From Phycisphaera mikurensis NBRC 102666 (GTDB lineage Bacteria > Planctomycetota > Phycisphaerae > Phycisphaerales > Phycisphaeraceae), in contig NC_017080.1 of NCBI RefSeq assembly GCF_000284115.1, positions 60,001 through 92,000 of the forward strand: a stretch of DNA of 32,000 nucleotides, given 5' to 3'. How positions within the stretch are numbered: position 1 is the first letter of the stretch; every line of letters starts with the position of its first letter. The notes under the pieces were generated by a model. The model ran no database searches. It saw only the letters and a program-made list of their open reading frames with translations, and had not been told where the DNA came from. Shown piece after piece: positions 1 through 32,000 of the stretch. The position numbers and the translations under genes were made by a program.

Positions 1-325
1 AGACCGAACGCTTCATCGCCGCCCGCACCCGCTCCGCCTCCCGCGTGCCGTGCCACGCCACGAGCGTGTGCAAGTGCGACGCCGAGCTGCCCACCGCGAT
101 GAGGAGCAGCCGCTGGCGGGCCGCCGCCTCTTGCAGCCAACCGATGCACGACCGCTGCAACGCGGGCGTGCATACCACCTCCGCCCTCTTCATCAAGGCC
201 CGGTGATGCCGAGCCCGAGCCTCGTTCGGCGGCCGGGTCACCCGCCACCGACGGTCGTGATGCCCCGCCTCCCGGTCGACCATCCAGGACCCGTACGTGT
301 GGAGCGTGATGAGAAACAGCGGCAC
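1..325 (-). CDS. HUH (Y1) IS200/IS605-type transposase-like protein, RAYT-like; 3' end runs off the window
   Basis: Not in the ORF track because it is open to the window edge. Minus-strand translation from GTG (325-323) reads VPLFLITLHTYGSWMVDREAGHHDRRWRV...CIGWLQEAAARQRLLLIAVGSSASHLHTLVAWHGTREAERVRAAMKRSV. The N-terminal strand (ITLHTYGSW) and the His-hydrophobic-His motif (SHLHTLV) follow the Y1 transposase layout. Third codon positions are G/C-rich in this frame. The antisense ORF 50..544 is Arg/Pro-rich and is treated as an artefact. Confidence 0.5.
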   Translation of the reverse strand, partial: MPLFLITLHTYGSWMVDREAGHHDRRWRVTRPPNEARARHHRALMKRAEVVCTPALQRSCIGWLQEAAARQRLLLIAVGSSASHLHTLVAWHGTREAERVRAAMKRSV

Positions 326-426
326 AGCGACAAACCTACCAAAGACCGGTCATTCGCGAGCGGCCGCGGTTCCCCTCTCATACACCGCCCTCACACGCAA
401 GCCGAAGAAACCGCCGCAGCCACCCC

Positions 427-745
427 GGCCGCGGTAGCTGCGTGGCGACGCCACGCTGTCCGACTCCCCATCCAGCTCCCTCGCGCACAAGGCAGACAGA
501 GCGGCGTCGCCGCTCCGCTCTCGAAGCCACCCTGGCCGCGCTAGCTGCGTGGCGACGCCACGCTGTCCGAGCCGCCGATCCAGCTCCCTCGCGCACAAGC
601 AGACAGAGCGGCGTCGCCGCTCAGCTCTCGGAGCCAGCCTGGCCGCGGTAGCTGCGTGGCGACGCCACGCTGTCCGACTCCCCATCCAGCCCCCTCGCGC
701 ACAAGGCAGACAGAGCGGCGTCGCCGCTCAGCTCTCGGTCGTCAG
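427..745. repeat. Tandem array of 3 copies of a 107-bp unit; each unit holds two inverted 17-nt palindromes (REPIN-like doublet)
   Basis: Units start at 427, 534 and 641, a period of exactly 107. Palindrome A, GCGTGGCGACGCCACGC, lies at 440-456, 547-563 and 654-670, and is preceded by GTAG (434-437), CTAG (541-544) and GTAG (648-651). Palindrome B, GAGCGGCGTCGCCGCTC, lies at 499-515, 606-622 and 713-729. The sequence between the palindromes is also conserved. Confidence 0.92.
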
Positions 746-779
746 AGTTCCGGCCCCAACGATCTCGAAGCGCTCGCCC

Positions 780-989
780 TCAGCCGAACCTCGCGCTGAG
801 CCCGAAGAAGCCCGTGTGGTTCTTGGCCCGGACCCGCCGAGCGGTCGCGTCCTCCGCCACCCGGAGCGTCCGCTCTTCCGCTTCTCGAACCAGCCGCGCG
901 TTGACCTCCTTCGCGGTCTCCGGCGTGGCCTTGGAGACGCCGTCTTCTGCCCCACCGGACGGATCAGGCTGGTTGTTCTTCGCGTTCAT
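780..989 (-). CDS. Small hydrophilic hypothetical protein (69 aa)
   Basis: Internal ATG (989-987) of ORF 780..1058 gives MNAKNNQPDPSGGAEDGVSKATPETAKEVNARLVREAEERTLRVAEDATARRVRAKNHTGFFGLSARFG. Third-position GC is high throughout. It overlaps the upstream gene end (964) by 26 nt. No family was recognised. Confidence 0.45.
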   Translation of the reverse strand: MNAKNNQPDPSGGAEDGVSKATPETAKEVNARLVREAEERTLRVAEDATARRVRAKNHTGFFGLSARFG

Positions 990-1734
990 GGCGTGTCTCT
1001 TCGACCGAAAGAGTAGCCGGGGCGACCGCCTGCGCCCCTCCCTGCGACACGATGGCAAGCAGGATCCCCGCGACCCCCAGAACCAGCGCGTACACCATCG
1101 CTCCCCCGCTCGCTCTGGTCTTCGCGAGCAGCTCGTCGTTGCGTGCCTGAAGGTTGAGGAAAGCGGCCGACACCGCCTCGTACGACAGCTTCAGAGAGGT
1201 CAGCTCGTCTTCCGTGTCGATCCGCAGCAGCTCCACCGGGAGGCGGAGGTGACCGCTTGCGCTGTTGACGGCTCCATCGTCCCCGGCGGCCGGCGGCTGC
1301 GGCCCGCACGATTCCGCGATCATCCGGCGGAGCGGCGGGTCTTGCCGCGGCCGCCAGAGGAACAAGACGCGCAACCGGCACCGCATCGTGCCGCACCAGG
1401 CCCAGCACCGCCGCGGCCACCGCTTCGGGAACGCGCCAAAGACCAGCTTCGCGAAGGCGAGCCCCGCCGCGACCAGCGAGAGCGTCAGAAGGACCACCGC
1501 CCCGAAGAAGGCGGGCCCGCCGATCCTCGGCAGCAGCGTCACGGCTGCCGTGAAGACCGCACCGGTCGCCGCCACCAGGAGCCCGACGCTGAGCTGGAGC
1601 TCCCGCTGGATCAACCGCGCCCGCTCCTCCTCTGCGGCCCAAGCGAAGCGGGCGTGCTCCAGCAGCACCGCCCCGGCCTTCAGCTGCACACCTTCGTCTT
1701 GCTGAGACTGCAGCAGGAACCCCGAAGAAGCCAT
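964..1734 (-). CDS. Hypothetical 3-TM membrane protein (256 aa)
   Basis: ORF 964..1734 is protein-like with high GC3, for example gcG gtG gtC ctT ctG acG ctC for AVVLLTL. There is an amphipathic N-terminal helix. A TM hairpin follows (VGLLVAATGAVFTAAVTLL / AFFGAVVLLTLSLVAAGLAFAKLVF), then a roughly 110-aa soluble segment and a C-terminal TM (AMVYALVLGVAGILLAIV). The competing ORFs 814..2067(+) and 986..1903(-) are Arg/Pro-rich off-frame artefacts. Confidence 0.7.
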   Translation of the reverse strand: MASSGFLLQSQQDEGVQLKAGAVLLEHARFAWAAEEERARLIQRELQLSVGLLVAATGAVFTAAVTLLPRIGGPAFFGAVVLLTLSLVAAGLAFAKLVFGAFPKRWPRRCWAWCGTMRCRLRVLFLWRPRQDPPLRRMIAESCGPQPPAAGDDGAVNSASGHLRLPVELLRIDTEDELTSLKLSYEAVSAAFLNLQARNDELLAKTRASGGAMVYALVLGVAGILLAIVSQGGAQAVAPATLSVEETRHEREEQPA

Positions 1735-1825
1735 GATTCAACGGTACAGGACCCCCCTGAGCTCCACCCGGACGCCGACCCTCGAGAAGCCCATCAAGAC
1801 GCGGAAGACGCCCGCCCCACAGCCG

Positions 1826-1910
1826 CGAGAGCGGCGTGGCGACACCACGCCGCCCCACCCCCGATTCGGCCCACCTCCGCACAAGCAGACAGAGCGGCGT
1901 CACCGCTCGG
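1826..1910. repeat. Fourth, degenerate copy of the hairpin doublet seen at 427-745 (same orientation)
   Basis: GCGTGGCGACaCCACGC lies at 1834-1850 and GAGCGGCGTCaCCGCTC at 1892-1908, with 58-nt spacing versus 59 in the array. The shared segment cgcacaag(g)cagacagagcggcgtc is present. Both palindromes carry a G-to-A change but keep 6-bp stems. No GTAG is seen 5' of palindrome A. Confidence 0.8.
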
Positions 1911-2117
1911 TTTCCTCAGTCAGCCCTCACGGAGGGGCTTGTTCGCAGGCACCACAGCCGTGCCCGAGTCCTCGGACCGCGTCGCCGGCGTCGAACACGA
2001 TCACCGCGGACATCATGAGGTGAACCCCCTTGAAATCTGCTCCAAGTCCTTTGATGCTCGATCGTAGAGTGTTCGACTTCCATCTTTCCCGCCACTCGCT
2101 CTCTTGCACGCCGCATG

Positions 2118-3374
2118 TCACGCGGCTCCGGATCCACTGGCAGCCGCCTGGTCGATCCTCATCGCATGCAGAAGCTTCTCGTCATGATGGAGTGGCGCCG
2201 CGCGTTTGAGAGCAATCTGAAGGAGCAGAACCCAGACAAGAACACCAAGCAGCGATTGCAGCGGACCCGCGACAATCCTCCCTGGCAGCCAGAGCGTGAT
2301 GCCCATCGCGATCCAGGGCATCCAGCAACGCAGGAGGCTCATCGAGGCTGGTCTTGTTCCAATCGCCTGCAGCAGCAGCAGCTGCAAGAGAAACGTCAGG
2401 AGAAGATTGTCGTATCCGCGGTGGTAGAAGCTGATCCGGGCGATCACACCAGCGATAGCGAAGAGCAAGAGCGGGGAAGCCGATCGATACCACCAGAGTA
2501 GCCAGCAGCCGAACAGCAAGCCGATCGCGGCGACGCCGTACGTCGCCCAAGGCTCCGGCAATTCGAGCCACGAGCGTGAAGCCTTAATCACACCTCCGGC
2601 CCGGTGAGTATAACTCGCGAGGTGGCTCGAAGCACCGACCTGCGATTCCCACGGTGCAACGCCAGTTAGTAGCCAATGCAATGCTCCCGCCCCCATCACC
2701 AAGGTGCAGGCAGTCGCGAAACCGACCCACCAGCTTCTTCGGCATAAGAGCACGAGCAGGAACGGTGCCGCCAGCGTGGGCTTCACCATTGCGAAGCCAA
2801 TGCAGATTCCTGCGATAGCGGCTTTCTGGCGGTGCAGCAAGATCATCGAAGCGACAAGCGCCCCCATCACCACCACCCCGTAGTTGGCCACCGCAAGCGT
2901 AGCGGGGTAGCTCACCATACCAAAGACAGACGCGAAGCCGAGGCAGCGCACCCCCCGGGGCCCGGCCCGAGTCAGCTTCGCTGCCCATAGGAGCACGAGC
3001 ACCCACGCTGCCAGCGACAACGCCATGAACCACCGATCCGCCACAACGACGTCCGGTGGCCAGTGGAGGGGCACGGCCAGCCCGTAGGCGAACGGAGGAT
3101 ACTCGCCGATCGGCCATGCTCGCTGGGGCAACCGAAGAGCTTCGAAAAAGCGAATCCCCTCTGTCTCGAGAAGGCCCATTGCGAATTCGTCATCGCGGTT
3201 TGCCACCGCTTGGTGCAACAAATTCGGATCGATCCCACGCAGCACGTAGTGCACCTGCTGCCATCGCAACGCGGCATCGCCACCTTGCCCTCGTTCCCAG
3301 CGCTGCGACGCCACCGTGGTGTAGGTCACACCGAGGAGCAGCAAGCAGACGGTGAAGAATCGGCTAACTTTCAT
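2118..3374 (-). CDS. GT-C fold glycosyltransferase, GT87/DUF2029-like (paralog 1 of 3)
   Basis: A 418-aa polytopic membrane protein. The central motif GFAMVKPTLAAPFLLVLLCRR resembles the (V/L)KPQL...RWR motifs of the two other DUF2029-like genes in this window. It lies in the lowest-GC part of the window. Confidence 0.75.
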   Translation of the reverse strand: MKVSRFFTVCLLLLGVTYTTVASQRWERGQGGDAALRWQQVHYVLRGIDPNLLHQAVANRDDEFAMGLLETEGIRFFEALRLPQRAWPIGEYPPFAYGLAVPLHWPPDVVVADRWFMALSLAAWVLVLLWAAKLTRAGPRGVRCLGFASVFGMVSYPATLAVANYGVVVMGALVASMILLHRQKAAIAGICIGFAMVKPTLAAPFLLVLLCRRSWWVGFATACTLVMGAGALHWLLTGVAPWESQVGASSHLASYTHRAGGVIKASRSWLELPEPWATYGVAAIGLLFGCWLLWWYRSASPLLLFAIAGVIARISFYHRGYDNLLLTFLLQLLLLQAIGTRPASMSLLRCWMPWIAMGITLWLPGRIVAGPLQSLLGVLVWVLLLQIALKRAAPLHHDEKLLHAMRIDQAAASGSGAA

Positions 3375-3798
3375 CCCGGGCCGCTATGACTCGACGGTTC
3401 GAACGCCGGTCGCTGCCGCTTCTCTCGGATCCAAGCTTCATCAGGCGTACTCCCATCGCTTCGGTGATCGCCTTCGAAGCGTCATCCAAGGCTGCGCCCC
3501 GAAAGCTACGATAGCTAGAAATCTTCTGGGGTGTTTCCGACCTTGCGGGTACCCCAGAATGACCGGTTGACACCTGACAAAGCTCATGAAAGGATGATCG
3601 GGACTCTGAGTTCGCCACGGTGAGGGACAAGAGCGGGAGCTGGACACCGATTTCTCATGAGCGTTGTCAGCCGGTGCGTGACCGGAGGAAACATCGCACC
3701 GGCAGATCGGACGCTTGGGCCGGTAGCCGAGGGGGCTGCGGGCGGAAGGGAAGGCACACCCGCTCTTTGCACACTGGCACGGCTCAGATCTTCGCTTG

Positions 3799-4330
3799 CT
3801 ATAAACAACTCCGCGGGCGATCTTTGCGCAGCTTTCTATCGCCGGGCGCATGCTGTCGGACTGCGCTGGCAGCGACCGGATCTTCCTTCGCGTGGTTCCG
3901 CCGCCACGCGGTCTCGGCGCCGACTCCTGTGCAGCGCCATCGACGCTTCCAGGCGTGCGCGGATGACGCCGCCACAGTGCGATCCATCTCGCACGGCAGA
4001 GCCATGTTGTCCTTCTTGGCCGCCTCCGTCTCGAGGGCGTCGGCGTGCGTCTGGAGCTTGCGGGAGGTCCCGACCCGCCGCTCGATCCACCCGCCAGCTT
4101 GCTAAATCTTGCAGGGAGCCTGGGTTCTGGCTGCTGAACTTCGGCCAGGCGAGCCGAGGCGGATGACGGACTCCGTGGAGGCCACGAAGGAACGGATCGT
4201 CTGCGACACCGAGTTGGAGTCGCCGCGGACAGCGGCGGGAGCTTTGGTCTGCACTTGGACCGACACCTCCTGGGTGTAGCGGCTGCTGGGCGACAGGCAC
4301 GCGAAGCCGGGTCGTGAGGAGCTTGGGTTA
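3799..4330 (-). pseudogene. Decayed coding remnant: one minus frame with coding-like GC3 interrupted by an in-frame TAG (4102-4104), probably with further frameshifts
   Basis: The frame reads ...SPSSRYTQEVSVQVQTKAPAAVRGDSNSVSQTIRSFVASTESVIRLGSPG...KI*QAGGWIERRVGTSRKLQTHADALETEAAKKDNMA... In the stretch counted, about 44 of 48 third positions are G/C against about 27 of 48 first positions, which is the pattern of genuine coding. There is no convincing start codon and no recognisable family. A coiled-coil-like segment is present (LQTHADALETEAAKK). Confidence 0.3.
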
Positions 4331-4421
4331 ACGTGCTCCCCAAGGAGCGGGATCGTGATCGCCTCAAGCCCCCGGCGGCGATGCCCGAGAAGCCGAAGCG
4401 GCAAGCCGGCGGCCCTGGCGC

Positions 4422-5999
4422 GTGCCCGCCGCACCGACTGGGCGAGACGCTCTGCTTCGCGACGCCATGCCCCCCCACGCCGCCACTGATCTGCGAGCCG
4501 AGGCGCGTGCTGGCGCCTTCTGGACAACGCTGCTCACAGTCGCCTCGCGCCTGCAGCAAACGGTGATGCAGCTCGTGCTGGCGTGGCTGCTCTCGCCGTC
4601 GGACTTCGGGCTGATCGCGATGGCCACGACGGTGATGGCGTTTGCCTGGTTCCTCCGGCATGCCGGCCTCGGGTCGATTCTCATCCAGCGTCAGAAAAGA
4701 TTCAGTCTTTGGGTAAGCCCGGCCACTGCGATGGTCTGCCTGTCTGGCGCGGCTGCGACGCTGCTGGCCCTGGCGGCCGCAGCTCCCGCGGCGCGGGCCT
4801 ATGGCCGCCCAGAGCTCGCTTTCATCATCGGCCTGTTTGCGCTCTCGGTGCTGCCCGAGGCTCTGCGCTCAATCGCCCAAGCGAAGCTTCGGGCCGACCT
4901 GCGGTTCCGGTCGCTCACCCAGCTGCAGCTTCTGAATCTCGCGCTGGTGTTCGCTTTGAGTGTCGGCCTGGCGTGGTTGAACTTCGGTGTCTATGCCCTA
5001 GTCATTCCCCGCGTGGCGGGCGGCTTCTTCGGCCTCGCAGCGGAGTGGGCGGTGGCACGCCCGGGGCTGCGACCCCGACGGATGCTGCGCCCGCGTCGCT
5101 GGAAGCACCTGCTCGGCAGCAGTGTGTGGATCACGCTCGCGGGCTTGAGCGTGCAGTTCATGAATCAAGGCGACTACGCGGTGCTCGGATTCTTCGAGGA
5201 TGAGGAGCTGGTGGGCCACTACTACTTCGCCTTCCTGCTCAGCTCGCAGGCGATGATGCTGGTGACCATCAACATCGGCGGGGTGCTCACGCCTGTGCTC
5301 GCGCGGATGCAGGACCGGCCCGCCGAGCAGGCCGACCGCTTCGACGAGGTCTGTCGGCTGATCGCCTTGGTCGGCTTCCCCGCCTGCTTCGGTTTGGCGC
5401 TCGTGGCCGACCCCCTCCTCCGCGTGTGCTTCGACCCCCGTTACCTGCCGGCGATACCTTTTCTCCAGTGGCTGTCGGTGGGCATGGCCTTCCGGCTTGT
5501 GGGGCACAACGGCTCGTTTCTGCTGCAGGCCAACGGCCGCTGGCGGCGCTACTTCCTGCTCAGCTTCGCCAACGCTGTGCTCTTCCTCGCGGCATGCTTG
5601 GTGGGCCACACCCTCGGCGGCGCCGCGGGTCTCACCGCGGGCGTCACGCTCTTTTACGCCGCCTTCGGCGTCTCCCAGCTCGCCTTCTCCGGCGCCCGCA
5701 GCGAGCGGCCGAAGGCCGCACGGCTTGCACGGATCTACACCGCCCCCCTGGCGGCCACCGCCCCGGCCTACGCCGGACTCGCTGCCATCGCCGGAGCTCT
5801 CGCGTGGCCGCCGCTCGTGGAGCTGCCGCTCCTGATCCTTGCCGGCATGGCTTCCACTGGACTCGTCCTGCGCTTGGCTTTCCCCGCGGCTTTCGCCGCT
5901 GTGCTCGAACAGCTACCGGGCGAGCGGTGGATCCAACGCCTGCCACGGTTCGCTGCCGGGCGTCAGATCGCCGACAATACAGCGGATCCTTCTACCTGA
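4422..5999 (+). CDS. wzx: Polysaccharide flippase, MOP/PST (Wzx-like) family
   Basis: A 525-aa protein with about 12-14 predicted TM segments. The composition is typical of PST-family lipopolysaccharide biosynthesis proteins (…VASRLQQTVMQLVLAWLLSPSDFGLIAMATTVMAF…, …YYFAFLLSSQAMMLV…). It is first in a co-directional run with the sulfotransferase, polymerase and GT4. An alternative ATG is at 4467. Confidence 0.82.
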   Translation: MPAAPTGRDALLRDAMPPHAATDLRAEARAGAFWTTLLTVASRLQQTVMQLVLAWLLSPSDFGLIAMATTVMAFAWFLRHAGLGSILIQRQKRFSLWVSPATAMVCLSGAAATLLALAAAAPAARAYGRPELAFIIGLFALSVLPEALRSIAQAKLRADLRFRSLTQLQLLNLALVFALSVGLAWLNFGVYALVIPRVAGGFFGLAAEWAVARPGLRPRRMLRPRRWKHLLGSSVWITLAGLSVQFMNQGDYAVLGFFEDEELVGHYYFAFLLSSQAMMLVTINIGGVLTPVLARMQDRPAEQADRFDEVCRLIALVGFPACFGLALVADPLLRVCFDPRYLPAIPFLQWLSVGMAFRLVGHNGSFLLQANGRWRRYFLLSFANAVLFLAACLVGHTLGGAAGLTAGVTLFYAAFGVSQLAFSGARSERPKAARLARIYTAPLAATAPAYAGLAAIAGALAWPPLVELPLLILAGMASTGLVLRLAFPAAFAAVLEQLPGERWIQRLPRFAAGRQIADNTADPST

Positions 6000-6075
6000 G
6001 CATCCACCCGCGCGGCCCTTAGACTCCTCGGCTCCCTTGCCTCTTGCCGGCGGCACCCGCTGACTTCCGCCTCCG

Positions 6076-6927
6076 ATGACCGCTCATCCCCTCCAGAAGC
6101 GCCCCGACTTCCTTCTCATCGGGGCCCAAAAGGCGGGCACCACGTCGCTGTTCTTCGACCTGCGGGCGCAGCCCAGCCTCTTCGTGCCCGACGGGAAAGA
6201 GCTGCGCGTACTTCTTGAGGACGAGGACGACCGGGTGCGTGCCCTGTACGAGCGCCACTTCGCCCAAGCGCCGGCGGGACAGCTCCGCGGCGACTGCTCC
6301 ACCGATTACGCCAAGCGGACGGAGCACCCCGGCGTGCCAGAGCGTGCCCGGCGGCTGCTGGGGGCCGACACCCGGCTGATCTACATGCTCCGCGATCCGG
6401 TCCAGCGGCTGTTGAGCCACCACCACCACGAGTGCAATCGCGGCGAGCCGCTCCCGCTCGCGGACGCGCTCGACGCTTGGCCCCGGCTCGTCGACAACTC
6501 GCGTTACGCCTTTCAAGCGGAAGCGTGGCTGGAGCATTTTTCCGCGGATCGGCTGCTCGTCGTGTTCTTCGAGGATTTCGTCCGCGACCGGGCGGCGGTC
6601 GTAGAGCGGTGCTGCACCTTCTTGGGGTCCGGCTTCTCGCCGGAGGCGGTTGGCGACGCGGTGCACAATCGCAGCAGCGGGAAGGCTCGGGCCGATGCCC
6701 CGGTCCAACGCCTGCGAAAGCTGCCGCTGTATCAAAGCGTGGTCCGGCCGCTCGTGCCGCTGGAGCTGCGGCTCAAGATCGTCCGGGCGTTGAGCCCCAA
6801 GGCCCCCAAGCGCGCATCAACCCTCGATCCGGTGCTACAAGAGCGGGTGAACGCCGCGCTCGCACCGGACCGGGAGCGGCTCGAGGCAATGTTGGGCGCC
6901 CCGGCACCTTGGGCGTCCGCACGTTGA
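6076..6927 (+). CDS. PAPS-dependent sulfotransferase
   Basis: The 5'-phosphosulfate-binding loop is PDFLLIGAQKAGTTSL. The 3'-phosphate-binding motif is RLIYMLRDPVQRLLSHH. At 283 aa it has the size typical of bacterial carbohydrate sulfotransferases. Confidence 0.85.
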   Translation: MTAHPLQKRPDFLLIGAQKAGTTSLFFDLRAQPSLFVPDGKELRVLLEDEDDRVRALYERHFAQAPAGQLRGDCSTDYAKRTEHPGVPERARRLLGADTRLIYMLRDPVQRLLSHHHHECNRGEPLPLADALDAWPRLVDNSRYAFQAEAWLEHFSADRLLVVFFEDFVRDRAAVVERCCTFLGSGFSPEAVGDAVHNRSSGKARADAPVQRLRKLPLYQSVVRPLVPLELRLKIVRALSPKAPKRASTLDPVLQERVNAALAPDRERLEAMLGAPAPWASAR

Positions 6928-6942
6928 AGGGGGAAATCCAGC

Positions 6943-8280
6943 ATGACCGGGCTCGGTGACAACAAAGCGTTCCTGTACCTCGAGGCCGTGAACGTCTGGG
7001 GCTTGAGCCTCGTGCTGCTGGCGGCCGCCACGTTCTTGGTCCTTCTTCCGGCACGCCTGCGCGTACAGGCCGGAGTTTTTTTGTCGGCGGCGTGGCTGCC
7101 GATGAATCTCTTCACCGACTTCCTGCAGCTGTTCGTCCCCGCCAAGGTCACGTTCTTCGCGGGTCCGGGTCTCATCCTCCTTGGGCTGGCCACAACCGCG
7201 TCGCACGTCTTCCAGCGGGGCCTGGTCTGGGTGCTGCCCCTCTTTGGGTTGGCCATGTCGGTCTTCGTCCTCCGCACCGCAGACGTGAGCTACGCACTTG
7301 TCACGCGGCTGGGCTGGAGCTTCGGAGCCCTCGCCTTCTCCGGCCTGGCCGTCTATACCGTCGACACCGGCCGGTACCGCGAGACGCTCGGCGCTTTCAC
7401 CTACGGCGCCGTGCTGCCGATCGGTCTTGCGGCCGCTGCACTCGTGTTCTCGCCGGGCAGCGGGTTCGGCCGGGGGGTGGGCCGCTTCTTCCCCTGGGGA
7501 GCCAACCCGAACCAGATTGGCCCACTCTTTGCGTCCACCGGTGTGCTGGCACTCACGTTGATGCTCGTGGAGAACCGTGCGGGCCGGCGGGGGTTGCTCG
7601 CCGCCATTCTGGTGGCCTGCACCGGTCTGACGCTGATGACCGGCAGCCGCTCCGCTCTGCTGATCCTCGCGGGTCCAGCGATGCTGATTGCGGCCGGCTA
7701 CCGCCGCTTTGTTTGGCTTGCGGTCATCGGTCTGGCTGGCCTCACCGCTTGGTGGTTGGTCGTCTACCGCAGCGGCGTGAACGTGGACCTCGCGCGGATC
7801 ACCGGCGGGGGCGACAGCGGGCGACTCGACATCGCTCGCATTTACTTCCGGCGGCTGATCGGCGAACGCCCGATGCTGGGTCTGCTCGAGGCTGGGGGCC
7901 TCAACAGCCAGCAGGAGAGTGGTGTGGGCACCCACTCGCACAACGTGTACGTCGAGTTCCTGTACCTCGGCGGGCTTCCGTTGCTGCTCGCTGCCACGGG
8001 GCTACTCGTGGGCATGGCGATCGTCAGCGTCCGGATGGTCCTCGCTGGCATCGCCACCCGCCACTCCCTGCTGCTGGGCCTCGGCGCGATTCCGCTGGTC
8101 ATGCTTGTGCACAACCTCACCACGATTATTGTGATCTACCCGACCAATTCCTGGTACGCCGTCGTCATCTTCAGCGCGGTGGCCCTCGGCCGCCTCAGCC
8201 AATACCGGCGGGAGGGCCACGCAGCGCCCCCCGCGGTCGCCCCCGGCGTCGCCGCTCCCGCTCCGGGGGTGGCGGTCTGA
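6943..8280 (+). CDS. O-antigen ligase/polymerase family membrane protein (Wzy-like)
   Basis: A 445-aa polytopic protein. The Wzy_C-type motifs LMTGSRSALL and THSHNVYVEFLYLGGLPLL are present. The stop TGA (8278-8280) overlaps the next ATG (8280-8282). Confidence 0.8.
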   Translation: MTGLGDNKAFLYLEAVNVWGLSLVLLAAATFLVLLPARLRVQAGVFLSAAWLPMNLFTDFLQLFVPAKVTFFAGPGLILLGLATTASHVFQRGLVWVLPLFGLAMSVFVLRTADVSYALVTRLGWSFGALAFSGLAVYTVDTGRYRETLGAFTYGAVLPIGLAAAALVFSPGSGFGRGVGRFFPWGANPNQIGPLFASTGVLALTLMLVENRAGRRGLLAAILVACTGLTLMTGSRSALLILAGPAMLIAAGYRRFVWLAVIGLAGLTAWWLVVYRSGVNVDLARITGGGDSGRLDIARIYFRRLIGERPMLGLLEAGGLNSQQESGVGTHSHNVYVEFLYLGGLPLLLAATGLLVGMAIVSVRMVLAGIATRHSLLLGLGAIPLVMLVHNLTTIIVIYPTNSWYAVVIFSAVALGRLSQYRREGHAAPPAVAPGVAAPAPGVAV

Positions 8281-9479
8281 TGCCGCATCGCAGCCAATCG
8301 GTGCTCCACGTGCTCGGCACGCTGGACCCTCGCTGCGGCGGGCCGCCTCAGGTCTGTGCCGCTCTCTCGGCCACGCAAGCGCGACGCGGCGATCGCGTAG
8401 CGGTGTTGACCTCTCACGCGACGGACCCGGAGGTCCTCCGCGACGAGTACCGCGAGAAGTGCCCGGGTTTCGAGGAGGTCCGCCAGCTGCACGCGCCACC
8501 CTCGAAGCGCCTGTTGTTGGGCAGCGGGCTGGCGGCGGATGGGCTCGAGGCCCTGGACCGGGCCGACGTGGTGCACGCCCACGGGGTGTGGGAGCCCGTG
8601 CTGGTGGCGGCAGCGCGGAGGGTACGCCGCAGGCGAGGCGTCTTCGTGCTGCGGCCGGCGGGGATGCTGGATCCCTGGTCACTCGCCCAGAAGCCGCTGA
8701 AAAAGCGGCTGGCCCGCGCCCTGACCCACCGGGCCATCTTCCGCGGCCGCGGGTTCGTGCATGCGCTCACCGACGCCGAGCAGGAGCACGTGGGGTCGTT
8801 GGCGGGTGTGATGCCGATTCGCATTGTGCCCAACGGGGTCAGCGACGCGATGCTCCGAGCCGCCGAGACCCGGAACCCTGATACCTACCGCCGCACGCTT
8901 CCCGAGCTCGGGACGGACCCTTACGTTTTGTTCCTGGGGCGCCTCCACCACAAGAAGGGGCTGGACCGCCTGGCCCGAGCTTTCAGCGTGCTCGCGGAGC
9001 GTCATGACCGCGTGCAGCTCGTCGTGGCGGGCCAAGAGGAAGGGGCGGGCCCCGAGGCGGCACGGGTTCTCGCGGCCGCGGGTGTGTCCCGGCGTGCCCA
9101 CTTCGTGGGACCGCTGCTGGGGGAGGCCAAGCAGGCCGCTATGCAGGGAGCCGCCTGTTTCGCGCTGCCCAGCCGCCAGGAAGGCTTCAGCGTTGCCGTG
9201 CTGGAAGCACTCGCCACTGGATGCCCGGCCGTCATCACCCCTGAGTGCCACTTCGATGCCTTGGAGCCGGCGGGTGCGGGCCGCGTTGTCAACGGCGATG
9301 ACGCTGCGGCCGTGGCTGCGGCTTGGCACGGGTACCTCGACAGCGCTGACGCCCGATCTGCCGCCGGTGCTGCGGCCACGCGGCTGGTGTCCTCGGCCTT
9401 CACCTGGGATCACATCGCCGAGCGCCTCGCTGGACTCTACGACGATTGCCTCCGTGATCCGGGATTCGGATCCGCCTGA
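8280..9479 (+). CDS. Glycosyltransferase family 4 (GT-B)
   Basis: The start is taken at the ATG inside the TGATG overlap, which gives MPHRSQSVLHVLGTLDPRCGGP… The EX7E motif EGFSVAVLE is followed by ALATGCPAVIT. The N-terminal 396 codons of the track ORF 7092..9479 are an off-frame overlap with the polymerase gene. Confidence 0.9.
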   Translation: MPHRSQSVLHVLGTLDPRCGGPPQVCAALSATQARRGDRVAVLTSHATDPEVLRDEYREKCPGFEEVRQLHAPPSKRLLLGSGLAADGLEALDRADVVHAHGVWEPVLVAAARRVRRRRGVFVLRPAGMLDPWSLAQKPLKKRLARALTHRAIFRGRGFVHALTDAEQEHVGSLAGVMPIRIVPNGVSDAMLRAAETRNPDTYRRTLPELGTDPYVLFLGRLHHKKGLDRLARAFSVLAERHDRVQLVVAGQEEGAGPEAARVLAAAGVSRRAHFVGPLLGEAKQAAMQGAACFALPSRQEGFSVAVLEALATGCPAVITPECHFDALEPAGAGRVVNGDDAAAVAAAWHGYLDSADARSAAGAAATRLVSSAFTWDHIAERLAGLYDDCLRDPGFGSA

Positions 9480-10489
9480 GCCTGCGTCCGCCCGCTGTGA
9501 CGCTCCAAGCGCAACGCTTCGGCGATCCGGCGGCCGATCTCGGGGGACATGCGGGCCTTGCCCTCATCGTTGAGGTGATAGGTGTCGCGGAACCAAGCGT
9601 GCCGATCGAGCGGCTCGCCCACGTCCACGAATACGACCCCGCTTGCGACGCATGCCCGCCGCAAATCCGCCCGGAAGGCGTCGTAGCTCCAGCCCGGCCG
9701 GAAGCGCTCGCGGAAGCGGATGTGCTCGTCGGTCACCGGCATCAGCACCAGCACCGGCGGCGGAAGCCCCGCGTCCGCGGACAGCCGCCGCAGAGCCGAG
9801 ATCGAGTCGAGGTCCGGCTCGAAGTCCCGAAACAGCCGATCGTGGTTCCCATCGTTGTCGCGGATCGGCCGGCCGTCGTAGGTGCCGGTGCCCTTGCGGA
9901 CGACGAAGTCGAGACTGAAACGGCCTCGGAGCATCGACTTCGCGAAGCCGGAGAGGAACTGCCGCACCCGCGGCCCATTTCCCACCAGGCGCACGTTCTC
10001 TCGCACCCAGGGCACGCGGCTCGGCTGGTAGTTGAGGTACTTCTGCGAACGCTCCGCGCGGAGGCCGTGAAGGTTCAGATCGTCCACGGTCACGAAGATC
10101 ACCACGCGCAGAGGGGAATCGAGGCGGTCGAGGTACATCCGCAGGAGCGACATACTCCCGGCCAAGGACGCGGAGCCATGCGGGAGCGGCCATGCCGGGG
10201 CCCCCAGCTCACGCGCCACCTCTCCGGCATCGAGGCCTTCCGCGAGGGTGCTGTTCCCGAGCAGCCAGAAGGCGTCAGCGAAGTCCCGCCCTTCCATCTC
10301 CGCGAGGCGGCTGTTGACCAGCCCGTCGAAGGAGCTTGGCGGGGGGATCCAGGCGGAGCGTTCGAACCACCGCACGCACGCTTCGGCGGCGGCCAGTAGC
10401 AGCACCGCGAGCAAAAGGCCCGCTCCAAGGCGGCGTGCGGGAGCGCGGCGCTCAGAATTGGAAGTAGATGAAGGGGGCATCGACATCAC
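9437..10489 (-). CDS. SGNH/AlgJ-like O-acetyltransferase accessory protein (membrane-anchored)
   Basis: There is an N-terminal signal anchor (GAGLLLAVLLLAAAEA). The block-I-like motif LLGNSTL has GNS in place of GDS. The C-terminal motif FRDTYHLNDEG resembles the D-x-x-H block V / DHHW-type motif. It lies immediately downstream of the MBOAT gene and overlaps it (10452-10489). Confidence 0.62.
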   Translation of the reverse strand: MMSMPPSSTSNSERRAPARRLGAGLLLAVLLLAAAEACVRWFERSAWIPPPSSFDGLVNSRLAEMEGRDFADAFWLLGNSTLAEGLDAGEVARELGAPAWPLPHGSASLAGSMSLLRMYLDRLDSPLRVVIFVTVDDLNLHGLRAERSQKYLNYQPSRVPWVRENVRLVGNGPRVRQFLSGFAKSMLRGRFSLDFVVRKGTGTYDGRPIRDNDGNHDRLFRDFEPDLDSISALRRLSADAGLPPPVLVLMPVTDEHIRFRERFRPGWSYDAFRADLRRACVASGVVFVDVGEPLDRHAWFRDTYHLNDEGKARMSPEIGRRIAEALRLERHSGRTQAQADPNPGSRRQSS

Positions 10490-11900
10490 TTTGGTAGAGG
10501 CACATCACGAGCACCAGGAAGGCGTAGAAAACGCCGCGGAGCGGCCACACCCAGCCCCGGACGAAGACGTGACGGCCCGTGAGGCGTTGCGGCACGTCGA
10601 GCAGCAACACCAGGGTGAGCGGGAACGCAACCGACGACGCAACCTGCACCCAAGGTCCGGCTCGAAGGGGGATCGAACCGAGGCCCCAGAGGAAGGCAAA
10701 GGAATCCGCGAGATGGGCCGCGCGGAAAAACACCCAGCAAATCATCACGAGAGTCATCGTCAGGAGCCAGGAAGCGGCGGCCCAAGCGAGGCCGGCCACG
10801 ACACCTAGACCGCGGGCCGGGGCTGGCCCGTCGTCAGGAAGCGGACGCCACTCCCGAAAGGCCTTGTGCACGCATAGCGCGACGCCGTGGAGCCCACCCC
10901 AAACGACGAAGTTCCAGCTCGCGCCATGCCAAAGGCCGCCGAGGAGCATGGTGGCGAGGAGGTTGAGGTAAGTCCGCAGGCGGCCGCACCGATTCCCGCC
11001 GAGCGGGATGTAGAGATAATCGCGCAGCCACGTTGAGAGCGAGACGTGCCAACGCCGCCAAAACTCGGTGACGGAACGTGACAGGTACGGCTGCTCGAAG
11101 TTTCGCATCAGCTCGATGCCGAAGCACCTCGAGACGCCCCGCGCGATGTCTGTGTACCCCGAGAAGTCTCCGTAGATCTGGATGGTGAACAGAAGGATCC
11201 CGGTGGCCAGGGTTGTCCACGAGGCGTCGCCGGGCGACGTGAACGCCTGCTGCACCAGCGGGGCGACGGCGTCGGCCACCGCGATCTTCTTGAACAGCCC
11301 TGTGAGGATCAGGAAAGCGCCGCCAGCGAGCTGCTCCGCGTCGACCCGCCGAGGCGACTCGAACTGGTGAAACATGTGCTGGGCCCGCTCAATGGGACCG
11401 GCGACGAGCTGAGGGAAGTAAGCGACGTAGAGGGCGACGTCGATCAGGTCTCGCCGCGCCTCAACGCGGCCGCGGAACACGTCGACGGTGTAAGCGATGG
11501 TCTGGAAGGTGTAGAACGAGATCCCGACCGGAAGAATGACCTCCAGGAGCGGCAGGTTCGCTTCAAGACCCAGCGATCCGAGCGTCGAGGCGGCGCTGTC
11601 GATGAAAAAGTTCCAGTATTTGAAGAATCCCAGGATTCCCAAGTTCGAGAGCAGGCTGACGCCCAGGAGGGCCCGTCGCCGCGCTCGGTGCGAAGGACTG
11701 GTTGCCGCCAGAAGCCGCGCGACGATGTAGTCAACCCCCGTCGAAAAGAGCAGCAGCGAGCAAAAACGCCAGTCCCACCAGCCATAGAAGGCGTAGCTGG
11801 CTAGCAGCAGCCACAGATTCTGCGCCCGACGCCCGATGCCCTGATAAACGATCCACACTGCGAGGAAGAACCACGCGAAGATCCAGGAGTTGAAGACCAA
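10452..11900 (-). CDS. Membrane-bound O-acyltransferase (MBOAT), AlgI/DltB/PatA-like
   Basis: The N-terminus MVFNSWIFAWFFL (TTG start at 11900-11898) is typical. So are the motifs WRRWHVSLSTWLRDYLYIPLGGNR and LLGGLWHGASWNFVVWGGLHG, which contains the catalytic His region. Length is 482 aa. Confidence 0.93.
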   Translation of the reverse strand: MVFNSWIFAWFFLAVWIVYQGIGRRAQNLWLLLASYAFYGWWDWRFCSLLLFSTGVDYIVARLLAATSPSHRARRRALLGVSLLSNLGILGFFKYWNFFIDSAASTLGSLGLEANLPLLEVILPVGISFYTFQTIAYTVDVFRGRVEARRDLIDVALYVAYFPQLVAGPIERAQHMFHQFESPRRVDAEQLAGGAFLILTGLFKKIAVADAVAPLVQQAFTSPGDASWTTLATGILLFTIQIYGDFSGYTDIARGVSRCFGIELMRNFEQPYLSRSVTEFWRRWHVSLSTWLRDYLYIPLGGNRCGRLRTYLNLLATMLLGGLWHGASWNFVVWGGLHGVALCVHKAFREWRPLPDDGPAPARGLGVVAGLAWAAASWLLTMTLVMICWVFFRAAHLADSFAFLWGLGSIPLRAGPWVQVASSVAFPLTLVLLLDVPQRLTGRHVFVRGWVWPLRGVFYAFLVLVMCLYQSDVDAPFIYFQF

Positions 11901-11903
11901 GAC

Positions 11904-12515
11904 TCACGCCTCCCGGGGTGTCGCGGGTGCCCGAAGCGCCCGATCGTGGCCGGCTCCACGCTCCAGCGTGACCGCCTCCCGGCCGGGCCGCTTCTTCAGC
12001 GGCCTGCACGGGGAGCCAACGTACACCGTCCAGGGCTCGAGGCTGCGGAAAGCTCCTCCGCGGGCTCCCAGAATCGCGCCTTCGCCGATCGTCACGCCGG
12101 GACCCACGAAGGCATCGGTGGCCACCCAGGCGTCGTCACCGATCTCGATCGGAGGGCGAAGCATCGGCATGGAGGCCGGCCGGGTGTAGTCGTGACTGCC
12201 GGCGCACAGCTTGCAGAAGTGGCTCAGCGTCACGCGCTTGCCCACCGTCACCGGGCCGAGGCAGTAGAACCAGACCTCTTCTCCCGTGGCCGTGTCATCG
12301 CCCACCGAGAGGTTCCAAGGGCACATGAAGCGGCATGTGCGGCGGATCTTCGTTGTTGGATGCACGTCCGCGCCGAAGCAGCGCAGCAGGAAGGCACGCC
12401 AGCGGTACCAAGTCGGCCAAGTCAGCCGGAAGAGAGTCGCCTCCACCAGAGCCCATAGCATGCGTCTTGCCTTCTCACGGAAGGTGAAGGGGCTTCGGTG
12501 TCGGTCCGCTTCCAT
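11904..12515 (-). CDS. Left-handed beta-helix (hexapeptide) acetyltransferase, WcaF-like
   Basis: The start is taken at ATG 12515-12513 (MEADRHRSPFTFREKARRMLWALVEATLFRL…). The hexapeptide region is IEIGDDAWVATDAFVGPGVTIGEGAILGARG. It aligns with the paralog at 14764..15321. The upstream 108 codons of track ORF 11904..12839 overlap the divergent pyruvyl transferase gene. Confidence 0.85.
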   Translation of the reverse strand: MEADRHRSPFTFREKARRMLWALVEATLFRLTWPTWYRWRAFLLRCFGADVHPTTKIRRTCRFMCPWNLSVGDDTATGEEVWFYCLGPVTVGKRVTLSHFCKLCAGSHDYTRPASMPMLRPPIEIGDDAWVATDAFVGPGVTIGEGAILGARGGAFRSLEPWTVYVGSPCRPLKKRPGREAVTLERGAGHDRALRAPATPREA

Positions 12516-12596
12516 ATTGATGCACGCATTCTCTAGCCTGACCGCCCCGTGAGCTTCGCGGGAGATCAGCGCCGCCCCTCTCAACGCAGACGCGAC

Positions 12597-13568
12597 ATGC
12601 CACGATACGGACTCCTCACCTACGAAACCGCCAATCTCGGGGATGACGTGCAGAGCCTTGCGGCTCGTCAATACCTCCCTCGGGTCGACGAGCTGGTGAA
12701 TCGTGACGCACTTGGCCGCAGCGCCGAAGGTGATCCGCTGACGATGATTATGAACGGCTGGTGGCTCCAGAATCACGCCGACTGGCCGCCGCCCGAGCGG
12801 ATCTCCCCGCTCTACGTCGCCTTCCATGCCGCCAAACATGCGCGGAAGTCACTGACCTCCGAGGCCTCGCTCAACCACCTGCGGGCCCATGCGCCAGTCG
12901 GGTGCCGCGATCAGAAGACCCTGGAGCTGCTAGAGGGCTGCGGCGTCGAGGCATACAAGTCCGCTTGCCTGACCCTGACGCTGCGCCGGCCCGACCCGGG
13001 TGCATCACGCCGTGGGACCGTCTTCTGCGATCCCTTCGGTCACGACGTGAAGTACCGGTTCCATCGGAAGGGAGAGGCGAAGTACGAAGCCTGGCTGAAG
13101 CAGCTGGGGCGTGGTCGGAACTTCGACGACGCGACGCACCTCACCAACGAGATCGATCCCACGATGCCCGCCGAGCGTCGCTACGCGCTCGCGGAGGAGC
13201 ACCTCGCTCGCTTCGCCAACGCGGAGCTGGTGGTGACCTGCCGGATCCACTGCGCCCTGCCCTGCCTCGCATTCGGAACACCGGTGCTCTTCCTGATCCC
13301 GCGTCGTGGAAGCGACATGTTCCTCGGGGGCCTCGTCGGATGGCTGCGTTGGCGGCTGAGAGGGAACGCCCTCTCAGACAAACGTTTCCCGGGCCTGGTC
13401 GACCTGATGCACCACCGCCGGCTCCAAGACGTCGAGTCTGGCACGGCGGCTCCGTTCGACTTCGACCAGCCCCCCGCCAACCCCGTGCCGATCGAGCCCA
13501 TCGCCGGCCCCTTGCGGGAGCGGTGCGAAGCCTTCATCGCGGCCGCCGAAGCATCCTCGGAGGCCTGA
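12597..13568 (+). CDS. Polysaccharide pyruvyl transferase family protein
   Basis: [41 protein letters not shown] and [22 protein letters not shown] match the CsaB/WcaK-type pyruvyl transferase motif pattern. The ATG at 12597 is preferred over the GTG at 12549. Confidence 0.8.
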
Positions 13569-13570
13569 CG

Positions 13571-14728
13571 GTGGACCGCCCCCTCCGGCTCGTCCACGCT
13601 GTGCCCTCGTGGTGTCACAGCGCCTATCGAGCAACAGGCGTCTCGCGAGCCGCCTGGGATCTCGCCGACGCCCTCGCCGAGGCGGGGCACCACGTTGACG
13701 TCGTCTGCCCGGAGGTGGATCTCGCAGAACGCTTCGTGCCGCCGGCGGAGCGGGTCTTCCGGGATGGACGCCTCAAGGTCCACACGGTTCCGGAGGCCCG
13801 CACCACCCGTTTCGGGACCGGCCGGAACGGCTTGGATGCGGTGGCGACTCCGCTCATCCAGCAGGCCGACCTTGTGCACGTACACGCCTTCTTCAGCCCG
13901 TGGAGCGACCGGGCGGCGCGGCTTGCCCAATCCACGCGGACGCCTTACGTCGTCCAGCCCCACGGGAAGCTCTCGCCCTCGATGCTCGCCTCTCAGCGGC
14001 GTGCCAAGGCGGTCTACCTCGGCCTCTACGGAAAACGCCTGCTCACGCGGGCCTCTGCGGTGATCGTTCTCGCGGAGGGCATTGCGGACTCCGTGCACCG
14101 CTGGCTTCCCGAGGCCCGTCTGGAGGTCTGCCCAAACGGGTTGAGCCCCGAGGAATACGCCGAGCCGCCAGCCGATCGGCCTACGAATCATCCCTATCTC
14201 CTCTATCTGGGCCTGATCGACCCACGCAAGCGAATCGATCTTTTGTTGGAGGCGATGCCGACGGTCCTTGCGCAGCGGCCGGGGTTGCGCCTGGCCTTGG
14301 TGGGCGGGGACCGGTATGGGCACCTGCCGGACCTGCAGCCACAAATTGATGCGCTGGGCGATGCCGTTCTGCTCCCTGGCCACGTCTCCGGTGAGACGAA
14401 GCTCCAGTGGCTCCACCACGCGGAGGCATTTGCGCTCGCCTCGGACGGCGAGGGCCTGAGCCTGTCCATGCTCGAGGCCCTCGCCTGCGGCCTGCCCTGC
14501 CTGCTCAGCCCCGGGTGCAACGCGCCGGAAGTTGAAGAAGCGGGTGCGGGGGAGACCGTCGCTTCAACGCCTTCGGCCTGGGCGGACGCCTTGATCCGCT
14601 GGAGCGACCGGTCGCAGCGCCACCGAGACGCCGGTCGCGCCGCCCAGCGGCTCTTCCAGGAGCGCTTCACGCTTCGAGCGGTTTCCGAACGCATGACCTG
14701 CATCTACAAAGATGTGCTCGCCCGGTGA
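13571..14728 (+). CDS. Glycosyltransferase family 4 (GT-B)
   Basis: The GTG at 13571 lies 2 nt after the upstream stop and gives (M)DRPLRLVHAVPSW… The EX7E motif EGLSLSMLE is followed by ALACGLPCLLS. The N-terminal part of track ORF 12761..14728 is an off-frame overlap. Confidence 0.9.
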   Translation: MDRPLRLVHAVPSWCHSAYRATGVSRAAWDLADALAEAGHHVDVVCPEVDLAERFVPPAERVFRDGRLKVHTVPEARTTRFGTGRNGLDAVATPLIQQADLVHVHAFFSPWSDRAARLAQSTRTPYVVQPHGKLSPSMLASQRRAKAVYLGLYGKRLLTRASAVIVLAEGIADSVHRWLPEARLEVCPNGLSPEEYAEPPADRPTNHPYLLYLGLIDPRKRIDLLLEAMPTVLAQRPGLRLALVGGDRYGHLPDLQPQIDALGDAVLLPGHVSGETKLQWLHHAEAFALASDGEGLSLSMLEALACGLPCLLSPGCNAPEVEEAGAGETVASTPSAWADALIRWSDRSQRHRDAGRAAQRLFQERFTLRAVSERMTCIYKDVLAR

Positions 14729-14763
14729 ACGACGCCGCGACCTCTGGTCAACCTCTTCACGCG

Positions 14764-15321
14764 ATGGACAAGACCTTCTTCCGGCTAGAGCGAAGCCCCG
14801 CGACACCCGCCGGACGCAAGGCCGTGATCCTGAGGGTCGTGTGGGCCGCCGTTGAACGGACGCTGTTCCGCCTGCCGCTTCCCCGCTGGTTGCGGCTCCG
14901 ACGCCGGCTGCTGCGCCTCTTCGGCGCTTCCTTCGACGGGCACTGCTCCTCCAGAATCCGGGTGTGGTACCCCTGGAAGCTACGGATGGGCCGCCTCTCG
15001 ATGGCGGGCGATCGGGTGACCTTCTACAACCTCGCGCCCATCACCATCGGAGACTCCACCGTCCTGTCCCAAGACGCGTACCTGTGCGCCGGCACGCATG
15101 ACCACCTCGACCCCACCTTCCCGCTGGTGGCGGACCACCGCGCGGCCATCCGCATCGGGAATGGAGTCTGGGTGGCCGCAGGCGCCTTTGTGGGGCCGGG
15201 CGTGACCATCGGCGACAACGCCGTGGTGGCGGCCCGCAGCGTGGTGGTGAAGGACGTGCCGGCCGGGGCCATCGTCGGCGGGAACCCGACACGGATCATC
15301 GGACACCGGCCCGCGGGCTAG
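14764..15321 (+). CDS. Left-handed beta-helix (hexapeptide) acetyltransferase, WcaF-like (paralog of 11904..12515)
   Basis: MDKTFFRLERSPATPAGRKAVILRVVWAAVERTLFRL… aligns with the N-terminus of the other LbH enzyme. The hexapeptide region is IRIGNGVWVAAGAFVGPGVTIGDNAVVAARS. GC3 rises only after 14764. An alternative GTG at 14725 overlaps the GT4 stop (GTGA). Confidence 0.85.
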   Translation: MDKTFFRLERSPATPAGRKAVILRVVWAAVERTLFRLPLPRWLRLRRRLLRLFGASFDGHCSSRIRVWYPWKLRMGRLSMAGDRVTFYNLAPITIGDSTVLSQDAYLCAGTHDHLDPTFPLVADHRAAIRIGNGVWVAAGAFVGPGVTIGDNAVVAARSVVVKDVPAGAIVGGNPTRIIGHRPAG

Positions 15322-16274
15322 GAATCCGCGCCGGCGGTGGCATCGTCGGGCGGTGGCGAGGTGCCCTCGCCGTCTGCGAGCGCCCGAGCGTGCAGCAGGA
15401 TCATCTGCTCGTAGACGCGCAGCATAGATGCGTACGTCCAGCCGGCGCGGCCGTCGAAGACGCCGCGTTGCAGCACCAGCACGATGAGCCATCGAAGCGT
15501 CGGCCGCGCCGGCAGCCGCTGAAACAGCGACTTCACGGCGCGACGCCGGCGGACCCCATCGCTTGACAGCAGCGCAGCCAAGCCCGCGGCCTCGCCTTCC
15601 ACCGCCCGGCGTGCCTGCTCCGCCTCCCGCCGCGCGTACCCGTTGTGCTTCGCGAGCCACGCCTCCATGCCCTTGGCGAAGGCGTGGTGCAGATACGGCT
15701 CGCCGAGCCTCCCGATGCGGCCGCCGGGACGCTCCCGTTGCCCGTGCCCATGGTCGATGAAGCGCATGCGGTCGGCGTGGAAGAACCGCATCTGGAACAC
15801 CGGGTACCCGCCCGCATACCGCAGCCATTGCCTGTGGAGCATCAGCTTGTGGGCGACGTGCAGACCGTCAACTGTATCCGCATCGGGCGACGCGACGAAG
15901 CGACGTATCTCCTCGACGAGCGCGGGCGTGAACTCTTCGTCCGCATCGAGGTGGAAGACCCACTTGTGTCGCGGCTCCGCATGGTCTATCGCCCAATTGC
16001 GTTGCCGGCCAAACGATTCAAACGGATTCGTAAACACGCGTGCTCCCGTGGCTTCCGCGAGCGAGCGCGTTTCGTCGGTGGAGCCCGAATCGACAACGGC
16101 CACGTCGTCGCACCAGCGGCAGCTTGCCAGCGCCGCGGGAAGCGTCCCCGCCTCGTTGTGTGTCAGAAGGACCACCGACACCGGCACCACGCCCCGGTCG
16201 GGGTAGGTCCCCGCGGAGGAGTCGGGTGCCAGGGGCCTATGGAGCGACACGAGGGTCAGGATAATGACCGACAC
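15318..16274 (-). CDS. Glycosyltransferase family 2 (GT-A)
   Basis: VSVVLLTHNEAGTLPAALAS…VVDSGSTDET…FHLDADE carries the DxD-type motif. There is a C-terminal amphipathic/helical tail. The likely true start is a GTG at 16190 or 16187, giving (M)VPVSVVLL, rather than the GTG at 16274. Confidence 0.85.
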   Translation of the reverse strand: MSVIILTLVSLHRPLAPDSSAGTYPDRGVVPVSVVLLTHNEAGTLPAALASCRWCDDVAVVDSGSTDETRSLAEATGARVFTNPFESFGRQRNWAIDHAEPRHKWVFHLDADEEFTPALVEEIRRFVASPDADTVDGLHVAHKLMLHRQWLRYAGGYPVFQMRFFHADRMRFIDHGHGQRERPGGRIGRLGEPYLHHAFAKGMEAWLAKHNGYARREAEQARRAVEGEAAGLAALLSSDGVRRRRAVKSLFQRLPARPTLRWLIVLVLQRGVFDGRAGWTYASMLRVYEQMILLHARALADGEGTSPPPDDATAGADS

Positions 16275-16351
16275 GCGGTGTCACCGATCTGCCGGAGCGT
16301 TGATCGCCGGTCCTCGGGCGCCGGCACTCCGGCACGCGATAGCCTCCTGGC

Positions 16352-17203
16352 GTGCCCGCTGTCCGCCTGCCGATCTCCATCCTGATCCTCGTGAAGGACG
16401 AGGAGGAGCACCTACCGCTGCTGCTGGAGACTCTCGGCGGATTCGAAGACATCGTGGTGCTCGACTCGATGAGCACCGATGGGACAATTGAGATCGCCGA
16501 GGCCGCCGGATGCAGGGTGGTCCGCCGCCAGTTCGACACGTGGGCGGAGCACCAGAATTGGGCGATGGAGAACATCGAGTTTCGCCACCGGTGGGTCTTC
16601 TACCTCGACGCGGACGAGCGGATGACTGACGCCGTCCGCGGCGAGATTCATCAGATCGCGGCGTCCCCGCAGGAGCCGCCGCCGCACCGGGCGTACTACG
16701 TCGGGCGGGACAACCGCCTCTTCGGCCGCTCGCTCCGGCACGCCATGGGTGGCGGCGTGGTGATGCGCTTCTTCCAACCCGCGCACATCCGCTTTGCGCG
16801 GCGTGTGAACCCGCAGCCTGTTCTTGAGGGGGAGCCCGGCTACCTGCGGAGTCGCTTCATCCATCACCACTTTGCGCGTGGCTTCGCCCAGTGGTTCGAG
16901 AAGCACAACCGCTACGCGGGCTGGGAAGCGCAGGAGTGGATCGAGGCGGTGGACGCAACGCCGCTGCGGTGGAAGCCGCTTTTTGCACGCGACCGGAACA
17001 CGCGGCTACAGGCGATCAAGCGAGCGTCCTTCCACCTGCCCTTCCGCCCGCTGCTCAAGTTTCTGCACATGTACCTCTGGCGGCGAGGCTTCCTTGACGG
17101 AAGCCCGGGCTTCCACTGCTGCGTGCTGATGAGTATTTTTGAGTACATGATCGGGCTCCGGGTCAAGGAGATGCGACGCCGCAGCGCAGGAAAGCCGGTC
17201 TGA
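16352..17203 (+). CDS. Glycosyltransferase family 2 (GT-A), paralog of 15318..16274, divergently transcribed
   Basis: MPAVRLPISILILVKDEEEHLP…VLDSMSTDGT…FYLDADE. The C-terminal half is co-linear with the neighbour (…FAKGMEAWLAKHNGYARREA… versus …FARGFAQWFEKHNRYAGWEA…). Confidence 0.85.
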   Translation: MPAVRLPISILILVKDEEEHLPLLLETLGGFEDIVVLDSMSTDGTIEIAEAAGCRVVRRQFDTWAEHQNWAMENIEFRHRWVFYLDADERMTDAVRGEIHQIAASPQEPPPHRAYYVGRDNRLFGRSLRHAMGGGVVMRFFQPAHIRFARRVNPQPVLEGEPGYLRSRFIHHHFARGFAQWFEKHNRYAGWEAQEWIEAVDATPLRWKPLFARDRNTRLQAIKRASFHLPFRPLLKFLHMYLWRRGFLDGSPGFHCCVLMSIFEYMIGLRVKEMRRRSAGKPV

Positions 17204-17216
17204 CAGAGCGTTGCCG

Positions 17217-18899
17217 TCAGTCGAATGACGATCGCTCCAACGACAGACCTTCCCTCATAAGTCTGAGTGTCTCCAGCCGCCACGCGCTCTTGGGAGACCA
17301 CGACTCGTGCCCCCAGATCGCAACAGCGTCCGCTTCCTCAAGAGCGACTTCGAGTTGCAGGCGCCAGAAGTCGGTGCTGGCGCCTTTCGCGGTCCAGAGG
17401 AAGGCGATGACGGGCTTGCCAGCCTCCTTCGCCTCGTCCAGCATCGCTCGCGCTCGCGACACCCACAGTTCGTGGGTCGGCCTCGCACCAGCTCCCGTGT
17501 CCCACGCGTAGATCGCCGGGAAAATAAGGTCCACCGCGTCCACGAGCCGCTGTGCCTCGCGGTTGAGTTGCTGCTGCGCGGCGAACATGCCCGGATTGGA
17601 AGGTTCGGGATACCGCCTCGCCTGCACGTAAGTGTATTGCGGGAAGATGCCCCAGTAACCGAGGCGGACACCGGGACGTTCCTCGCGGAAGATCTCTAAG
17701 AGGCGAATCAGCCGATCGATCGCGCTAGTGCGTGCTGCACTGTCTTCCGTCAAGACGGGCCAGTGCTCTACATCGAGGCAGTACATCTTCGCCTCGGGAA
17801 GTCGGCGGATGCGTTCGCGTATCTCCGACTCCGGCGGCAAGGTGTCCCAATAACCCGCTTGGCCGCGACGGAAGCCGAGGTGTCCCGGGTAGATGACGTG
17901 GAGTCGCCTCACCGGCAATCCTTCCCAGTCCACTGGCTCATCGAACGCGGTCGCGTCGAAGATCCGATCCGCCCAAGCGGCTGAGTCTGCGGCCTTCGGT
18001 GTCAGGTCAGGATCAACCGCGGAGCTGATCGCATCCGGCGCGGAATCCTGAACCGGAGCGGCGCTCGCCGATCCTGCCGCAGGGAGATGAACCAGCGCCA
18101 CCTCTTCGGATCCGTTGCTCTGCATCGCGGCACCGGCGATGCGTGCTCCCGCGGCTCCCTCCGCCGAACGCTCCGGGTTCGGAAGAGGCACATCGTCTCC
18201 AGCGCCCGCTGTCGATGGTGCCGAACGGGGTCTTGAGCTCGGAGCAGGAGTCGGCAAAGCGCTCAGACCTCCGGACGAGGCATCGCCCGCCGCAGTTCCG
18301 CCACCGGTTGGTGCGGGCTGAGAGACTTGCGTGCCCGGGAGCAGCGCTCCCCTCAACGCACGGGGGGGAGATTGGACCGCTTTCGAAGATCTGCCCGCCA
18401 GCGACGGCGGGGCGTTCCAACGCGGCAAGGCGACGGAGGACCCGGCCACCAACTCCGCTGTGTCGATAGAAGCGAGATTGGGGCGGATCCGATCGAGAGA
18501 AGGAGGCGCCGGCAGCGGGCTCTCCGTTTCCGGCGAGGATTCGCGATCGGGCTCGACGGACGTCCGGACCCGGGGCACCGCGCGAACGTCCGATGCCCCA
18601 TCGGAGCTCTTCGTGGCTCGGGCCTTCGCAAACGGCCGCACCTCTTGCGTCGGGACGAGGGCGGGGACACGGAAGGCGGAGGGGGTGCCCGCCTCCGCTC
18701 GGGCAGAAGCTGGCGGGTGGAACCAGAGCGTCAAGCTGGCGCTGCTGCCCAGCGCGAAGGCCGTGAAGAGACAGACTGCGACATGGTGGTTCACGAGGAC
18801 ACTCCCGACGGCGAACCCTTCGCCATCGGCTCCGCCCGGCGCTCGCTCAAGGTGCATCGAGCGAACACGGCCGGCCTCATTCGGCGCTGTCAGCGTCAC
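17217..18899 (-). CDS. Membrane-anchored protein with a long Ser/Pro/Ala-rich linker and a C-terminal GH56 (hyaluronidase)-like domain
   Basis: There is a signal anchor (VAVCLFTAFALGSSASLTLWF) and a roughly 230-aa low-complexity linker. The C-terminal domain of about 250 aa carries, in order, CLDVEHWP, RLGYWGIFPQ, DLIFPAIY, KPVIAFLW and ADAVAIWGHE. The start is either the GTG at 18899 or the ATG at 18857. Confidence 0.72.
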   Translation of the reverse strand: MTLTAPNEAGRVRSMHLERAPGGADGEGFAVGSVLVNHHVAVCLFTAFALGSSASLTLWFHPPASARAEAGTPSAFRVPALVPTQEVRPFAKARATKSSDGASDVRAVPRVRTSVEPDRESSPETESPLPAPPSLDRIRPNLASIDTAELVAGSSVALPRWNAPPSLAGRSSKAVQSPPRALRGALLPGTQVSQPAPTGGGTAAGDASSGGLSALPTPAPSSRPRSAPSTAGAGDDVPLPNPERSAEGAAGARIAGAAMQSNGSEEVALVHLPAAGSASAAPVQDSAPDAISSAVDPDLTPKAADSAAWADRIFDATAFDEPVDWEGLPVRRLHVIYPGHLGFRRGQAGYWDTLPPESEIRERIRRLPEAKMYCLDVEHWPVLTEDSAARTSAIDRLIRLLEIFREERPGVRLGYWGIFPQYTYVQARRYPEPSNPGMFAAQQQLNREAQRLVDAVDLIFPAIYAWDTGAGARPTHELWVSRARAMLDEAKEAGKPVIAFLWTAKGASTDFWRLQLEVALEEADAVAIWGHESWSPKSAWRLETLRLMREGLSLERSSFD

Positions 18900-18933
18900 C
18901 GGTCCAGACGTCAGGACCAGTCACCTCCAGTGG

Positions 18934-19737
18934 TCAGTGATTCATCCAGGCTGCGGACCAGCCCCGAGACGCTTCTACAATTGCGTCCGCAGACGCGACC
19001 GGCAACGGCTCCGGCGCGAACACGATGACCCCTTCGAAGGCAGGCCACAACTCGGCGATCTCCCACGCCCAAGCTTCATCGGGAACAGGTCGGCCAGCCA
19101 GCTCGCCCCATTGCTTCGCTTGAGGGTGAAGCCAAGCCCACGTCACGAGATAAACCGGCTTGTCGAAGTTCGATTTCGCGATCCGCAACTGCTCAAGAAC
19201 GGCTCTGGCATGTGCATCTCGATCCGGCGTTAACGCATAGCCGTAGACGGAGGTGAAATCACACCAACCTTCCAGGCCGTCGTCACCCCGCCTCAACGCC
19301 AGCCAGTGCCGGACTTGCTCGGCGTCGGGACCCTCCGGCTCGCTCCAAGCAAACTCGCGGTAGAGCGACTCAGCCGCCGTGTAGAAGACGCCGATCCGCC
19401 GATCGGGACCGATCCGGCGGAGCGCCGGAAGCACCTCCCGCCAGTCCTTCGCTTCACCCCGCTCTTTGTTGTAGAACAAAGGCCCGGGAGGCAGATCCAA
19501 CATGCCCCGCTGACGCAGCCAGGCGTTTCCGCCGAAGCGGAAGCCCCGGTGCGGATCGAGCACGAGGTGGTCAGGAATCCAGACCATCGGGCGGGCGACC
19601 TCGGCGAGCGCGCGGTCCAGAGGCGGCGCTCCCGGCGGGGCCGCGATGTACACCAGAGGTCCGTCGGGCAACCCCGCCGCGGAAGCGGCACCTCCGCTGT
19701 CGAGCGACGACAACATGACCACGCAACCCCACAGCAT
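18934..19737 (-). CDS. Shorter paralog of the C-terminal domain of 17217..18899, with signature residues substituted
   Basis: By-eye co-linearity is FYNKERGE / RIGVFYTAA / CDFTSVYGY / KPVYLVTWAW / FEGVIVFAPE. The start is taken at ATG 19737 (MLWGCVVMLSSL…). The upstream part of track ORF 18934..19896 overlaps well-coding sequence of the divergent gene and has poor protein character. An alternative ATG is at 19716. Confidence 0.6.
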   Translation of the reverse strand: MLWGCVVMLSSLDSGGAASAAGLPDGPLVYIAAPPGAPPLDRALAEVARPMVWIPDHLVLDPHRGFRFGGNAWLRQRGMLDLPPGPLFYNKERGEAKDWREVLPALRRIGPDRRIGVFYTAAESLYREFAWSEPEGPDAEQVRHWLALRRGDDGLEGWCDFTSVYGYALTPDRDAHARAVLEQLRIAKSNFDKPVYLVTWAWLHPQAKQWGELAGRPVPDEAWAWEIAELWPAFEGVIVFAPEPLPVASADAIVEASRGWSAAWMNH

Positions 19738-21220
19738 CAGCCGCAGCTCACCCCCAACCGAGCGACACCGCCCGCTGAAGAACCAAGCTCGCGTGCTGTT
19801 GCGTCTCGCTCTGGTGCTCTTCATCGTCATTGCGGTCCTGCTTCTCGTGCAACGAGGGTTTCTGCGGGGTCTCGATCGTTCACTCGACCTCACCATGATC
19901 TATGCGGCGGCCAAGGCATGGCTCACGGGCCGCGATCCATACGCTTTTGCGCCCCTGTACGACCTGTATCTCGCTTCCGGAGGAACCGACAAGGCCCGCG
20001 ACGCCGATCAGTTCACCAGCCTCTACCCACCCACAACCTACGCGCTGCTCTCCCCCTTGGGACTGCTCTCTTGGCCAGCGGCGAAAGCCGCTTGGCTCGC
20101 CTTCAACGGCTTACTCATCGGGTTCTGCGTCGCCGCCATGCTCCTGTTGCGGGCCCCAGGACTCCGCAGAGGTTCTTCCCTGCAGCTCGGTCTTTTGGGG
20201 GTGACGCTGGTCTGGGCACCACTCCACACGGCTCTCTCGCTCGGCCAGCTCTCCGTCGCATGCACGGCGGCGGTTCTCCCGATTGCGGTCTTCGCGGGCA
20301 GGAAGCCCGGCACCGCCGTTGCGGTCATGGCAGGGAGCGCGTTGGGCGCGGCGGGCGCCTTGAAGCCTCAACTCCTATTCTTGTTGGGTCCTGCGATTTT
20401 GCTGACTCGATGGCGTGCCGCAGGTCCGATCGCAATTGTTGCGGCTTCGGTCGTTGCAGCGGTGGCGATCGTCCGGGTTTCAGGCAGTGCCCCGAACTGG
20501 TGGGACACTTGGATGCAGAACGTTGAAGCATTCACCAGCAGCAGCATCGGTCGTCCGGATCCTGCCAATCCGCAATTCCATGAGATGATGCACCTCGAAA
20601 CCATCGTCGGTTTGGTTTTGCCCGCCGCGGAAGGATCTTGGCGCACCCTCATCGCGACGGTGCTACCCGTCGGAATCTTCGTGCTCGCCGGGTCGGTGCT
20701 GCTGGTCCGTCACCGCCTGCAACCGCTTCCTGCCGAGGACGCTCGAGCTTGGCTGGCTCTCTCCGCCGTTCTTACGGTTCTCACCGGCTATCACCGCTCT
20801 TACGATGCAACGCTGTTGCTGGTCGCCCTTGTTGCATTGGCGGCGCGTGCGGCGGCGAGGCCGTCCTCCATCGTGACTTGGCTGATGGGCTTCGCGGCGG
20901 CGGCGTTTCTCGTACCCGCTCCGTCCGTCTTCGTCGCGATGACAAGACGAGGCCTGCTTCCTCCCGCTTTAGCCGAGGAGCCGCTGTGGCAGGCCACGGC
21001 GCTTCAAGCCCATAGCTGGGCGGCTCTCGCCTGGGCAGCATTGATACTTCGGGACCTCCTCAGCCCGCCTCAATGGAAAAGCAAGCCTGGGCGTGATGAT
21101 TCCCTAATGGTCGATCGCGATCCTGATGGACTGCTCCCCGAGTCAAGTCCTGGTGGTTCTCCATTGGGTCGCCTAACGCGTGGCGCGCCAGGCAGCCGGG
21201 AACGTCGGCGGCCTCGTTGA
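19715..21220 (+). CDS. GT-C fold glycosyltransferase, GT87/DUF2029-like (paralog 2 of 3)
   Basis: LDLTMIYAAAKAWLTGRDPYAFAPLYDLY…SLYPPTTYALLSPLGLLSWPAAKAAW… and GALKPQLLFLLGPAILLTRWR are co-linear with paralog 3. The start is taken at ATG 19715. The last roughly 55 codons (about 21060-21220) have poor GC3, so the native C-terminus is doubtful. Confidence 0.8.
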   Translation: MTTQPHSISRSSPPTERHRPLKNQARVLLRLALVLFIVIAVLLLVQRGFLRGLDRSLDLTMIYAAAKAWLTGRDPYAFAPLYDLYLASGGTDKARDADQFTSLYPPTTYALLSPLGLLSWPAAKAAWLAFNGLLIGFCVAAMLLLRAPGLRRGSSLQLGLLGVTLVWAPLHTALSLGQLSVACTAAVLPIAVFAGRKPGTAVAVMAGSALGAAGALKPQLLFLLGPAILLTRWRAAGPIAIVAASVVAAVAIVRVSGSAPNWWDTWMQNVEAFTSSSIGRPDPANPQFHEMMHLETIVGLVLPAAEGSWRTLIATVLPVGIFVLAGSVLLVRHRLQPLPAEDARAWLALSAVLTVLTGYHRSYDATLLLVALVALAARAAARPSSIVTWLMGFAAAAFLVPAPSVFVAMTRRGLLPPALAEEPLWQATALQAHSWAALAWAALILRDLLSPPQWKSKPGRDDSLMVDRDPDGLLPESSPGGSPLGRLTRGAPGSRERRRPR

Positions 21221-21299
21221 GTGTGGGGACGAGGACCGAGACGGGGGTGCGGGGGGCGGGGGAGTCGCTGCCGGGCTTGAGCTCTTCGGACGCTGGCAT
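21185..21299 (-). pseudogene. Orphan 5' fragment of a GT2 glycosyltransferase gene (polyprenyl-phosphate glycosyltransferase-like N-terminus)
   Basis: The minus frame from ATG 21299 reads MPASEELKPGSDSPAPRTPVSVLVPTLNEAADVPGCLAR…, which carries the canonical GT2 N-terminal motif VSVLVPTLNEA. High GC3 and protein-likeness are lost after about 35-38 codons. The fragment overlaps the tail of the convergent GT87 ORF. Confidence 0.35.
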
Positions 21300-21387
21300 G
21301 AAGGCCGAAGCGTAAGGGGATGGGATGCCCGCAACCTCCGGTGAGAGAGGATGTGGAACGCCGAGCATGTGCCGGATGCAAGGCGTG

Positions 21388-21417
21388 TTGACGACGCCGA
21401 GCAGCGCTGCCGGATAT
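21388..21417 (+). promoter_or_regulatory. Candidate sigma70-like promoter of the AbrB-PIN operon (near-leaderless)
   Basis: TTGACG lies at 21388-21393, followed by an 18-nt spacer and GGATAT at 21412-21417. The ATG at 21427 is only 10 nt downstream. The -10 match is weak, and the promoter consensus for this organism is unknown. Confidence 0.2.
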
Positions 21418-21426
21418 GCTGCACGC

Positions 21427-21717
21427 ATGATGCATTCGACCGTCACCGGGAGGGGGCAGACCACCCTGCCCGCCGCTCTGCGGGCGCGGCTGGGCTTGAA
21501 GGCGGGCGACCGGATCGTCTATGAGGAACGCGACGGCGACGTGGTGCTGCGGGTGCACCCGGGGGTGCGGGCGGTGGCCGGGATGCTCCACGCGGAGCTT
21601 GTGCGGCGCTCCGACGGCGATTTTGAAGCGGAGCGAGAGGCGGCGCACGAGGCCTGGGGGCGTGACGGAGCCGGCGAGGCAGGCGGCGGCGACGGTGCGA
21701 GCGGCGGTGGCCGCTGA
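21427..21717 (+). CDS. vapB: AbrB/SpoVT-type antitoxin (VapB-like)
   Basis: MMHSTVTGRGQTTLPAALRARLGLKAGDRIVYEERDGDVVLRV is a typical looped-hinge-helix (SpoVT-AbrB) DNA-binding domain. Its stop overlaps the toxin ATG (TGATG at 21715-21719). Confidence 0.8.
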   Translation: MMHSTVTGRGQTTLPAALRARLGLKAGDRIVYEERDGDVVLRVHPGVRAVAGMLHAELVRRSDGDFEAEREAAHEAWGRDGAGEAGGGDGASGGGR

Positions 21718-22163
21718 TGCCCCCGCCGCGGCCGGAACCGGGATCACCGACCGCGGAGAGGTGGTGGATCGACACGAACGTGGTGGTCCGCCTGGTGACG
21801 GGGGACCCGCCGGTGATGGCAGAGCAGGCCGCCGCCTTCCTGGAAGAGAGCACCCGCTCCGGTCGGCCGCTGCGGCTGGACCCGCTGGTGGTGGCGGAGG
21901 CGCTGTACGTGCTCACGTCCTTCTACGGGCTGCCGCGGGCGGGGGCGGTGGAGGCGCTTCTGGCGGTGGTGGGGCTCCCGGGGCTGCGCGTGGAGCAGCG
22001 GGCCGCGGTGCTCCGGGCGCTGGAGCTGCACCGGGCCACGCCGAAGCTCCACTTCGTGGACGCGTGGCTGACGGCGCGGGCCGAAGCCGCCGGGGACGGC
22101 ATGGTCACCTTCGACGCGGGCATGGCCATAGCGGCGGGGGTGCCGGCGCTGCGTCCAAGGTGA
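21717..22163 (+). CDS. vapC: PIN-domain toxin (VapC-like ribonuclease)
   Basis: WWIDTNVVVRL…PLVVAEALYVL…LHFVDAWLTA…MVTFDAG carries the four acidic PIN positions (D, E, D, D) in the canonical order. Confidence 0.85.
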   Translation: MPPPRPEPGSPTAERWWIDTNVVVRLVTGDPPVMAEQAAAFLEESTRSGRPLRLDPLVVAEALYVLTSFYGLPRAGAVEALLAVVGLPGLRVEQRAAVLRALELHRATPKLHFVDAWLTARAEAAGDGMVTFDAGMAIAAGVPALRPR

Positions 22164-22178
22164 ACGACGTCGGTGCAA

Positions 22179-22481
22179 TCACGCTCGGAACACGGCCGCG
22201 GAGTCCAGGCTCCGGGCGGCCGCGGCGAGCTTCTTGTCGGGCGTGGCCGGGGCGACACCGTGCCGATCCGCTACGTCCAGCCAAGCCGCGTCGTACGCGA
22301 AGAGCCCGAAGCGGCGTGACAGCGCCACGACGCCGACGCACGCGGAGGAGGGTTTCATCCGGAGAGGCAAGTCGCCCGGGCCGGCGAGGAGCACATCGGT
22401 GAAGACGGGTTCGACCCGACCCCGGGGCTCATCCGCCAGCAGGACGTTGCGGACCCCGTACCAGATGATCCATGGCTTCAA
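22179..22481 (-). pseudogene. PIN-domain (VapC-like) toxin lacking its N-terminal strand and first acidic residue; probably frameshifted
   Basis: The ORF starts at a TTG directly after an in-frame TGA and gives (M)KPWIIWYGVRNVLL…FAYDAAWLDVADRHGVAPATPDKKLAAAA, the C-terminal two thirds of a PIN domain. The expected N-terminus (MQPVIAVEA…) is encoded in the antitoxin frame, 1 nt out of register. Confidence 0.55.
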
Positions 22482-22761
22482 CCGCGATCACCGGCTGCAT
22501 CCGCCCCTCGTCCCGCCAGAACTGTGCCTCGGCGCGGGTGGTTCCTTTGACCCCGCCCCGGGAGGCGAGCAAAGTCTCGACCGCGGACTCCACCCGTTCT
22601 CGCTGGCACGACTTGTCGGGGATCAGGCGTGCCACCACCTCGCCGCGGCGGGTGATCGCGAAGGCTTCTCCCTTCGCGACACGCTCCAGGAGGTTTGAAA
22701 GTTGCGCTTCTGCCTCACGAGACCCGGTCTCTTCTTCGGTGCTGGGTGCTTGCTGCTTCAT
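22429..22761 (-). CDS. Phd/YefM-type antitoxin with an abnormal C-terminal extension
   Basis: MKQQAPSTEEETGSREAEAQLSNLLERVAKGEAFAITRRGEVVARLIPDKS… is the Phd/YefM N-terminal fold signature. After …FWRDEGR the frame continues 24 codons (MQPVIAVEAMDHLVRGPQRPAGG) into what looks like the toxin start. The upstream 254 codons of track ORF 22429..23523 are Pro/Arg-rich off-frame sequence. Confidence 0.65.
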   Translation of the reverse strand: MKQQAPSTEEETGSREAEAQLSNLLERVAKGEAFAITRRGEVVARLIPDKSCQRERVESAVETLLASRGGVKGTTRAEAQFWRDEGRMQPVIAVEAMDHLVRGPQRPAGG

Positions 22762-22856
22762 CTCGACGCTCCTGTCGGCCGGTCGGATCGACCGGCCTGG
22801 GACCGGCCCGGCCGCATCCGGCTCCGCCGGATCCACCCGGCAACCAGGTTGCAGGG

Positions 22857-23480
22857 CTACTGGCACCCCACCCCGCACACGGCGAGGTACTGGAGGCCGG
22901 GGGTGAAGAGCCAGCGGTAGGGGCGGGGGTAGAGCTGGAGGGAGGTGGTCTCGTGGGCGGGGTGGAGGCCGGCGGCGGCGAAGCGGTGGCGCCAGCCCTG
23001 CGCGTCGGGGTAGTCGTAGAGGCACTCCACGCCGTAGCCGGTGTTGGCGGCCCAGTCCATGAGGCAGATGCGGGCGTGGGCAAGCGGCAGCTGGCCGCCG
23101 GGGTGGTGGTCCTTGACGATGACCAGGCGGCTGGCGACGCGGGCGCACTCCGTCAGGACGGCGACGGGGTCGGGGTCGTGGTGGAGGACGTCGGCGACGG
23201 TGACGACGGAAAACGCGCCCGCGGCGAAGGGGAGGCGGCGGCCGTCGTAGGGCGTCACCGGGATGGGTTCGCCGCCGCGGGGGTGGGTCTCGGCGCCCTC
23301 GGCGTGCAGGCCGGGGACGGCGGAAGCGAGGGCGGCGGCCAGGGCGCCACCGCCGCAGCCGAGGTCGAGGAGGCGGTCGGTGGGCTCGAGGTGCGGGGCG
23401 AGGGCGGCGGTGAGCGCGGCCTGCCGGCAGCGGTAGACCGGGGCGTGGAGGCGGCGGGCGAGGGGGGCGAGGAGGCTCAT
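22857..23480 (-). CDS. Class I SAM-dependent methyltransferase
   Basis: The internal ATG at 23480 gives MSLLAPLARRL…DRLLDLGCGGGALAAAL (motif I) …FSVVTVADVLHH… Length is 207 aa. The start forms an ATGA overlap with the upstream stop. Confidence 0.85.
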   Translation of the reverse strand: MSLLAPLARRLHAPVYRCRQAALTAALAPHLEPTDRLLDLGCGGGALAAALASAVPGLHAEGAETHPRGGEPIPVTPYDGRRLPFAAGAFSVVTVADVLHHDPDPVAVLTECARVASRLVIVKDHHPGGQLPLAHARICLMDWAANTGYGVECLYDYPDAQGWRHRFAAAGLHPAHETTSLQLYPRPYRWLFTPGLQYLAVCGVGCQ

Positions 23481-24060
23481 GGGGCGGGGTCGCCTTCGCG
23501 AGGGTCGTGTGGTCCCTCGGCATCGAACAGCGACACGTCGGCGCGGTACTGAAAGCGGCGGCTGCGCTTCTGCCCGGTGATCTCCTCCAGGATGCGGAGC
23601 TCCTCGAACTCGGCGACCGGGTTCTTCGCCGCGGCGTACTCGAGCCCGGTCACCTCCCGCACGTGCCGGACCGAGACGATCGGCTGGCGGAACGGCGACT
23701 CGATCACGCGGTGCCCGTGCGCCGCCGGGCGGCCCAGCGCGGAGGTGAGCCGGTCGCGATCGCGCTCCCGGAGCGTCAGATGGACGCTTCCGCGGAAAGA
23801 GCGTCCCGCAGCGAGCTCTGCGTCCCCTCGATCTGGCTGGAGAGCACGGCCTCCTTCCGCACGTGCATGAAGACGAGGAAATCGGGGTGGGGCAGCGTCG
23901 TGATCGATCCGTCGAGGCGACCCGGAGCATGGTCGGCCACCGAGAGACGCTCCTGGAGCCGGCCGGAGAGCCAGGCCGGCGGGAGGCAGGGCGCAGGGCA
24001 GAAAGGCCCGGTGCCCGCCGCTCTGGGGGACGCACCGGCCCGCCCGGGTGGCGTTCTGCT
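23477..24060 (-). pseudogene. Fic/DOC-family gene remnant: the Fic_N segment and the C-terminal winged-helix segment lie in different frames and the catalytic core is absent
   Basis: The frame of ORF 23776..24093 reads …GRLDGSITTLPHPDFLVFMHVRKEAVLSSQIEGTQSSLRDAL, a Fic_N signature. The frame of ORF 23477..24097 reads …FRQPIVSVRHVREVTGLEYAAAKNPVAEFEELRILEEITGQKRSRRFQY, the Fic C-terminal wHTH signature. No HPFxxGNGR motif occurs in any frame between them, and the whole locus is only about 0.6 kb. Confidence 0.6.
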
Positions 24061-24181
24061 CGGACGATGCGGCCATGGTGCCGGCTCGATCACGCATGGA
24101 GCGGAAAGCGTTCCATGCGATGCGGGGTAGCGTAGGGAACCAGAACCTCGGTGTGTGCTCCCGGAGAGCGCATCGTGTTCC

Positions 24182-25180
24182 TCACCGCGCCGCCCACGCC
24201 GCGGCGAGCGTCGCCGCGCCTAGGGCCCAGGTCACCGGGTCGCGGACGAGGAAGGTGAGCGGGTCGCCGTGGATGCGGCCGCGGTGGGCGAGGAACCAGA
24301 GGCGGTTGAGGCCGAACAGCACGAGGCCGACGACGATGGCGAGGCGGCGGGGGTGGGCGTAGAGGGCCCGGACGGCGTCGCTGGAGAGGTAGAGGGTGAG
24401 CACGACGCCGGCGGACCAGGCGCTCGCGACGCCCATGGCGAGTACCAGCGGGGCGTCGGACGGTTGCCAACCTCGGCCGGGAACGGCCTCGGCAGATGTC
24501 CCGGGAGAATGCTCGCGCACGGCGGATCCGAAGAGCGTGAGCAGCTCGGCGTAGCGCTTGCCCAGGGCGAGGGTGAGGAAGACGGCCCCGGCGAAGCCGA
24601 GCAGCCAGGGGCTCGGGAAGAGGCCGACCACGAAGCCGCCGGCGAGCAGGCGGGCGAGGTAGAAGCCCGAGAGGCAGGCGACGTCGACGATGGGTTCGCG
24701 TTTCAGGCGGAGGCTGTAGGCGAAGGCGAGCGTGGCGTAGCCGAGCAGCGTGGCGGCGAAGCCGGCGGGGCTGGGGGCGGTGGCGCCGGGGGCGGCGGCA
24801 ACCGGCGGGTCGACCAGAAAGAGCGCGGCGGTGAGGGCGGCGGCGAGGAGGAGCAGGCCGGGGACGGCGGCTTTGGCGACGCCGGGCCGGAGGCGGCCGG
24901 AGGCGATCGGCCGCTCCCGCTTGGTGGGGTGGAGGCGGTCGGCGTCGGCGTCGAGCAGGTCGTTGACCAGGTAGACGACGCTGGCGACGGCGCTGAACGC
25001 CGCGGCGGCGAGGGCGACGGCGAGCCAGCGGGTGCCGTCGCCGGCGGCGTGGCCGGCGAGCATCGGCACGGCGACCAGCAGGTTTTTGGGCCACTGCCGC
25101 GGGCGGCAGGCGGCGAGGAGCGCCGCCCCCCGTGCCGCTCGAGCCGCAACGCCGGTCGGGTTCGAGGGGGAAGCAGCCAA
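24182..25180 (-). CDS. UbiA-family prenyl-phosphate phosphoribosyltransferase (decaprenyl-phosphate 5-phosphoribosyltransferase-like)
   Basis: The C-terminal 332 codons of track ORF 24182..26515 read …RPRQWPKNLLVAVPMLAGH…VVYLVNDLLDADADRLHPTKRERPIASGRL… The NDxxD and HPTKRxRPIA motifs match the Rv3806c-type enzymes, with about 8-9 TM segments. The start is assigned to the TTG at 25180-25178 (uncertain). The upstream part of the track ORF is antisense to the divergent gene. Confidence 0.85.
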   Translation of the reverse strand: MAASPSNPTGVAARAARGAALLAACRPRQWPKNLLVAVPMLAGHAAGDGTRWLAVALAAAAFSAVASVVYLVNDLLDADADRLHPTKRERPIASGRLRPGVAKAAVPGLLLLAAALTAALFLVDPPVAAAPGATAPSPAGFAATLLGYATLAFAYSLRLKREPIVDVACLSGFYLARLLAGGFVVGLFPSPWLLGFAGAVFLTLALGKRYAELLTLFGSAVREHSPGTSAEAVPGRGWQPSDAPLVLAMGVASAWSAGVVLTLYLSSDAVRALYAHPRRLAIVVGLVLFGLNRLWFLAHRGRIHGDPLTFLVRDPVTWALGAATLAAAWAAR

Positions 25181-25264
25181 GGGAATCCGCGGACCGTGGG
25201 CGATTCGGGCCGTTTCCGTCGACGGTCCGCGGCGCGGGAGCGCCGTGTCGGTCAAGCTACCCCC

Positions 25265-26593
25265 GTGGAGCCCCGACGCCCCCCGGAAACGAAGCGGCCA
25301 CGCGGGCTCGTCGGGTTCGCGTGGGCGGTGCTGGCGGTCGCGGGGATCCTGCTGCTCGTGCGTGGCGTGCTGCCGGGGCTGGCGTTCTCGGGCGACTTCA
25401 CGATGATCCACGCGGGGGCGAGCGTGTGGCTCGACGGCGGGAACCCCTACGACTTCGACACGCTCTACAACGGCTGGAAGGCCGACGGTGGCGGGAGCGA
25501 GCGGCCGCGGGAGGAGCGCTGGTTCGTCGCGCTGTACCCGCCCACGACCTACGCGGCGCTGGCCCCGGTCGGGGCGCTGGGCTGGCCGGCGGGGCGTGCG
25601 GCGTGGGTGCTGCTTTCGGGGCTGTCGGTGGCGGGGGTGGCGGCCTGGGGGGCGGCGTGGCTGCGCCGGAACCCAACGCACCCCCCAAGGGGCGTGGCAC
25701 CCGAGCGTGCGAGGCCGTGGCTCGTGCTGCTGCTGGCGGCGTGGCTGTCGGCGGGGCCGGTCGCGACGACGCTGGAGTTCGGGCAGCTGGGGCTGGTGGT
25801 GCTGGCGCTGGTGGCGCTCGCGGTGGGCACGCCCGGCTGGCGGCCGCCGGCCTGGGCGGCGGGGGCGGCGCTGGCGGGGGCGGGCTGCGTCAAGCCGCAG
25901 CTCGCGGGGGTGTTCGCGCTCGGCTTCGTGGCGCTGGGCCGCTGGCGGGAGCTGGCGTGGACGCTGGGCGTGGGTTCCGCGATCGCGGCGGTGGCGGTGC
26001 TGCGGCTGGAGGCGGCGGGGGTGGCGTGGGCGACCGGGCTGCTCGACAACGTGCGCCGCTTCGCGGGCACGGGCTTCGCCGATCCGTCGCCGGCGAACCG
26101 GGTGGCCTGGCAGATGGTGAACCTCGAGCCGCTGTGGCGGCGCTTCTTCAGCGGGGGGGCGCCCGTCGGCGTGGCGGCGGTGTGGGCCGTGGCCGCCGCG
26201 GGGGTGGCGTGGCGGGTGCGGAAGCGGGCCGGGCCCGCGGGCGGCTTCACGCTGTGGGTGATGTCGGTGGCGTCGGTGGTGACGCTGCTGATCGCCTACC
26301 ACCGCGCGTACGACGCGGTGCTGCTGGCGGTGCCGGCGGTGTGGGCGGTGCGGGGCCTGCTCGCGGGCGGGCGGCTGGCCCCCGCGGCGGTGCTGGTGGG
26401 CGTCGCGTTCTTCTGGCCGCCGGTGCCGGAGCTGCTGAACCACCTGGCCTTCCGCGGGTGGCTGCCGCGGTCGCAGCGCTGGCCGTTCGTGTTGGAGACG
26501 GCGGTGATGTTCCACCGGCCGGGGGTGCTGGTGGGGGTGCTGGGGGTGCTGCTGGGGGTCCGTTCGCGACCGGGCGATGGTCGGACACGCTGA
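25265..26593 (+). CDS. GT-C fold glycosyltransferase, GT87/DUF2029-like (paralog 3 of 3)
   Basis: The GTG at 25265 gives (M)EPRRPPETKRPRGLVGFAWAVLAVAGILLLV…GDFTMIHAGASVWLDGGNPYDFDTLY…ALYPPTTYAALAPVGALGWPAGRAAW…GCVKPQLAGVFALGFVALGRWR. This is co-linear with paralog 2. The first 332 codons of track ORF 24269..26593 are antisense to the UbiA gene. Confidence 0.8.
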   Translation: MEPRRPPETKRPRGLVGFAWAVLAVAGILLLVRGVLPGLAFSGDFTMIHAGASVWLDGGNPYDFDTLYNGWKADGGGSERPREERWFVALYPPTTYAALAPVGALGWPAGRAAWVLLSGLSVAGVAAWGAAWLRRNPTHPPRGVAPERARPWLVLLLAAWLSAGPVATTLEFGQLGLVVLALVALAVGTPGWRPPAWAAGAALAGAGCVKPQLAGVFALGFVALGRWRELAWTLGVGSAIAAVAVLRLEAAGVAWATGLLDNVRRFAGTGFADPSPANRVAWQMVNLEPLWRRFFSGGAPVGVAAVWAVAAAGVAWRVRKRAGPAGGFTLWVMSVASVVTLLIAYHRAYDAVLLAVPAVWAVRGLLAGGRLAPAAVLVGVAFFWPPVPELLNHLAFRGWLPRSQRWPFVLETAVMFHRPGVLVGVLGVLLGVRSRPGDGRTR

Positions 26594-26762
26594 CGCGGAC
26601 GGGGATGCCGGAGGCGGTGCGGAGGTGCGATCCCGCGGGTGCGTGCTGCGGAGCGGGACACGCTCGCGTGCTCGACGGCGCCCGCGGAGGAGCGGCGGAA
26701 GGGCCCGACAGGCGTCGCCGGCACGGCGTTTCCGGGGTCAACTCCGGCCGGAACGCTGGGCC

Positions 26763-27422
26763 TCAGGCGGCGGGGATCATGCCGCGATCGGTCAAGAGGG
26801 CGATCAGCCGCTCGACGGCCTCGGGCAGGGGCGTGGTGTCGGTGTCGAGGCGGAGGTCGGGGTTTCGCGGCTCCTCGTAGGGGTCGTCGATGCCGGTGAA
26901 GCCCTGGATCTCGCCGGCGCGGGCCTTCTTGTAGAGGCCCTTGGGGTCGCGGGCCTCGGCGACGGAGAGCGGGACGGCGACGTGCACCTCGGCGTAGGGC
27001 ACGCCCGCTCCGCGGTGGAGGGCCGCGACGCGGTCGCGGTCCCTCGCGTAGGGCGAGACGAAGCTGGCGAGGCAGACCAGGCCCGCCTCGGCCTGGAGCT
27101 TCGCGACCTCGCCGATGCGGCGGATGTTCTCGGCGCGGTCCTCGGCGGAGAAGCCCAGGTTCGAGCAGAGCCCCATGCGGACGTTGTCGCCGTCGAGCCG
27201 GGCGGCGTGCCGGCCGCGTGCGACCAGCGCCTTCTCCAGGGCGACGGCGACGGTGGACTTGCCCGAGCCCGAGAGCCCGGTGAACCAGACGGTGCCGCCC
27301 CGCTGCCCGAGGCTGGCCGCCCGCTCCTGGGCCGTCACCTCGCCGGCGTGGAAGGTGAGGTTCCCGCCGCCGCCGGTCTCCACGCCGGCGGCCGGGGCGT
27401 CGGGCTCGTGCTTGTCGCTCAT
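26763..27422 (-). CDS. cysC: Adenylyl-sulfate (APS) kinase
   Basis: VWFTGLSGSGKSTVA is the P-loop. LDGDNVR, NLGFSAEDRAENIRRIGEVAKL, FVSPY and ARAGEIQGFTGIDDPYE follow the canonical CysC motif order. Confidence 0.95.
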   Translation of the reverse strand: MSDKHEPDAPAAGVETGGGGNLTFHAGEVTAQERAASLGQRGGTVWFTGLSGSGKSTVAVALEKALVARGRHAARLDGDNVRMGLCSNLGFSAEDRAENIRRIGEVAKLQAEAGLVCLASFVSPYARDRDRVAALHRGAGVPYAEVHVAVPLSVAEARDPKGLYKKARAGEIQGFTGIDDPYEEPRNPDLRLDTDTTPLPEAVERLIALLTDRGMIPAA

Positions 27423-27482
27423 GGGGCCGTTGTCGGCGATCCGATGCGGTTTGGCAACCCGGCGGCCCGTTGCCGCTTATCA

Positions 27483-28058
27483 ATGCCGTGGCCGTGCCCG
27501 CTCCCGATCGAGGCAAAAATGCTCAAGCTCCTGCCCGAACCGCTGTCCGAACCGCTCGCTCCCGTGTTCGACGCGTTGCCGCTGGGCCGGGCGCTGCGGG
27601 AGCTGGTGGTGCGGGCACCGCTGGGCGGAGCGCCGCACGCGGCCGTCGCGGCGGCCGTGGGCGACCCCGCCGTGGCGGATCGTCCCGAGCTCGCGGCGGC
27701 GCTGTGGCTGTACGTGGACGACCTCGACCGGGCCCACGACCTGGTGCAGGCCCTGCACACGCCGACCGGCTCGCTCCTCCACGCGATCCTGCACCGGCGG
27801 GAGGGCGACTTCCCCAACGCGCTGTACTGGTACCGCAAGGCGGGCCACCACCCCGCCTTCGCACGCATCGACCTCACCGGCGGCGGCGCGGGCTCGGGGA
27901 CGGCGGTCGCCCGCTACGAGGCCGGCCGCTTCGTCGAGCAGGTGCAGCACGCGGTGGAGACGAAGAACCCGGAGAACCCGGCGCTGGTCAGCCAGCAGAA
28001 CAAGGAGTGGGTGGCGCTGTTCGGGTGGCTGATCGAGAACCCGTCGCCGACGGAGTGA
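27483..28058 (+). CDS. Conserved hypothetical protein
   Basis: The protein-like C-terminal part of track ORF 26577..28058 reads …LWLYVDDLDRAHDLVQALHTPTGSLLHAILHRREGDFPNALYWYRKAGHHPAF…QQNKEWVALFGWLIE. The first ATG after the divergent cysC start is at 27483, with an alternative at 27519. No family name was recognised. Confidence 0.6.
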   Translation: MPWPCPLPIEAKMLKLLPEPLSEPLAPVFDALPLGRALRELVVRAPLGGAPHAAVAAAVGDPAVADRPELAAALWLYVDDLDRAHDLVQALHTPTGSLLHAILHRREGDFPNALYWYRKAGHHPAFARIDLTGGGAGSGTAVARYEAGRFVEQVQHAVETKNPENPALVSQQNKEWVALFGWLIENPSPTE

Positions 28059-28158
28059 CCGCACCCGGCCGGCCGGCCGGCGGGGCCGCGGCGTCGGCCG
28101 GGAGCAAAGCCCCGCGTTCGCCGGGCCCCTACGCTGCGTCGCCCCCCGGGGGACGCCC

Positions 28159-28232
28159 GACCGGGTAGCTCAATTGGTTAGAGCATCGGCCTTTTAAGCC
28201 GCTGGTTCTGGGTTCGAGTCCCAGCCTGGTCA
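28159..28232 (+). tRNA. tRNA-Lys (anticodon UUU)
   Basis: A cloverleaf was folded by hand. The acceptor stem is GACCGGG/CCTGGTC (one G-U pair). The D arm is GCTC-AATTGGTTA-GAGC. The anticodon arm is TCGGC-CTTTTAA-GCCGC, with anticodon TTT at 28193-28195. The variable loop is TGGTT and the T arm is CTGGG-TTCGAGT-CCCAG. The discriminator is A, and no CCA is encoded. Confidence 0.93.
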
Positions 28233-28922
28233 ATCCGAAGCGGGGCCCGCGTCCAGCGCGACGGCGAGCAGGTTGACGAGCAGCGCCTCGGCGGCGCGGA
28301 CCTCGTTGCCGCCGCAGCAGCAGCACGGGCCCTCGACGCCGAGGGTGTCGTTGAGCCCCTCGGGGCTCCACACGAACCCGAGGCGGCCGGCCGGGCCCTC
28401 GGCCCCGCGCAGCTCGGGCAGGCGCGGCGGGCCCTTCGCGTAGGCGGAGGTCTCGACGGTGAAGACGCGCCGGAAGGCCGGGCTCGCGGCGGGCAGCCGC
28501 GGCAGCGGGAGCGTCACGCCGGGGAGCAGGGTCGGCAGGGCCGCCTCCAGCGAGGCCGTCCAGGCCGGGTCCGAGCAGCCGCTCGAGGCGATCAGCAGGC
28601 CGCTCTCGGCGACGAAGCGGCGGAGCGCTTCGGCCTCGCCCTCCCGGAAGGTGAAGGGGCCCTCGCCGGTGAGGATCGCGACCGGGTGCCGGGCGGCGGC
28701 GAGGTCCGCGGCCCGGACCCGCTCCATCGCCGGGGCGACCGCCGCGTCGGTCGCGGCGTTGAAGCCCGCGAGGAAGCGGTCGGAGAAGCACTCGCCGGAC
28801 TTGCCGCCGCCGTACGCGAGCATCGCGACGGCGGGCGGCGGATCGCCGGCGGCCGCGTCCGCGGCCGCGGCGGCGGCGAGGCCCGGGAGCAGGGCGAGCA
28901 GGAGGACCGGAACGAGCTTCAT
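28230..28922 (-). CDS. Secreted DUF4159-like protein with a C-terminal CCCC motif
   Basis: The internal ATG at 28922 gives the signal peptide MKLVPVLLLALLPGLAAAAAA. HPVAILTGEGPFTFREGEAEALRRFVAESGLLIASSGC… and …GPCCCCGGNEVRAAEALLVNLLAVAL resemble my recollection of DUF4159. The upstream part of track ORF 28230..30326 is an Arg-rich off-frame overlap. Confidence 0.65.
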   Translation of the reverse strand: MKLVPVLLLALLPGLAAAAAADAAAGDPPPAVAMLAYGGGKSGECFSDRFLAGFNAATDAAVAPAMERVRAADLAAARHPVAILTGEGPFTFREGEAEALRRFVAESGLLIASSGCSDPAWTASLEAALPTLLPGVTLPLPRLPAASPAFRRVFTVETSAYAKGPPRLPELRGAEGPAGRLGFVWSPEGLNDTLGVEGPCCCCGGNEVRAAEALLVNLLAVALDAGPASD

Positions 28923-30217
28923 GGCGGGTCGGCGGCGGGGGCGGCGGGAGCGGGCGCACCGAAGAGCGCGTCGAGGTCGTCGGCTCCGTACAGGCGGCCG
29001 ACGGCGGTGCGGCCGCTGGCGGGATCGACCAGCACGGGAACGCGGTCGGCGATCCCGGCGGCACCGAGCGCCAGCCAGGCGCTGACGTTCTCGGACACCG
29101 CGGCCCGCGCGGCACCGCGGTCCGCGTCGGTCATCGCGGGGGCCAGCTCCGCGGCGAGGGCCTCCGCCTCGTCGGCGGACGGCGGGGCGTCGCCTCCGAA
29201 CGCCGCGGCGTCGTAGCGGGCGTAGGCGGCTTCGCCCCCGGAGAGGAAGACGGCGACGCCGAGCTCGGCGAGCGTGCAGCTGTCGTCGAAGCGGGCGGGC
29301 ATGGCGCCCCGGTTGATGCCGGGGTTGCACGCGGCGTTCAAGGGGACGGGCAGCACGAACACGCGGACCCCGCGGGCGAGCAGCAGGCCGTGGGCGACGC
29401 GGCAGTGTGGGCAGGCGTAATCGACGAGCACGACGGCCCGCTCGGTGGCGTCGGCCGGGCCGATGGCGGGAACCACGGCGGGATCGACCTCCAGCCGGCC
29501 GCCGAGCAGCCGAAGCGGGGCCGCGGGGTCCGTGGGGTCCTTGGCGTCTGCGGGCGCGGCGGCGGACGCGGCCCCTCCCGCCGCCGTGTTCGCCGCGGAA
29601 TCGGCGGCGGCGGGCGCCCCCGACGCGCCCGCCTCGCGGATCGTCGCCGCCGGCGGGTTCATCACCTGGATGGCCGCGAGCGCACCGGCCGCGGCGAGGC
29701 CCAGGAGCACGCCGCCGGCCTCGATCCGCCGGGCGTCGCGCAGGAAGGTGCCGGCCGCGGCGAGGCCGCCGAGGGCGTGGGCGGCCGTGCACCAGCGGCA
29801 GAACGCCCCGATCTCGAAGGCCTGCAGGTAGAGGAACCAGGCGGCGGCGCCCAGCACCGCCGCCGCCGCCGCCTGCCGCACGAGCGGCCGGGCCCGCAGC
29901 TGCCAGCCGGCCAGGCCGGCCACCGGCAGCGTGGCCGCGATCAGCAGGACGTGCGTGAAGAAGGCGAGCATCGCCGTCTTGAGCCCCAGCACGCGTGACC
30001 AGCGGCTGCCGAGCACCTCGGCGCAGCCGCTGCCCGGCCCGCACCCCGGGGCGACGGCCCCGGCCTCGCCCGTGCCGGAGGTCAGCACGAGCGCGACCGC
30101 CAGCGCCCCCGCCGAGCAGCCGATCACGGCGAAGGCGAGCCACCGGTCGCGGCCGGCGGCGGTGGAGTCGGCGTGATCCCGCCCGGCCTCGTCGGGGTCT
30201 TGGCCGAGCAGCTCCAT
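28919..30217 (-). CDS. VKOR-family quinone reductase fused to a DsbA/thioredoxin-like domain
   Basis: The VKOR cysteines are present: the loop pair in PGCGPGSGC and the CxxC in FCRWCTAAH, within a 4-5 TM core. The C-terminal soluble domain has YACPHC, a thioredoxin-fold CxxC. There is an ATGA overlap with the downstream DUF4159-like gene. Confidence 0.85.
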   Translation of the reverse strand: MELLGQDPDEAGRDHADSTAAGRDRWLAFAVIGCSAGALAVALVLTSGTGEAGAVAPGCGPGSGCAEVLGSRWSRVLGLKTAMLAFFTHVLLIAATLPVAGLAGWQLRARPLVRQAAAAAVLGAAAWFLYLQAFEIGAFCRWCTAAHALGGLAAAGTFLRDARRIEAGGVLLGLAAAGALAAIQVMNPPAATIREAGASGAPAAADSAANTAAGGAASAAAPADAKDPTDPAAPLRLLGGRLEVDPAVVPAIGPADATERAVVLVDYACPHCRVAHGLLLARGVRVFVLPVPLNAACNPGINRGAMPARFDDSCTLAELGVAVFLSGGEAAYARYDAAAFGGDAPPSADEAEALAAELAPAMTDADRGAARAAVSENVSAWLALGAAGIADRVPVLVDPASGRTAVGRLYGADDLDALFGAPAPAAPAADPP

Positions 30218-30554
30218 GGCCGCAGAGCCTAGGGACGCCCCGCGGCGCGGGGAGGCTCCCGCGACGCTGCGCCCGGTCCTGCGGGATCAAGACGGCGCGA
30301 TCGGGGCGCGCCCTGAACTCGTACACGCGCCCCGGCGCCGCGGACGGCGGCGGTTTCCGGGCCGCCGGCGTCGCGGTCCGCGGCGGCGGCGCAGCGGTCT
30401 CGCGACCGGGAGCGGGCCGCTACATTCCGCCCGGCCGCCCCGGCGTCACGCCCGGGACGCGCGGCCCGCTCCGCCCGCCGTCCCCCACCCCGGCGGGCCC
30501 CGTCGGGCGGAGAGCCCCGGGTTCACGCATCCTCACCCGCCGGAGGCGAAGGTT

Positions 30555-31271
30555 TTGGCCGGACACAGCAAATGGGCCAACATCAAGCACCGCAAGGCCC
30601 GGCAGGACGCCAAGCGGAGCAAGATCTGGTCGAAGTGCTCCCGCGCGATCATCGTCGCCGCCAAGCACGGCGGCGGTGACCCCGACCAGAACCTCACCCT
30701 CCGCTACGCGGTGGACGAGGCGAAGGCGGCGAACATGCCCAAGGACACGATCGCCAAGGCGATCGAGAAGGGCGCCGGCGGCAGCGACGGCGACGACTAC
30801 GAGGAGGTCGTCTACGAGGGCTACGGCCCCGCGGGCGTGGCGGTGTACGTCGAGACGCTGACCGACAACCGAAACCGCACCGTGCCCGAGCTCCGCAAGA
30901 TGTTCGAGAAGTGCGGCGGGAACCTCGCCAGCGCCGGCTCGGTGGCCTTCACCTTCGAGCGGAAGGGCGAGCTGTTCGTCGACGGGGCCAAAGCCGACGA
31001 GGAGAAGATCATGGACGTCGTGCTCGAGGCCGGGGCCGAGGACGTGGAGGACGCCGACGGCGCGTGGCGGATCACCACGGCCGTGGAGGACTTCCACAGG
31101 GTGCGGGCGGCCCTGGAGGCGGCGGGCCTGACGCCCGACCAGGCGGGGCTGCCCATGCTGCCGCTGAACGTCGTGGAGCTCGACGGGGAGCAGGCGGAGA
31201 AGACGGAACGCTTCCTCGACGAGCTCGACGACCACGACGACGTGCAGAAGGTGTACGCGAACAACGCTTAG
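30555..31271 (+). CDS. yebC: YebC/PmpR-family transcriptional/translational regulator
   Basis: (M)AGHSKWANIKHRKARQDAKRSKIWSK… is the invariant family N-terminus. The start is the TTG at 30555, with GGAGG at 30542-30546. Conservation is full-length (…YEGYGPAGVAVYVETLTDNRNRT…DDVQKVYAN). Confidence 0.95.
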   Translation: MAGHSKWANIKHRKARQDAKRSKIWSKCSRAIIVAAKHGGGDPDQNLTLRYAVDEAKAANMPKDTIAKAIEKGAGGSDGDDYEEVVYEGYGPAGVAVYVETLTDNRNRTVPELRKMFEKCGGNLASAGSVAFTFERKGELFVDGAKADEEKIMDVVLEAGAEDVEDADGAWRITTAVEDFHRVRAALEAAGLTPDQAGLPMLPLNVVELDGEQAEKTERFLDELDDHDDVQKVYANNA

Positions 31272-31323
31272 GGCACGGTGCCCTGCACCGCGGGCCGCGC
31301 CGCGATCGTGGGCGTGGCGGCCG

Positions 31324-32000
31324 CTAGCCCGGGAACACGACGTAGCCGGCCGGCGTCTTCCCGGTGGCGAGGTGGTAGGCCGCGCCGACGGCGATCCAGC
31401 CCAGCGCCATCAGCAGCTCGGCGGCGATGACGCCGACGAGCAGGGGCTGCATCGAGCGGGCGGCGCGGGTGCCGCCGAGGCGGACGACGCAGAGCTTGAC
31501 GAGCCAGCCGACGAGGAAGCTCCACGCGAAGCGGCTCATCGGGGTGGTGCCCCACACCAGGAAGATCACCGGGTGCAGCGGCCAGCCCGGGATGCGCAGA
31601 CGCAGCAACGCACAAATCGAGAGCGCGGCGAAGCCGCCGAGGAACCACGACCACGCGGCGGGCCGCGGGTCGAGCAGGCCCAGGCGGGCGAGGCCGTCGG
31701 TGAAGACGGCTTCGGTGAGGCGGCCCTCGGCGGAGAGCGACGAGAGCGAACGGGTGAGCTGATCCCAGGGCTGCACCGGCATCCACAGCCGCGCCCAGCG
31801 GTCGGCCGCGTCGATGCCGGCGTTGTACTGCCAGAGGAAGGTCACCACGAGCGCCAGGACGAAGGTGGACGCGACGCTGAGGGCGAGCCAGGCCGCCAGC
31901 TTGCCGACGCCGCGGGAGCCGGCCGCGTCGCCGACCGCGGGGGCCCCAACGCCGACCCGCCCGGGGGCCGGGTCGCCCAGCCGGAGGGCGTGCAGCAGGA
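31324..32000 (-). CDS. Polytopic membrane protein, 5' end outside the window
   Basis: The frame stays open to the window edge (…VASTFVLALVVTFLWQYNAGIDAADRWARLWMPVQPWDQL…LVGWLVKLCVVRLGG…AYHLATGKTPAGYVVFPG*). GC3 is high and there are several TM segments. The track lists only 31324..31848. Confidence 0.7.
   Translation of the reverse strand, partial: LLHALRLGDPAPGRVGVGAPAVGDAAGSRGVGKLAAWLALSVASTFVLALVVTFLWQYNAGIDAADRWARLWMPVQPWDQLTRSLSSLSAEGRLTEAVFTDGLARLGLLDPRPAAWSWFLGGFAALSICALLRLRIPGWPLHPVIFLVWGTTPMSRFAWSFLVGWLVKLCVVRLGGTRAARSMQPLLVGVIAAELLMALGWIAVGAAYHLATGKTPAGYVVFPG

Follow-up and report, generated by a model that had tools for sequence, protein, structure and literature searches.

Next to a repeat array in Phycisphaera mikurensis NBRC 102666, we identified a locus that is very probably a REPtron, in which a divergent RAYT-like HUH/Y1 gene lies between tandem copies of its cognate repeat. 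The gene, present in a single copy with these flanks, is predicted to encode a divergent HUH/Y1 single-stranded DNA (ssDNA) endonuclease/transposase with a TnpA-REP-like fold. The repeat is a 107-bp unit comprising two inverted hairpins of subtypes A and B with TAGCT and GAGCT feet. This kind of system is already well described; new are the divergent branch and a candidate enzyme for the 107-bp family.

Organization of the locus

The genome comprises 3.88 Mb with 73% G+C, distributed over a chromosome and an 81-kb second contig. The window, meaning the whole stretch of 32,000 nucleotides that was analyzed, corresponds to C1:60001-92000 (GCF_000284115.1, NC_017080.1). The following features were assigned, with positions counted in the window unless prefixed by C1.

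1..325, minus strand: first 108 codons of the RAYT-like HUH/Y1 gene (ORF list, genome translation, GC3, alignment, structure model); protein motifs inside the window are LITLHTYGSW and the HUH motif SHLH (His83, His85), and outside the window Tyr147 and His151 in YLPDHP
326..415, no strand: gap of 90 bp that separates the start of the gene from repeat unit 1
416..738, plus strand: three-unit 107-bp array (Tandem Repeats Finder, repeat finder, nhmmer; C1:60416-60729)
440..456 (unit 1), 547-563 and 654-670, plus strand: hairpin A, GCGTGGCGACGCCACGC (pattern scan)
499..515 (unit 1), 606-622 and 713-729, plus strand: hairpin B, GAGCGGCGTCGCCGCTC (pattern scan)
1822..1908, plus strand: solitary decayed unit of the 107-bp family (repeat finder, nhmmer, pattern scans)

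The ORF at 2..325 on the minus strand, which encodes SHLH and has a GTG start at 325, is open at the window edge. The complete gene (C1:59723-60325, minus strand) consists of 200 codons plus TGA with a GTG start, its remainder lying upstream of the window, and GC3 in the gene frame is 0.86. The public gene call P0001 is 151 aa long and begins at residue 50 of the frame supported by relatives; missing from it are 49 N-terminal residues, the conserved first strand among them. This truncation may be one reason why HMM-based surveys missed the gene. The gene promoter is presumed to lie within 326..415, where a promoter scan recognized no sigma-70-like site.

The same repeat occurs on both gene flanks and in the same orientation, so that the gene is flanked by cognate REPs in the manner of a REPtron. 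Three units (C1:60416-60729) start 91 bp before the start codon, and a further 1.5 units are located at C1:59538-59692, outside the window and ~30 bp past the stop codon. With ~18 repeat loci in 3.8 Mb, we estimate the probability that both ends of a gene fall by chance within <100 bp of a unit at about 1e-6.

The decayed unit at 1822-1908 sits 1.1 kb beyond the three-unit array, is oriented as the array and bears one stem-breaking substitution in each of its two hairpins. Two ORFs of 92 aa and 256 aa without a Pfam match (780-1734, minus strand) lie between the array and the decayed unit; this 1.1-kb segment is, therefore, bracketed by same-orientation units of the family. At 1950-4000, the G+C content is 0.58-0.64 versus 0.73 for the genome, and this low-G+C stretch, which may be acquired DNA, contains a GT87-family glycosyltransferase gene (2118-3374, minus strand).

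Structure of the repeat unit

Each unit is a REPIN-like inverted doublet followed by a linker, with the order TAGCT foot, hairpin A, ~42-nt loop, hairpin B and AGCTC foot. The linker of ~21 nt is near-palindromic (CTCGnAGCCAGCCTGGCCGCGn). A preliminary description of this DNA had reported three units with an exact period of 107 bp, every one of them containing a pair of perfect 17-nt palindromes. Tandem Repeats Finder (period 107, 3.0 copies and 92% matches at 418-738) and the pattern positions agree with this account, with spacings of exactly 107 in both the A and the B series. For comparison, 0.00-0.02 matches are expected for each of the two patterns in dinucleotide shuffles of the window.

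Hairpin B is an inverted counterpart of A that differs from it by two compensatory changes in the stem. As the same description had noted, the flanked hairpin A (435-460, TAGCTGCGTGGCGACGCCACGCTGTC) and the reverse complement of the flanked hairpin B (602-627, GAGCTGAGCGGCGACGCCGCTCTGTC), read from the sequence, are identical at 21 of 26 positions, with the four internal differences resolving into two compensatory pairs (C-G replaced by A-T, and T-A by C-G). Genome-wide, 24 distinct hairpin variants were found, in which the same two pairs were changed on both sides and 96.4% of cells were paired. Because these variants reflect in effect one evolutionary split, A type versus B type, only two compensatory pairs were counted. 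None of the 152 hairpins had a stem intermediate between the two types; A and B are, thus, two discrete REP subtypes, comparable to y and z2 of Escherichia coli.

The feet preceding hairpin A in the three window units are GTAG, CTAG and GTAG, exactly as previously listed. The accompanying view of GTAG as the conserved REP foot did not hold for this family: genome-wide, the base preceding TAG is C in 24, G in 25, T in 6 and A in 4 cases. As this base is free, the conserved foot of hairpin A is TAGCT rather than GTAG or, more generally, TAGC[T/C]. GTAG-tagged REPs, a superfamily reportedly defined by Di Nocera in 2013, carry an unpaired GTAG at the end of the stem-loop; in the present repeat, nTAGCT is found on hairpin A and GAGCT on hairpin B.

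In agreement with a REPIN architecture, A and B are inverted, 42 nt apart and have outward-directed feet, and each A pairs with a neighbouring B in minimum-free-energy folds. The single-strand folding energy of the array did not stand out from that of shuffled sequence (z about -1.4). Perfect palindromes and compensatory pairs, therefore, carry the structural case instead.

Affiliation of the protein with the HUH/Y1 superfamily

Database searches with the protein itself yielded no direct assignment. Pfam and NCBIfam gave no match at E <= 10 for the full-length protein and nothing useful for the partial protein, in phmmer the protein matched no PDB sequence, and a six-frame Y1_Tnp scan reached only E 0.6. 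The lack of an HUH/Y1 HMM match for the full-length protein, which the preliminary description had named as refuting its proposal, was, thus, literally observed, while the assignment itself is supported by the alignment, by PF01797 matches of relatives, by profile comparison and by the fold.

Across 1.84 billion representative proteins, searched exhaustively with phmmer, 140 relatives were identified. When 64 of these were aligned, H83 and H85 of the [S/T]-H-u-H motif as well as Y147 proved invariant, and H151 (YLPxH), H8, W13 and D16 nearly so. His139 is likewise nearly invariant across the family and replaced by Lys in this protein. The HUH-to-Tyr spacing of 62 residues compares with medians of 58-67 for the published TnpA-Y1 classes (PMC6006769). 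PF01797 (Y1_Tnp) was touched by 36 of the 64 aligned relatives at E <= 1, with a best E of 1.3e-8, and IMG names one relative 'REP element-mobilizing transposase RayT'. In the PDB, the family profile scored best against TnpA of IS608 and ISDra2 (E 0.013) and, at E 0.077, against 4ER8, the TnpA-REP of E. coli; the HUH motifs align in these matches. When the family was compared by hhalign to the canonical RAYT of this genome (see below), only the HUH region aligned, with a probability of 38%.

An AlphaFold model built on the family alignment had a mean pLDDT of 91.8. In a Foldseek search of the PDB, the 30 best matches to this model were without exception IS200/IS605 TnpA or TnpA-REP, with a probability of 1.0 and target-normalised TM-scores of 0.55-0.68. 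The invariant HUH and Tyr residues, the Y1_Tnp matches of relatives, the profile and the fold together override the literal lack of an HMM match, and we assign the protein to the TnpA-Y1 superfamily as a divergent member whose candidate catalytic residues are intact. Judging from the Y+4 motif spacing, His151 would correspond to the third-ligand position and occupy the place of Asn119 in TnpA-REP and Gln131 in IS608.

Distribution and variation of the repeat family

The preliminary description had left open whether the REPIN family is dispersed and named confinement of the palindromes to this site as an argument against its proposal. The family is clearly dispersed, with 65 A-type and 87 B-type hairpins, 152 in total, at about 18 loci. 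With an nhmmer profile, about 85 units were recovered, all of them chromosomal and grouped in about 18 loci, about 16 of which have the repeat without the gene. Almost all copies are tandem, with arrays of 2-7 units at about 15 loci and ~3 of the ~18 loci solitary. Within arrays, spacers of about 42 and 31 nt alternate. Tandem two-subtype doublets, alternating linkers and variable copy number are the features of BIME-2-type arrays.

The arrays occupy intergenic gaps, often between convergent genes, a placement that is only approximate because the GC3-based gene caller is crude. Relative to replication, with an origin near 0-70 kb and a terminus near 2.06-2.2 Mb, 12 of 16 independent loci were co-oriented, a weak trend (one-sided p about 0.04). 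Exact-pattern scans of genome and metagenome collections detected no carrier of the hairpins among other genomes or metagenome contigs. REPs are usually genome-specific.

Full units were 93.7% identical within arrays versus 92.1% between arrays and represent mosaics common to several arrays. Across 59 units, ~85 of 110 alignment columns were >=90% invariant, including stretches outside the hairpins, and polymorphism was confined to ~24 columns that are near linkage equilibrium between arrays. Two deletion derivatives were also detected. An 85-bp form, in which part of A is lost, is present at 1.641 Mb (five copies) and 1.724 Mb, and the loci at 2.854 Mb (six copies) and 2.882 Mb share a 77-bp form from which A was deleted between two CCGCG repeats; both derivatives have been amplified in place as consecutive near-identical copies. 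Since the same derivatives occur at two loci and full units are mosaic between arrays, units appear to move between loci. For E. coli BIMEs, it was proposed that transposition or recombination creates diversity and that local amplification follows (PMC3333891). By analogy, the amplified derivatives and mosaics would fit this two-step picture, a fit that falls short of proof. To define the mobile unit, we also sought linkage between variable blocks, with the expectation that cutting at the hairpins would give linkage inside the loop or inside the linker. Nearly all pairs of blocks were unlinked, and the linkage test, therefore, cannot discriminate between candidate mobile units.

Tandem Repeats Finder further revealed no fewer than four families of tandem inverted-hairpin arrays in this one genome, comprising a 103-bp family (GGGTGCCACGCC...), the 107-bp family, a 139-bp family and one of about 200 bp. 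The 103-bp family matches the REP given for the species in Table S1 of Quentin 2018. A CRISPR-like array is additionally located at C1:768790-771259. Amplification of tandem doublets seems to be a habit of this genome and, with unrelated repeat families also being tandem, array growth may be a property of the host rather than the work of the enzyme.

Homologs and their own palindromes

A paralog at C1:2185511-2186010 (41% identity) carries a different, ~120-bp self-complementary element on both sides, of which a few further copies occur in the genome. In metagenomes, the two nearest homologs show 54% and 45% identity, and each has its own inverted hairpin doublet on both sides. Strong homologs are low-copy among 40 related genomes. 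Matching palindromes on both sides of the gene were present at nine of ten homolog loci examined, and the same flanked layout was observed at six further paralog loci. Homologs flanked by their own palindrome are found in at least nine other genomes, represented by two metagenome contigs and by seven related genomes designated G002, G008, G010, G015, G018, G024 and G038. Two of these, G015 and G024, contain three paralogs each that are 38-53% identical, again with a separate palindrome for each. In the present genome, G015 and G024, the genes, thus, share the REPtron traits of low copy number and one REP family per paralog. Such joint change of an enzyme and its repeat family is a hallmark of REP/RAYT systems (PMC6006769).

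The extent of dispersal varies. The flanking palindrome is present in 36 copies in G002, with compensatory stem variants, and in 13 copies in G038, while the palindrome of one G015 paralog is confined to its own flanks. Feet in the relatives are mostly TAGC[C/T], with [A/G/T]TAGC[C/T], AAAGC[C/T] or CAGCC seen. The G002 repeat, [A/G]TAGCTGCG...CGCAGTCC, has its foot and tail in common with hairpin A.

Other Y1 genes are also present in the genome. A canonical RAYT (C1:1041102-1041815; DHIH ... YLHMNPVRHGLV) has a classical GTAG-footed inverted doublet just downstream (CCGTAGGGCAGGTCGGCGACCTGCC ... GGCAGGTCGCCGACCTGCCCTACG). The NHWH ... YVERNA type (class 2.1 / TIRYT-like) is represented by two further Y1 genes, located at C1:3005649-3006344 and C1:3573575-3574372, and both score above the Pfam cut-off. 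The gene at C1:3005649-3006344 is flanked by repeated GAAAAGGTGACAGCCACCGATT motifs, and the same motifs form a 77-bp array at 2.801 Mb.

Proposed mechanism and alternative explanations

The fold, the profile matches, the two-sided flanking and the dispersed repeat support the earlier suggestion that the HUH gene and the array form a RAYT/REPIN unit. By analogy to E. coli TnpA-REP and IS608 TnpA, the protein would bind a hairpin with its 5' foot in ssDNA and cut nearby by means of Tyr147, with the metal held by His83, His85 and probably His151. Subsequent strand rejoining would move or exchange doublets in trans between intergenic sites. Slippage or unequal exchange might subsequently lengthen or shorten the arrays in place, while the gene itself would stay put without transposing. 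Several points count against the REPtron reading, namely the lack of a direct sequence match, YLPDHP in place of YIxxNP, Lys139, the other tandem families and the unremarkable folding energy.

A further-reaching interpretation, which we regard as doubtful, is that selection keeps the whole 107-bp unit, beyond its hairpins, and that the arrays are domesticated chromosome or RNA elements kept uniform by a dedicated TnpA-Y1 subclass, so far unclassified, that exchanges short tracts. In this view, His would serve the subclass as third metal ligand, a place taken by Asn or Gln in other classes. A role as domesticated chromosome or RNA element has reportedly been proposed for E. coli REP325 and BIME-2.

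Alternatively, host processes alone, such as replication slippage, unequal crossing-over and gene conversion, might have made and maintained the arrays, with the gene encoding a domesticated hairpin-binding protein or being a relic. Consistent with this are the in-place amplification of deletion derivatives as near-identical consecutive copies, the presence in this genome of at least four unrelated repeat families that are also tandem, and the published view that RAYTs resemble housekeeping genes more than transposases (PMC6006769). We nevertheless consider this explanation improbable, as all candidate catalytic residues are intact, the same derivative is found at two loci, and genes between their own palindromes recur in many genera with a palindrome that differs each time. 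The recurring layout would be hard to sustain without an ongoing enzyme-substrate relation.

Far less plausible is an autonomous insertion sequence of the IS200/IS605 type, in which the gene and the flanking hairpins move together. The Y1 transposase fold and the subterminal hairpins on both sides would be expected for such an element, but the gene has one copy, the nearest paralog is only 41% identical and has different flanks, the flanks here are the same element in direct orientation rather than a left end differing from a right end, and the repeat is found without the gene at about 16 loci. Finally, almost no credence can be given to a CRISPR-like array, structured-RNA array or repeat-protein gene lying coincidentally beside the gene: its regularly spaced palindromes and invariant stretches outside the hairpins are outweighed by 'spacers' that are conserved instead of unique, by periods (107, 85 and 77 bp) that are not multiples of 3 and, therefore, keep no reading frame, and by an Rfam scan that returned noise only, which led us to reject the CRISPR, protein-repeat and known-RNA readings; moreover, a T-tract of the terminator type is missing after the A and B hairpins (the array stretch has only two terminator-like sites, both at the array edge at 414-442 on the minus strand), and the chance of a gene lying between two units is estimated at about 1e-6.

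Taken as a REPtron, the locus links the 107-bp repeat family to a candidate enzyme. HMM-based RAYT surveys miss the whole clade, with Pfam blind to the protein and the public call being without the first 49 residues, and this clade is common among the Phycisphaerae genomes sampled. Having one palindrome per paralog and a common TAGC foot, its members provide a handy natural series on how Y1 enzymes read hairpins. In other respects, the locus is an ordinary example of a well-described type of system.

Comparison with known systems

The REPtron of E. coli (TnpA-REP = RayT/YafM, PDB 4ER8; PMC3333891, PMC6006769) resembles the present locus in several respects. Both feature a low-copy Y1 HUH gene with tandem inverted doublets on both sides, two REP subtypes with complementary stem changes, a TAG in the foot 5' of the hairpin, and variable-copy tandem arrays of the same doublets at many intergenic loci. 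Three y/z2 REPINs are present in the E. coli REPtron (PMC6006769), and BIME-2 elements occur in multiple tandem copies with two REP subtypes and two alternating linkers (PMC3333891). The preliminary description had considered tandem doublets beside the transposase gene unusual, which proved wrong, because the E. coli REPtron with its y/z2 BIME-2 arrays is built alike; other tandem families also exist in this genome. Differences concern both partners. The protein shares 9% identity with TnpA-REP in a structural alignment, with no recognisable sequence similarity, has YLPDHP instead of YIHYNP as its Tyr motif and, unlike TnpA-REP, possesses an additional beta-hairpin at its N terminus and a C-terminal tail of 35 residues. 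Its hairpins are perfect 8-bp palindromes without the mismatch required by TnpA-REP, the foot is nTAGCT rather than GTAG, and the repeat family is small (~150 hairpins) and almost entirely in arrays.

The REPIN-RAYT systems of Pseudomonas fluorescens SBW25 (PMC3116915) likewise have their own REPIN family for each RAYT paralog and species-specific repeats, with doublets whose feet point outward and that can fold as a single long hairpin. In Pseudomonas, hundreds of REPIN copies are scattered, mostly as lone doublets, whereas only ~3 of ~18 loci are solitary here. IS200/IS605 TnpA proteins (IS608, ISDra2) are the best structural and profile match, with HUH and single-Tyr chemistry and hairpin substrates. 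In contrast to these elements, the present system is not multi-copy, lacks distinct left and right ends and tnpB, and has hairpins that are spread without the gene.

Among published TnpA-Y1 classes, class 3 (Quentin 2018), known from Planctomycetes, Acidobacteria and Proteobacteria, agrees with the present system in phylum, in an extended conserved N-terminal region and in REPtron-like layout, and its length of about 165-180 aa is similar to that of our protein. The class 3 motifs are NHVH, W[TA] and YV[VI]xEQ as opposed to [ST]HxH, WFS and YLPxH here, and the class 3 repeats are weak, have a CnGA foot (for example, CCGAGCCGCGACCGTAAGGGAGCGGA) and are nearly the same across phyla, whereas those studied here are strong and genome-specific with a TAGC foot. 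On the basis of these differing motifs and repeat types, we rejected membership in class 3. Class 2 RAYTs are characterized by YIxxNP and WQ/WE motifs (PMC6006769, Table 1), in place of which the family consensus has YLPxHxG and WFSRGG. Table S1 of Quentin 2018 (PMC6006769) contains six entries for the species, of which those examined belong to the BAM05346.1 REPtron (class 2.2) with GGGTGCCACGCC repeats; a search of that table for the 107-bp repeat sequence did not find it, and a search of the available literature returned no paper linking this species with REP sequences. Judged by its motifs, the protein family appears to be an unclassified, divergent branch that lies outside every published TnpA-Y1 class.

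Follow-up and report, generated by a model that had tools for sequence, protein, structure and literature searches.

A Wzx/Wzy-type glycan gene cluster of Phycisphaera mikurensis predicted to direct synthesis of an anionic, heavily substituted heteropolysaccharide

Genetic composition and arrangement of the locus

We analyzed a glycan gene cluster of approximately 19 kb (2118-21220) from the marine planctomycete Phycisphaera mikurensis, located in a stretch of 32,000 nucleotides (here referred to as the window). In total, 15 glycan genes were assigned to families (Table 1). HMM searches identified a Wzx flippase, a Wzy_C-family membrane protein, two GT4, two GT2 and two GT87 glycosyltransferases and, as modifying enzymes, a PAPS-type sulfotransferase, a pyruvyl transferase, two WcaF-like O-acetyltransferases (LbH1 and LbH2) and an MBOAT protein. 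The genes listed in a first-pass annotation of the region were found at the positions given there, and the family assignments support its description as a Wzx/Wzy-type locus. Almost all of its family calls stood; the Wzy_C and SGNH-like matches stayed below their cut-offs.

Table 1. Features of the locus and its surroundings (positions refer to the window)
Feature	Position	Strand	Assignment
69 aa and 256 aa proteins, no family	780-989, 964-1734	-	Called genes
GT87a, GT-C-fold membrane glycosyltransferase	2118-3374	-	Pfam GT87 68.8 bits (cut-off 25)
Non-coding gap, ~1 kb	3375-4421		No coding-frame signal
Decayed wzx N-terminal fragment	3743-4045	+	tblastn
Wzx (MOP-family) flippase	4422-5999	+	Polysacc_synt_3 179.6 bits
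PAPS-dependent carbohydrate-type sulfotransferase, predicted cytoplasmic	6076-6927	+	Sulfotransfer_1 53.7 bits, Sulfotransfer_3 39.2 bits
Wzy_C-family polytopic membrane protein	6943-8280	+	Wzy_C 24.2 bits (below cut-off 31.7)
GT4a glycosyltransferase	8280-9479	+	Glyco_trans_1_4 88.8 bits, Glycos_transf_1 83.3 bits
SGNH-like protein, putative periplasmic MBOAT partner	9437-10405	-	Lipase_GDSL_2 21.9 bits (below cut-off 32.9)
MBOAT membrane-bound O-acyltransferase	10452-11900	-	Pfam MBOAT 123.8 bits
LbH1, WcaF-like hexapeptide sugar O-acetyltransferase	11904-12461	-	NCBIfam WcaF family 171.6 bits (cut-off 192)
Polysaccharide pyruvyl transferase	12597-13568	+	PS_pyruv_trans 58.4 bits (cut-off 25.3)
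GT4b glycosyltransferase	13571-14728	+	Glyco_trans_1_4 81.3 bits, Glyco_transf_4 80 bits
LbH2, WcaF-like sugar O-acetyltransferase	14725-15321	+	NCBIfam WcaF family 164.9 bits (cut-off 192)
GT2a, soluble family-2 glycosyltransferase	15318-16274	-	Glycos_transf_2 62.4 bits
GT2b, soluble family-2 glycosyltransferase	16352-17203	+	Glycos_transf_2 25.6 bits (just over cut-off 23.3)
GH56-like (hyaluronidase-like) glycoside hydrolase, membrane-anchored	17217-18899	-	Family profile and fold
Divergent paralog of GH56-like domain	18934-19737	-	hhalign to GH56-like family profile
GT87b, GT-C-fold membrane glycosyltransferase	19715-21220	+	Pfam GT87 50.2 bits
PrlF/MazE-type antitoxin, right island edge	21427-21717	+	Pfam
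PIN toxin, right island edge	21717-22163	+	Pfam
Phd-type antitoxin, right island edge	22429-22761	-	Pfam
APS kinase	26763-27422	-	NCBIfam adenylyl-sulfate kinase 252.2 bits (cut-off 163)

The genes form eight transcription units of alternating orientation. Spacing between intact genes is tight, and no unrelated gene interrupts the series. Operon-like coupling was found for wzy-GT4a (TGATG at 8278-8282), pyruvyl transferase-GT4b (stop codon 13566-13568, followed after two bases by the GTG start of GT4b) and GT4b-LbH2 (GTGA overlap 14725-14728). The alternating short operons and the first two junctions agree with the earlier description; the third is additional.

The wzx gene starts at 4467 in the NCBI annotation. 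Its product also matched the NCBIfam MOP flippase (134.9 bits) and was 59%, 43% and 58% identical to its counterparts in the related loci L005, L007 and L172, respectively. The adjacent sulfotransferase was most similar to the solved structure 3rnl (E 1e-20), followed by heparan-sulfate 3-O-sulfotransferases (E 1e-8), and K19, G21, T22, T23, R106 and S114 were invariant in the family alignment.

The Wzy-like protein has about ten hydrophobic segments and a 57% identical ortholog in L172. An alignment of ten members built around it (A4; seven detected homologs and two positional equivalents) contained five that matched Wzy_C, with a best E of 8.7e-10. The protein is probably a Wzy polymerase. 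However, the Pfam family Wzy_C takes in ligases as well, and the score of the protein itself is low. It could instead be a ligase or O-oligosaccharyltransferase of the WaaL/PglL type, so that a single decorated oligosaccharide would be attached once to lipid A-core or surface proteins and left unpolymerised. A weak similarity of Wzx to the NCBIfam O-glycosylation flippase (108 bits, cut-off 720) and the lack of a chain-length regulator or export gene within 52 kb would fit such a function. We nevertheless regard it as unlikely: the gene forms a conserved triad with wzx, which is the usual position of wzy, ligases are normally encoded among core-oligosaccharide genes, and a tethered endo-type hydrolase together with a post-polymerisation MBOAT system better suits a polymer.

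GT87a, at the left end, is divergent from the other GT87 genes and has about seven hydrophobic segments. Its GC content of 0.618 is the minimum of the locus (GC3 0.72), and no homolog was found in the 125 related loci compared. The gap separating it from the divergent wzx gave no Rfam, promoter or terminator match. An ORF at 3441-4661 on the minus strand was rejected as a gene, its translation being Arg/Pro/Ser-rich junk with no coding signal. The decayed wzx fragment in this gap was detected with Wzx residues 29-126 (33% identity, E 3e-7).

In the SGNH-like protein (alternative start 10489) the Lipase_GDSL_2 match spans the C-terminal block alone, GNST and DTYH motifs were recognized by eye, and a single-sequence AlphaFold model had a pLDDT of 41.8, too low for use. 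Its role as the MBOAT partner is thus weakly supported. The MBOAT protein has a 65% identical ortholog in L089. LbH1 is about 185-203 aa long with homology reaching upstream to ~12521, and a 311-aa ORF was rejected as its gene; its best PDB matches were maltose/galactoside O-acetyltransferases and its identity in L005, L007 and L089 was 64-76%. LbH2 matched a maltose O-acetyltransferase in the PDB (E 2.5e-22). The pyruvyl transferase has a 60% identical ortholog in L089 and was not found in the other 124 related loci compared. GT2a carries no membrane segment and was 50-57% identical in L007 and L005. The best conserved gene of the locus is GT2b (77% in L089, ~45-56% in the 45 metagenome loci that span 8 kb or more), while GT87b orthologs were 48% identical in L089 and 36% in L007.

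Neither of the two GH-like proteins has a Pfam match of its own. By profile and fold, however, both are bacterial proteins distantly related to GH56 hyaluronidases, in line with the earlier call. The larger one consists of an N-terminal hydrophobic segment, an Ala/Pro/Ser-rich linker and, at the C terminus, a TIM-barrel domain that bears an LDVEHWP motif; its L089 counterpart shares the anchor-linker-domain layout. An exhaustive phmmer search returned 653 relatives; 32 of 61 aligned relatives matched Glyco_hydro_56 (best E 6.8e-9), and the family profile matched bee-venom hyaluronidase (E 1.2e-8). In a fold search with the predicted structure (pLDDT 88.8), GH56 hyaluronidases took all six top places among the PDB matches (E 2e-8 to 7e-6). 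The second protein aligned to the GH56-like family profile over 136 C-terminal columns (probability 94.8%, E 5e-8) and carries Asn-Lys-Glu in place of the family Asp-x-Glu. It is possibly non-catalytic; its L089 ortholog (44% identical) keeps the FYNKERG motif.

Compositional island and related loci

The locus is held by a compositional island of ~23 kb with a GC3 of 0.69-0.87 versus 0.93-0.99 in the backbone. The two leftmost genes without a family share the island-like composition (GC3 0.84), unlike the backbone, and had no Pfam match even at E<=1; in the 256-aa protein, the residues around 50-94 and 211-229 form hydrophobic segments. From 22857 onward GC3 returns to backbone level (0.93-0.98). 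Island status is supported by the GC3 contrast, the bordering toxin-antitoxin genes and the remnant of wzx, and the cluster was probably acquired horizontally. Given the atypical composition and the decayed fragment, parts of the island may be non-functional by now. Neither the island nor the conserved core described below, nor the APS kinase outside the coordinates covered, had been noticed in the first-pass annotation.

The order wzx, sulfotransferase, wzy-like is kept in the planctomycete contigs L005, L007 and L172 to L174. Wzy-like homologs adjoin the sulfotransferase in 8 planctomycete loci, and this neighbourhood was seen in L012, L015, L016, L017, L025, L026 and L029. Judged by gene order, the wzx-sulfotransferase-wzy core represents an arrangement conserved in planctomycetes. 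Unrelated contigs share the gene order, so the clustering is not due to chance, and the placement of the sulfotransferase speaks for sulfation as a feature of the unit on which flippase and polymerase act. That the enzyme instead modifies a glycolipid, a lipo-oligosaccharide or a small metabolite, leaving the polymer of the locus unsulfated, is very unlikely for the same reason, and also because the same glycan loci repeatedly contain further sulfotransferases and genes for PAPS synthesis and the next-best solved relatives act on a carbohydrate, heparan sulfate. Such a target would be in keeping with 3rnl, the nearest solved structure, which carries no substrate assignment, and with characterised bacterial sulfotransferases, which include Nod factor and mycobacterial glycolipid enzymes (cited in PMC8205485).

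In one uncultured organism of ~50% GC, the left and the right half of the locus are each represented by orthologs (42-81% identity) whose order and relative orientation match those of the P. mikurensis genes. This co-occurrence indicates that the locus genes travel and stay together, and we propose from the comparison that the island was acquired from, or is common to, a lower-GC lineage. In this organism, however, the halves lie on separate contigs, and the right one carries IS elements and frameshifts. The island might therefore be a mosaic serving two or more glycans, or be partly decaying, in which case wzx, sulfotransferase, wzy and GT4a, as a left module, would work on a different product from the right module, which runs from GT87b to MBOAT, and no polymer would bear all three substituents. 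The eight alternating units, the lower GC3 of the accessory genes (GT87a, both GH56-like genes, GT87b) compared to the core genes and the decayed wzx fragment as a trace of past rearrangement point in this direction, as does the finding that most related loci contain the GT2/LbH/GT4 core alone, with or without the sulfotransferase. We consider a mosaic improbable, since the halves co-occur at similar identity in the same distant organism, the intact genes are packed with nothing unrelated between, and a single flippase and a single polymerase candidate serve all transferases.

Missing components and possible sulfate donor supply

No initiating transferase, chain-length regulator, Wza/Wzc export or nucleotide-sugar gene was found within 52 kb, which extends the absences reported in the first-pass annotation. 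Additionally, Bac_transf, Poly_export and Wzz were not among the 25 most frequent Pfam families near 11 related planctomycete loci. O-antigen-type Wzx/Wzy clusters are routinely without initiating transferase, ligase and export genes, and the planctomycete host is a diderm. Likewise, the characterised Wzx/Wzy cluster for the sulfated exopolysaccharide synechan has its outer-membrane export gene encoded away from the cluster (PMC8205485). As split loci are ordinary, the non-canonical export route considered earlier is not needed, and the missing genes are probably encoded elsewhere in the genome.

Genes for donor supply are, however, not wholly missing from the window. An APS kinase, which makes PAPS, is encoded 5.5 kb to the right of the locus and may provide the sulfotransferase with its donor. 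Its GC3 of 0.977 corresponds to native composition, so it is perhaps not dedicated to the locus and may serve general sulfur metabolism. Among related loci, sulfotransferase homologs can have APS kinase or ATP-sulfurylase genes as neighbours; an APS kinase gene adjoins the homolog in 8 of the 80 genome loci. The pairing of sulfotransferase and PAPS-synthesis genes is regarded in PMC11641403 as a hallmark of sulfated polysaccharide clusters.

Predicted pathway

We consider it likely that the locus is the lineage-specific part of a Wzx/Wzy pathway for an anionic, heavily substituted surface heteropolysaccharide. The sulfate, pyruvate and O-acetyl groups already proposed in the first-pass annotation each have a predicted enzyme in the locus; the chemistry of the product is deduced from these families. 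A phosphoglycosyltransferase encoded elsewhere would prime the polyprenyl phosphate carrier, on which the soluble enzymes GT4a, GT4b, GT2a and GT2b would assemble a repeat unit of about five sugars at the cytoplasmic face. The sulfotransferase, the pyruvyl transferase and both WcaF-like acetyltransferases are assigned to the cytoplasm because they are without membrane segments, and would add sulfate from PAPS, a pyruvate ketal from PEP and O-acetyl groups from acetyl-CoA, respectively. The finished unit would be flipped by Wzx and polymerised by the Wzy_C-family protein.

For MBOAT, both GT87 enzymes and the anchored GH56-like protein, the predicted site of action is the periplasmic side. There, MBOAT and its SGNH-like partner would add further O-acetyl groups, the GT87 enzymes side sugars from polyprenyl-phosphate-sugar donors, and the tethered hydrolase would trim or release the chains. 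The split of acetylation into a cytoplasmic (LbH) and a periplasmic (MBOAT) route suggested before fits this topology. Unlinked genes would govern initiation, chain length and final destination. The polymer may end up ligated to a lipid anchor in the manner of an O-antigen, or be exported to form capsule or slime; we slightly favour the cell-attached, O-antigen-like fate.

The claim that no locus with this exact combination has been described holds for the literature searched, in which no description was found. In sequence space, the gene combination is rare but not unique, as the ~50% GC organism has both halves. The locus itself belongs to an already known type of cluster.

Gene content of the locus and pathway parts missing from it

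The annotation was based on the called genes of the window and of 10 kb on either side (52 kb in total). The host, Phycisphaera mikurensis, is a marine planctomycete of the class Phycisphaerae. The window has a GC content of ~70%, and long spurious ORFs are therefore common in it. HMM annotation with Pfam and NCBIfam bore out nearly all of the protein families named in the first-pass annotation. The ORF of 311 aa that had been assigned to LbH1, the first of two hexapeptide transferases, was wrong, the gene coding for ~185-203 aa. ORF 3441-4661(-), a junk translation with neither a frame signal nor a family match, was rejected as a gene.

Features of the glycan locus and its surroundings in window coordinates
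Feature	Position	Strand	Evidence
Hairpin-rich ~107-nt repeat, three tandem copies	415-737		77-95% identical
Partial fourth repeat copy, upstream of GT87a	1858-1925
GT87a	2118-3374	-	Pfam GT87 (PF09594) 68.8 bits, cut-off 25
wzx N-terminal copy	3743-4045	+	33% identical to Wzx residues 29-126, E 3e-7
Wzx	4422-5999	+	Polysacc_synt_3 179.6 bits, Polysacc_synt 76.9 bits
Sulfotransferase	6076-6927	+	53.7 bits
Wzy_C-family (Wzy-like) protein	6943-8280	+	24.2 bits, under 31.7 cut-off
GT4a	8280-9479	+	GT4 domains
SGNH-like protein	9437-10405	-	Lipase_GDSL_2 21.9 bits, under 32.9 cut-off
MBOAT	10452-11900	-	PF03062 123.8 bits
LbH1 hexapeptide transferase	11904-12461	-	Hexapep; WcaF family (NF007797) 171.6 bits, cut-off 192
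Pyruvyl transferase	12597-13568	+	PF04230 (PS_pyruv_trans) 58.4 vs 25.3 bits
GT4b	13571-14728	+	GT4 domains
LbH2 hexapeptide transferase	14725-15321	+	Hexapep; WcaF family (NF007797) 164.9 bits, cut-off 192
GT2a	15318-16274	-	62.4 bits
GT2b	16352-17203	+	25.6 bits, cut-off 23.3
GH56-like larger protein	17217-18899	-	Family profile and fold; family region 17217-18050
GH56-like smaller paralog	18934-19737	-	Profile comparison
GT87b	19715-21220	+	PF09594 50.2 bits, cut-off 25
PrlF/MazE antitoxin and PIN toxin	21427-22163	+
Lone Phd-type antitoxin	22429-22761	-
Fic_N fragment, 54 aa	23776-23940	-
UbiA-family gene	24182-25180	-	UbiA family prenyltransferase 282.5 bits, decaprenyl-phosphate phosphoribosyltransferase 130.8 bits, both below cut-off
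Third GT87	25265-26593	+	PF09594 64.8 bits, cut-off 25
APS kinase	26763-27422	-	252 bits, cut-off 163
tRNA-Lys(UUU)	28159-28232	+	71.6 bits
DUF4159 gene	28230-28922	-

The locus is composed of eight units of alternating orientation, separated by gaps of -43 to +135 bases with the exception of one gap of 1 kb. The coupling junctions reported before were found on reading the sequence, and an extra GTGA overlap is present at 14725-14728. Wzx, the Wzy-like protein, MBOAT and the GT87 proteins are polytopic. No hydrophobic segments were predicted in the sulfotransferase, the pyruvyl transferase, LbH1 and LbH2, nor in the two GT4 and two GT2 enzymes, as expected of cytoplasmic repeat-unit glycosyltransferases. 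These predictions back the earlier division of the decorating steps into cytoplasmic and periplasmic ones.

Wzx is a flippase of the MOP family with ~11 hydrophobic segments. The Wzy-like protein had no match in a PDB sequence search. Its family, Wzy_C, also includes the WaaL/PglL ligases, and according to a rival reading the protein is a ligase and not a polymerase. The position of its gene beside wzx is conserved, and 5 of the 10 members of the alignment built around it matched Wzy_C (best E 8.7e-10).

Neither an initiating phosphoglycosyltransferase (WbaP/Bac_transf or WecA/Glycos_transf_4) nor Wza, Wzc or Wzz (Poly_export OPX; Wzz/GNVR and kinase PCP) nor nucleotide-sugar genes were found among the called genes of the 52 kb. 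Their absence from the window, as noted in the first-pass annotation, thus extends 10 kb beyond it. In a Pfam scan of 127 ORFs neighbouring 11 planctomycete loci, the 25 families that occurred most often, in a listing of families found in more than one ORF, likewise included no Bac_transf, Poly_export or Wzz.

A non-canonical export route had been considered to account for these gaps, but it is not needed. Enterobacterial O-antigen clusters initiated by WecA carry wzx, wzy and glycosyltransferase genes, in many cases with an acetyltransferase gene as well, but none for an initiating transferase, a ligase or export. Their GC content is below that of the genome and they are horizontally exchanged. 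The locus resembles them in its wzx/wzy/glycosyltransferase/acetyltransferase make-up, in its low GC and in its lack of initiating and export genes, and this lack does not call for a new route. However, O-antigen clusters usually include nucleotide-sugar genes and occupy a fixed chromosomal site, and the sulfotransferase, MBOAT/SGNH, GT87 and GH56-like genes present here are atypical of them. The outer-membrane export gene of the synechan system is unlinked as well (PMC8205485), which likewise argues against the need for a new route.

Predicted decorating enzymes and a distant sister family of GH56

The sulfotransferase carries the PAPS-binding motifs GAQKAGTTSL and YMLRDPVQRLLS (5'-phosphosulfate and 3'-phosphate sites), and K19, G21, T22, T23, R106 and S114 were invariant across 22 homologs. 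The closest solved relatives in the PDB were 3rnl, followed by heparan-sulfate 3-O-sulfotransferases. The order wzx, sulfotransferase, Wzy-like gene was found again in L005 and L007, two related loci around the closest sulfotransferase homologs. These also carried homologs of LbH1 (64-70%), GT2a (50-57%), GT2b (50%), GT4 and GT87. Of the arguments that the sulfate would belong to the unit handled by the substrate-specific proteins Wzx and Wzy, this conserved placement between their genes is the strongest. The conserved order would follow if sulfate were already part of the repeat unit. In a rival reading the acceptor is something other than a polysaccharide.

With regard to PAPS supply, an APS kinase gene lies 5.5 kb to the right of the locus, outside the limits drawn in the first-pass annotation. 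Because its composition is native, like that of the backbone, it may have a part in general sulfur metabolism besides supplying the sulfotransferase. ATP sulfurylase was not found within the 52 kb and was present in 3 of the pooled neighbour ORFs of related loci. Three further loci (L012, L015 and L017, from Planctomycetota and unclassified MAGs) combined a sulfotransferase and a Wzy-like homolog with an APS kinase 59-65% identical to that of the window. A wzx homolog was not detected in these three at the thresholds used.

The match of the pyruvyl transferase covered profile positions 109-276 of 280 of PS_pyruv_trans, a family of the CsaB/WcaK/ExoV type. A PDB sequence search gave no relative of it. 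For LbH1 and LbH2 the WcaF family was the best NCBIfam match, just under the cut-off, and maltose/galactoside O-acetyltransferases were the closest structures (E 1e-13 and 2.5e-22). Both are therefore predicted to be sugar O-acetyltransferases and not amino-sugar N-acetyltransferases.

The SGNH-like protein, encoded next to the MBOAT gene, matched Lipase_GDSL_2 in a C-terminal block only. GNST and DTYH motifs were picked out by eye. Its AlphaFold model, made from the single sequence, had a pLDDT of 41.8, too low to be of use, and no homolog was detected in the related loci compared.

Enzymes of the GT87 family have a GT-C fold and depend on polyprenyl-phosphate sugars; the activity expected of them would be that of an alpha-1,2-mannosyltransferase with polyprenyl-phosphate-mannose as donor. 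The three copies found here have 7-11 hydrophobic segments. A synthase for a polyprenyl-phosphate-sugar donor was not identified in the locus. Such a role was not supported for GT2a and GT2b, as both lack membrane segments and, with GmaR and SunS as their PDB matches, are not GtrB/DPM1-like. The GT87 donor is thus unaccounted for within the locus.

The two proteins previously described as GH-like can be specified as GH56-like by family profile and fold. Neither had a sequence match in Pfam, NCBIfam or the PDB, and a word-indexed search of 5.8 billion proteins returned only the proteins themselves. An exhaustive phmmer search that took the last 277 residues of the larger protein as its query recovered 653 relatives at E<=0.001, which rules out that it is an orphan. 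Family members are mostly ~280-300 aa in length. Across 61 aligned relatives a DIEHWP block stood out, with E95 invariant and D93 nearly so; the window protein reads LDVEHWP. At the level of the motif this block resembles the catalytic Asp-x-Glu-x-Trp-Arg-Pro of GH56, and its equivalence to the catalytic pair is putative.

Pfam Glyco_hydro_56 (PF01630) matched 32 of the 61 relatives at E<=1 (best E 6.8e-9) and did not match the window protein. An alignment-based AlphaFold model of the larger protein reached a pLDDT of 88.8 and a pTM of 0.87. In a Foldseek search of the PDB with this model the six best matches were all GH56 enzymes (E 1.9e-8 to 7.3e-6, TM 0.52-0.63), the matches including the bee venom enzyme, wasp Ves v 2, human PH-20 and HYAL1. 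The family profile aligned with bee-venom hyaluronidase (1fcq_A) over its C-terminal 150 positions (E 1.2e-8), beginning after the DIEHWP block. The family is a distant sister family of GH56 and not a member by the Pfam definition. The window protein shares its TIM-barrel fold with bee venom Hya and with human HYAL1 and PH-20, hyaluronidases of GH56. However, it is only ~14-16% identical to them, its barrel is ~35 residues shorter after the putative catalytic block, and it is bacterial, membrane-tethered and encoded within a biosynthetic locus. A sizeable bacterial family related to animal hyaluronidases is thereby brought to light.

The larger protein consists of an N-terminal hydrophobic segment, an Ala/Pro/Ser-rich linker and the domain. 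Its ortholog on the metagenomic contig L089 has the same layout, and for this reason the long reading frame was preferred over the NCBI call of 324 aa. The anchor-linker layout points to a location outside the cytoplasm. The smaller protein was not paired with the larger one by BLASTP, but profile comparison did pair them: it matched the C-terminal half of the family profile with a probability of 94.8% (E 5e-8). Because Asn-Lys-Glu replaces Asp-x-Glu, a substitution kept in its ortholog, the smaller paralog may be non-catalytic.

Composition of the island and related loci

Backbone genes on either side, including the UbiA gene, the third GT87 and the APS kinase, had GC3 values of 0.93-0.99. 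GC3 was 0.69-0.92 in every gene of a stretch that begins a little to the left of the window and ends with the Phd antitoxin (~22.8 kb). This island contains the locus, whose genes ranged from 0.69 to 0.87 with the lowest values in GT87a, the two GH56-like genes and GT87b. In total GC, the locus (66.6%) differed from its flanks (74.0%).

Within the 1-kb gap (3375-4421), ~680 bases upstream of the intact gene, lies a decayed copy of the N-terminal part of wzx. The Wzx proteins of L005 and L007 matched it too, and it has the appearance of a scar left by past recombination or rearrangement. No RNA element, promoter or terminator was found in the gap.

At the left edge of the island the ~107-nt repeats flank small unannotated genes, and further copies are located left of the window (L001 13675-13843). 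Each repeat contains two GC-rich palindromes and folds at -51 to -61 kcal/mol. On the right the locus is followed by the toxin-antitoxin genes, a methyltransferase and the Fic_N fragment. Toxin-antitoxin and Fic genes between an island and native genes are typical island-edge genes.

Beyond this edge the UbiA-family gene and the third GT87 form a divergent pair of native composition. By analogy with mycobacterial arabinan synthesis the pair suggests a putative lipid-linked pentose donor and its transferase. Overlapping antisense genes in 24182-26593 were rejected, the two being adjacent divergent genes with over-extended ORFs (777 and 774 aa). Such an antisense double match is a caution on ORF over-extension in DNA of 75% GC. 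A weak match to the archaeal sR53 snoRNA inside the UbiA gene (24242-24302(+), 27.7 bits vs 49) was taken as chance. Further to the right of the locus follow the APS kinase, tRNA-Lys, VKOR and YebC. The tRNA-Lys(UUU) is the sole well-supported tRNA and shares three bases with the called 3' end of the opposite-strand DUF4159 gene. ARAGORN calls of tRNA-Lys/tRNA-Arg at 8651-8736(-) and 24124-24194(-) had no Rfam support; they were taken as chance matches and are not supported as integration sites.

Scanning species-representative genomes with the sulfotransferase alignment gave 80 loci, the best of which belonged mostly to Phycisphaerae and other Planctomycetota. A core of sulfotransferase, GT4, LbH and GT2 was shared by 6-7 of them, an APS kinase was adjacent in 8 and MBOAT was present in 3. 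None of the 80 contained the pyruvyl transferase, the SGNH-like gene, GT87a or either GH56-like gene. The 127 neighbour ORFs included extra sulfotransferases, GDP-mannose dehydratase, RmlD-type, ATP sulfurylase and GDSL proteins.

The closest GH56-like relative is located on L089, a contig of 52% GC from an uncultured organism. Orthologs on this contig were: GT87b (48%), the small paralog (44%), the GH56-like domain (42%), GT2b (77%), a GT2a-like gene, LbH2 (55%), GT4b (50%), the pyruvyl transferase (60%), LbH1 (76%, split) and MBOAT (65%). Their order and relative orientation were the same as in the window locus. A contig of 49% GC from the same sequencing run carried Wzx (58%), the sulfotransferase (57%) and the Wzy-like gene (57%), again in the same order. 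When metagenomes were scanned with GT2b, the GT2/LbH/GT4 core was common and the accessory set was otherwise absent.

Two insertion sequences (rve-type and DDE_Tnp_1) lie among the glycosyltransferase genes of L089 (7789-9002 and 10622-11767), and the orthologs of LbH1 (14694-15291) and of the GH56-like gene (5492-6774) are apparently split by frameshifts. These disruptions could be errors of the assembly, or the locus could be decaying in that organism.

The claim that no locus with this exact combination had been described holds for the literature searched, in which neither this locus nor another with the same gene set was found described, but not for sequences (L089 and the 49% GC contig). 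Since two contigs of one sequencing run hold orthologs of both parts of the locus, the combination appears to be rare and not unique. Its occurrence in hosts of ~50% and ~73% GC, together with the composition of the island, points to horizontal transfer. In a rival reading the island would be a mosaic serving more than one glycan.

Proposed pathway and comparison with known systems

The best-supported reading of the gene content is that the locus would encode those steps of a Wzx/Wzy-dependent route to an anionic heteropolysaccharide that are specific to the lineage. The repeat unit would be assembled, sulfated, pyruvylated and O-acetylated in the cytoplasm, and the finished unit would then be flipped and polymerised. 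Outside the inner membrane MBOAT would add O-acetyl groups, GT87 enzymes would glycosylate the polymer and the GH56-like enzyme would trim it. As to the fate of the polymer, O-antigen-like attachment is slightly favoured over release as capsule or slime.

In colanic acid (wca) and succinoglycan (exo) synthesis a WcaF-family acetyltransferase and PS_pyruv_trans decorate the repeat unit before flipping, as proposed here. Succinoglycan loci also encode dedicated glycanases. However, the wca/exo loci contain a priming transferase and Wza/Wzb/Wzc or ExoP/ExoT/ExoQ, which the window locus lacks, and they have neither sulfation nor GT-C enzymes. In the O-acetylation systems of alginate (AlgI/AlgJ/AlgF/AlgX) and peptidoglycan (PatA/PatB), MBOAT and a periplasmic partner of the SGNH type acetylate the polymer after inner-membrane export. 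The partner found here is only weakly SGNH-like, and the alginate and peptidoglycan systems are parts of synthase-dependent or cell-wall pathways and not of Wzx/Wzy loci.

Synechan is a sulfated exopolysaccharide made by a Wzx/Wzy-dependent route in Synechocystis sp. PCC 6803. Its xss cluster combines Wzx, Wzy, glycosyltransferases and a sulfotransferase, as the window locus does, and sulfation is assumed to take place on the lipid-linked unit in the cytoplasm (PMC8205485). Unlike the window locus it has its own priming transferase, co-polymerase and regulators (PMC8205485). In the excerpted text of that paper the word 'pyruvyl' does not occur, and the gene list includes no MBOAT, GT-C or glycoside hydrolase (PMC8205485). 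The host belongs to a different phylum. Sulfotransferase-bearing clusters of Wzx/Wzy or ABC type have been reported from cyanobacteria (PMC8205485), Vibrio (PMC11641403) and Cobetia (PMC11766843).

Within the PVC superphylum, excerpts of a report on Pontiella sulfatireligans place a sulfotransferase amid GT2 and GT4 genes and a TuaB/Wzx-type flippase, as here, and link this cluster to a measured sulfated exopolymer that is putatively glycosaminoglycan (GAG)-like (PMC7356697). In the same excerpts that cluster differs in having transaminase, dehydratase and GtrA-like genes and in a polymer whose sulfation is mostly N-linked, and no pyruvyl transferase, MBOAT, GT87 or GH56-like gene is reported in them (PMC7356697).

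A more specific reading, which we regard as improbable, is that Phycisphaerae and maybe other Planctomycetota make a sulfated GAG-like surface polymer containing N-acetylhexosamine by the Wzx/Wzy route, with sulfation in the repeat unit and with a dedicated membrane-tethered enzyme for remodelling, drawn from a hitherto unrecognised bacterial sister family of the animal GH56 hyaluronidases. The substrate-assisted mechanism of GH56 requires an acetamido sugar. Sulfated GAG-like material has been reported from planctomycete-rich anammox granules, its producer being unknown according to PMC7356697. If this reading were true, the locus type would offer a genetic handle on that material.

Two features are worth noting: the conserved planctomycete core of wzx, sulfotransferase and wzy, and the presence within the locus of a bacterial family that is a sister to the GH56 hyaluronidases. 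For the engineering of anionic polysaccharides, candidate enzymes are the sulfotransferase, the pyruvyl transferase and the GH56-like hydrolase. The general principle is unchanged; what is added is a further phylum for a known pathway type, together with decorations of an unusual combination.

Animals, algae and cyanobacteria are familiar sources of sulfated polysaccharides. To our knowledge, genetically defined bacterial examples are few beyond the cyanobacteria (synechan), these being some marine Vibrio and Cobetia capsules and Pontiella. As for planctomycetes, the usual view is of degraders of sulfated algal glycans and not of producers. The conserved wzx-sulfotransferase-wzy arrangement suggests that members of the Phycisphaerae also make sulfated surface glycans, and such production would bear on life on algal surfaces, on the binding of metals and cations and on interactions with phages and grazers.

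Follow-up and report, generated by a model that had tools for sequence, protein, structure and literature searches.

Glycoside hydrolases of family GH56, which act on hyaluronan and chondroitin, cleave their substrates by a substrate-assisted retaining mechanism. Their catalytic D-x-E motif (D111 and E113 in the bee venom enzyme) lies at the C-terminal end of strand 3 of the barrel. The loci for several bacterial exopolysaccharides (EPS) encode hydrolases of other families, including PslG (GH39), the hydrolase domain of PelA (GH166), BcsZ (GH8) and the C-terminal domain of PgaB (GH153); PslG is anchored in the membrane by a single N-terminal hydrophobic segment. GH56 is treated as a holozoan family in the literature (Richter et al.), and microbial genome papers list it as absent from the bacteria analysed or, in one dataset, as restricted to the termite host. 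Here we describe a gene pair from Phycisphaera mikurensis that includes a distant bacterial relative of these hyaluronidases, encoded among genes for polysaccharide biosynthesis. The window analysed is the 32,000-nucleotide stretch from position 60,001 to 92,000 of contig NC_017080.1.

The gene for the hyaluronidase-like protein (protein 1) lies inside the biosynthetic cluster of an exported polysaccharide (Table 1). The inventory of this locus comprises a Wzx flippase, a sulfotransferase, a Wzy-like protein, two GT4, two GT2 and two GT87-like glycosyltransferases, an MBOAT protein and a hexapeptide transferase. We found no HexNAc-1-P priming transferase in the window, so that HexNAc is only a putative constituent of this particular polymer, and no transporter, sulfatase or lyase partners of protein 1 in the surrounding locus.

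Table 1. Positions of the genes, protein segments and motifs discussed in the text, numbered from the first nucleotide of the window
Feature	Position	Strand	Details
Protein 1, longest ORF	17217..18899	-	560 aa, GTG 18899
Protein 1, alternative start	ATG 18857	-	first ATG, gives 546 aa
Protein 1, RefSeq model	start 18191	-	324 aa, WP_154661698.1
Protein 1, hydrophobic segment	18720..18800	-	residues 34-60, VLVNHHVAVCLFTAFALGSSASLTLWF; Kyte-Doolittle scan
Protein 1, low-complexity linker ('stalk')	17994..18719	-	residues 61-302
Protein 1, GH56-like domain	17220..17993	-	residues 303-560, 258 aa; predicted seven-stranded beta/alpha barrel
CLDVEHWP	17757-17780	-	protein 1 residues 374-381
D376-V-E378, proposed catalytic pair	17766..17774	-	directly after strand 70-73 of the domain (AlphaFold model)
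RLGYWGIFPQ (strand 4)	17637..17666	-	protein 1 residues 412-421
DLIFPAIY (strand 5)	17508..17531	-	protein 1 residues 457-464
KPVIAFLW (strand 6)	17394..17417	-	protein 1 residues 495-502
ADAVAIWGHE (strand 7)	17304..17333	-	protein 1 residues 523-532
Protein 2	18934..19737	-	267 aa, WP_075077250.1; ORF open upstream to 19896 (320 aa)
Protein 2, part aligning significantly with the family (strands 4-7)	19012..19452	-	HMMER, hhalign, MAFFT
Protein 2, D-x-E candidate region	19459..19503	-	MLDLPPGP 19480-19503, FYNKER 19459-19476
GT87-like, second copy	2118-3374	-	
Wzx-type flippase	4422..5999	+	Polysacc_synt_3, E=1e-52
Sulfotransferase	6076..6927	+	Sulfotransfer_1, E=2.5e-14
Wzy/O-antigen-ligase-like membrane protein	6943..8280	+	Wzy_C, E=3.2e-5; 24.2 bits, below the gathering cut-off of 31.7
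GDSL-like protein	9437-10489	-	O-acylation pair with MBOAT
MBOAT	10452-11900	-	O-acylation pair with GDSL-like protein
Hexapeptide acyltransferase	11904-12839	-	
GT4	12761-14728	+	
GT2	15318-16274	-	
GT2	16352-17203	+	convergent with protein 1, 13-nt gap
GT87-like GT-C membrane glycosyltransferase	19646..21220	+	divergent from protein 2

Both open reading frames of the pair (560 and 267 aa), which an earlier note on this DNA had described, were confirmed. Public gene calls assign protein 1 lengths of 123, 231, 324 or 546 aa, and GC3 gave no decision on its start. With the long starts, the protein 2 gene lies 34-76 nt upstream on the same strand (34 nt for the longest ORF), versus 742 nt with the RefSeq start. 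The long model (546 or 560 aa) begins with a hydrophobic segment, a candidate signal anchor or signal peptide, followed by a linker rich in Ala, Ser, Pro and Gly (19, 13, 12 and 9%). The hydrophobic segment is absent from the 324-aa model, and with the RefSeq start protein 1 has no export signal. The succession of signal or transmembrane segment, Ser/Thr/Pro/Gly linker and domain is also found in five further members of the family (P0053, P0086, P0096, P0117 and P0139), and a hydrophobic N-terminus was seen in 98 of the 118 short members. Because the same architecture recurs in these relatives, we favor a model in which the N-terminal transmembrane segment and the Ser/Pro/Ala stalk are translated.

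Profile searches and fold comparison place the C-terminal domain of protein 1 near GH56, far above chance and as the earlier note had anticipated. Specifically, a profile of four sequences matched bee hyaluronidase (1FCQ) with E=1.7e-6, and a profile of 117 sequences (the window domain and relatives), searched against 177,635 PDB sequences, matched every solved GH56 hyaluronidase, including 1FCQ (2.8e-9), Ves v 2 (2ATM, 4.6e-5) and human HYAL1 (2PE4, 1.7e-4). The Pfam model that the note had suggested for a search, PF01630 (Glyco_hydro_56), matched 63 of the 117 members individually at E<=0.01 (best E=2.3e-12), with 33 at about its gathering score of 23.2 bits (for example, 33.5 bits for P0063 and 27.8 for P0086). 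The window protein itself was not among them; searched alone, it gave no Pfam, NCBIfam or PDB sequence match, and none to PF01630 even at E<=10. By Pfam's own threshold, its sequence falls outside GH56. Significant sequence similarity to GH56 covers strands 4-7 only, and the N-terminal half, in which D-x-E lies, gave no significant similarity to GH56 when searched alone. The AlphaFold model of the domain (pLDDT 88, pTM 0.87) is a seven-stranded barrel, for which the best five Foldseek matches in the PDB are all GH56 enzymes, with all other TIM-barrel glycosidase families ranking lower, at moderate query-normalized TM-scores of 0.53-0.61 and 13-16% identity in the structural alignments. Sequence profiles and the predicted structure thus support the assignment of this domain as a distant bacterial relative of the animal and venom hyaluronidases.

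The five motifs on which the earlier note had based its proposal were all verified by coordinate in the C-terminal domain. The hyaluronidase motifs it had listed were also accurate, as HMMER alignments to the bee and wasp enzymes show NWGYYAYPYC, VLLPSVY, KVLPYYW, GADGFIIWGSS and GVIDFERWR. Both the order of the motifs and their placement on strands agree with GH56 (D-x-E after strand 3, G-Y-Y in strand 4, P-S-x-Y in strand 5 and [I/L]-W-G in strand 7), and the interval from D-x-E to strand 4 is about 33 residues shorter in protein 1. D376-V-E378 directly follows strand 3 of the predicted barrel, where a catalytic pair was expected, and is colinear with D107-F-E109 of Ves v 2; this segment alone scores -2 bits. 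Neither of the two outcomes that the note had named as refuting its proposal, a lack of significant GH56 or barrel hits or a D-x-E placed away from a barrel active site, was observed.

The bacterial proteins conserve the counterparts of bee D111, E113, Y227 and W301. The Glu of D-x-E is present in all 117 relatives and the Asp in 108. P461 and Y464 are invariant (Tyr464 in 117 of 117), and Trp is found at position 529 in 116 of 117; Y464 and W529 correspond to bee Tyr227 and Trp301. At the position of bee Tyr184 the family consensus is also Tyr (101 of 117), and the Trp seen in protein 1, W416, occurs in only two relatives. Of the three acetamido-positioning residues of the bee enzyme (Tyr184, Tyr227 and Trp301), the window protein has equivalents of the last two and W416 in place of the first. 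Across the family, the D-E-Y-W set is present in 226 of 250 domains, and the conserved residues map to the C-terminal ends of the seven strands. Besides W416, protein 1 deviates from the family at Q442 and R541, where Trp is conserved, and at A525, where Gly is conserved; its activity could be altered or weak.

In addition to W416 and the low identity, several features set protein 1 apart from 1FCQ, Ves v 2, HYAL1 and PH-20. Its domain is about 70-80 residues shorter, contains one Cys and lacks the EGF-like or Cys-rich C-terminal part; moreover, the protein scores under the Pfam threshold, is bacterial, and belongs to a group encoded in polysaccharide biosynthesis loci.

The framing of the earlier note needs revision, in that protein 1 is no isolated animal-type gene in a bacterium. 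It represents, in diverged form, a large and broadly spread bacterial family that has no name, with 2235 cluster representatives in Nitrospira, Phycisphaerae, Acidobacteriota, Proteobacteria, Bacteroidota and further groups. About one quarter of the members reach roughly Pfam's GH56 threshold, and our literature search found no characterized member. The genes are mostly located in Wzx/Wzy or exosortase EPS loci, an association that recurs across phyla (for example, P0166, P0165 and P0140). Glycosyltransferase, Wzx, exosortase or primer neighbors were found in 40 of 40 Nitrospira-type loci and in 19 of 40 other loci; 37 of the Nitrospira-type loci have a WecA-family (HexNAc-1-P) primer. In some members, the GH56-like domain is joined to a Wzy_C domain (P0093, L026 and L049). 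In others, two GH56-like domains are fused, and all five complete proteins have an N-terminal domain without the Glu, which is replaced by Gln or Pro, followed by a canonical C-terminal domain. These dead-then-live fusions arose in three independent lineages.

The gene upstream of protein 1 had been described as a degenerate paralog, and we find it to be a real, very diverged one without an intact catalytic signature. BLASTP detected no significant similarity between the two proteins (E=1.6), which are about 17% identical when aligned. Protein 2 matched the family profile with 26.8 bits in HMMER (E=1.7e-10, single comparison) and with a probability of 94% in hhalign (E=1.1e-7); when the profile was run against all six-frame ORFs of the window, only proteins 1 and 2 matched (E=3.9e-8 for protein 2). 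RRIGVFY, FTSVY, KPVYLVTW and FEGVIVFA stand in protein 2 for LGYYG, FPSLY, KPVYAFLW and ADGVVIWG of the family, with Phe at the equivalent of Trp529, Thr at Pro461, Glu at Asp524 and His at Trp479. Of the substitutions reported earlier, VFA for IWG was correct, and the residue replacing the Pro of FPAIY is Thr rather than Ser. The reported N-K-E in place of D-V-E is one candidate among several, as no alignment yields an intact D-x-E and the choices are D-L-P, N-K-E or a deletion. MAFFT sets LDLPPGP against LDVEHWP, changing Glu to Pro; HMMER and hhalign leave the N-terminal half of protein 2, on the D-x-E side, unaligned, and the structural model is unreliable across the candidate region (pLDDT < 45).

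We suggest that protein 2 is a duplicated copy that lost its catalytic signature and may act as a glycan-binding or scaffolding partner of protein 1. In keeping the scaffold in its C-terminal half, it would resemble the dead glycosidase folds that bind glycans, such as the GH18 chitinase-like lectins, and would differ from them in the genetic link between the dead copy and a live one, as an adjacent gene or an N-terminal fusion; binding is putative here. Alternatively, protein 2 may be a decaying duplicate without function. Its extreme divergence and poorly modeled N-terminal half would fit decay, as would the results that a homolog search found none outside P. mikurensis and that comparison with the Glu-less fusion domains revealed no specific kinship. 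Nonetheless, the ORF is intact over 267-320 codons with codon-position GC like that of its neighbors (GC3 0.75), and the C-terminal half retains the scaffold motifs and a confidently predicted fold. A dead copy is likely to be useful, because the dead-plus-live arrangement has been maintained in three independent fusion lineages, and the idea of an enzyme plus a pseudo-enzyme gains independent support from these sequences. The 34-nt spacing of the two genes on one strand is a further indirect hint that the proteins may act together. We consider decay unlikely.

With fair confidence, we propose that protein 1 is a glycoside hydrolase with a compact (~250 aa) GH56-type barrel, that it is exported and probably anchored in the inner membrane, and that it acts on the EPS of its own locus, with protein 2 as a non-catalytic partner. 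The proposal builds on the homology, the fold, the conserved catalytic set, the locus context and the recurrent dead-then-live fusions. By analogy with GH56, we infer that the enzyme is an endo-beta-N-acetylhexosaminidase that would cut at a beta-linked N-acetylhexosamine within the polymer in a retaining, substrate-assisted reaction. E378 would be the acid/base and donate the proton, and D376, Y464 and W529 would orient and hold the 2-acetamido group of the substrate, which would serve as the nucleophile. The likeliest substrate is the Wzx/Wzy-type EPS of the surrounding locus, which is probably sulfated and acylated; hyaluronan itself is unlikely. Protein 1 may trim, size or release this polymer, a role like that of PslG, PelA and BcsZ in their own pathways. 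The likeness to these enzymes and PgaB is one of functional analogy, in that the gene lies within the biosynthetic locus of the polymer, the fold is of TIM-barrel type and the cognate polymer is expected to be trimmed or released. Export and probable anchoring by one N-terminal hydrophobic segment, as predicted from the long model, would add a further parallel with PslG. The known enzymes share no sequence or family kinship with protein 1 and use two carboxylates rather than the predicted assistance of a 2-acetamido sugar; the degenerate paralog, and the fusion to a Wzy-like polymerase domain in some bacteria, also distinguish the system described here.

A secreted enzyme of hyaluronidase or chondroitinase type could instead digest exogenous glycosaminoglycan-like or algal polymers as food, with its position in the locus incidental. 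The known substrates of GH56 would suit such a role, modules characteristic of secreted degradative enzymes (dockerin, laminin-G, beta-helix or RTX) occur in some members of the family, and a few relatives (L041 and L065) lie outside EPS loci, among housekeeping genes. We regard foraging as quite improbable, given that the window gene sits among glycosyltransferases, Wzx and Wzy without the partners mentioned above, that the EPS-locus association extends across phyla, and that members are fused directly to Wzy-like polymerase domains. These same Wzy_C polymerase/ligase-like fusions may hint that the barrel mainly transfers or re-joins polymer segments, whether to control chain length or to attach them to an acceptor. 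Transglycosylation is a known activity of retaining GH56 enzymes, and the exosortase gene epsH tightly adjoins the family gene in 38 of 40 Nitrospira-type loci. Against this, the conserved catalytic set fits hydrolysis equally and the EPS-locus glycosidases known so far are hydrolases or lyases, and we give transglycosylation as the main activity little credence. It is very unlikely that peptidoglycan is the target, with the domain serving as an N-acetylglucosaminidase, despite the fact that the predicted need for a 2-acetamido sugar suits that polymer too; the best match of the protein 2 model to Cwp19, a TIM-barrel peptidoglycan hydrolase, rests on a weak model (pLDDT 67), whereas the confident protein 1 model matches GH56 and not Cwp19, and the neighbors are EPS rather than cell-wall genes. 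That a generic TIM-barrel protein merely resembles GH56 by chance, as the unmatched window protein and N-terminal half might suggest, is scarcely tenable given E-values down to 2.8e-9 (PDB) and 2.3e-12 (Pfam), the five top fold matches and the shared order and strand placement of the motifs.

Beyond the proposed EPS hydrolase and its partner, we tentatively offer a broader and rather doubtful possibility. The pair may be diverged members of a bacterial sister family of GH56 that is new to the literature and would belong to the standard equipment of Wzx/Wzy and exosortase EPS pathways. Such a family would cleave the HexNAc bond formed by Wzy, thereby govern chain length or release, and often operate as an obligate dead/live pair. 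It could also be the prokaryotic stock or an ancient sister of the holozoan hyaluronidases.

With over 2000 cluster representatives from environmental bacteria, and a barrel and catalytic set shared with GH56, this family opens the origin of animal hyaluronidases to a direct test. The compact (~250 aa) bacterial scaffolds may be of use in enzymology or biofilm dispersal, and the recurrent arrangement of a dead and a live copy offers a clean natural system for studying pseudo-glycosidase function. The family is also a candidate source of processing enzymes for exosortase and Wzx/Wzy EPS pathways, among them the Nitrospira pathways that are important to the formation of biofilms and flocs in nitrifying systems.

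We identified a GH56-like domain in the C-terminal part (residues ~303-560) of the 560-aa protein 1. The earlier note had claimed five hyaluronidase-like motifs here; all were found and their coordinates checked, and the GH56 motifs it listed for comparison agree with the bee and wasp sequences in HMMER alignments. Each of the two proteins has a 100%-identical database entry from Phycisphaera mikurensis (Planctomycetota), the species of the window. Searched alone, protein 1 and its signature-degenerate paralog, protein 2, gave no Pfam or NCBIfam match even at E<=10 and no match in a PDB sequence search, and BLASTP detected no significant similarity between the two. It is precisely these motifs that three distant homologs of protein 1 (29-30% identity) conserve, and a profile of protein 1 plus these homologs matched bee-venom hyaluronidase (1FCQ, E=1.7e-6) and wasp Ves v 2 (2.6e-4). 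A profile of 117 relatives matched 1FCQ (2.8e-9), 2ATM (4.6e-5), human HYAL1 (2PE4, 1.7e-4) and PH-20 (0.15) in the PDB, and glycosidase families other than GH56 were absent from the matches. Taken one by one, 63 of the 117 match Pfam Glyco_hydro_56 (PF01630; best E=2.3e-12) and 33 reach about Pfam's own gathering score; judged by these sequence scores, the bacterial family straddles the edge of PF01630. The N-terminal-half profile of the domain matched nothing in the PDB at E<=10, so that the equivalence of the D-x-E motif to that of GH56 is not provable by sequence. Protein 1 itself misses the Pfam GH56 threshold, but profile, fold and catalytic residues agree, and the original GH56-like identification was right.

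An AlphaFold2 model of the domain, built from the 117-sequence alignment, is confident (pLDDT 88, pTM 0.87) and has seven beta-strands with alternating helices. The top five Foldseek matches in the PDB are all GH56 (1FCQ, 4.4e-8; 2J88; 2ATM; 1FCU; 2PE4, 1e-5), with TM-scores of 0.53-0.61, and include both structures, 1FCQ and 2PE4, with which a comparison had been proposed. Generic TIM-barrel glycosidases (GH2, GH10, GH5, GH26) rank next, and a viral fold library returned nothing specific. The proposed catalytic motif D376-V-E378 directly follows the end of strand 3. In the alignment and the model, the remaining motifs (see table) occupy the strands that carry their counterparts in GH56. The printed alignment gives the numbering of the published bee residues Tyr184, Tyr227 and Trp301 (reported by Markovic-Housley et al. 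2000); these align with W416, Y464 and W529 of protein 1. Among the 117 relatives Glu378 is invariant, Tyr464 is found in 117, Trp529 in 116 and Asp376 in 108, and the D-E-Y-W set is present in 226 of 250 domains. Protein 1 is atypical in having Trp at the Tyr184 equivalent, Gln442 for a near-invariant Trp, Ala525 for Gly and Arg541 for Trp.

A word-indexed search returned only three relatives of protein 1 and none of protein 2. The resulting view of protein 1 as an orphan was overturned when 1.84 billion cluster representatives were scanned exhaustively with HMMER: cut-offs of E<=1e-3, E<=1e-10 and E<=1e-30 gave 2235, 1489 and 733 relatives, respectively. The typical member has ~290 aa, and the N-terminus is hydrophobic in 98 of 118. 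When one genome was scanned for each species, 84 stretches were found to encode a relative, and the best 80 of them were analysed as loci. About half of these 80 are from Nitrospira; the others are from Phycisphaeraceae, Tepidisphaeraceae, Acidobacteriaceae, many Gammaproteobacteria, Bacteroidota, Verrucomicrobiota, Victivallaceae, Bacillota, Binatota and candidate phylum FCPU426.

Public annotations give protein 1 as 123, 231, 324 or 546 aa, disagreeing over its start (18191-18899, minus strand). The RefSeq 324-aa model drops the sole export signal, the hydrophobic stretch that spans residues 34-60 of the long form. Since hydrophobic segments are found at the N-termini of the homologs, protein 1 is expected to be exported, and the order of signal or transmembrane segment, Ser/Thr/Pro/Gly-rich linker and domain recurs in several other members. 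With the long form the upstream gene is also closer, at 34-76 nt instead of 742 nt, and a rough calculation from base composition gives a run of 236 stop-free codons a chance of only ~0.6%. The start is not decided by codon-position GC, residues 201-240 are atypical, and the GC-rich stretch also has long antisense ORFs. On these sequence features, we consider the tethered form likely.

Both genes belong to a polysaccharide locus (see table). The sulfotransferase gene, placed between the Wzx and Wzy-like genes, predicts a sulfated Wzx/Wzy-type exopolysaccharide in this planctomycete. The MBOAT gene and its GDSL-like neighbour resemble an AlgI/AlgJ-type polysaccharide O-acetylation pair. The GT87-like family, GT-C enzymes dependent on polyprenyl-phosphate sugars, is unusual in an EPS cluster. 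As drawn, the 5' ends of protein 2 (start 19737 or 19896) and of the divergent GT87-like ORF (start 19646) overlap, and at least one of the two starts must therefore lie further in. G+C is 0.61-0.70 in the glycan locus (2000-21000) and 0.74-0.78 in the downstream flank (23000-32000), a shift that is typical where polysaccharide loci vary or are exchanged horizontally. A 364-aa ORF (22429-23523, minus strand) matches the PhdYeFM antitoxin at residues 267-302 only, and is probably a small antitoxin gene within an over-extended GC-rich ORF.

Features of the window, of the protein 1 domain and of loci encoding relatives (window features in window coordinates)
Feature	Position	Strand	Remarks
Protein 1	17217-18899	-	560-aa ORF
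Protein 2	18934-19737	-	267 aa; ORF open to 19896 (320 aa); 34 nt upstream of protein 1
GT87-like GT-C membrane glycosyltransferase	2118-3374	-	brackets locus
GT87-like GT-C membrane glycosyltransferase	19646-21220	+	brackets locus
Wzx flippase	4422-5999
Sulfotransferase	6076-6927	+	between Wzx and Wzy-like genes
Wzy-like protein	6943-8280
Acylation pair	9437-11900	-	GDSL-like protein 9437-10489, MBOAT 10452-11900
Two GT4 and two GT2 glycosyltransferases			in locus
Hexapeptide transferase			in locus
LGYWG			strand 4 of protein 1 domain
FPAIY			strand 5 of protein 1 domain
VIAFLW			strand 6 of protein 1 domain
AVAIW			strand 7 of protein 1 domain
Fusion L026 (Acidobacteriaceae MAG)	6576-8747	+	multi-TM region Wzy_C-like
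Fusion L049 (Acidobacteriaceae MAG)	6201-8744	+	multi-TM region
Fusion P0093 (metagenomic protein)			multi-TM region Wzy_C-like, just below Pfam cut-off
Two-domain locus L061	7002-8747
Two-domain locus L078	757-2490

Relatives occupy comparable surroundings. The genes of three of them (P0166, P0165 and P0140) are flanked by four GT4 genes on one side and by an exosortase EpsH/EpsI gene on the other, in loci that also hold Wzx, a methyltransferase, a carbamoyl- or acetyltransferase and a WecA-family primer. Among the best 80 of the 84 loci, glycosyltransferase, exosortase or primer neighbours were found in all 40 Nitrospira-type loci and, even by single-sequence search, in 19 of the 40 loci of other taxa. 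An EpsH-like exosortase gene lies within 8 kb of the family gene in 38 of the 40 Nitrospira-type loci, and 37 have WecA-family primers. These loci often contain two adjacent canonical copies (for example L011 6468-8756, L025 2805-5161 and L035 6513-8756), an arrangement that occurs in Nitrospira and Micavibrio. Three proteins carry the GH56-like domain fused to a multi-TM region of ~9 helices (see table), and the neighbours of one, L026, are Wzx, GT4s and an epimerase. The EPS association is not universal, as two members (L041 and L065) are encoded among housekeeping genes, and modules of the dockerin, laminin-G, beta-helix or RTX type are attached to some members.

Protein 2 scores 26.8 bits against a 157-domain family HMM (E=1.7e-10 as a single test, 3.9e-8 against the six-frame ORFs of the window), and the HMM found nothing among these ORFs beyond proteins 1 and 2. 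The hhalign comparison agrees (probability 94%, E=1.1e-7). The match spans strands 4-7, where RRIGVFY, FTSVY, KPVYLVTW and FEGVIVFA stand in place of LGYYG, FPSLY, KPVYAFLW and ADGVVIWG, with the consequent loss of the invariant Pro and the near-invariant strand-7 Trp. Alignment of the N-terminal half is not reliable: MAFFT pairs LDLPPGP with LDVEHWP, replacing Glu by Pro, whereas the glocal HMM alignment deletes the motif; the earlier note had taken the N-K-E of YNKE as the counterpart. The AlphaFold model has a pLDDT of 67 as a whole, falling below 45 over residues 31-75, where the alignment methods disagree. As far as sequence can tell, the D-x-E pair is not intact in any of the alternative alignments. 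The degenerate-paralog claim thus holds, with homology supported by HMM and hhalign and the catalytic signature intact in none of the alignments. Cwp19, the top fold match of protein 2, was set aside given the weak model, and membership in a common dead-domain subfamily with the N-domains of the two-domain fusions was rejected (18 bits, against 26.8 for the general family profile).

We found five complete two-domain members (L061, L078, P0006, P0007 and P0008); since L078 and P0007 are a single protein, the distinct proteins number four, from three lineages. In all five, Gln or Pro takes the place of Glu in the N-domain, which also lacks the strand-7 Trp, and the C-domain is canonical. The dead domain is 38-46% identical to its own live domain, which is among its close relatives, indicating that duplication and inactivation occurred at least three times independently. 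The fusions place the dead domain upstream and the live one downstream, which is the gene order in the window. In a fragment, P0107, it is the C-terminal end that carries the Glu-less domain. Protein 2 is best seen as a putative fourth instance, unfused and far more diverged. The dead-then-live order lends indirect but real support to the idea of a hydrolase with a pseudo-enzyme, and a partnership of protein 1 and protein 2 is plausible.

At the family level, the evidence establishes GH56 homology, a barrel fold, conservation of the residues that GH56 uses for substrate-assisted catalysis, an export signal and embedding in EPS loci. We propose that protein 1 would cleave a beta-linked N-acetylhexosamine inside the locus's own polymer, with E378 acting as acid/base and the acetamido group of the sugar as nucleophile. 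The polymer would be sulfated, given the sulfotransferase in the locus, and protein 2 might bind or present it. With WecA-family primers, the reducing-end sugar of the repeat unit is a HexNAc. Their presence in Nitrospira-type loci, together with the Wzy-like fusions, suggests that the bond cut may be the one made by Wzy, and cutting it would provide chain-length control. No HexNAc-1-P primer was found in the window, and the Wzy-bond step is therefore weakest for this locus. Overall, a polymer-cleaving function of protein 1 is plausible.

CAZy or InterPro may already list a few bacterial GH56 entries, and the Pfam result implies an InterPro tag for about one in four members of the bacterial family. 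Wherever family members are named at source, the name is 'hypothetical protein', and none of 10 canonical members has an NCBIfam model. GH56 was formerly considered 'animal-specific' and later extended to choanoflagellates and a filasterean; it was absent from the bacteria analysed in one published study and restricted to the termite host in one published dataset. A literature search for bacterial GH56-like proteins found no description, and a match to 'GH56' was the name of an archaeal isolate, not the enzyme family. Protein 1 resembles GH56 in its predicted fold and catalytic design, and by analogy PslG, PelA and BcsZ would be closest in biological role. We conclude that these proteins form a hitherto undescribed branch of the GH56-like barrel in bacteria, marked by its EPS context and dead-copy partner, which is neither a plain member of GH56 nor categorically new.

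Follow-up and report, generated by a model that had tools for sequence, protein, structure and literature searches.

Do two divergently transcribed genes of Phycisphaera mikurensis NBRC 102666, one for a UbiA-family protein and one for a GT87 glycosyltransferase, encode the synthase and the user of a lipid-linked pentofuranose, and if so, which sugar would be transferred? The window analysed here is a stretch of 32,000 nucleotides (NC_017080.1, positions 60,001 to 92,000) that contains both genes (Table 1). To our knowledge, planctomycete envelope glycans are almost uncharacterised, and a search of the literature on the sugar composition of P. mikurensis returned nothing relevant. We consider it probable that the UbiA/GT87 pair, together with the methyltransferase gene downstream of UbiA, represents a planctomycete version of a periplasmic pentofuranose-glycosylation pathway. 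The module predicts a decoration of the ribofuranose type that may be methylated and would be built from PRPP via a lipid carrier.

Table 1 Features of the window discussed in the text, in order of position.
Feature	Coordinates	Strand	Evidence
Distant GT87 member, 418 aa	2118..3374	-	Pfam GT87, 68.8 bits
Wzx/Wzy-type polysaccharide locus	4422..17203	.	Pfam
GT87 paralogue, 501 aa, bordering the polysaccharide locus	19715..21220	+	Pfam GT87, 50.6 bits
Class I SAM-dependent methyltransferase, 207 aa, downstream of UbiA on the same strand	22857..23480	-	Pfam Methyltransf_23/11/25
Fic-family pseudogene remnant between UbiA and the methyltransferase; no functional part	23510..23958	-	tblastn, NCBI call
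UbiA-family protein, putative polyprenyl-phosphate 5-phosphoribosyltransferase type (PPPRS/DPPRS-like), 332 aa, without N-terminal HAD	24182..25180	-	Pfam, NCBIfam, PDB, fold
Divergent intergenic region, 84 bp, presumed bidirectional promoter region	25181..25264	.	Gene coordinates
GT87 membrane glycosyltransferase (GT-C), 442 aa, candidate to use a lipid-linked pentofuranose	25265..26593	+	Pfam, fold, synteny

A UbiA-family protein of the predicted phosphoribosyltransferase type

The likeliest start of the UbiA open reading frame is a TTG codon at position 25180, its stop side lying at 24182. The initial annotation had taken the product for a DPPR-synthase-like enzyme and had pointed to the motifs QWPKNLLV and NDLLDADADRLHPTKRERPIASG; both motifs are present, and profile and structure searches bore out the assignment. 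The Pfam UbiA domain (PF01040) was matched with 52 bits (cut-off 34.2). NCBIfam model NF006088 scored 282.5 bits against a cut-off of 351, only profile positions 186-479 being covered because the HAD part is absent from the Phycisphaera protein, and the DPPR synthase model NF008978 scored 130.8 bits, under its curated cut-off of 207. Models for quinone, heme O synthase, UbiA and other prenyltransferases scored 32 bits at most. When the PDB was searched with phmmer, Rv3806c (8j8j) was recovered with an E-value of 5.8e-23, the runner-up having an E-value of 0.41. Rv3806c was also the top Foldseek match of the AF2 model (pLDDT 92.1; TM 0.73/0.82, E 2.8e-9, 28% identity over the fold alignment), above archaeal UbiA and DGGGP synthase (TM 0.59-0.62). 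Sequence and model thus place the protein with the polyprenyl-phosphate phosphoribosyltransferases and not with quinone or heme prenyltransferases. The identical P. mikurensis protein (100%) carries the database name 'UbiA family prenyltransferase'.

The phmmer alignment to 8j8j indicated that 10 of the 12 PRPP-site residues of Rv3806c (R22, K28, Y70, N73, D77, K87, R90, Y138, K143 and Y157) are retained, all ten being invariant or nearly so among 36 relatives. In Rv3806c these residues contact Mg2+, pyrophosphate and the 5'-phosphate of PRPP (PMC10994848). The 5'-phosphate site (K28, Y70, Y157) corresponds to K32, Y70 and Y174, and the pyrophosphate-binding K/R cluster (R22, K87, R90, K143) to R26, K87, R90 and K160. 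The NDxxDxxxD motif is complete (N73, D74, D77, D81) and invariant across the 36 relatives; N73 and D77 of Rv3806c are Mg2+/ribose ligands (PMC10994848, PMC11127046). Two positions are not kept: the ribose-O3 ligand Q135 is replaced by A152, and the pyrophosphate ligand K208 by E223, which adjoins R222 in a poorly aligned loop. These residues suggest that the enzyme would transfer ribose-5-P from PRPP onto polyprenyl phosphate. A PRPP synthetase gene is found within the operon of one relative (L004).

The divergent GT87 gene is recurrently paired with UbiA

The gap between the two genes, earlier put at about 85 bp, measures 84 bp both in our open reading frames and in the NCBI gene calls for the same genome, which give identical lengths for the two genes. 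No sigma-70-like consensus was found in the gap, and a promoter/terminator scan was uninformative at 75% GC. The GT87 reading frame opens with a GTG codon, and its product matches Pfam GT87 (PF09594) with 66.7 bits (cut-off 25). The best PDB match of its AF2 model (pLDDT 75.4, pTM 0.79) in Foldseek was PimE (9dm5; TM 0.63/0.71, E 1e-4, probability 1.00); sequence and profile searches of the PDB matched no chain, the link to PimE coming from the fold search only. In PimE, the catalytic Asp D58 tips the first juxtamembrane helix and K195 binds phosphate. In the Phycisphaera protein, D44 starts a helix (43-56) after TM1 and is present in every aligned clade member covering this region, and K210, part of a K210-P-Q motif, is invariant in the clade. 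D44 and K210 may sit where the catalytic base and the phosphate ligand of PimE are expected.

Two further GT87 paralogues had been reported in the window. Both belong to the Pfam family (Table 1), but of the two only the 501-aa protein is truly paralogous to the focal one (34% identity, E 5e-36), and it is possibly a second user of a lipid-linked donor; the 418-aa protein resembles the focal one at the family level only.

The divergent UbiA/GT87 order is kept on four diverged Planctomycetota contigs (L001, L007, L008 and L091), with GT87 proteins 46-73% identical, and unrelated GT87 lineages adjoin a HAD-UbiA gene in a Planctomycetaceae MAG (L032) and in Paraburkholderia (L027). Co-occurrence in related genomes, which the initial annotation had proposed as a check, is thus observed on the four contigs and in L032, and the pairing of UbiA with GT87 is not due to chance.

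A methyltransferase gene accompanies the pair

Orthologues of the methyltransferase encoded downstream of UbiA were found beside GT87 or UbiA in L001 (5e-113), L006 (2e-75), L007 (3e-64), L091 and L092, and an adjacent orthologue is present in all six clade loci that extend far enough. In L032, HAD-UbiA and GT87 are separated by an unrelated Methyltransf_23 gene. We count the methyltransferase as the third conserved component of the module. Its sequence has neither a TM segment nor a signal-like N-terminus, and searches of PDB and NCBIfam assigned it to no particular family.

A candidate pathway and its most likely sugar

In the pathway that we propose, homology and the conserved active-site residues suggest that the UbiA protein would move ribose-5-P from PRPP to polyprenyl phosphate. 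The 5-phosphate would then be removed, a step for which the nearest relatives use a fused N-terminal HAD phosphatase; since this domain has been lost in the Phycisphaera lineage, either a phosphatase would act in trans or the phosphate would be retained. Speculatively, the conserved cytoplasmic methyltransferase could modify the lipid-linked sugar or an acceptor precursor. The donor would be flipped across the membrane by a flippase and, as fold, family and gene linkage suggest, the GT87 GT-C would put the pentofuranose on an envelope glycan; this glycan may be what the neighbouring Wzx/Wzy locus makes.

This locus encodes a flippase, a sulfotransferase, a Wzy-like protein, GT4s, an MBOAT protein, hexapeptide acyltransferases, a pyruvyl transferase and GT2s, and is a candidate acceptor pathway. 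A similar GT2/hexapeptide/GT4 cluster abuts the methyltransferase-GT87 pair in L006 and L092; in L001, L007 and L008 the module is not beside such a polysaccharide locus. Searches of the window with Pfam and phmmer found no PAP2 phosphatase and no GtrA/SMR flippase, and no dedicated MATE or SMR/GtrA flippase lies near the UbiA-GT87 pair in the window. The sole MOP-family protein of the window is the product of the Wzx-like gene (4422..5999), 18 kb from the pair; SMR-like genes are present at two other UbiA loci (L005 and L027). Two proteins of the window with no family matches (17217..17963 and 18934..19749) were not detectably similar to each other, giving no sign of paralogy.

No DprE1-like, SDR or NAD-epimerase homologue was found in the window, either by phmmer with queries from related loci or by Pfam on the called genes; the same queries detected DprE1-like proteins in 45 and SDR proteins in 21 of 80 other UbiA loci. 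The initial annotation had seen neither a DprE1/DprE2-type epimerase nor a phosphatase in the window and had left the choice between Ribf and Araf undecided; our searches agree, and its caution was correct for that reason. The same pathway could deliver D-arabinofuranose if DprE1/DprE2-type epimerases were encoded elsewhere in the genome, as in mycobacteria and in the pilin glycosylation of Pseudomonas aeruginosa. AftC, a mycobacterial Araf transferase, is usually classed in GT87, and at the 45 related UbiA loci the gene for the DprE1-like FAD oxidoreductase lies within 10 kb of UbiA; these loci include a Planctomycetaceae MAG (L045) in which HAD-UbiA, DprE1-like and SDR genes are consecutive. 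Where epimerases are used, however, they usually cluster with the synthase, and neither a DprE1-like nor an SDR gene was found in the flanks of any of six GT87-linked loci (the window, L001, L007, L008, L091 and L032), nor were DprE1/DprE2-type epimerase genes found in the 3 kb past the right end of the window. We therefore regard arabinofuranose as unlikely. Because no GT87-linked locus of this type has an epimerase, and because the window lacks an epimerase, a phosphatase and a dedicated flippase, ribofuranose, possibly methylated, is taken as the default, and the sugar transferred is most likely ribofuranose, or a methylated form of it, rather than arabinofuranose.

A more specific version of this pathway can be put forward only tentatively. 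It would make the locus a distinct Planctomycetota module with a GT87 pentofuranosyltransferase, in which a methyltransferase replaces the epimerase and gives rise to O-methyl-ribofuranose, and in which Phycisphaera may transfer ribose-5-phosphate. If this were true, the pentofuranosyltransferase role of GT87 would be the first outside actinobacteria and the methyltransferase would be a diversifying enzyme acting on lipid-linked ribose; a ribose-5-phosphate unit transferred after phosphatase loss would be anionic.

Linkage to the synthase is restricted to the focal GT87 subclade

The characterised GT87 enzymes PimE and MptC depend on polyprenyl-P-mannose, and the Phycisphaera GT87 might likewise draw on a polyprenyl-P-hexose, for instance one carrying mannose, that is synthesised elsewhere; the product of UbiA would then serve another GT-C or purpose, and the adjacency would reflect co-regulation or co-inheritance only. 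GT87 is a rare neighbour of UbiA, found at 2 of the 80 other UbiA loci, where PMT_2-type and unclassified polytopic proteins predominate. At 29 metagenome loci with more distant GT87 relatives (25-34% identical), no UbiA gene lies near GT87, and the L006/L092 subclade keeps the methyltransferase-GT87 pair with no UbiA in the available flanks. A clade-specific GT87 HMM, even when iterated, missed the divergent GT87 proteins of L032 and L027, both detected by Pfam, and its negatives on distant loci are weak for this reason. Linkage to the synthase is limited to the focal GT87 subclade and is not a property of GT87 at large. Against the hexose reading, the divergent pairing persists in this subclade down to 46% GT87 identity although the neighbourhood changes, and outside it, GT87 genes of two unrelated lineages have been recruited to HAD-UbiA independently. 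No GtrB/Ppm1-like synthase is encoded near the pair, and both GT2 proteins of the window are devoid of a TM segment. A GT87 enzyme supplied with a hexose donor from elsewhere is therefore quite improbable, and we retain the reading of the pair as synthase and user of the same donor.

Loss of the HAD domain and integrity of the UbiA gene

The nearest relatives of the Phycisphaera UbiA protein are fusions with an N-terminal HAD phosphatase of about 190 aa, which the Phycisphaera protein lacks and whose DLDGT-type motifs are kept in the sister clade. The Phycisphaera sequence branches within the HAD-fused clade, apart from the short DPPRS-like sequences, and the phylogenetic position indicates that the domain was lost secondarily. 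No HAD homologue was found anywhere in the window (phmmer with queries from related loci; Pfam on called genes). A search for stand-alone HAD/PRP proteins with the HAD domain of L007 returned two unrelated metagenome proteins and not the query's own protein, so that it carries no information on P. mikurensis.

A truncated gene next to a Fic pseudogene could be decaying, and P. mikurensis would then have an inactive module. When the complete Fic protein of L001 (354 aa) was used as tblastn query, nothing but its residues 2-61 and 262-349 was recovered, the two segments lying in different frames, and the NCBI call within this remnant is a 54-aa Fic_N fragment. The dN/dS values, 0.36 for UbiA against L001 and 0.36-0.57 overall, are not very low, but they are inflated because a GC3 of about 0.94 compresses dS; the GT87 value against L001 is unreliable since the L001 GT87 gene is apparently split over frames. 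The catalytic residues of the UbiA protein, including ten of the twelve at the PRPP site, are intact, the same HAD-less form occurs on at least 5 related contigs (75-84% identity), and other HAD-less clades exist, among them that of Rv3806c. In addition, the phosphatase-dead D18A variant of Citrobacter youngae ORF15 still gave some Ribf addition in vivo (PMC11127046). Decay of the gene is thus very improbable, and under the pentofuranose reading Phycisphaera would be a natural experiment on the dispensability of the fused 5-phosphatase.

A quinone-like pathway of aromatic prenylation and O-methylation, with GT87 unrelated, is rejected: UbiG is among the best PDB/NCBIfam matches of the methyltransferase, but these matches are weak (E 3e-4) and span the generic SAM-binding region only, and the UbiA protein keeps 5'-phosphate-binding residues specific to Rv3806c and prefers the PRTase profiles to the prenyltransferase ones by the wide difference in bits given above.

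Comparison with known pentofuranose systems

The logic of this pathway is already in the literature, where it is presented as a general system of bacteria. Kelly et al. 2024 described "three-component" periplasmic pentofuranose systems, exemplified by ORF15-ORF14-ORF12 of Citrobacter youngae O1/O2, and showed biochemically that ORF15, which has the HAD-UbiA architecture, converts PRPP to polyprenyl-P-Ribf (PMC11127046). Both systems have a gene for a UbiA-type phosphoribosyltransferase adjoining a GT-C gene and optional auxiliary enzymes beside the synthase, and the nearest homologues of the Phycisphaera UbiA protein share the HAD(PRP)-UbiA fusion of ORF15. In contrast, the GT-C is a GT136 protein in the described systems and a GT87 protein in Phycisphaera, the HAD/PRP domain of ORF15 is lost in Phycisphaera, the MATE or SMR flippase has no counterpart at the Phycisphaera locus, and a SAM methyltransferase takes the place of the epimerase as auxiliary enzyme. 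The host also differs, being a planctomycete for which no glycan structure is known; the paper and its supplement refer neither to GT87 nor to Planctomycetes (PMC11127046). If the proposed reading is true, the 2024 paradigm would gain a new phylum, another GT-C family and a new accessory class. Since the general idea was put forward earlier, along with the prediction that such systems are widespread, the locus is a useful lead rather than a surprise.

The mycobacterial decaprenyl-phospho-arabinose pathway (Rv3806c, Rv3807c, DprE1/DprE2, Rv3789 and the Aft/Emb GT-Cs) shares the synthase fold and active-site residues with the Phycisphaera module, and Rv3806c is likewise a stand-alone, HAD-less protein. 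Its GT-C enzymes consume a lipid-linked pentofuranose, as predicted for Phycisphaera. Unlike that pathway, the window encodes no DprE1/DprE2, PAP2 phosphatase or GtrA/SMR flippase, and the UbiA protein, with the 28% identity to 8j8j noted above, falls inside the HAD-fused clade. PimE (9dm5) and MptC (Rv2181) share the Pfam GT87 family and the PimE-like fold with the focal GT87; their donor is polyprenyl-P-mannose, whereas a polyprenyl-P-pentofuranose is predicted for Phycisphaera, which is not an actinobacterium.

Methylthioxylose capping (MtxS Rv0539 / MtxT Rv0541c) is a precedent for decoration with a methyl-bearing pentofuranose. A GT-C, MtxT, which belongs to GT87, caps a surface glycan with a modified pentofuranose taken from a polyprenyl-P donor. 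That donor is derived from 5'-methylthioadenosine via a GT2-type synthase, whereas the Phycisphaera donor would come from PRPP via the UbiA enzyme.

The UbiA protein groups with Rv3806c and retains most PRPP-site residues

The initial annotation described the UbiA protein as DPPR-synthase-like, and the motifs it quoted are present in the window protein, which is 100% identical to the P. mikurensis entry 'UbiA family prenyltransferase'. NCBIfam searches returned NF006088/PRK08238 as the top model (282.5 bits), a 482-position HAD+UbiA fusion model to which the protein aligned at positions 186-479 only. Three decaprenyl-phosphate phosphoribosyltransferase models came next (93-131 bits), and generic prenyltransferase, heme O synthase and UbiA models scored 32 bits or less. 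The M. tuberculosis phosphoribosyltransferase Rv3806c (8j8j) was the sole significant match among all PDB sequences (E 5.8e-23; next match, E 0.41). It was also the top fold match (TM 0.73/0.82, E 2.8e-9) of an AlphaFold model built from 36 homologues (pLDDT 92.1, pTM 0.88), archaeal UbiA homologues scoring lower (TM ~0.6).

In the PRPP site of Rv3806c, Mg2+ is bound by N73 and D77, the 5'-phosphate by K28, Y70 and Y157, and the pyrophosphate by R22, K87, R90 and K143, with further contributions from Y138, Q135 and K208 (PMC10994848). Mapping these positions through the PDB sequence alignment indicated that the window protein shares 10 of the 12 residues, the departures being Q135 to A152 and K208 to E223; the residues kept are invariant or nearly so across 36 relatives. 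Retention of the 5'-phosphate pocket provides the strongest sequence argument that PRPP would be the donor. Gene content supports the same donor for this UbiA clade, since the operon of a related locus, L004 (9142..14682(+)), includes a ribose-phosphate pyrophosphokinase (PRPP synthetase) after a NAD-epimerase, a HAD-less UbiA, a 587-aa polytopic protein and an FGE-sulfatase-like protein. The 587-aa polytopic/FGE-like pair was found again in L011, L072 and L078. The NCBIfam, PDB sequence and fold results agree in grouping the UbiA protein with Rv3806c-type and HAD-fused phosphoribosyltransferases; within the reach of computation, the lipid-linked pentofuranose donor originally proposed is supported.

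Loss of the HAD phosphatase domain in Phycisphaera

The closest homologues of the window protein make up a compact Phycisphaera-like group (P0002-P0006; 75-84% identity, 285-345 aa). Beyond it, the nearest are HAD+UbiA fusions of ~480 aa (40-45% identity), and of the 80 genome loci of nearest relatives only about six lack a fused HAD domain. Neighbour-joining analysis placed the HAD-less Phycisphaera group inside the HAD-fused clade, as sister to the HAD-fused Planctomycetota proteins of L007 and L008, with short DPPRS-like sequences outside. The HAD motifs DLDGT, LATG and GDSxxD are intact in the sister proteins. This nesting and the intact sister motifs argue that the domain was lost secondarily in the Phycisphaera group, whose proteins start ~20 residues ahead of the RPRQW motif. 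The truncated gene looks functional: it retains the active-site residues, has several HAD-less orthologues and shows a dN/dS of 0.36 against L001, a value inflated by a GC3 of ~0.94.

The GT87 partner resembles PimE in predicted fold and is linked to UbiA in certain subclades

All three ORFs named as GT87 in the window were confirmed as such by Pfam. The focal GT87, 100% identical to the P. mikurensis entry 'glycosyltransferase 87 family protein', gave no PDB sequence match, profile search included. Its AlphaFold model (pLDDT 75.4, pTM 0.79) had the GT-C enzyme PimE (9dm5, TM 0.63/0.71) as top fold match, followed by PIGU; PimE itself shows the same pattern of structural relatives (PimE paper). 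In PimE, D58 at the tip of the first juxtamembrane helix is the catalytic base, and K195 and H322 serve the phosphate (PimE paper). The focal GT87 has a conserved D44 just past TM1 and a conserved K210 within an invariant KPQ motif; we infer, rather than align, a correspondence of these two residues to those of PimE.

The divergent UbiA/GT87 arrangement was borne out, with a gap of 84 bp; gap and gene lengths are the same in the NCBI gene calls of the P. mikurensis genome. Co-occurrence in relatives was checked, and the divergent pair recurs in L001 (UbiA 84% identical), in L091 (GT87 51% identical) and in L007 and L008 (GT87 46-47% identical), the UbiA protein being HAD-fused in the last three. 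The genes around the pair vary among these loci. The homologues P0005 and P0124 come from contigs of equal length, and so do P0006 and P0123, which suggests two more instances. No UbiA gene was found in the available flanks of the GT87 subclade of L006 and L092 (41-45% identical), or near 29 metagenomic GT87 relatives at a greater distance (25-34% identical). In the GT87 orthologue of L001 (8307..9767(-)), matches to the GT87 profile are spread over more than one frame, and P0126 covers only 55% of the query; this copy either carries an assembly-error frameshift or is decaying.

Viewed from the synthase, polytopic neighbours are highly diverse among the 80 genome loci (PMT_2 in 12, LPG_synthase_TM in 9, Wzy_C in 5, DUF7024 in 4, many others with no Pfam match), and GT87 lies beside UbiA in only two. 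L032, from a Planctomycetaceae MAG, encodes HAD-UbiA, a Methyltransf_23 protein and GT87, tightly packed on one strand (1371..5050(+)); L027, from Paraburkholderia ginsengisoli, encodes GT87, HAD-UbiA and an SMR-like gene. Both GT87s are only remotely related to that of the window, indicating that recruitment of GT87 beside this synthase happened independently at least three times. The UbiA-GT87 linkage is real and subclade-specific, and is no property of GT87 in general.

A methyltransferase accompanies the pair

A class I SAM methyltransferase is encoded downstream of UbiA on the same strand, and its orthologues (55-84% identity) adjoin GT87 or UbiA in L001, L006, L007, L091 and L092. It could be assigned to no specific family; the best matches were generic, weak and below cut-off (DVU_1556 family, MetW, UbiG). 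With neither a TM segment nor a signal-like N-terminus in its sequence, the protein is expected to work in the cytoplasm. A reasonable but unproven role would be to methylate the lipid-linked pentose. Epimerases diversify the donor in published pentofuranose systems, and the methyltransferase would then be their analogue. In L032, a different protein (Methyltransf_23) sits between HAD-UbiA and GT87; as this methyltransferase and the GT87 are only remotely related to those of the window, the same trio was assembled there independently.

Ribofuranose is favoured as the transferred sugar

The choice between ribofuranose and arabinofuranose had been left open, on the grounds that the window lacked an epimerase and a phosphatase. 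Pfam on called genes and homologue searches agreed: no DprE1/DprE2-like or phosphatase gene was found in the window, and no DprE1-like gene in the 3 kb past its right end. Of 80 other loci, 45 have a DprE1-like gene no more than 10 kb from UbiA, and an SDR often accompanies it. One of these, L045 (9311..14439(+); Planctomycetaceae MAG), encodes, one after another, HAD-UbiA, a DprE1-like protein, an SDR and a polytopic protein of 457 aa without a Pfam match; it is an arabinofuranose-type system from within the same phylum and lacks GT87. The GT87-linked loci (window, L001, L007, L008, L091, L032) all lack a DprE1-like gene. This local absence, covering the window, its 3-kb extension and the flanks in the other loci, favours ribofuranose, perhaps in modified form, over arabinofuranose.

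A GT2/hexapeptide/GT4 polysaccharide cluster, a candidate source of the acceptor, borders the module in the window, L006 and L092; in L001, L007 and L008 the module has no such neighbour. The two GT2 proteins of the window have no TM segments, so that, in the vicinity of three GT-C genes, UbiA alone is recognisable as a polyprenyl-P-sugar synthase.

A probable variant of a known pentofuranose pathway

ORF15 of C. youngae makes polyprenyl-P-ribofuranose from PRPP, as shown biochemically, and combines an N-terminal HAD 'PRP' phosphatase with a C-terminal UbiA/DPPRS-like domain (Kelly et al. 2024, PMC11127046). Addition of alpha-Ribf to the O antigen then takes place in the periplasm, by means of a MATE flippase and a GT-C enzyme that founded family GT136; the sugar is diversified by epimerases, ORF13 yielding Xylf and DprE1/E2 yielding Araf, and such systems are stated to be widespread (PMC11127046). 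The inference of the initial annotation is thus an instance of a published concept. Periplasmic glycosylation with a pentofuranose from a PRPP-derived polyprenyl-P donor is a known kind of system, and the present finding is of that kind. Five features make it a distinct variant: the transferase is a GT87 enzyme, a methyltransferase is conserved, the fused phosphatase has been lost secondarily, no flippase lies in cis, and the host is a planctomycete. GT87, DUF2029 and Planctomycetes are all absent from the main text and supplement of PMC11127046.

Genomic surroundings of the module

Features of the window, from GC3-based gene calling and Pfam
Feature	Coordinates	Strand	Remarks
251-aa ORF	964..1719	-	good coding signal; about three or four hydrophobic segments
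GT87 gene	2118..3374	-	Pfam
Intergenic region	3375..4421		~1 kb before Wzx-like gene; no GC3-supported ORF; GC lower (~0.62)
Wzx/Wzy-type polysaccharide locus	4422..17203		Pfam and gene calling; Polysacc_synt_3 flippase, sulfotransferase, Wzy-like, two GT4, SGNH-like, MBOAT, two hexapeptide acyltransferases, pyruvyl transferase, two GT2
Sulfotransferase	6091..6927	+	in polysaccharide locus
ORF	17217..18899	-	sizeable; inside polysaccharide locus
ORF	18934..19896	-	sizeable; inside polysaccharide locus
GT87 gene	19715..21220	+	Pfam
Toxin-antitoxin genes	21427..22761		between polysaccharide locus and module
MazE/PrlF antitoxin with PIN toxin	21427..22163	+
PhdYeFM-like antitoxin with 100-aa partner	22179..22761	-
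Methyltransferase	22857..23480	-	then Fic remnant
Fic-family pseudogene	23510..23958	-	between UbiA and methyltransferase
UbiA gene	24182..25180	-
Focal GT87 gene	25265..26593	+
APS kinase (CysC)	26763..27440	-	219.6 bits; directly downstream of focal GT87
DUF4159, VKOR, YebC genes			after APS kinase

Base composition changes at ~21000, from a GC of 0.61-0.70 in the polysaccharide locus to 0.74-0.78 in flanking DNA, including the UbiA/GT87 module; this step suggests horizontal acquisition of the locus or a difference in the constraints acting on it. The APS kinase and the sulfotransferase point to a sulfated polysaccharide. The kinase is probably not part of the module, because it does not adjoin it in L001. 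Neither of the two sizeable ORFs of the locus matched a Pfam or NCBIfam family, and no similarity between them could be detected; the 251-aa ORF had no family match. The region ahead of the Wzx-like gene possibly serves the locus as a long regulatory or leader sequence. All that the Fic pseudogene keeps of its intact 354-aa orthologue (L001 11267..12331) is residues 2-61 and 262-349, in differing frames, the catalytic middle having been deleted.
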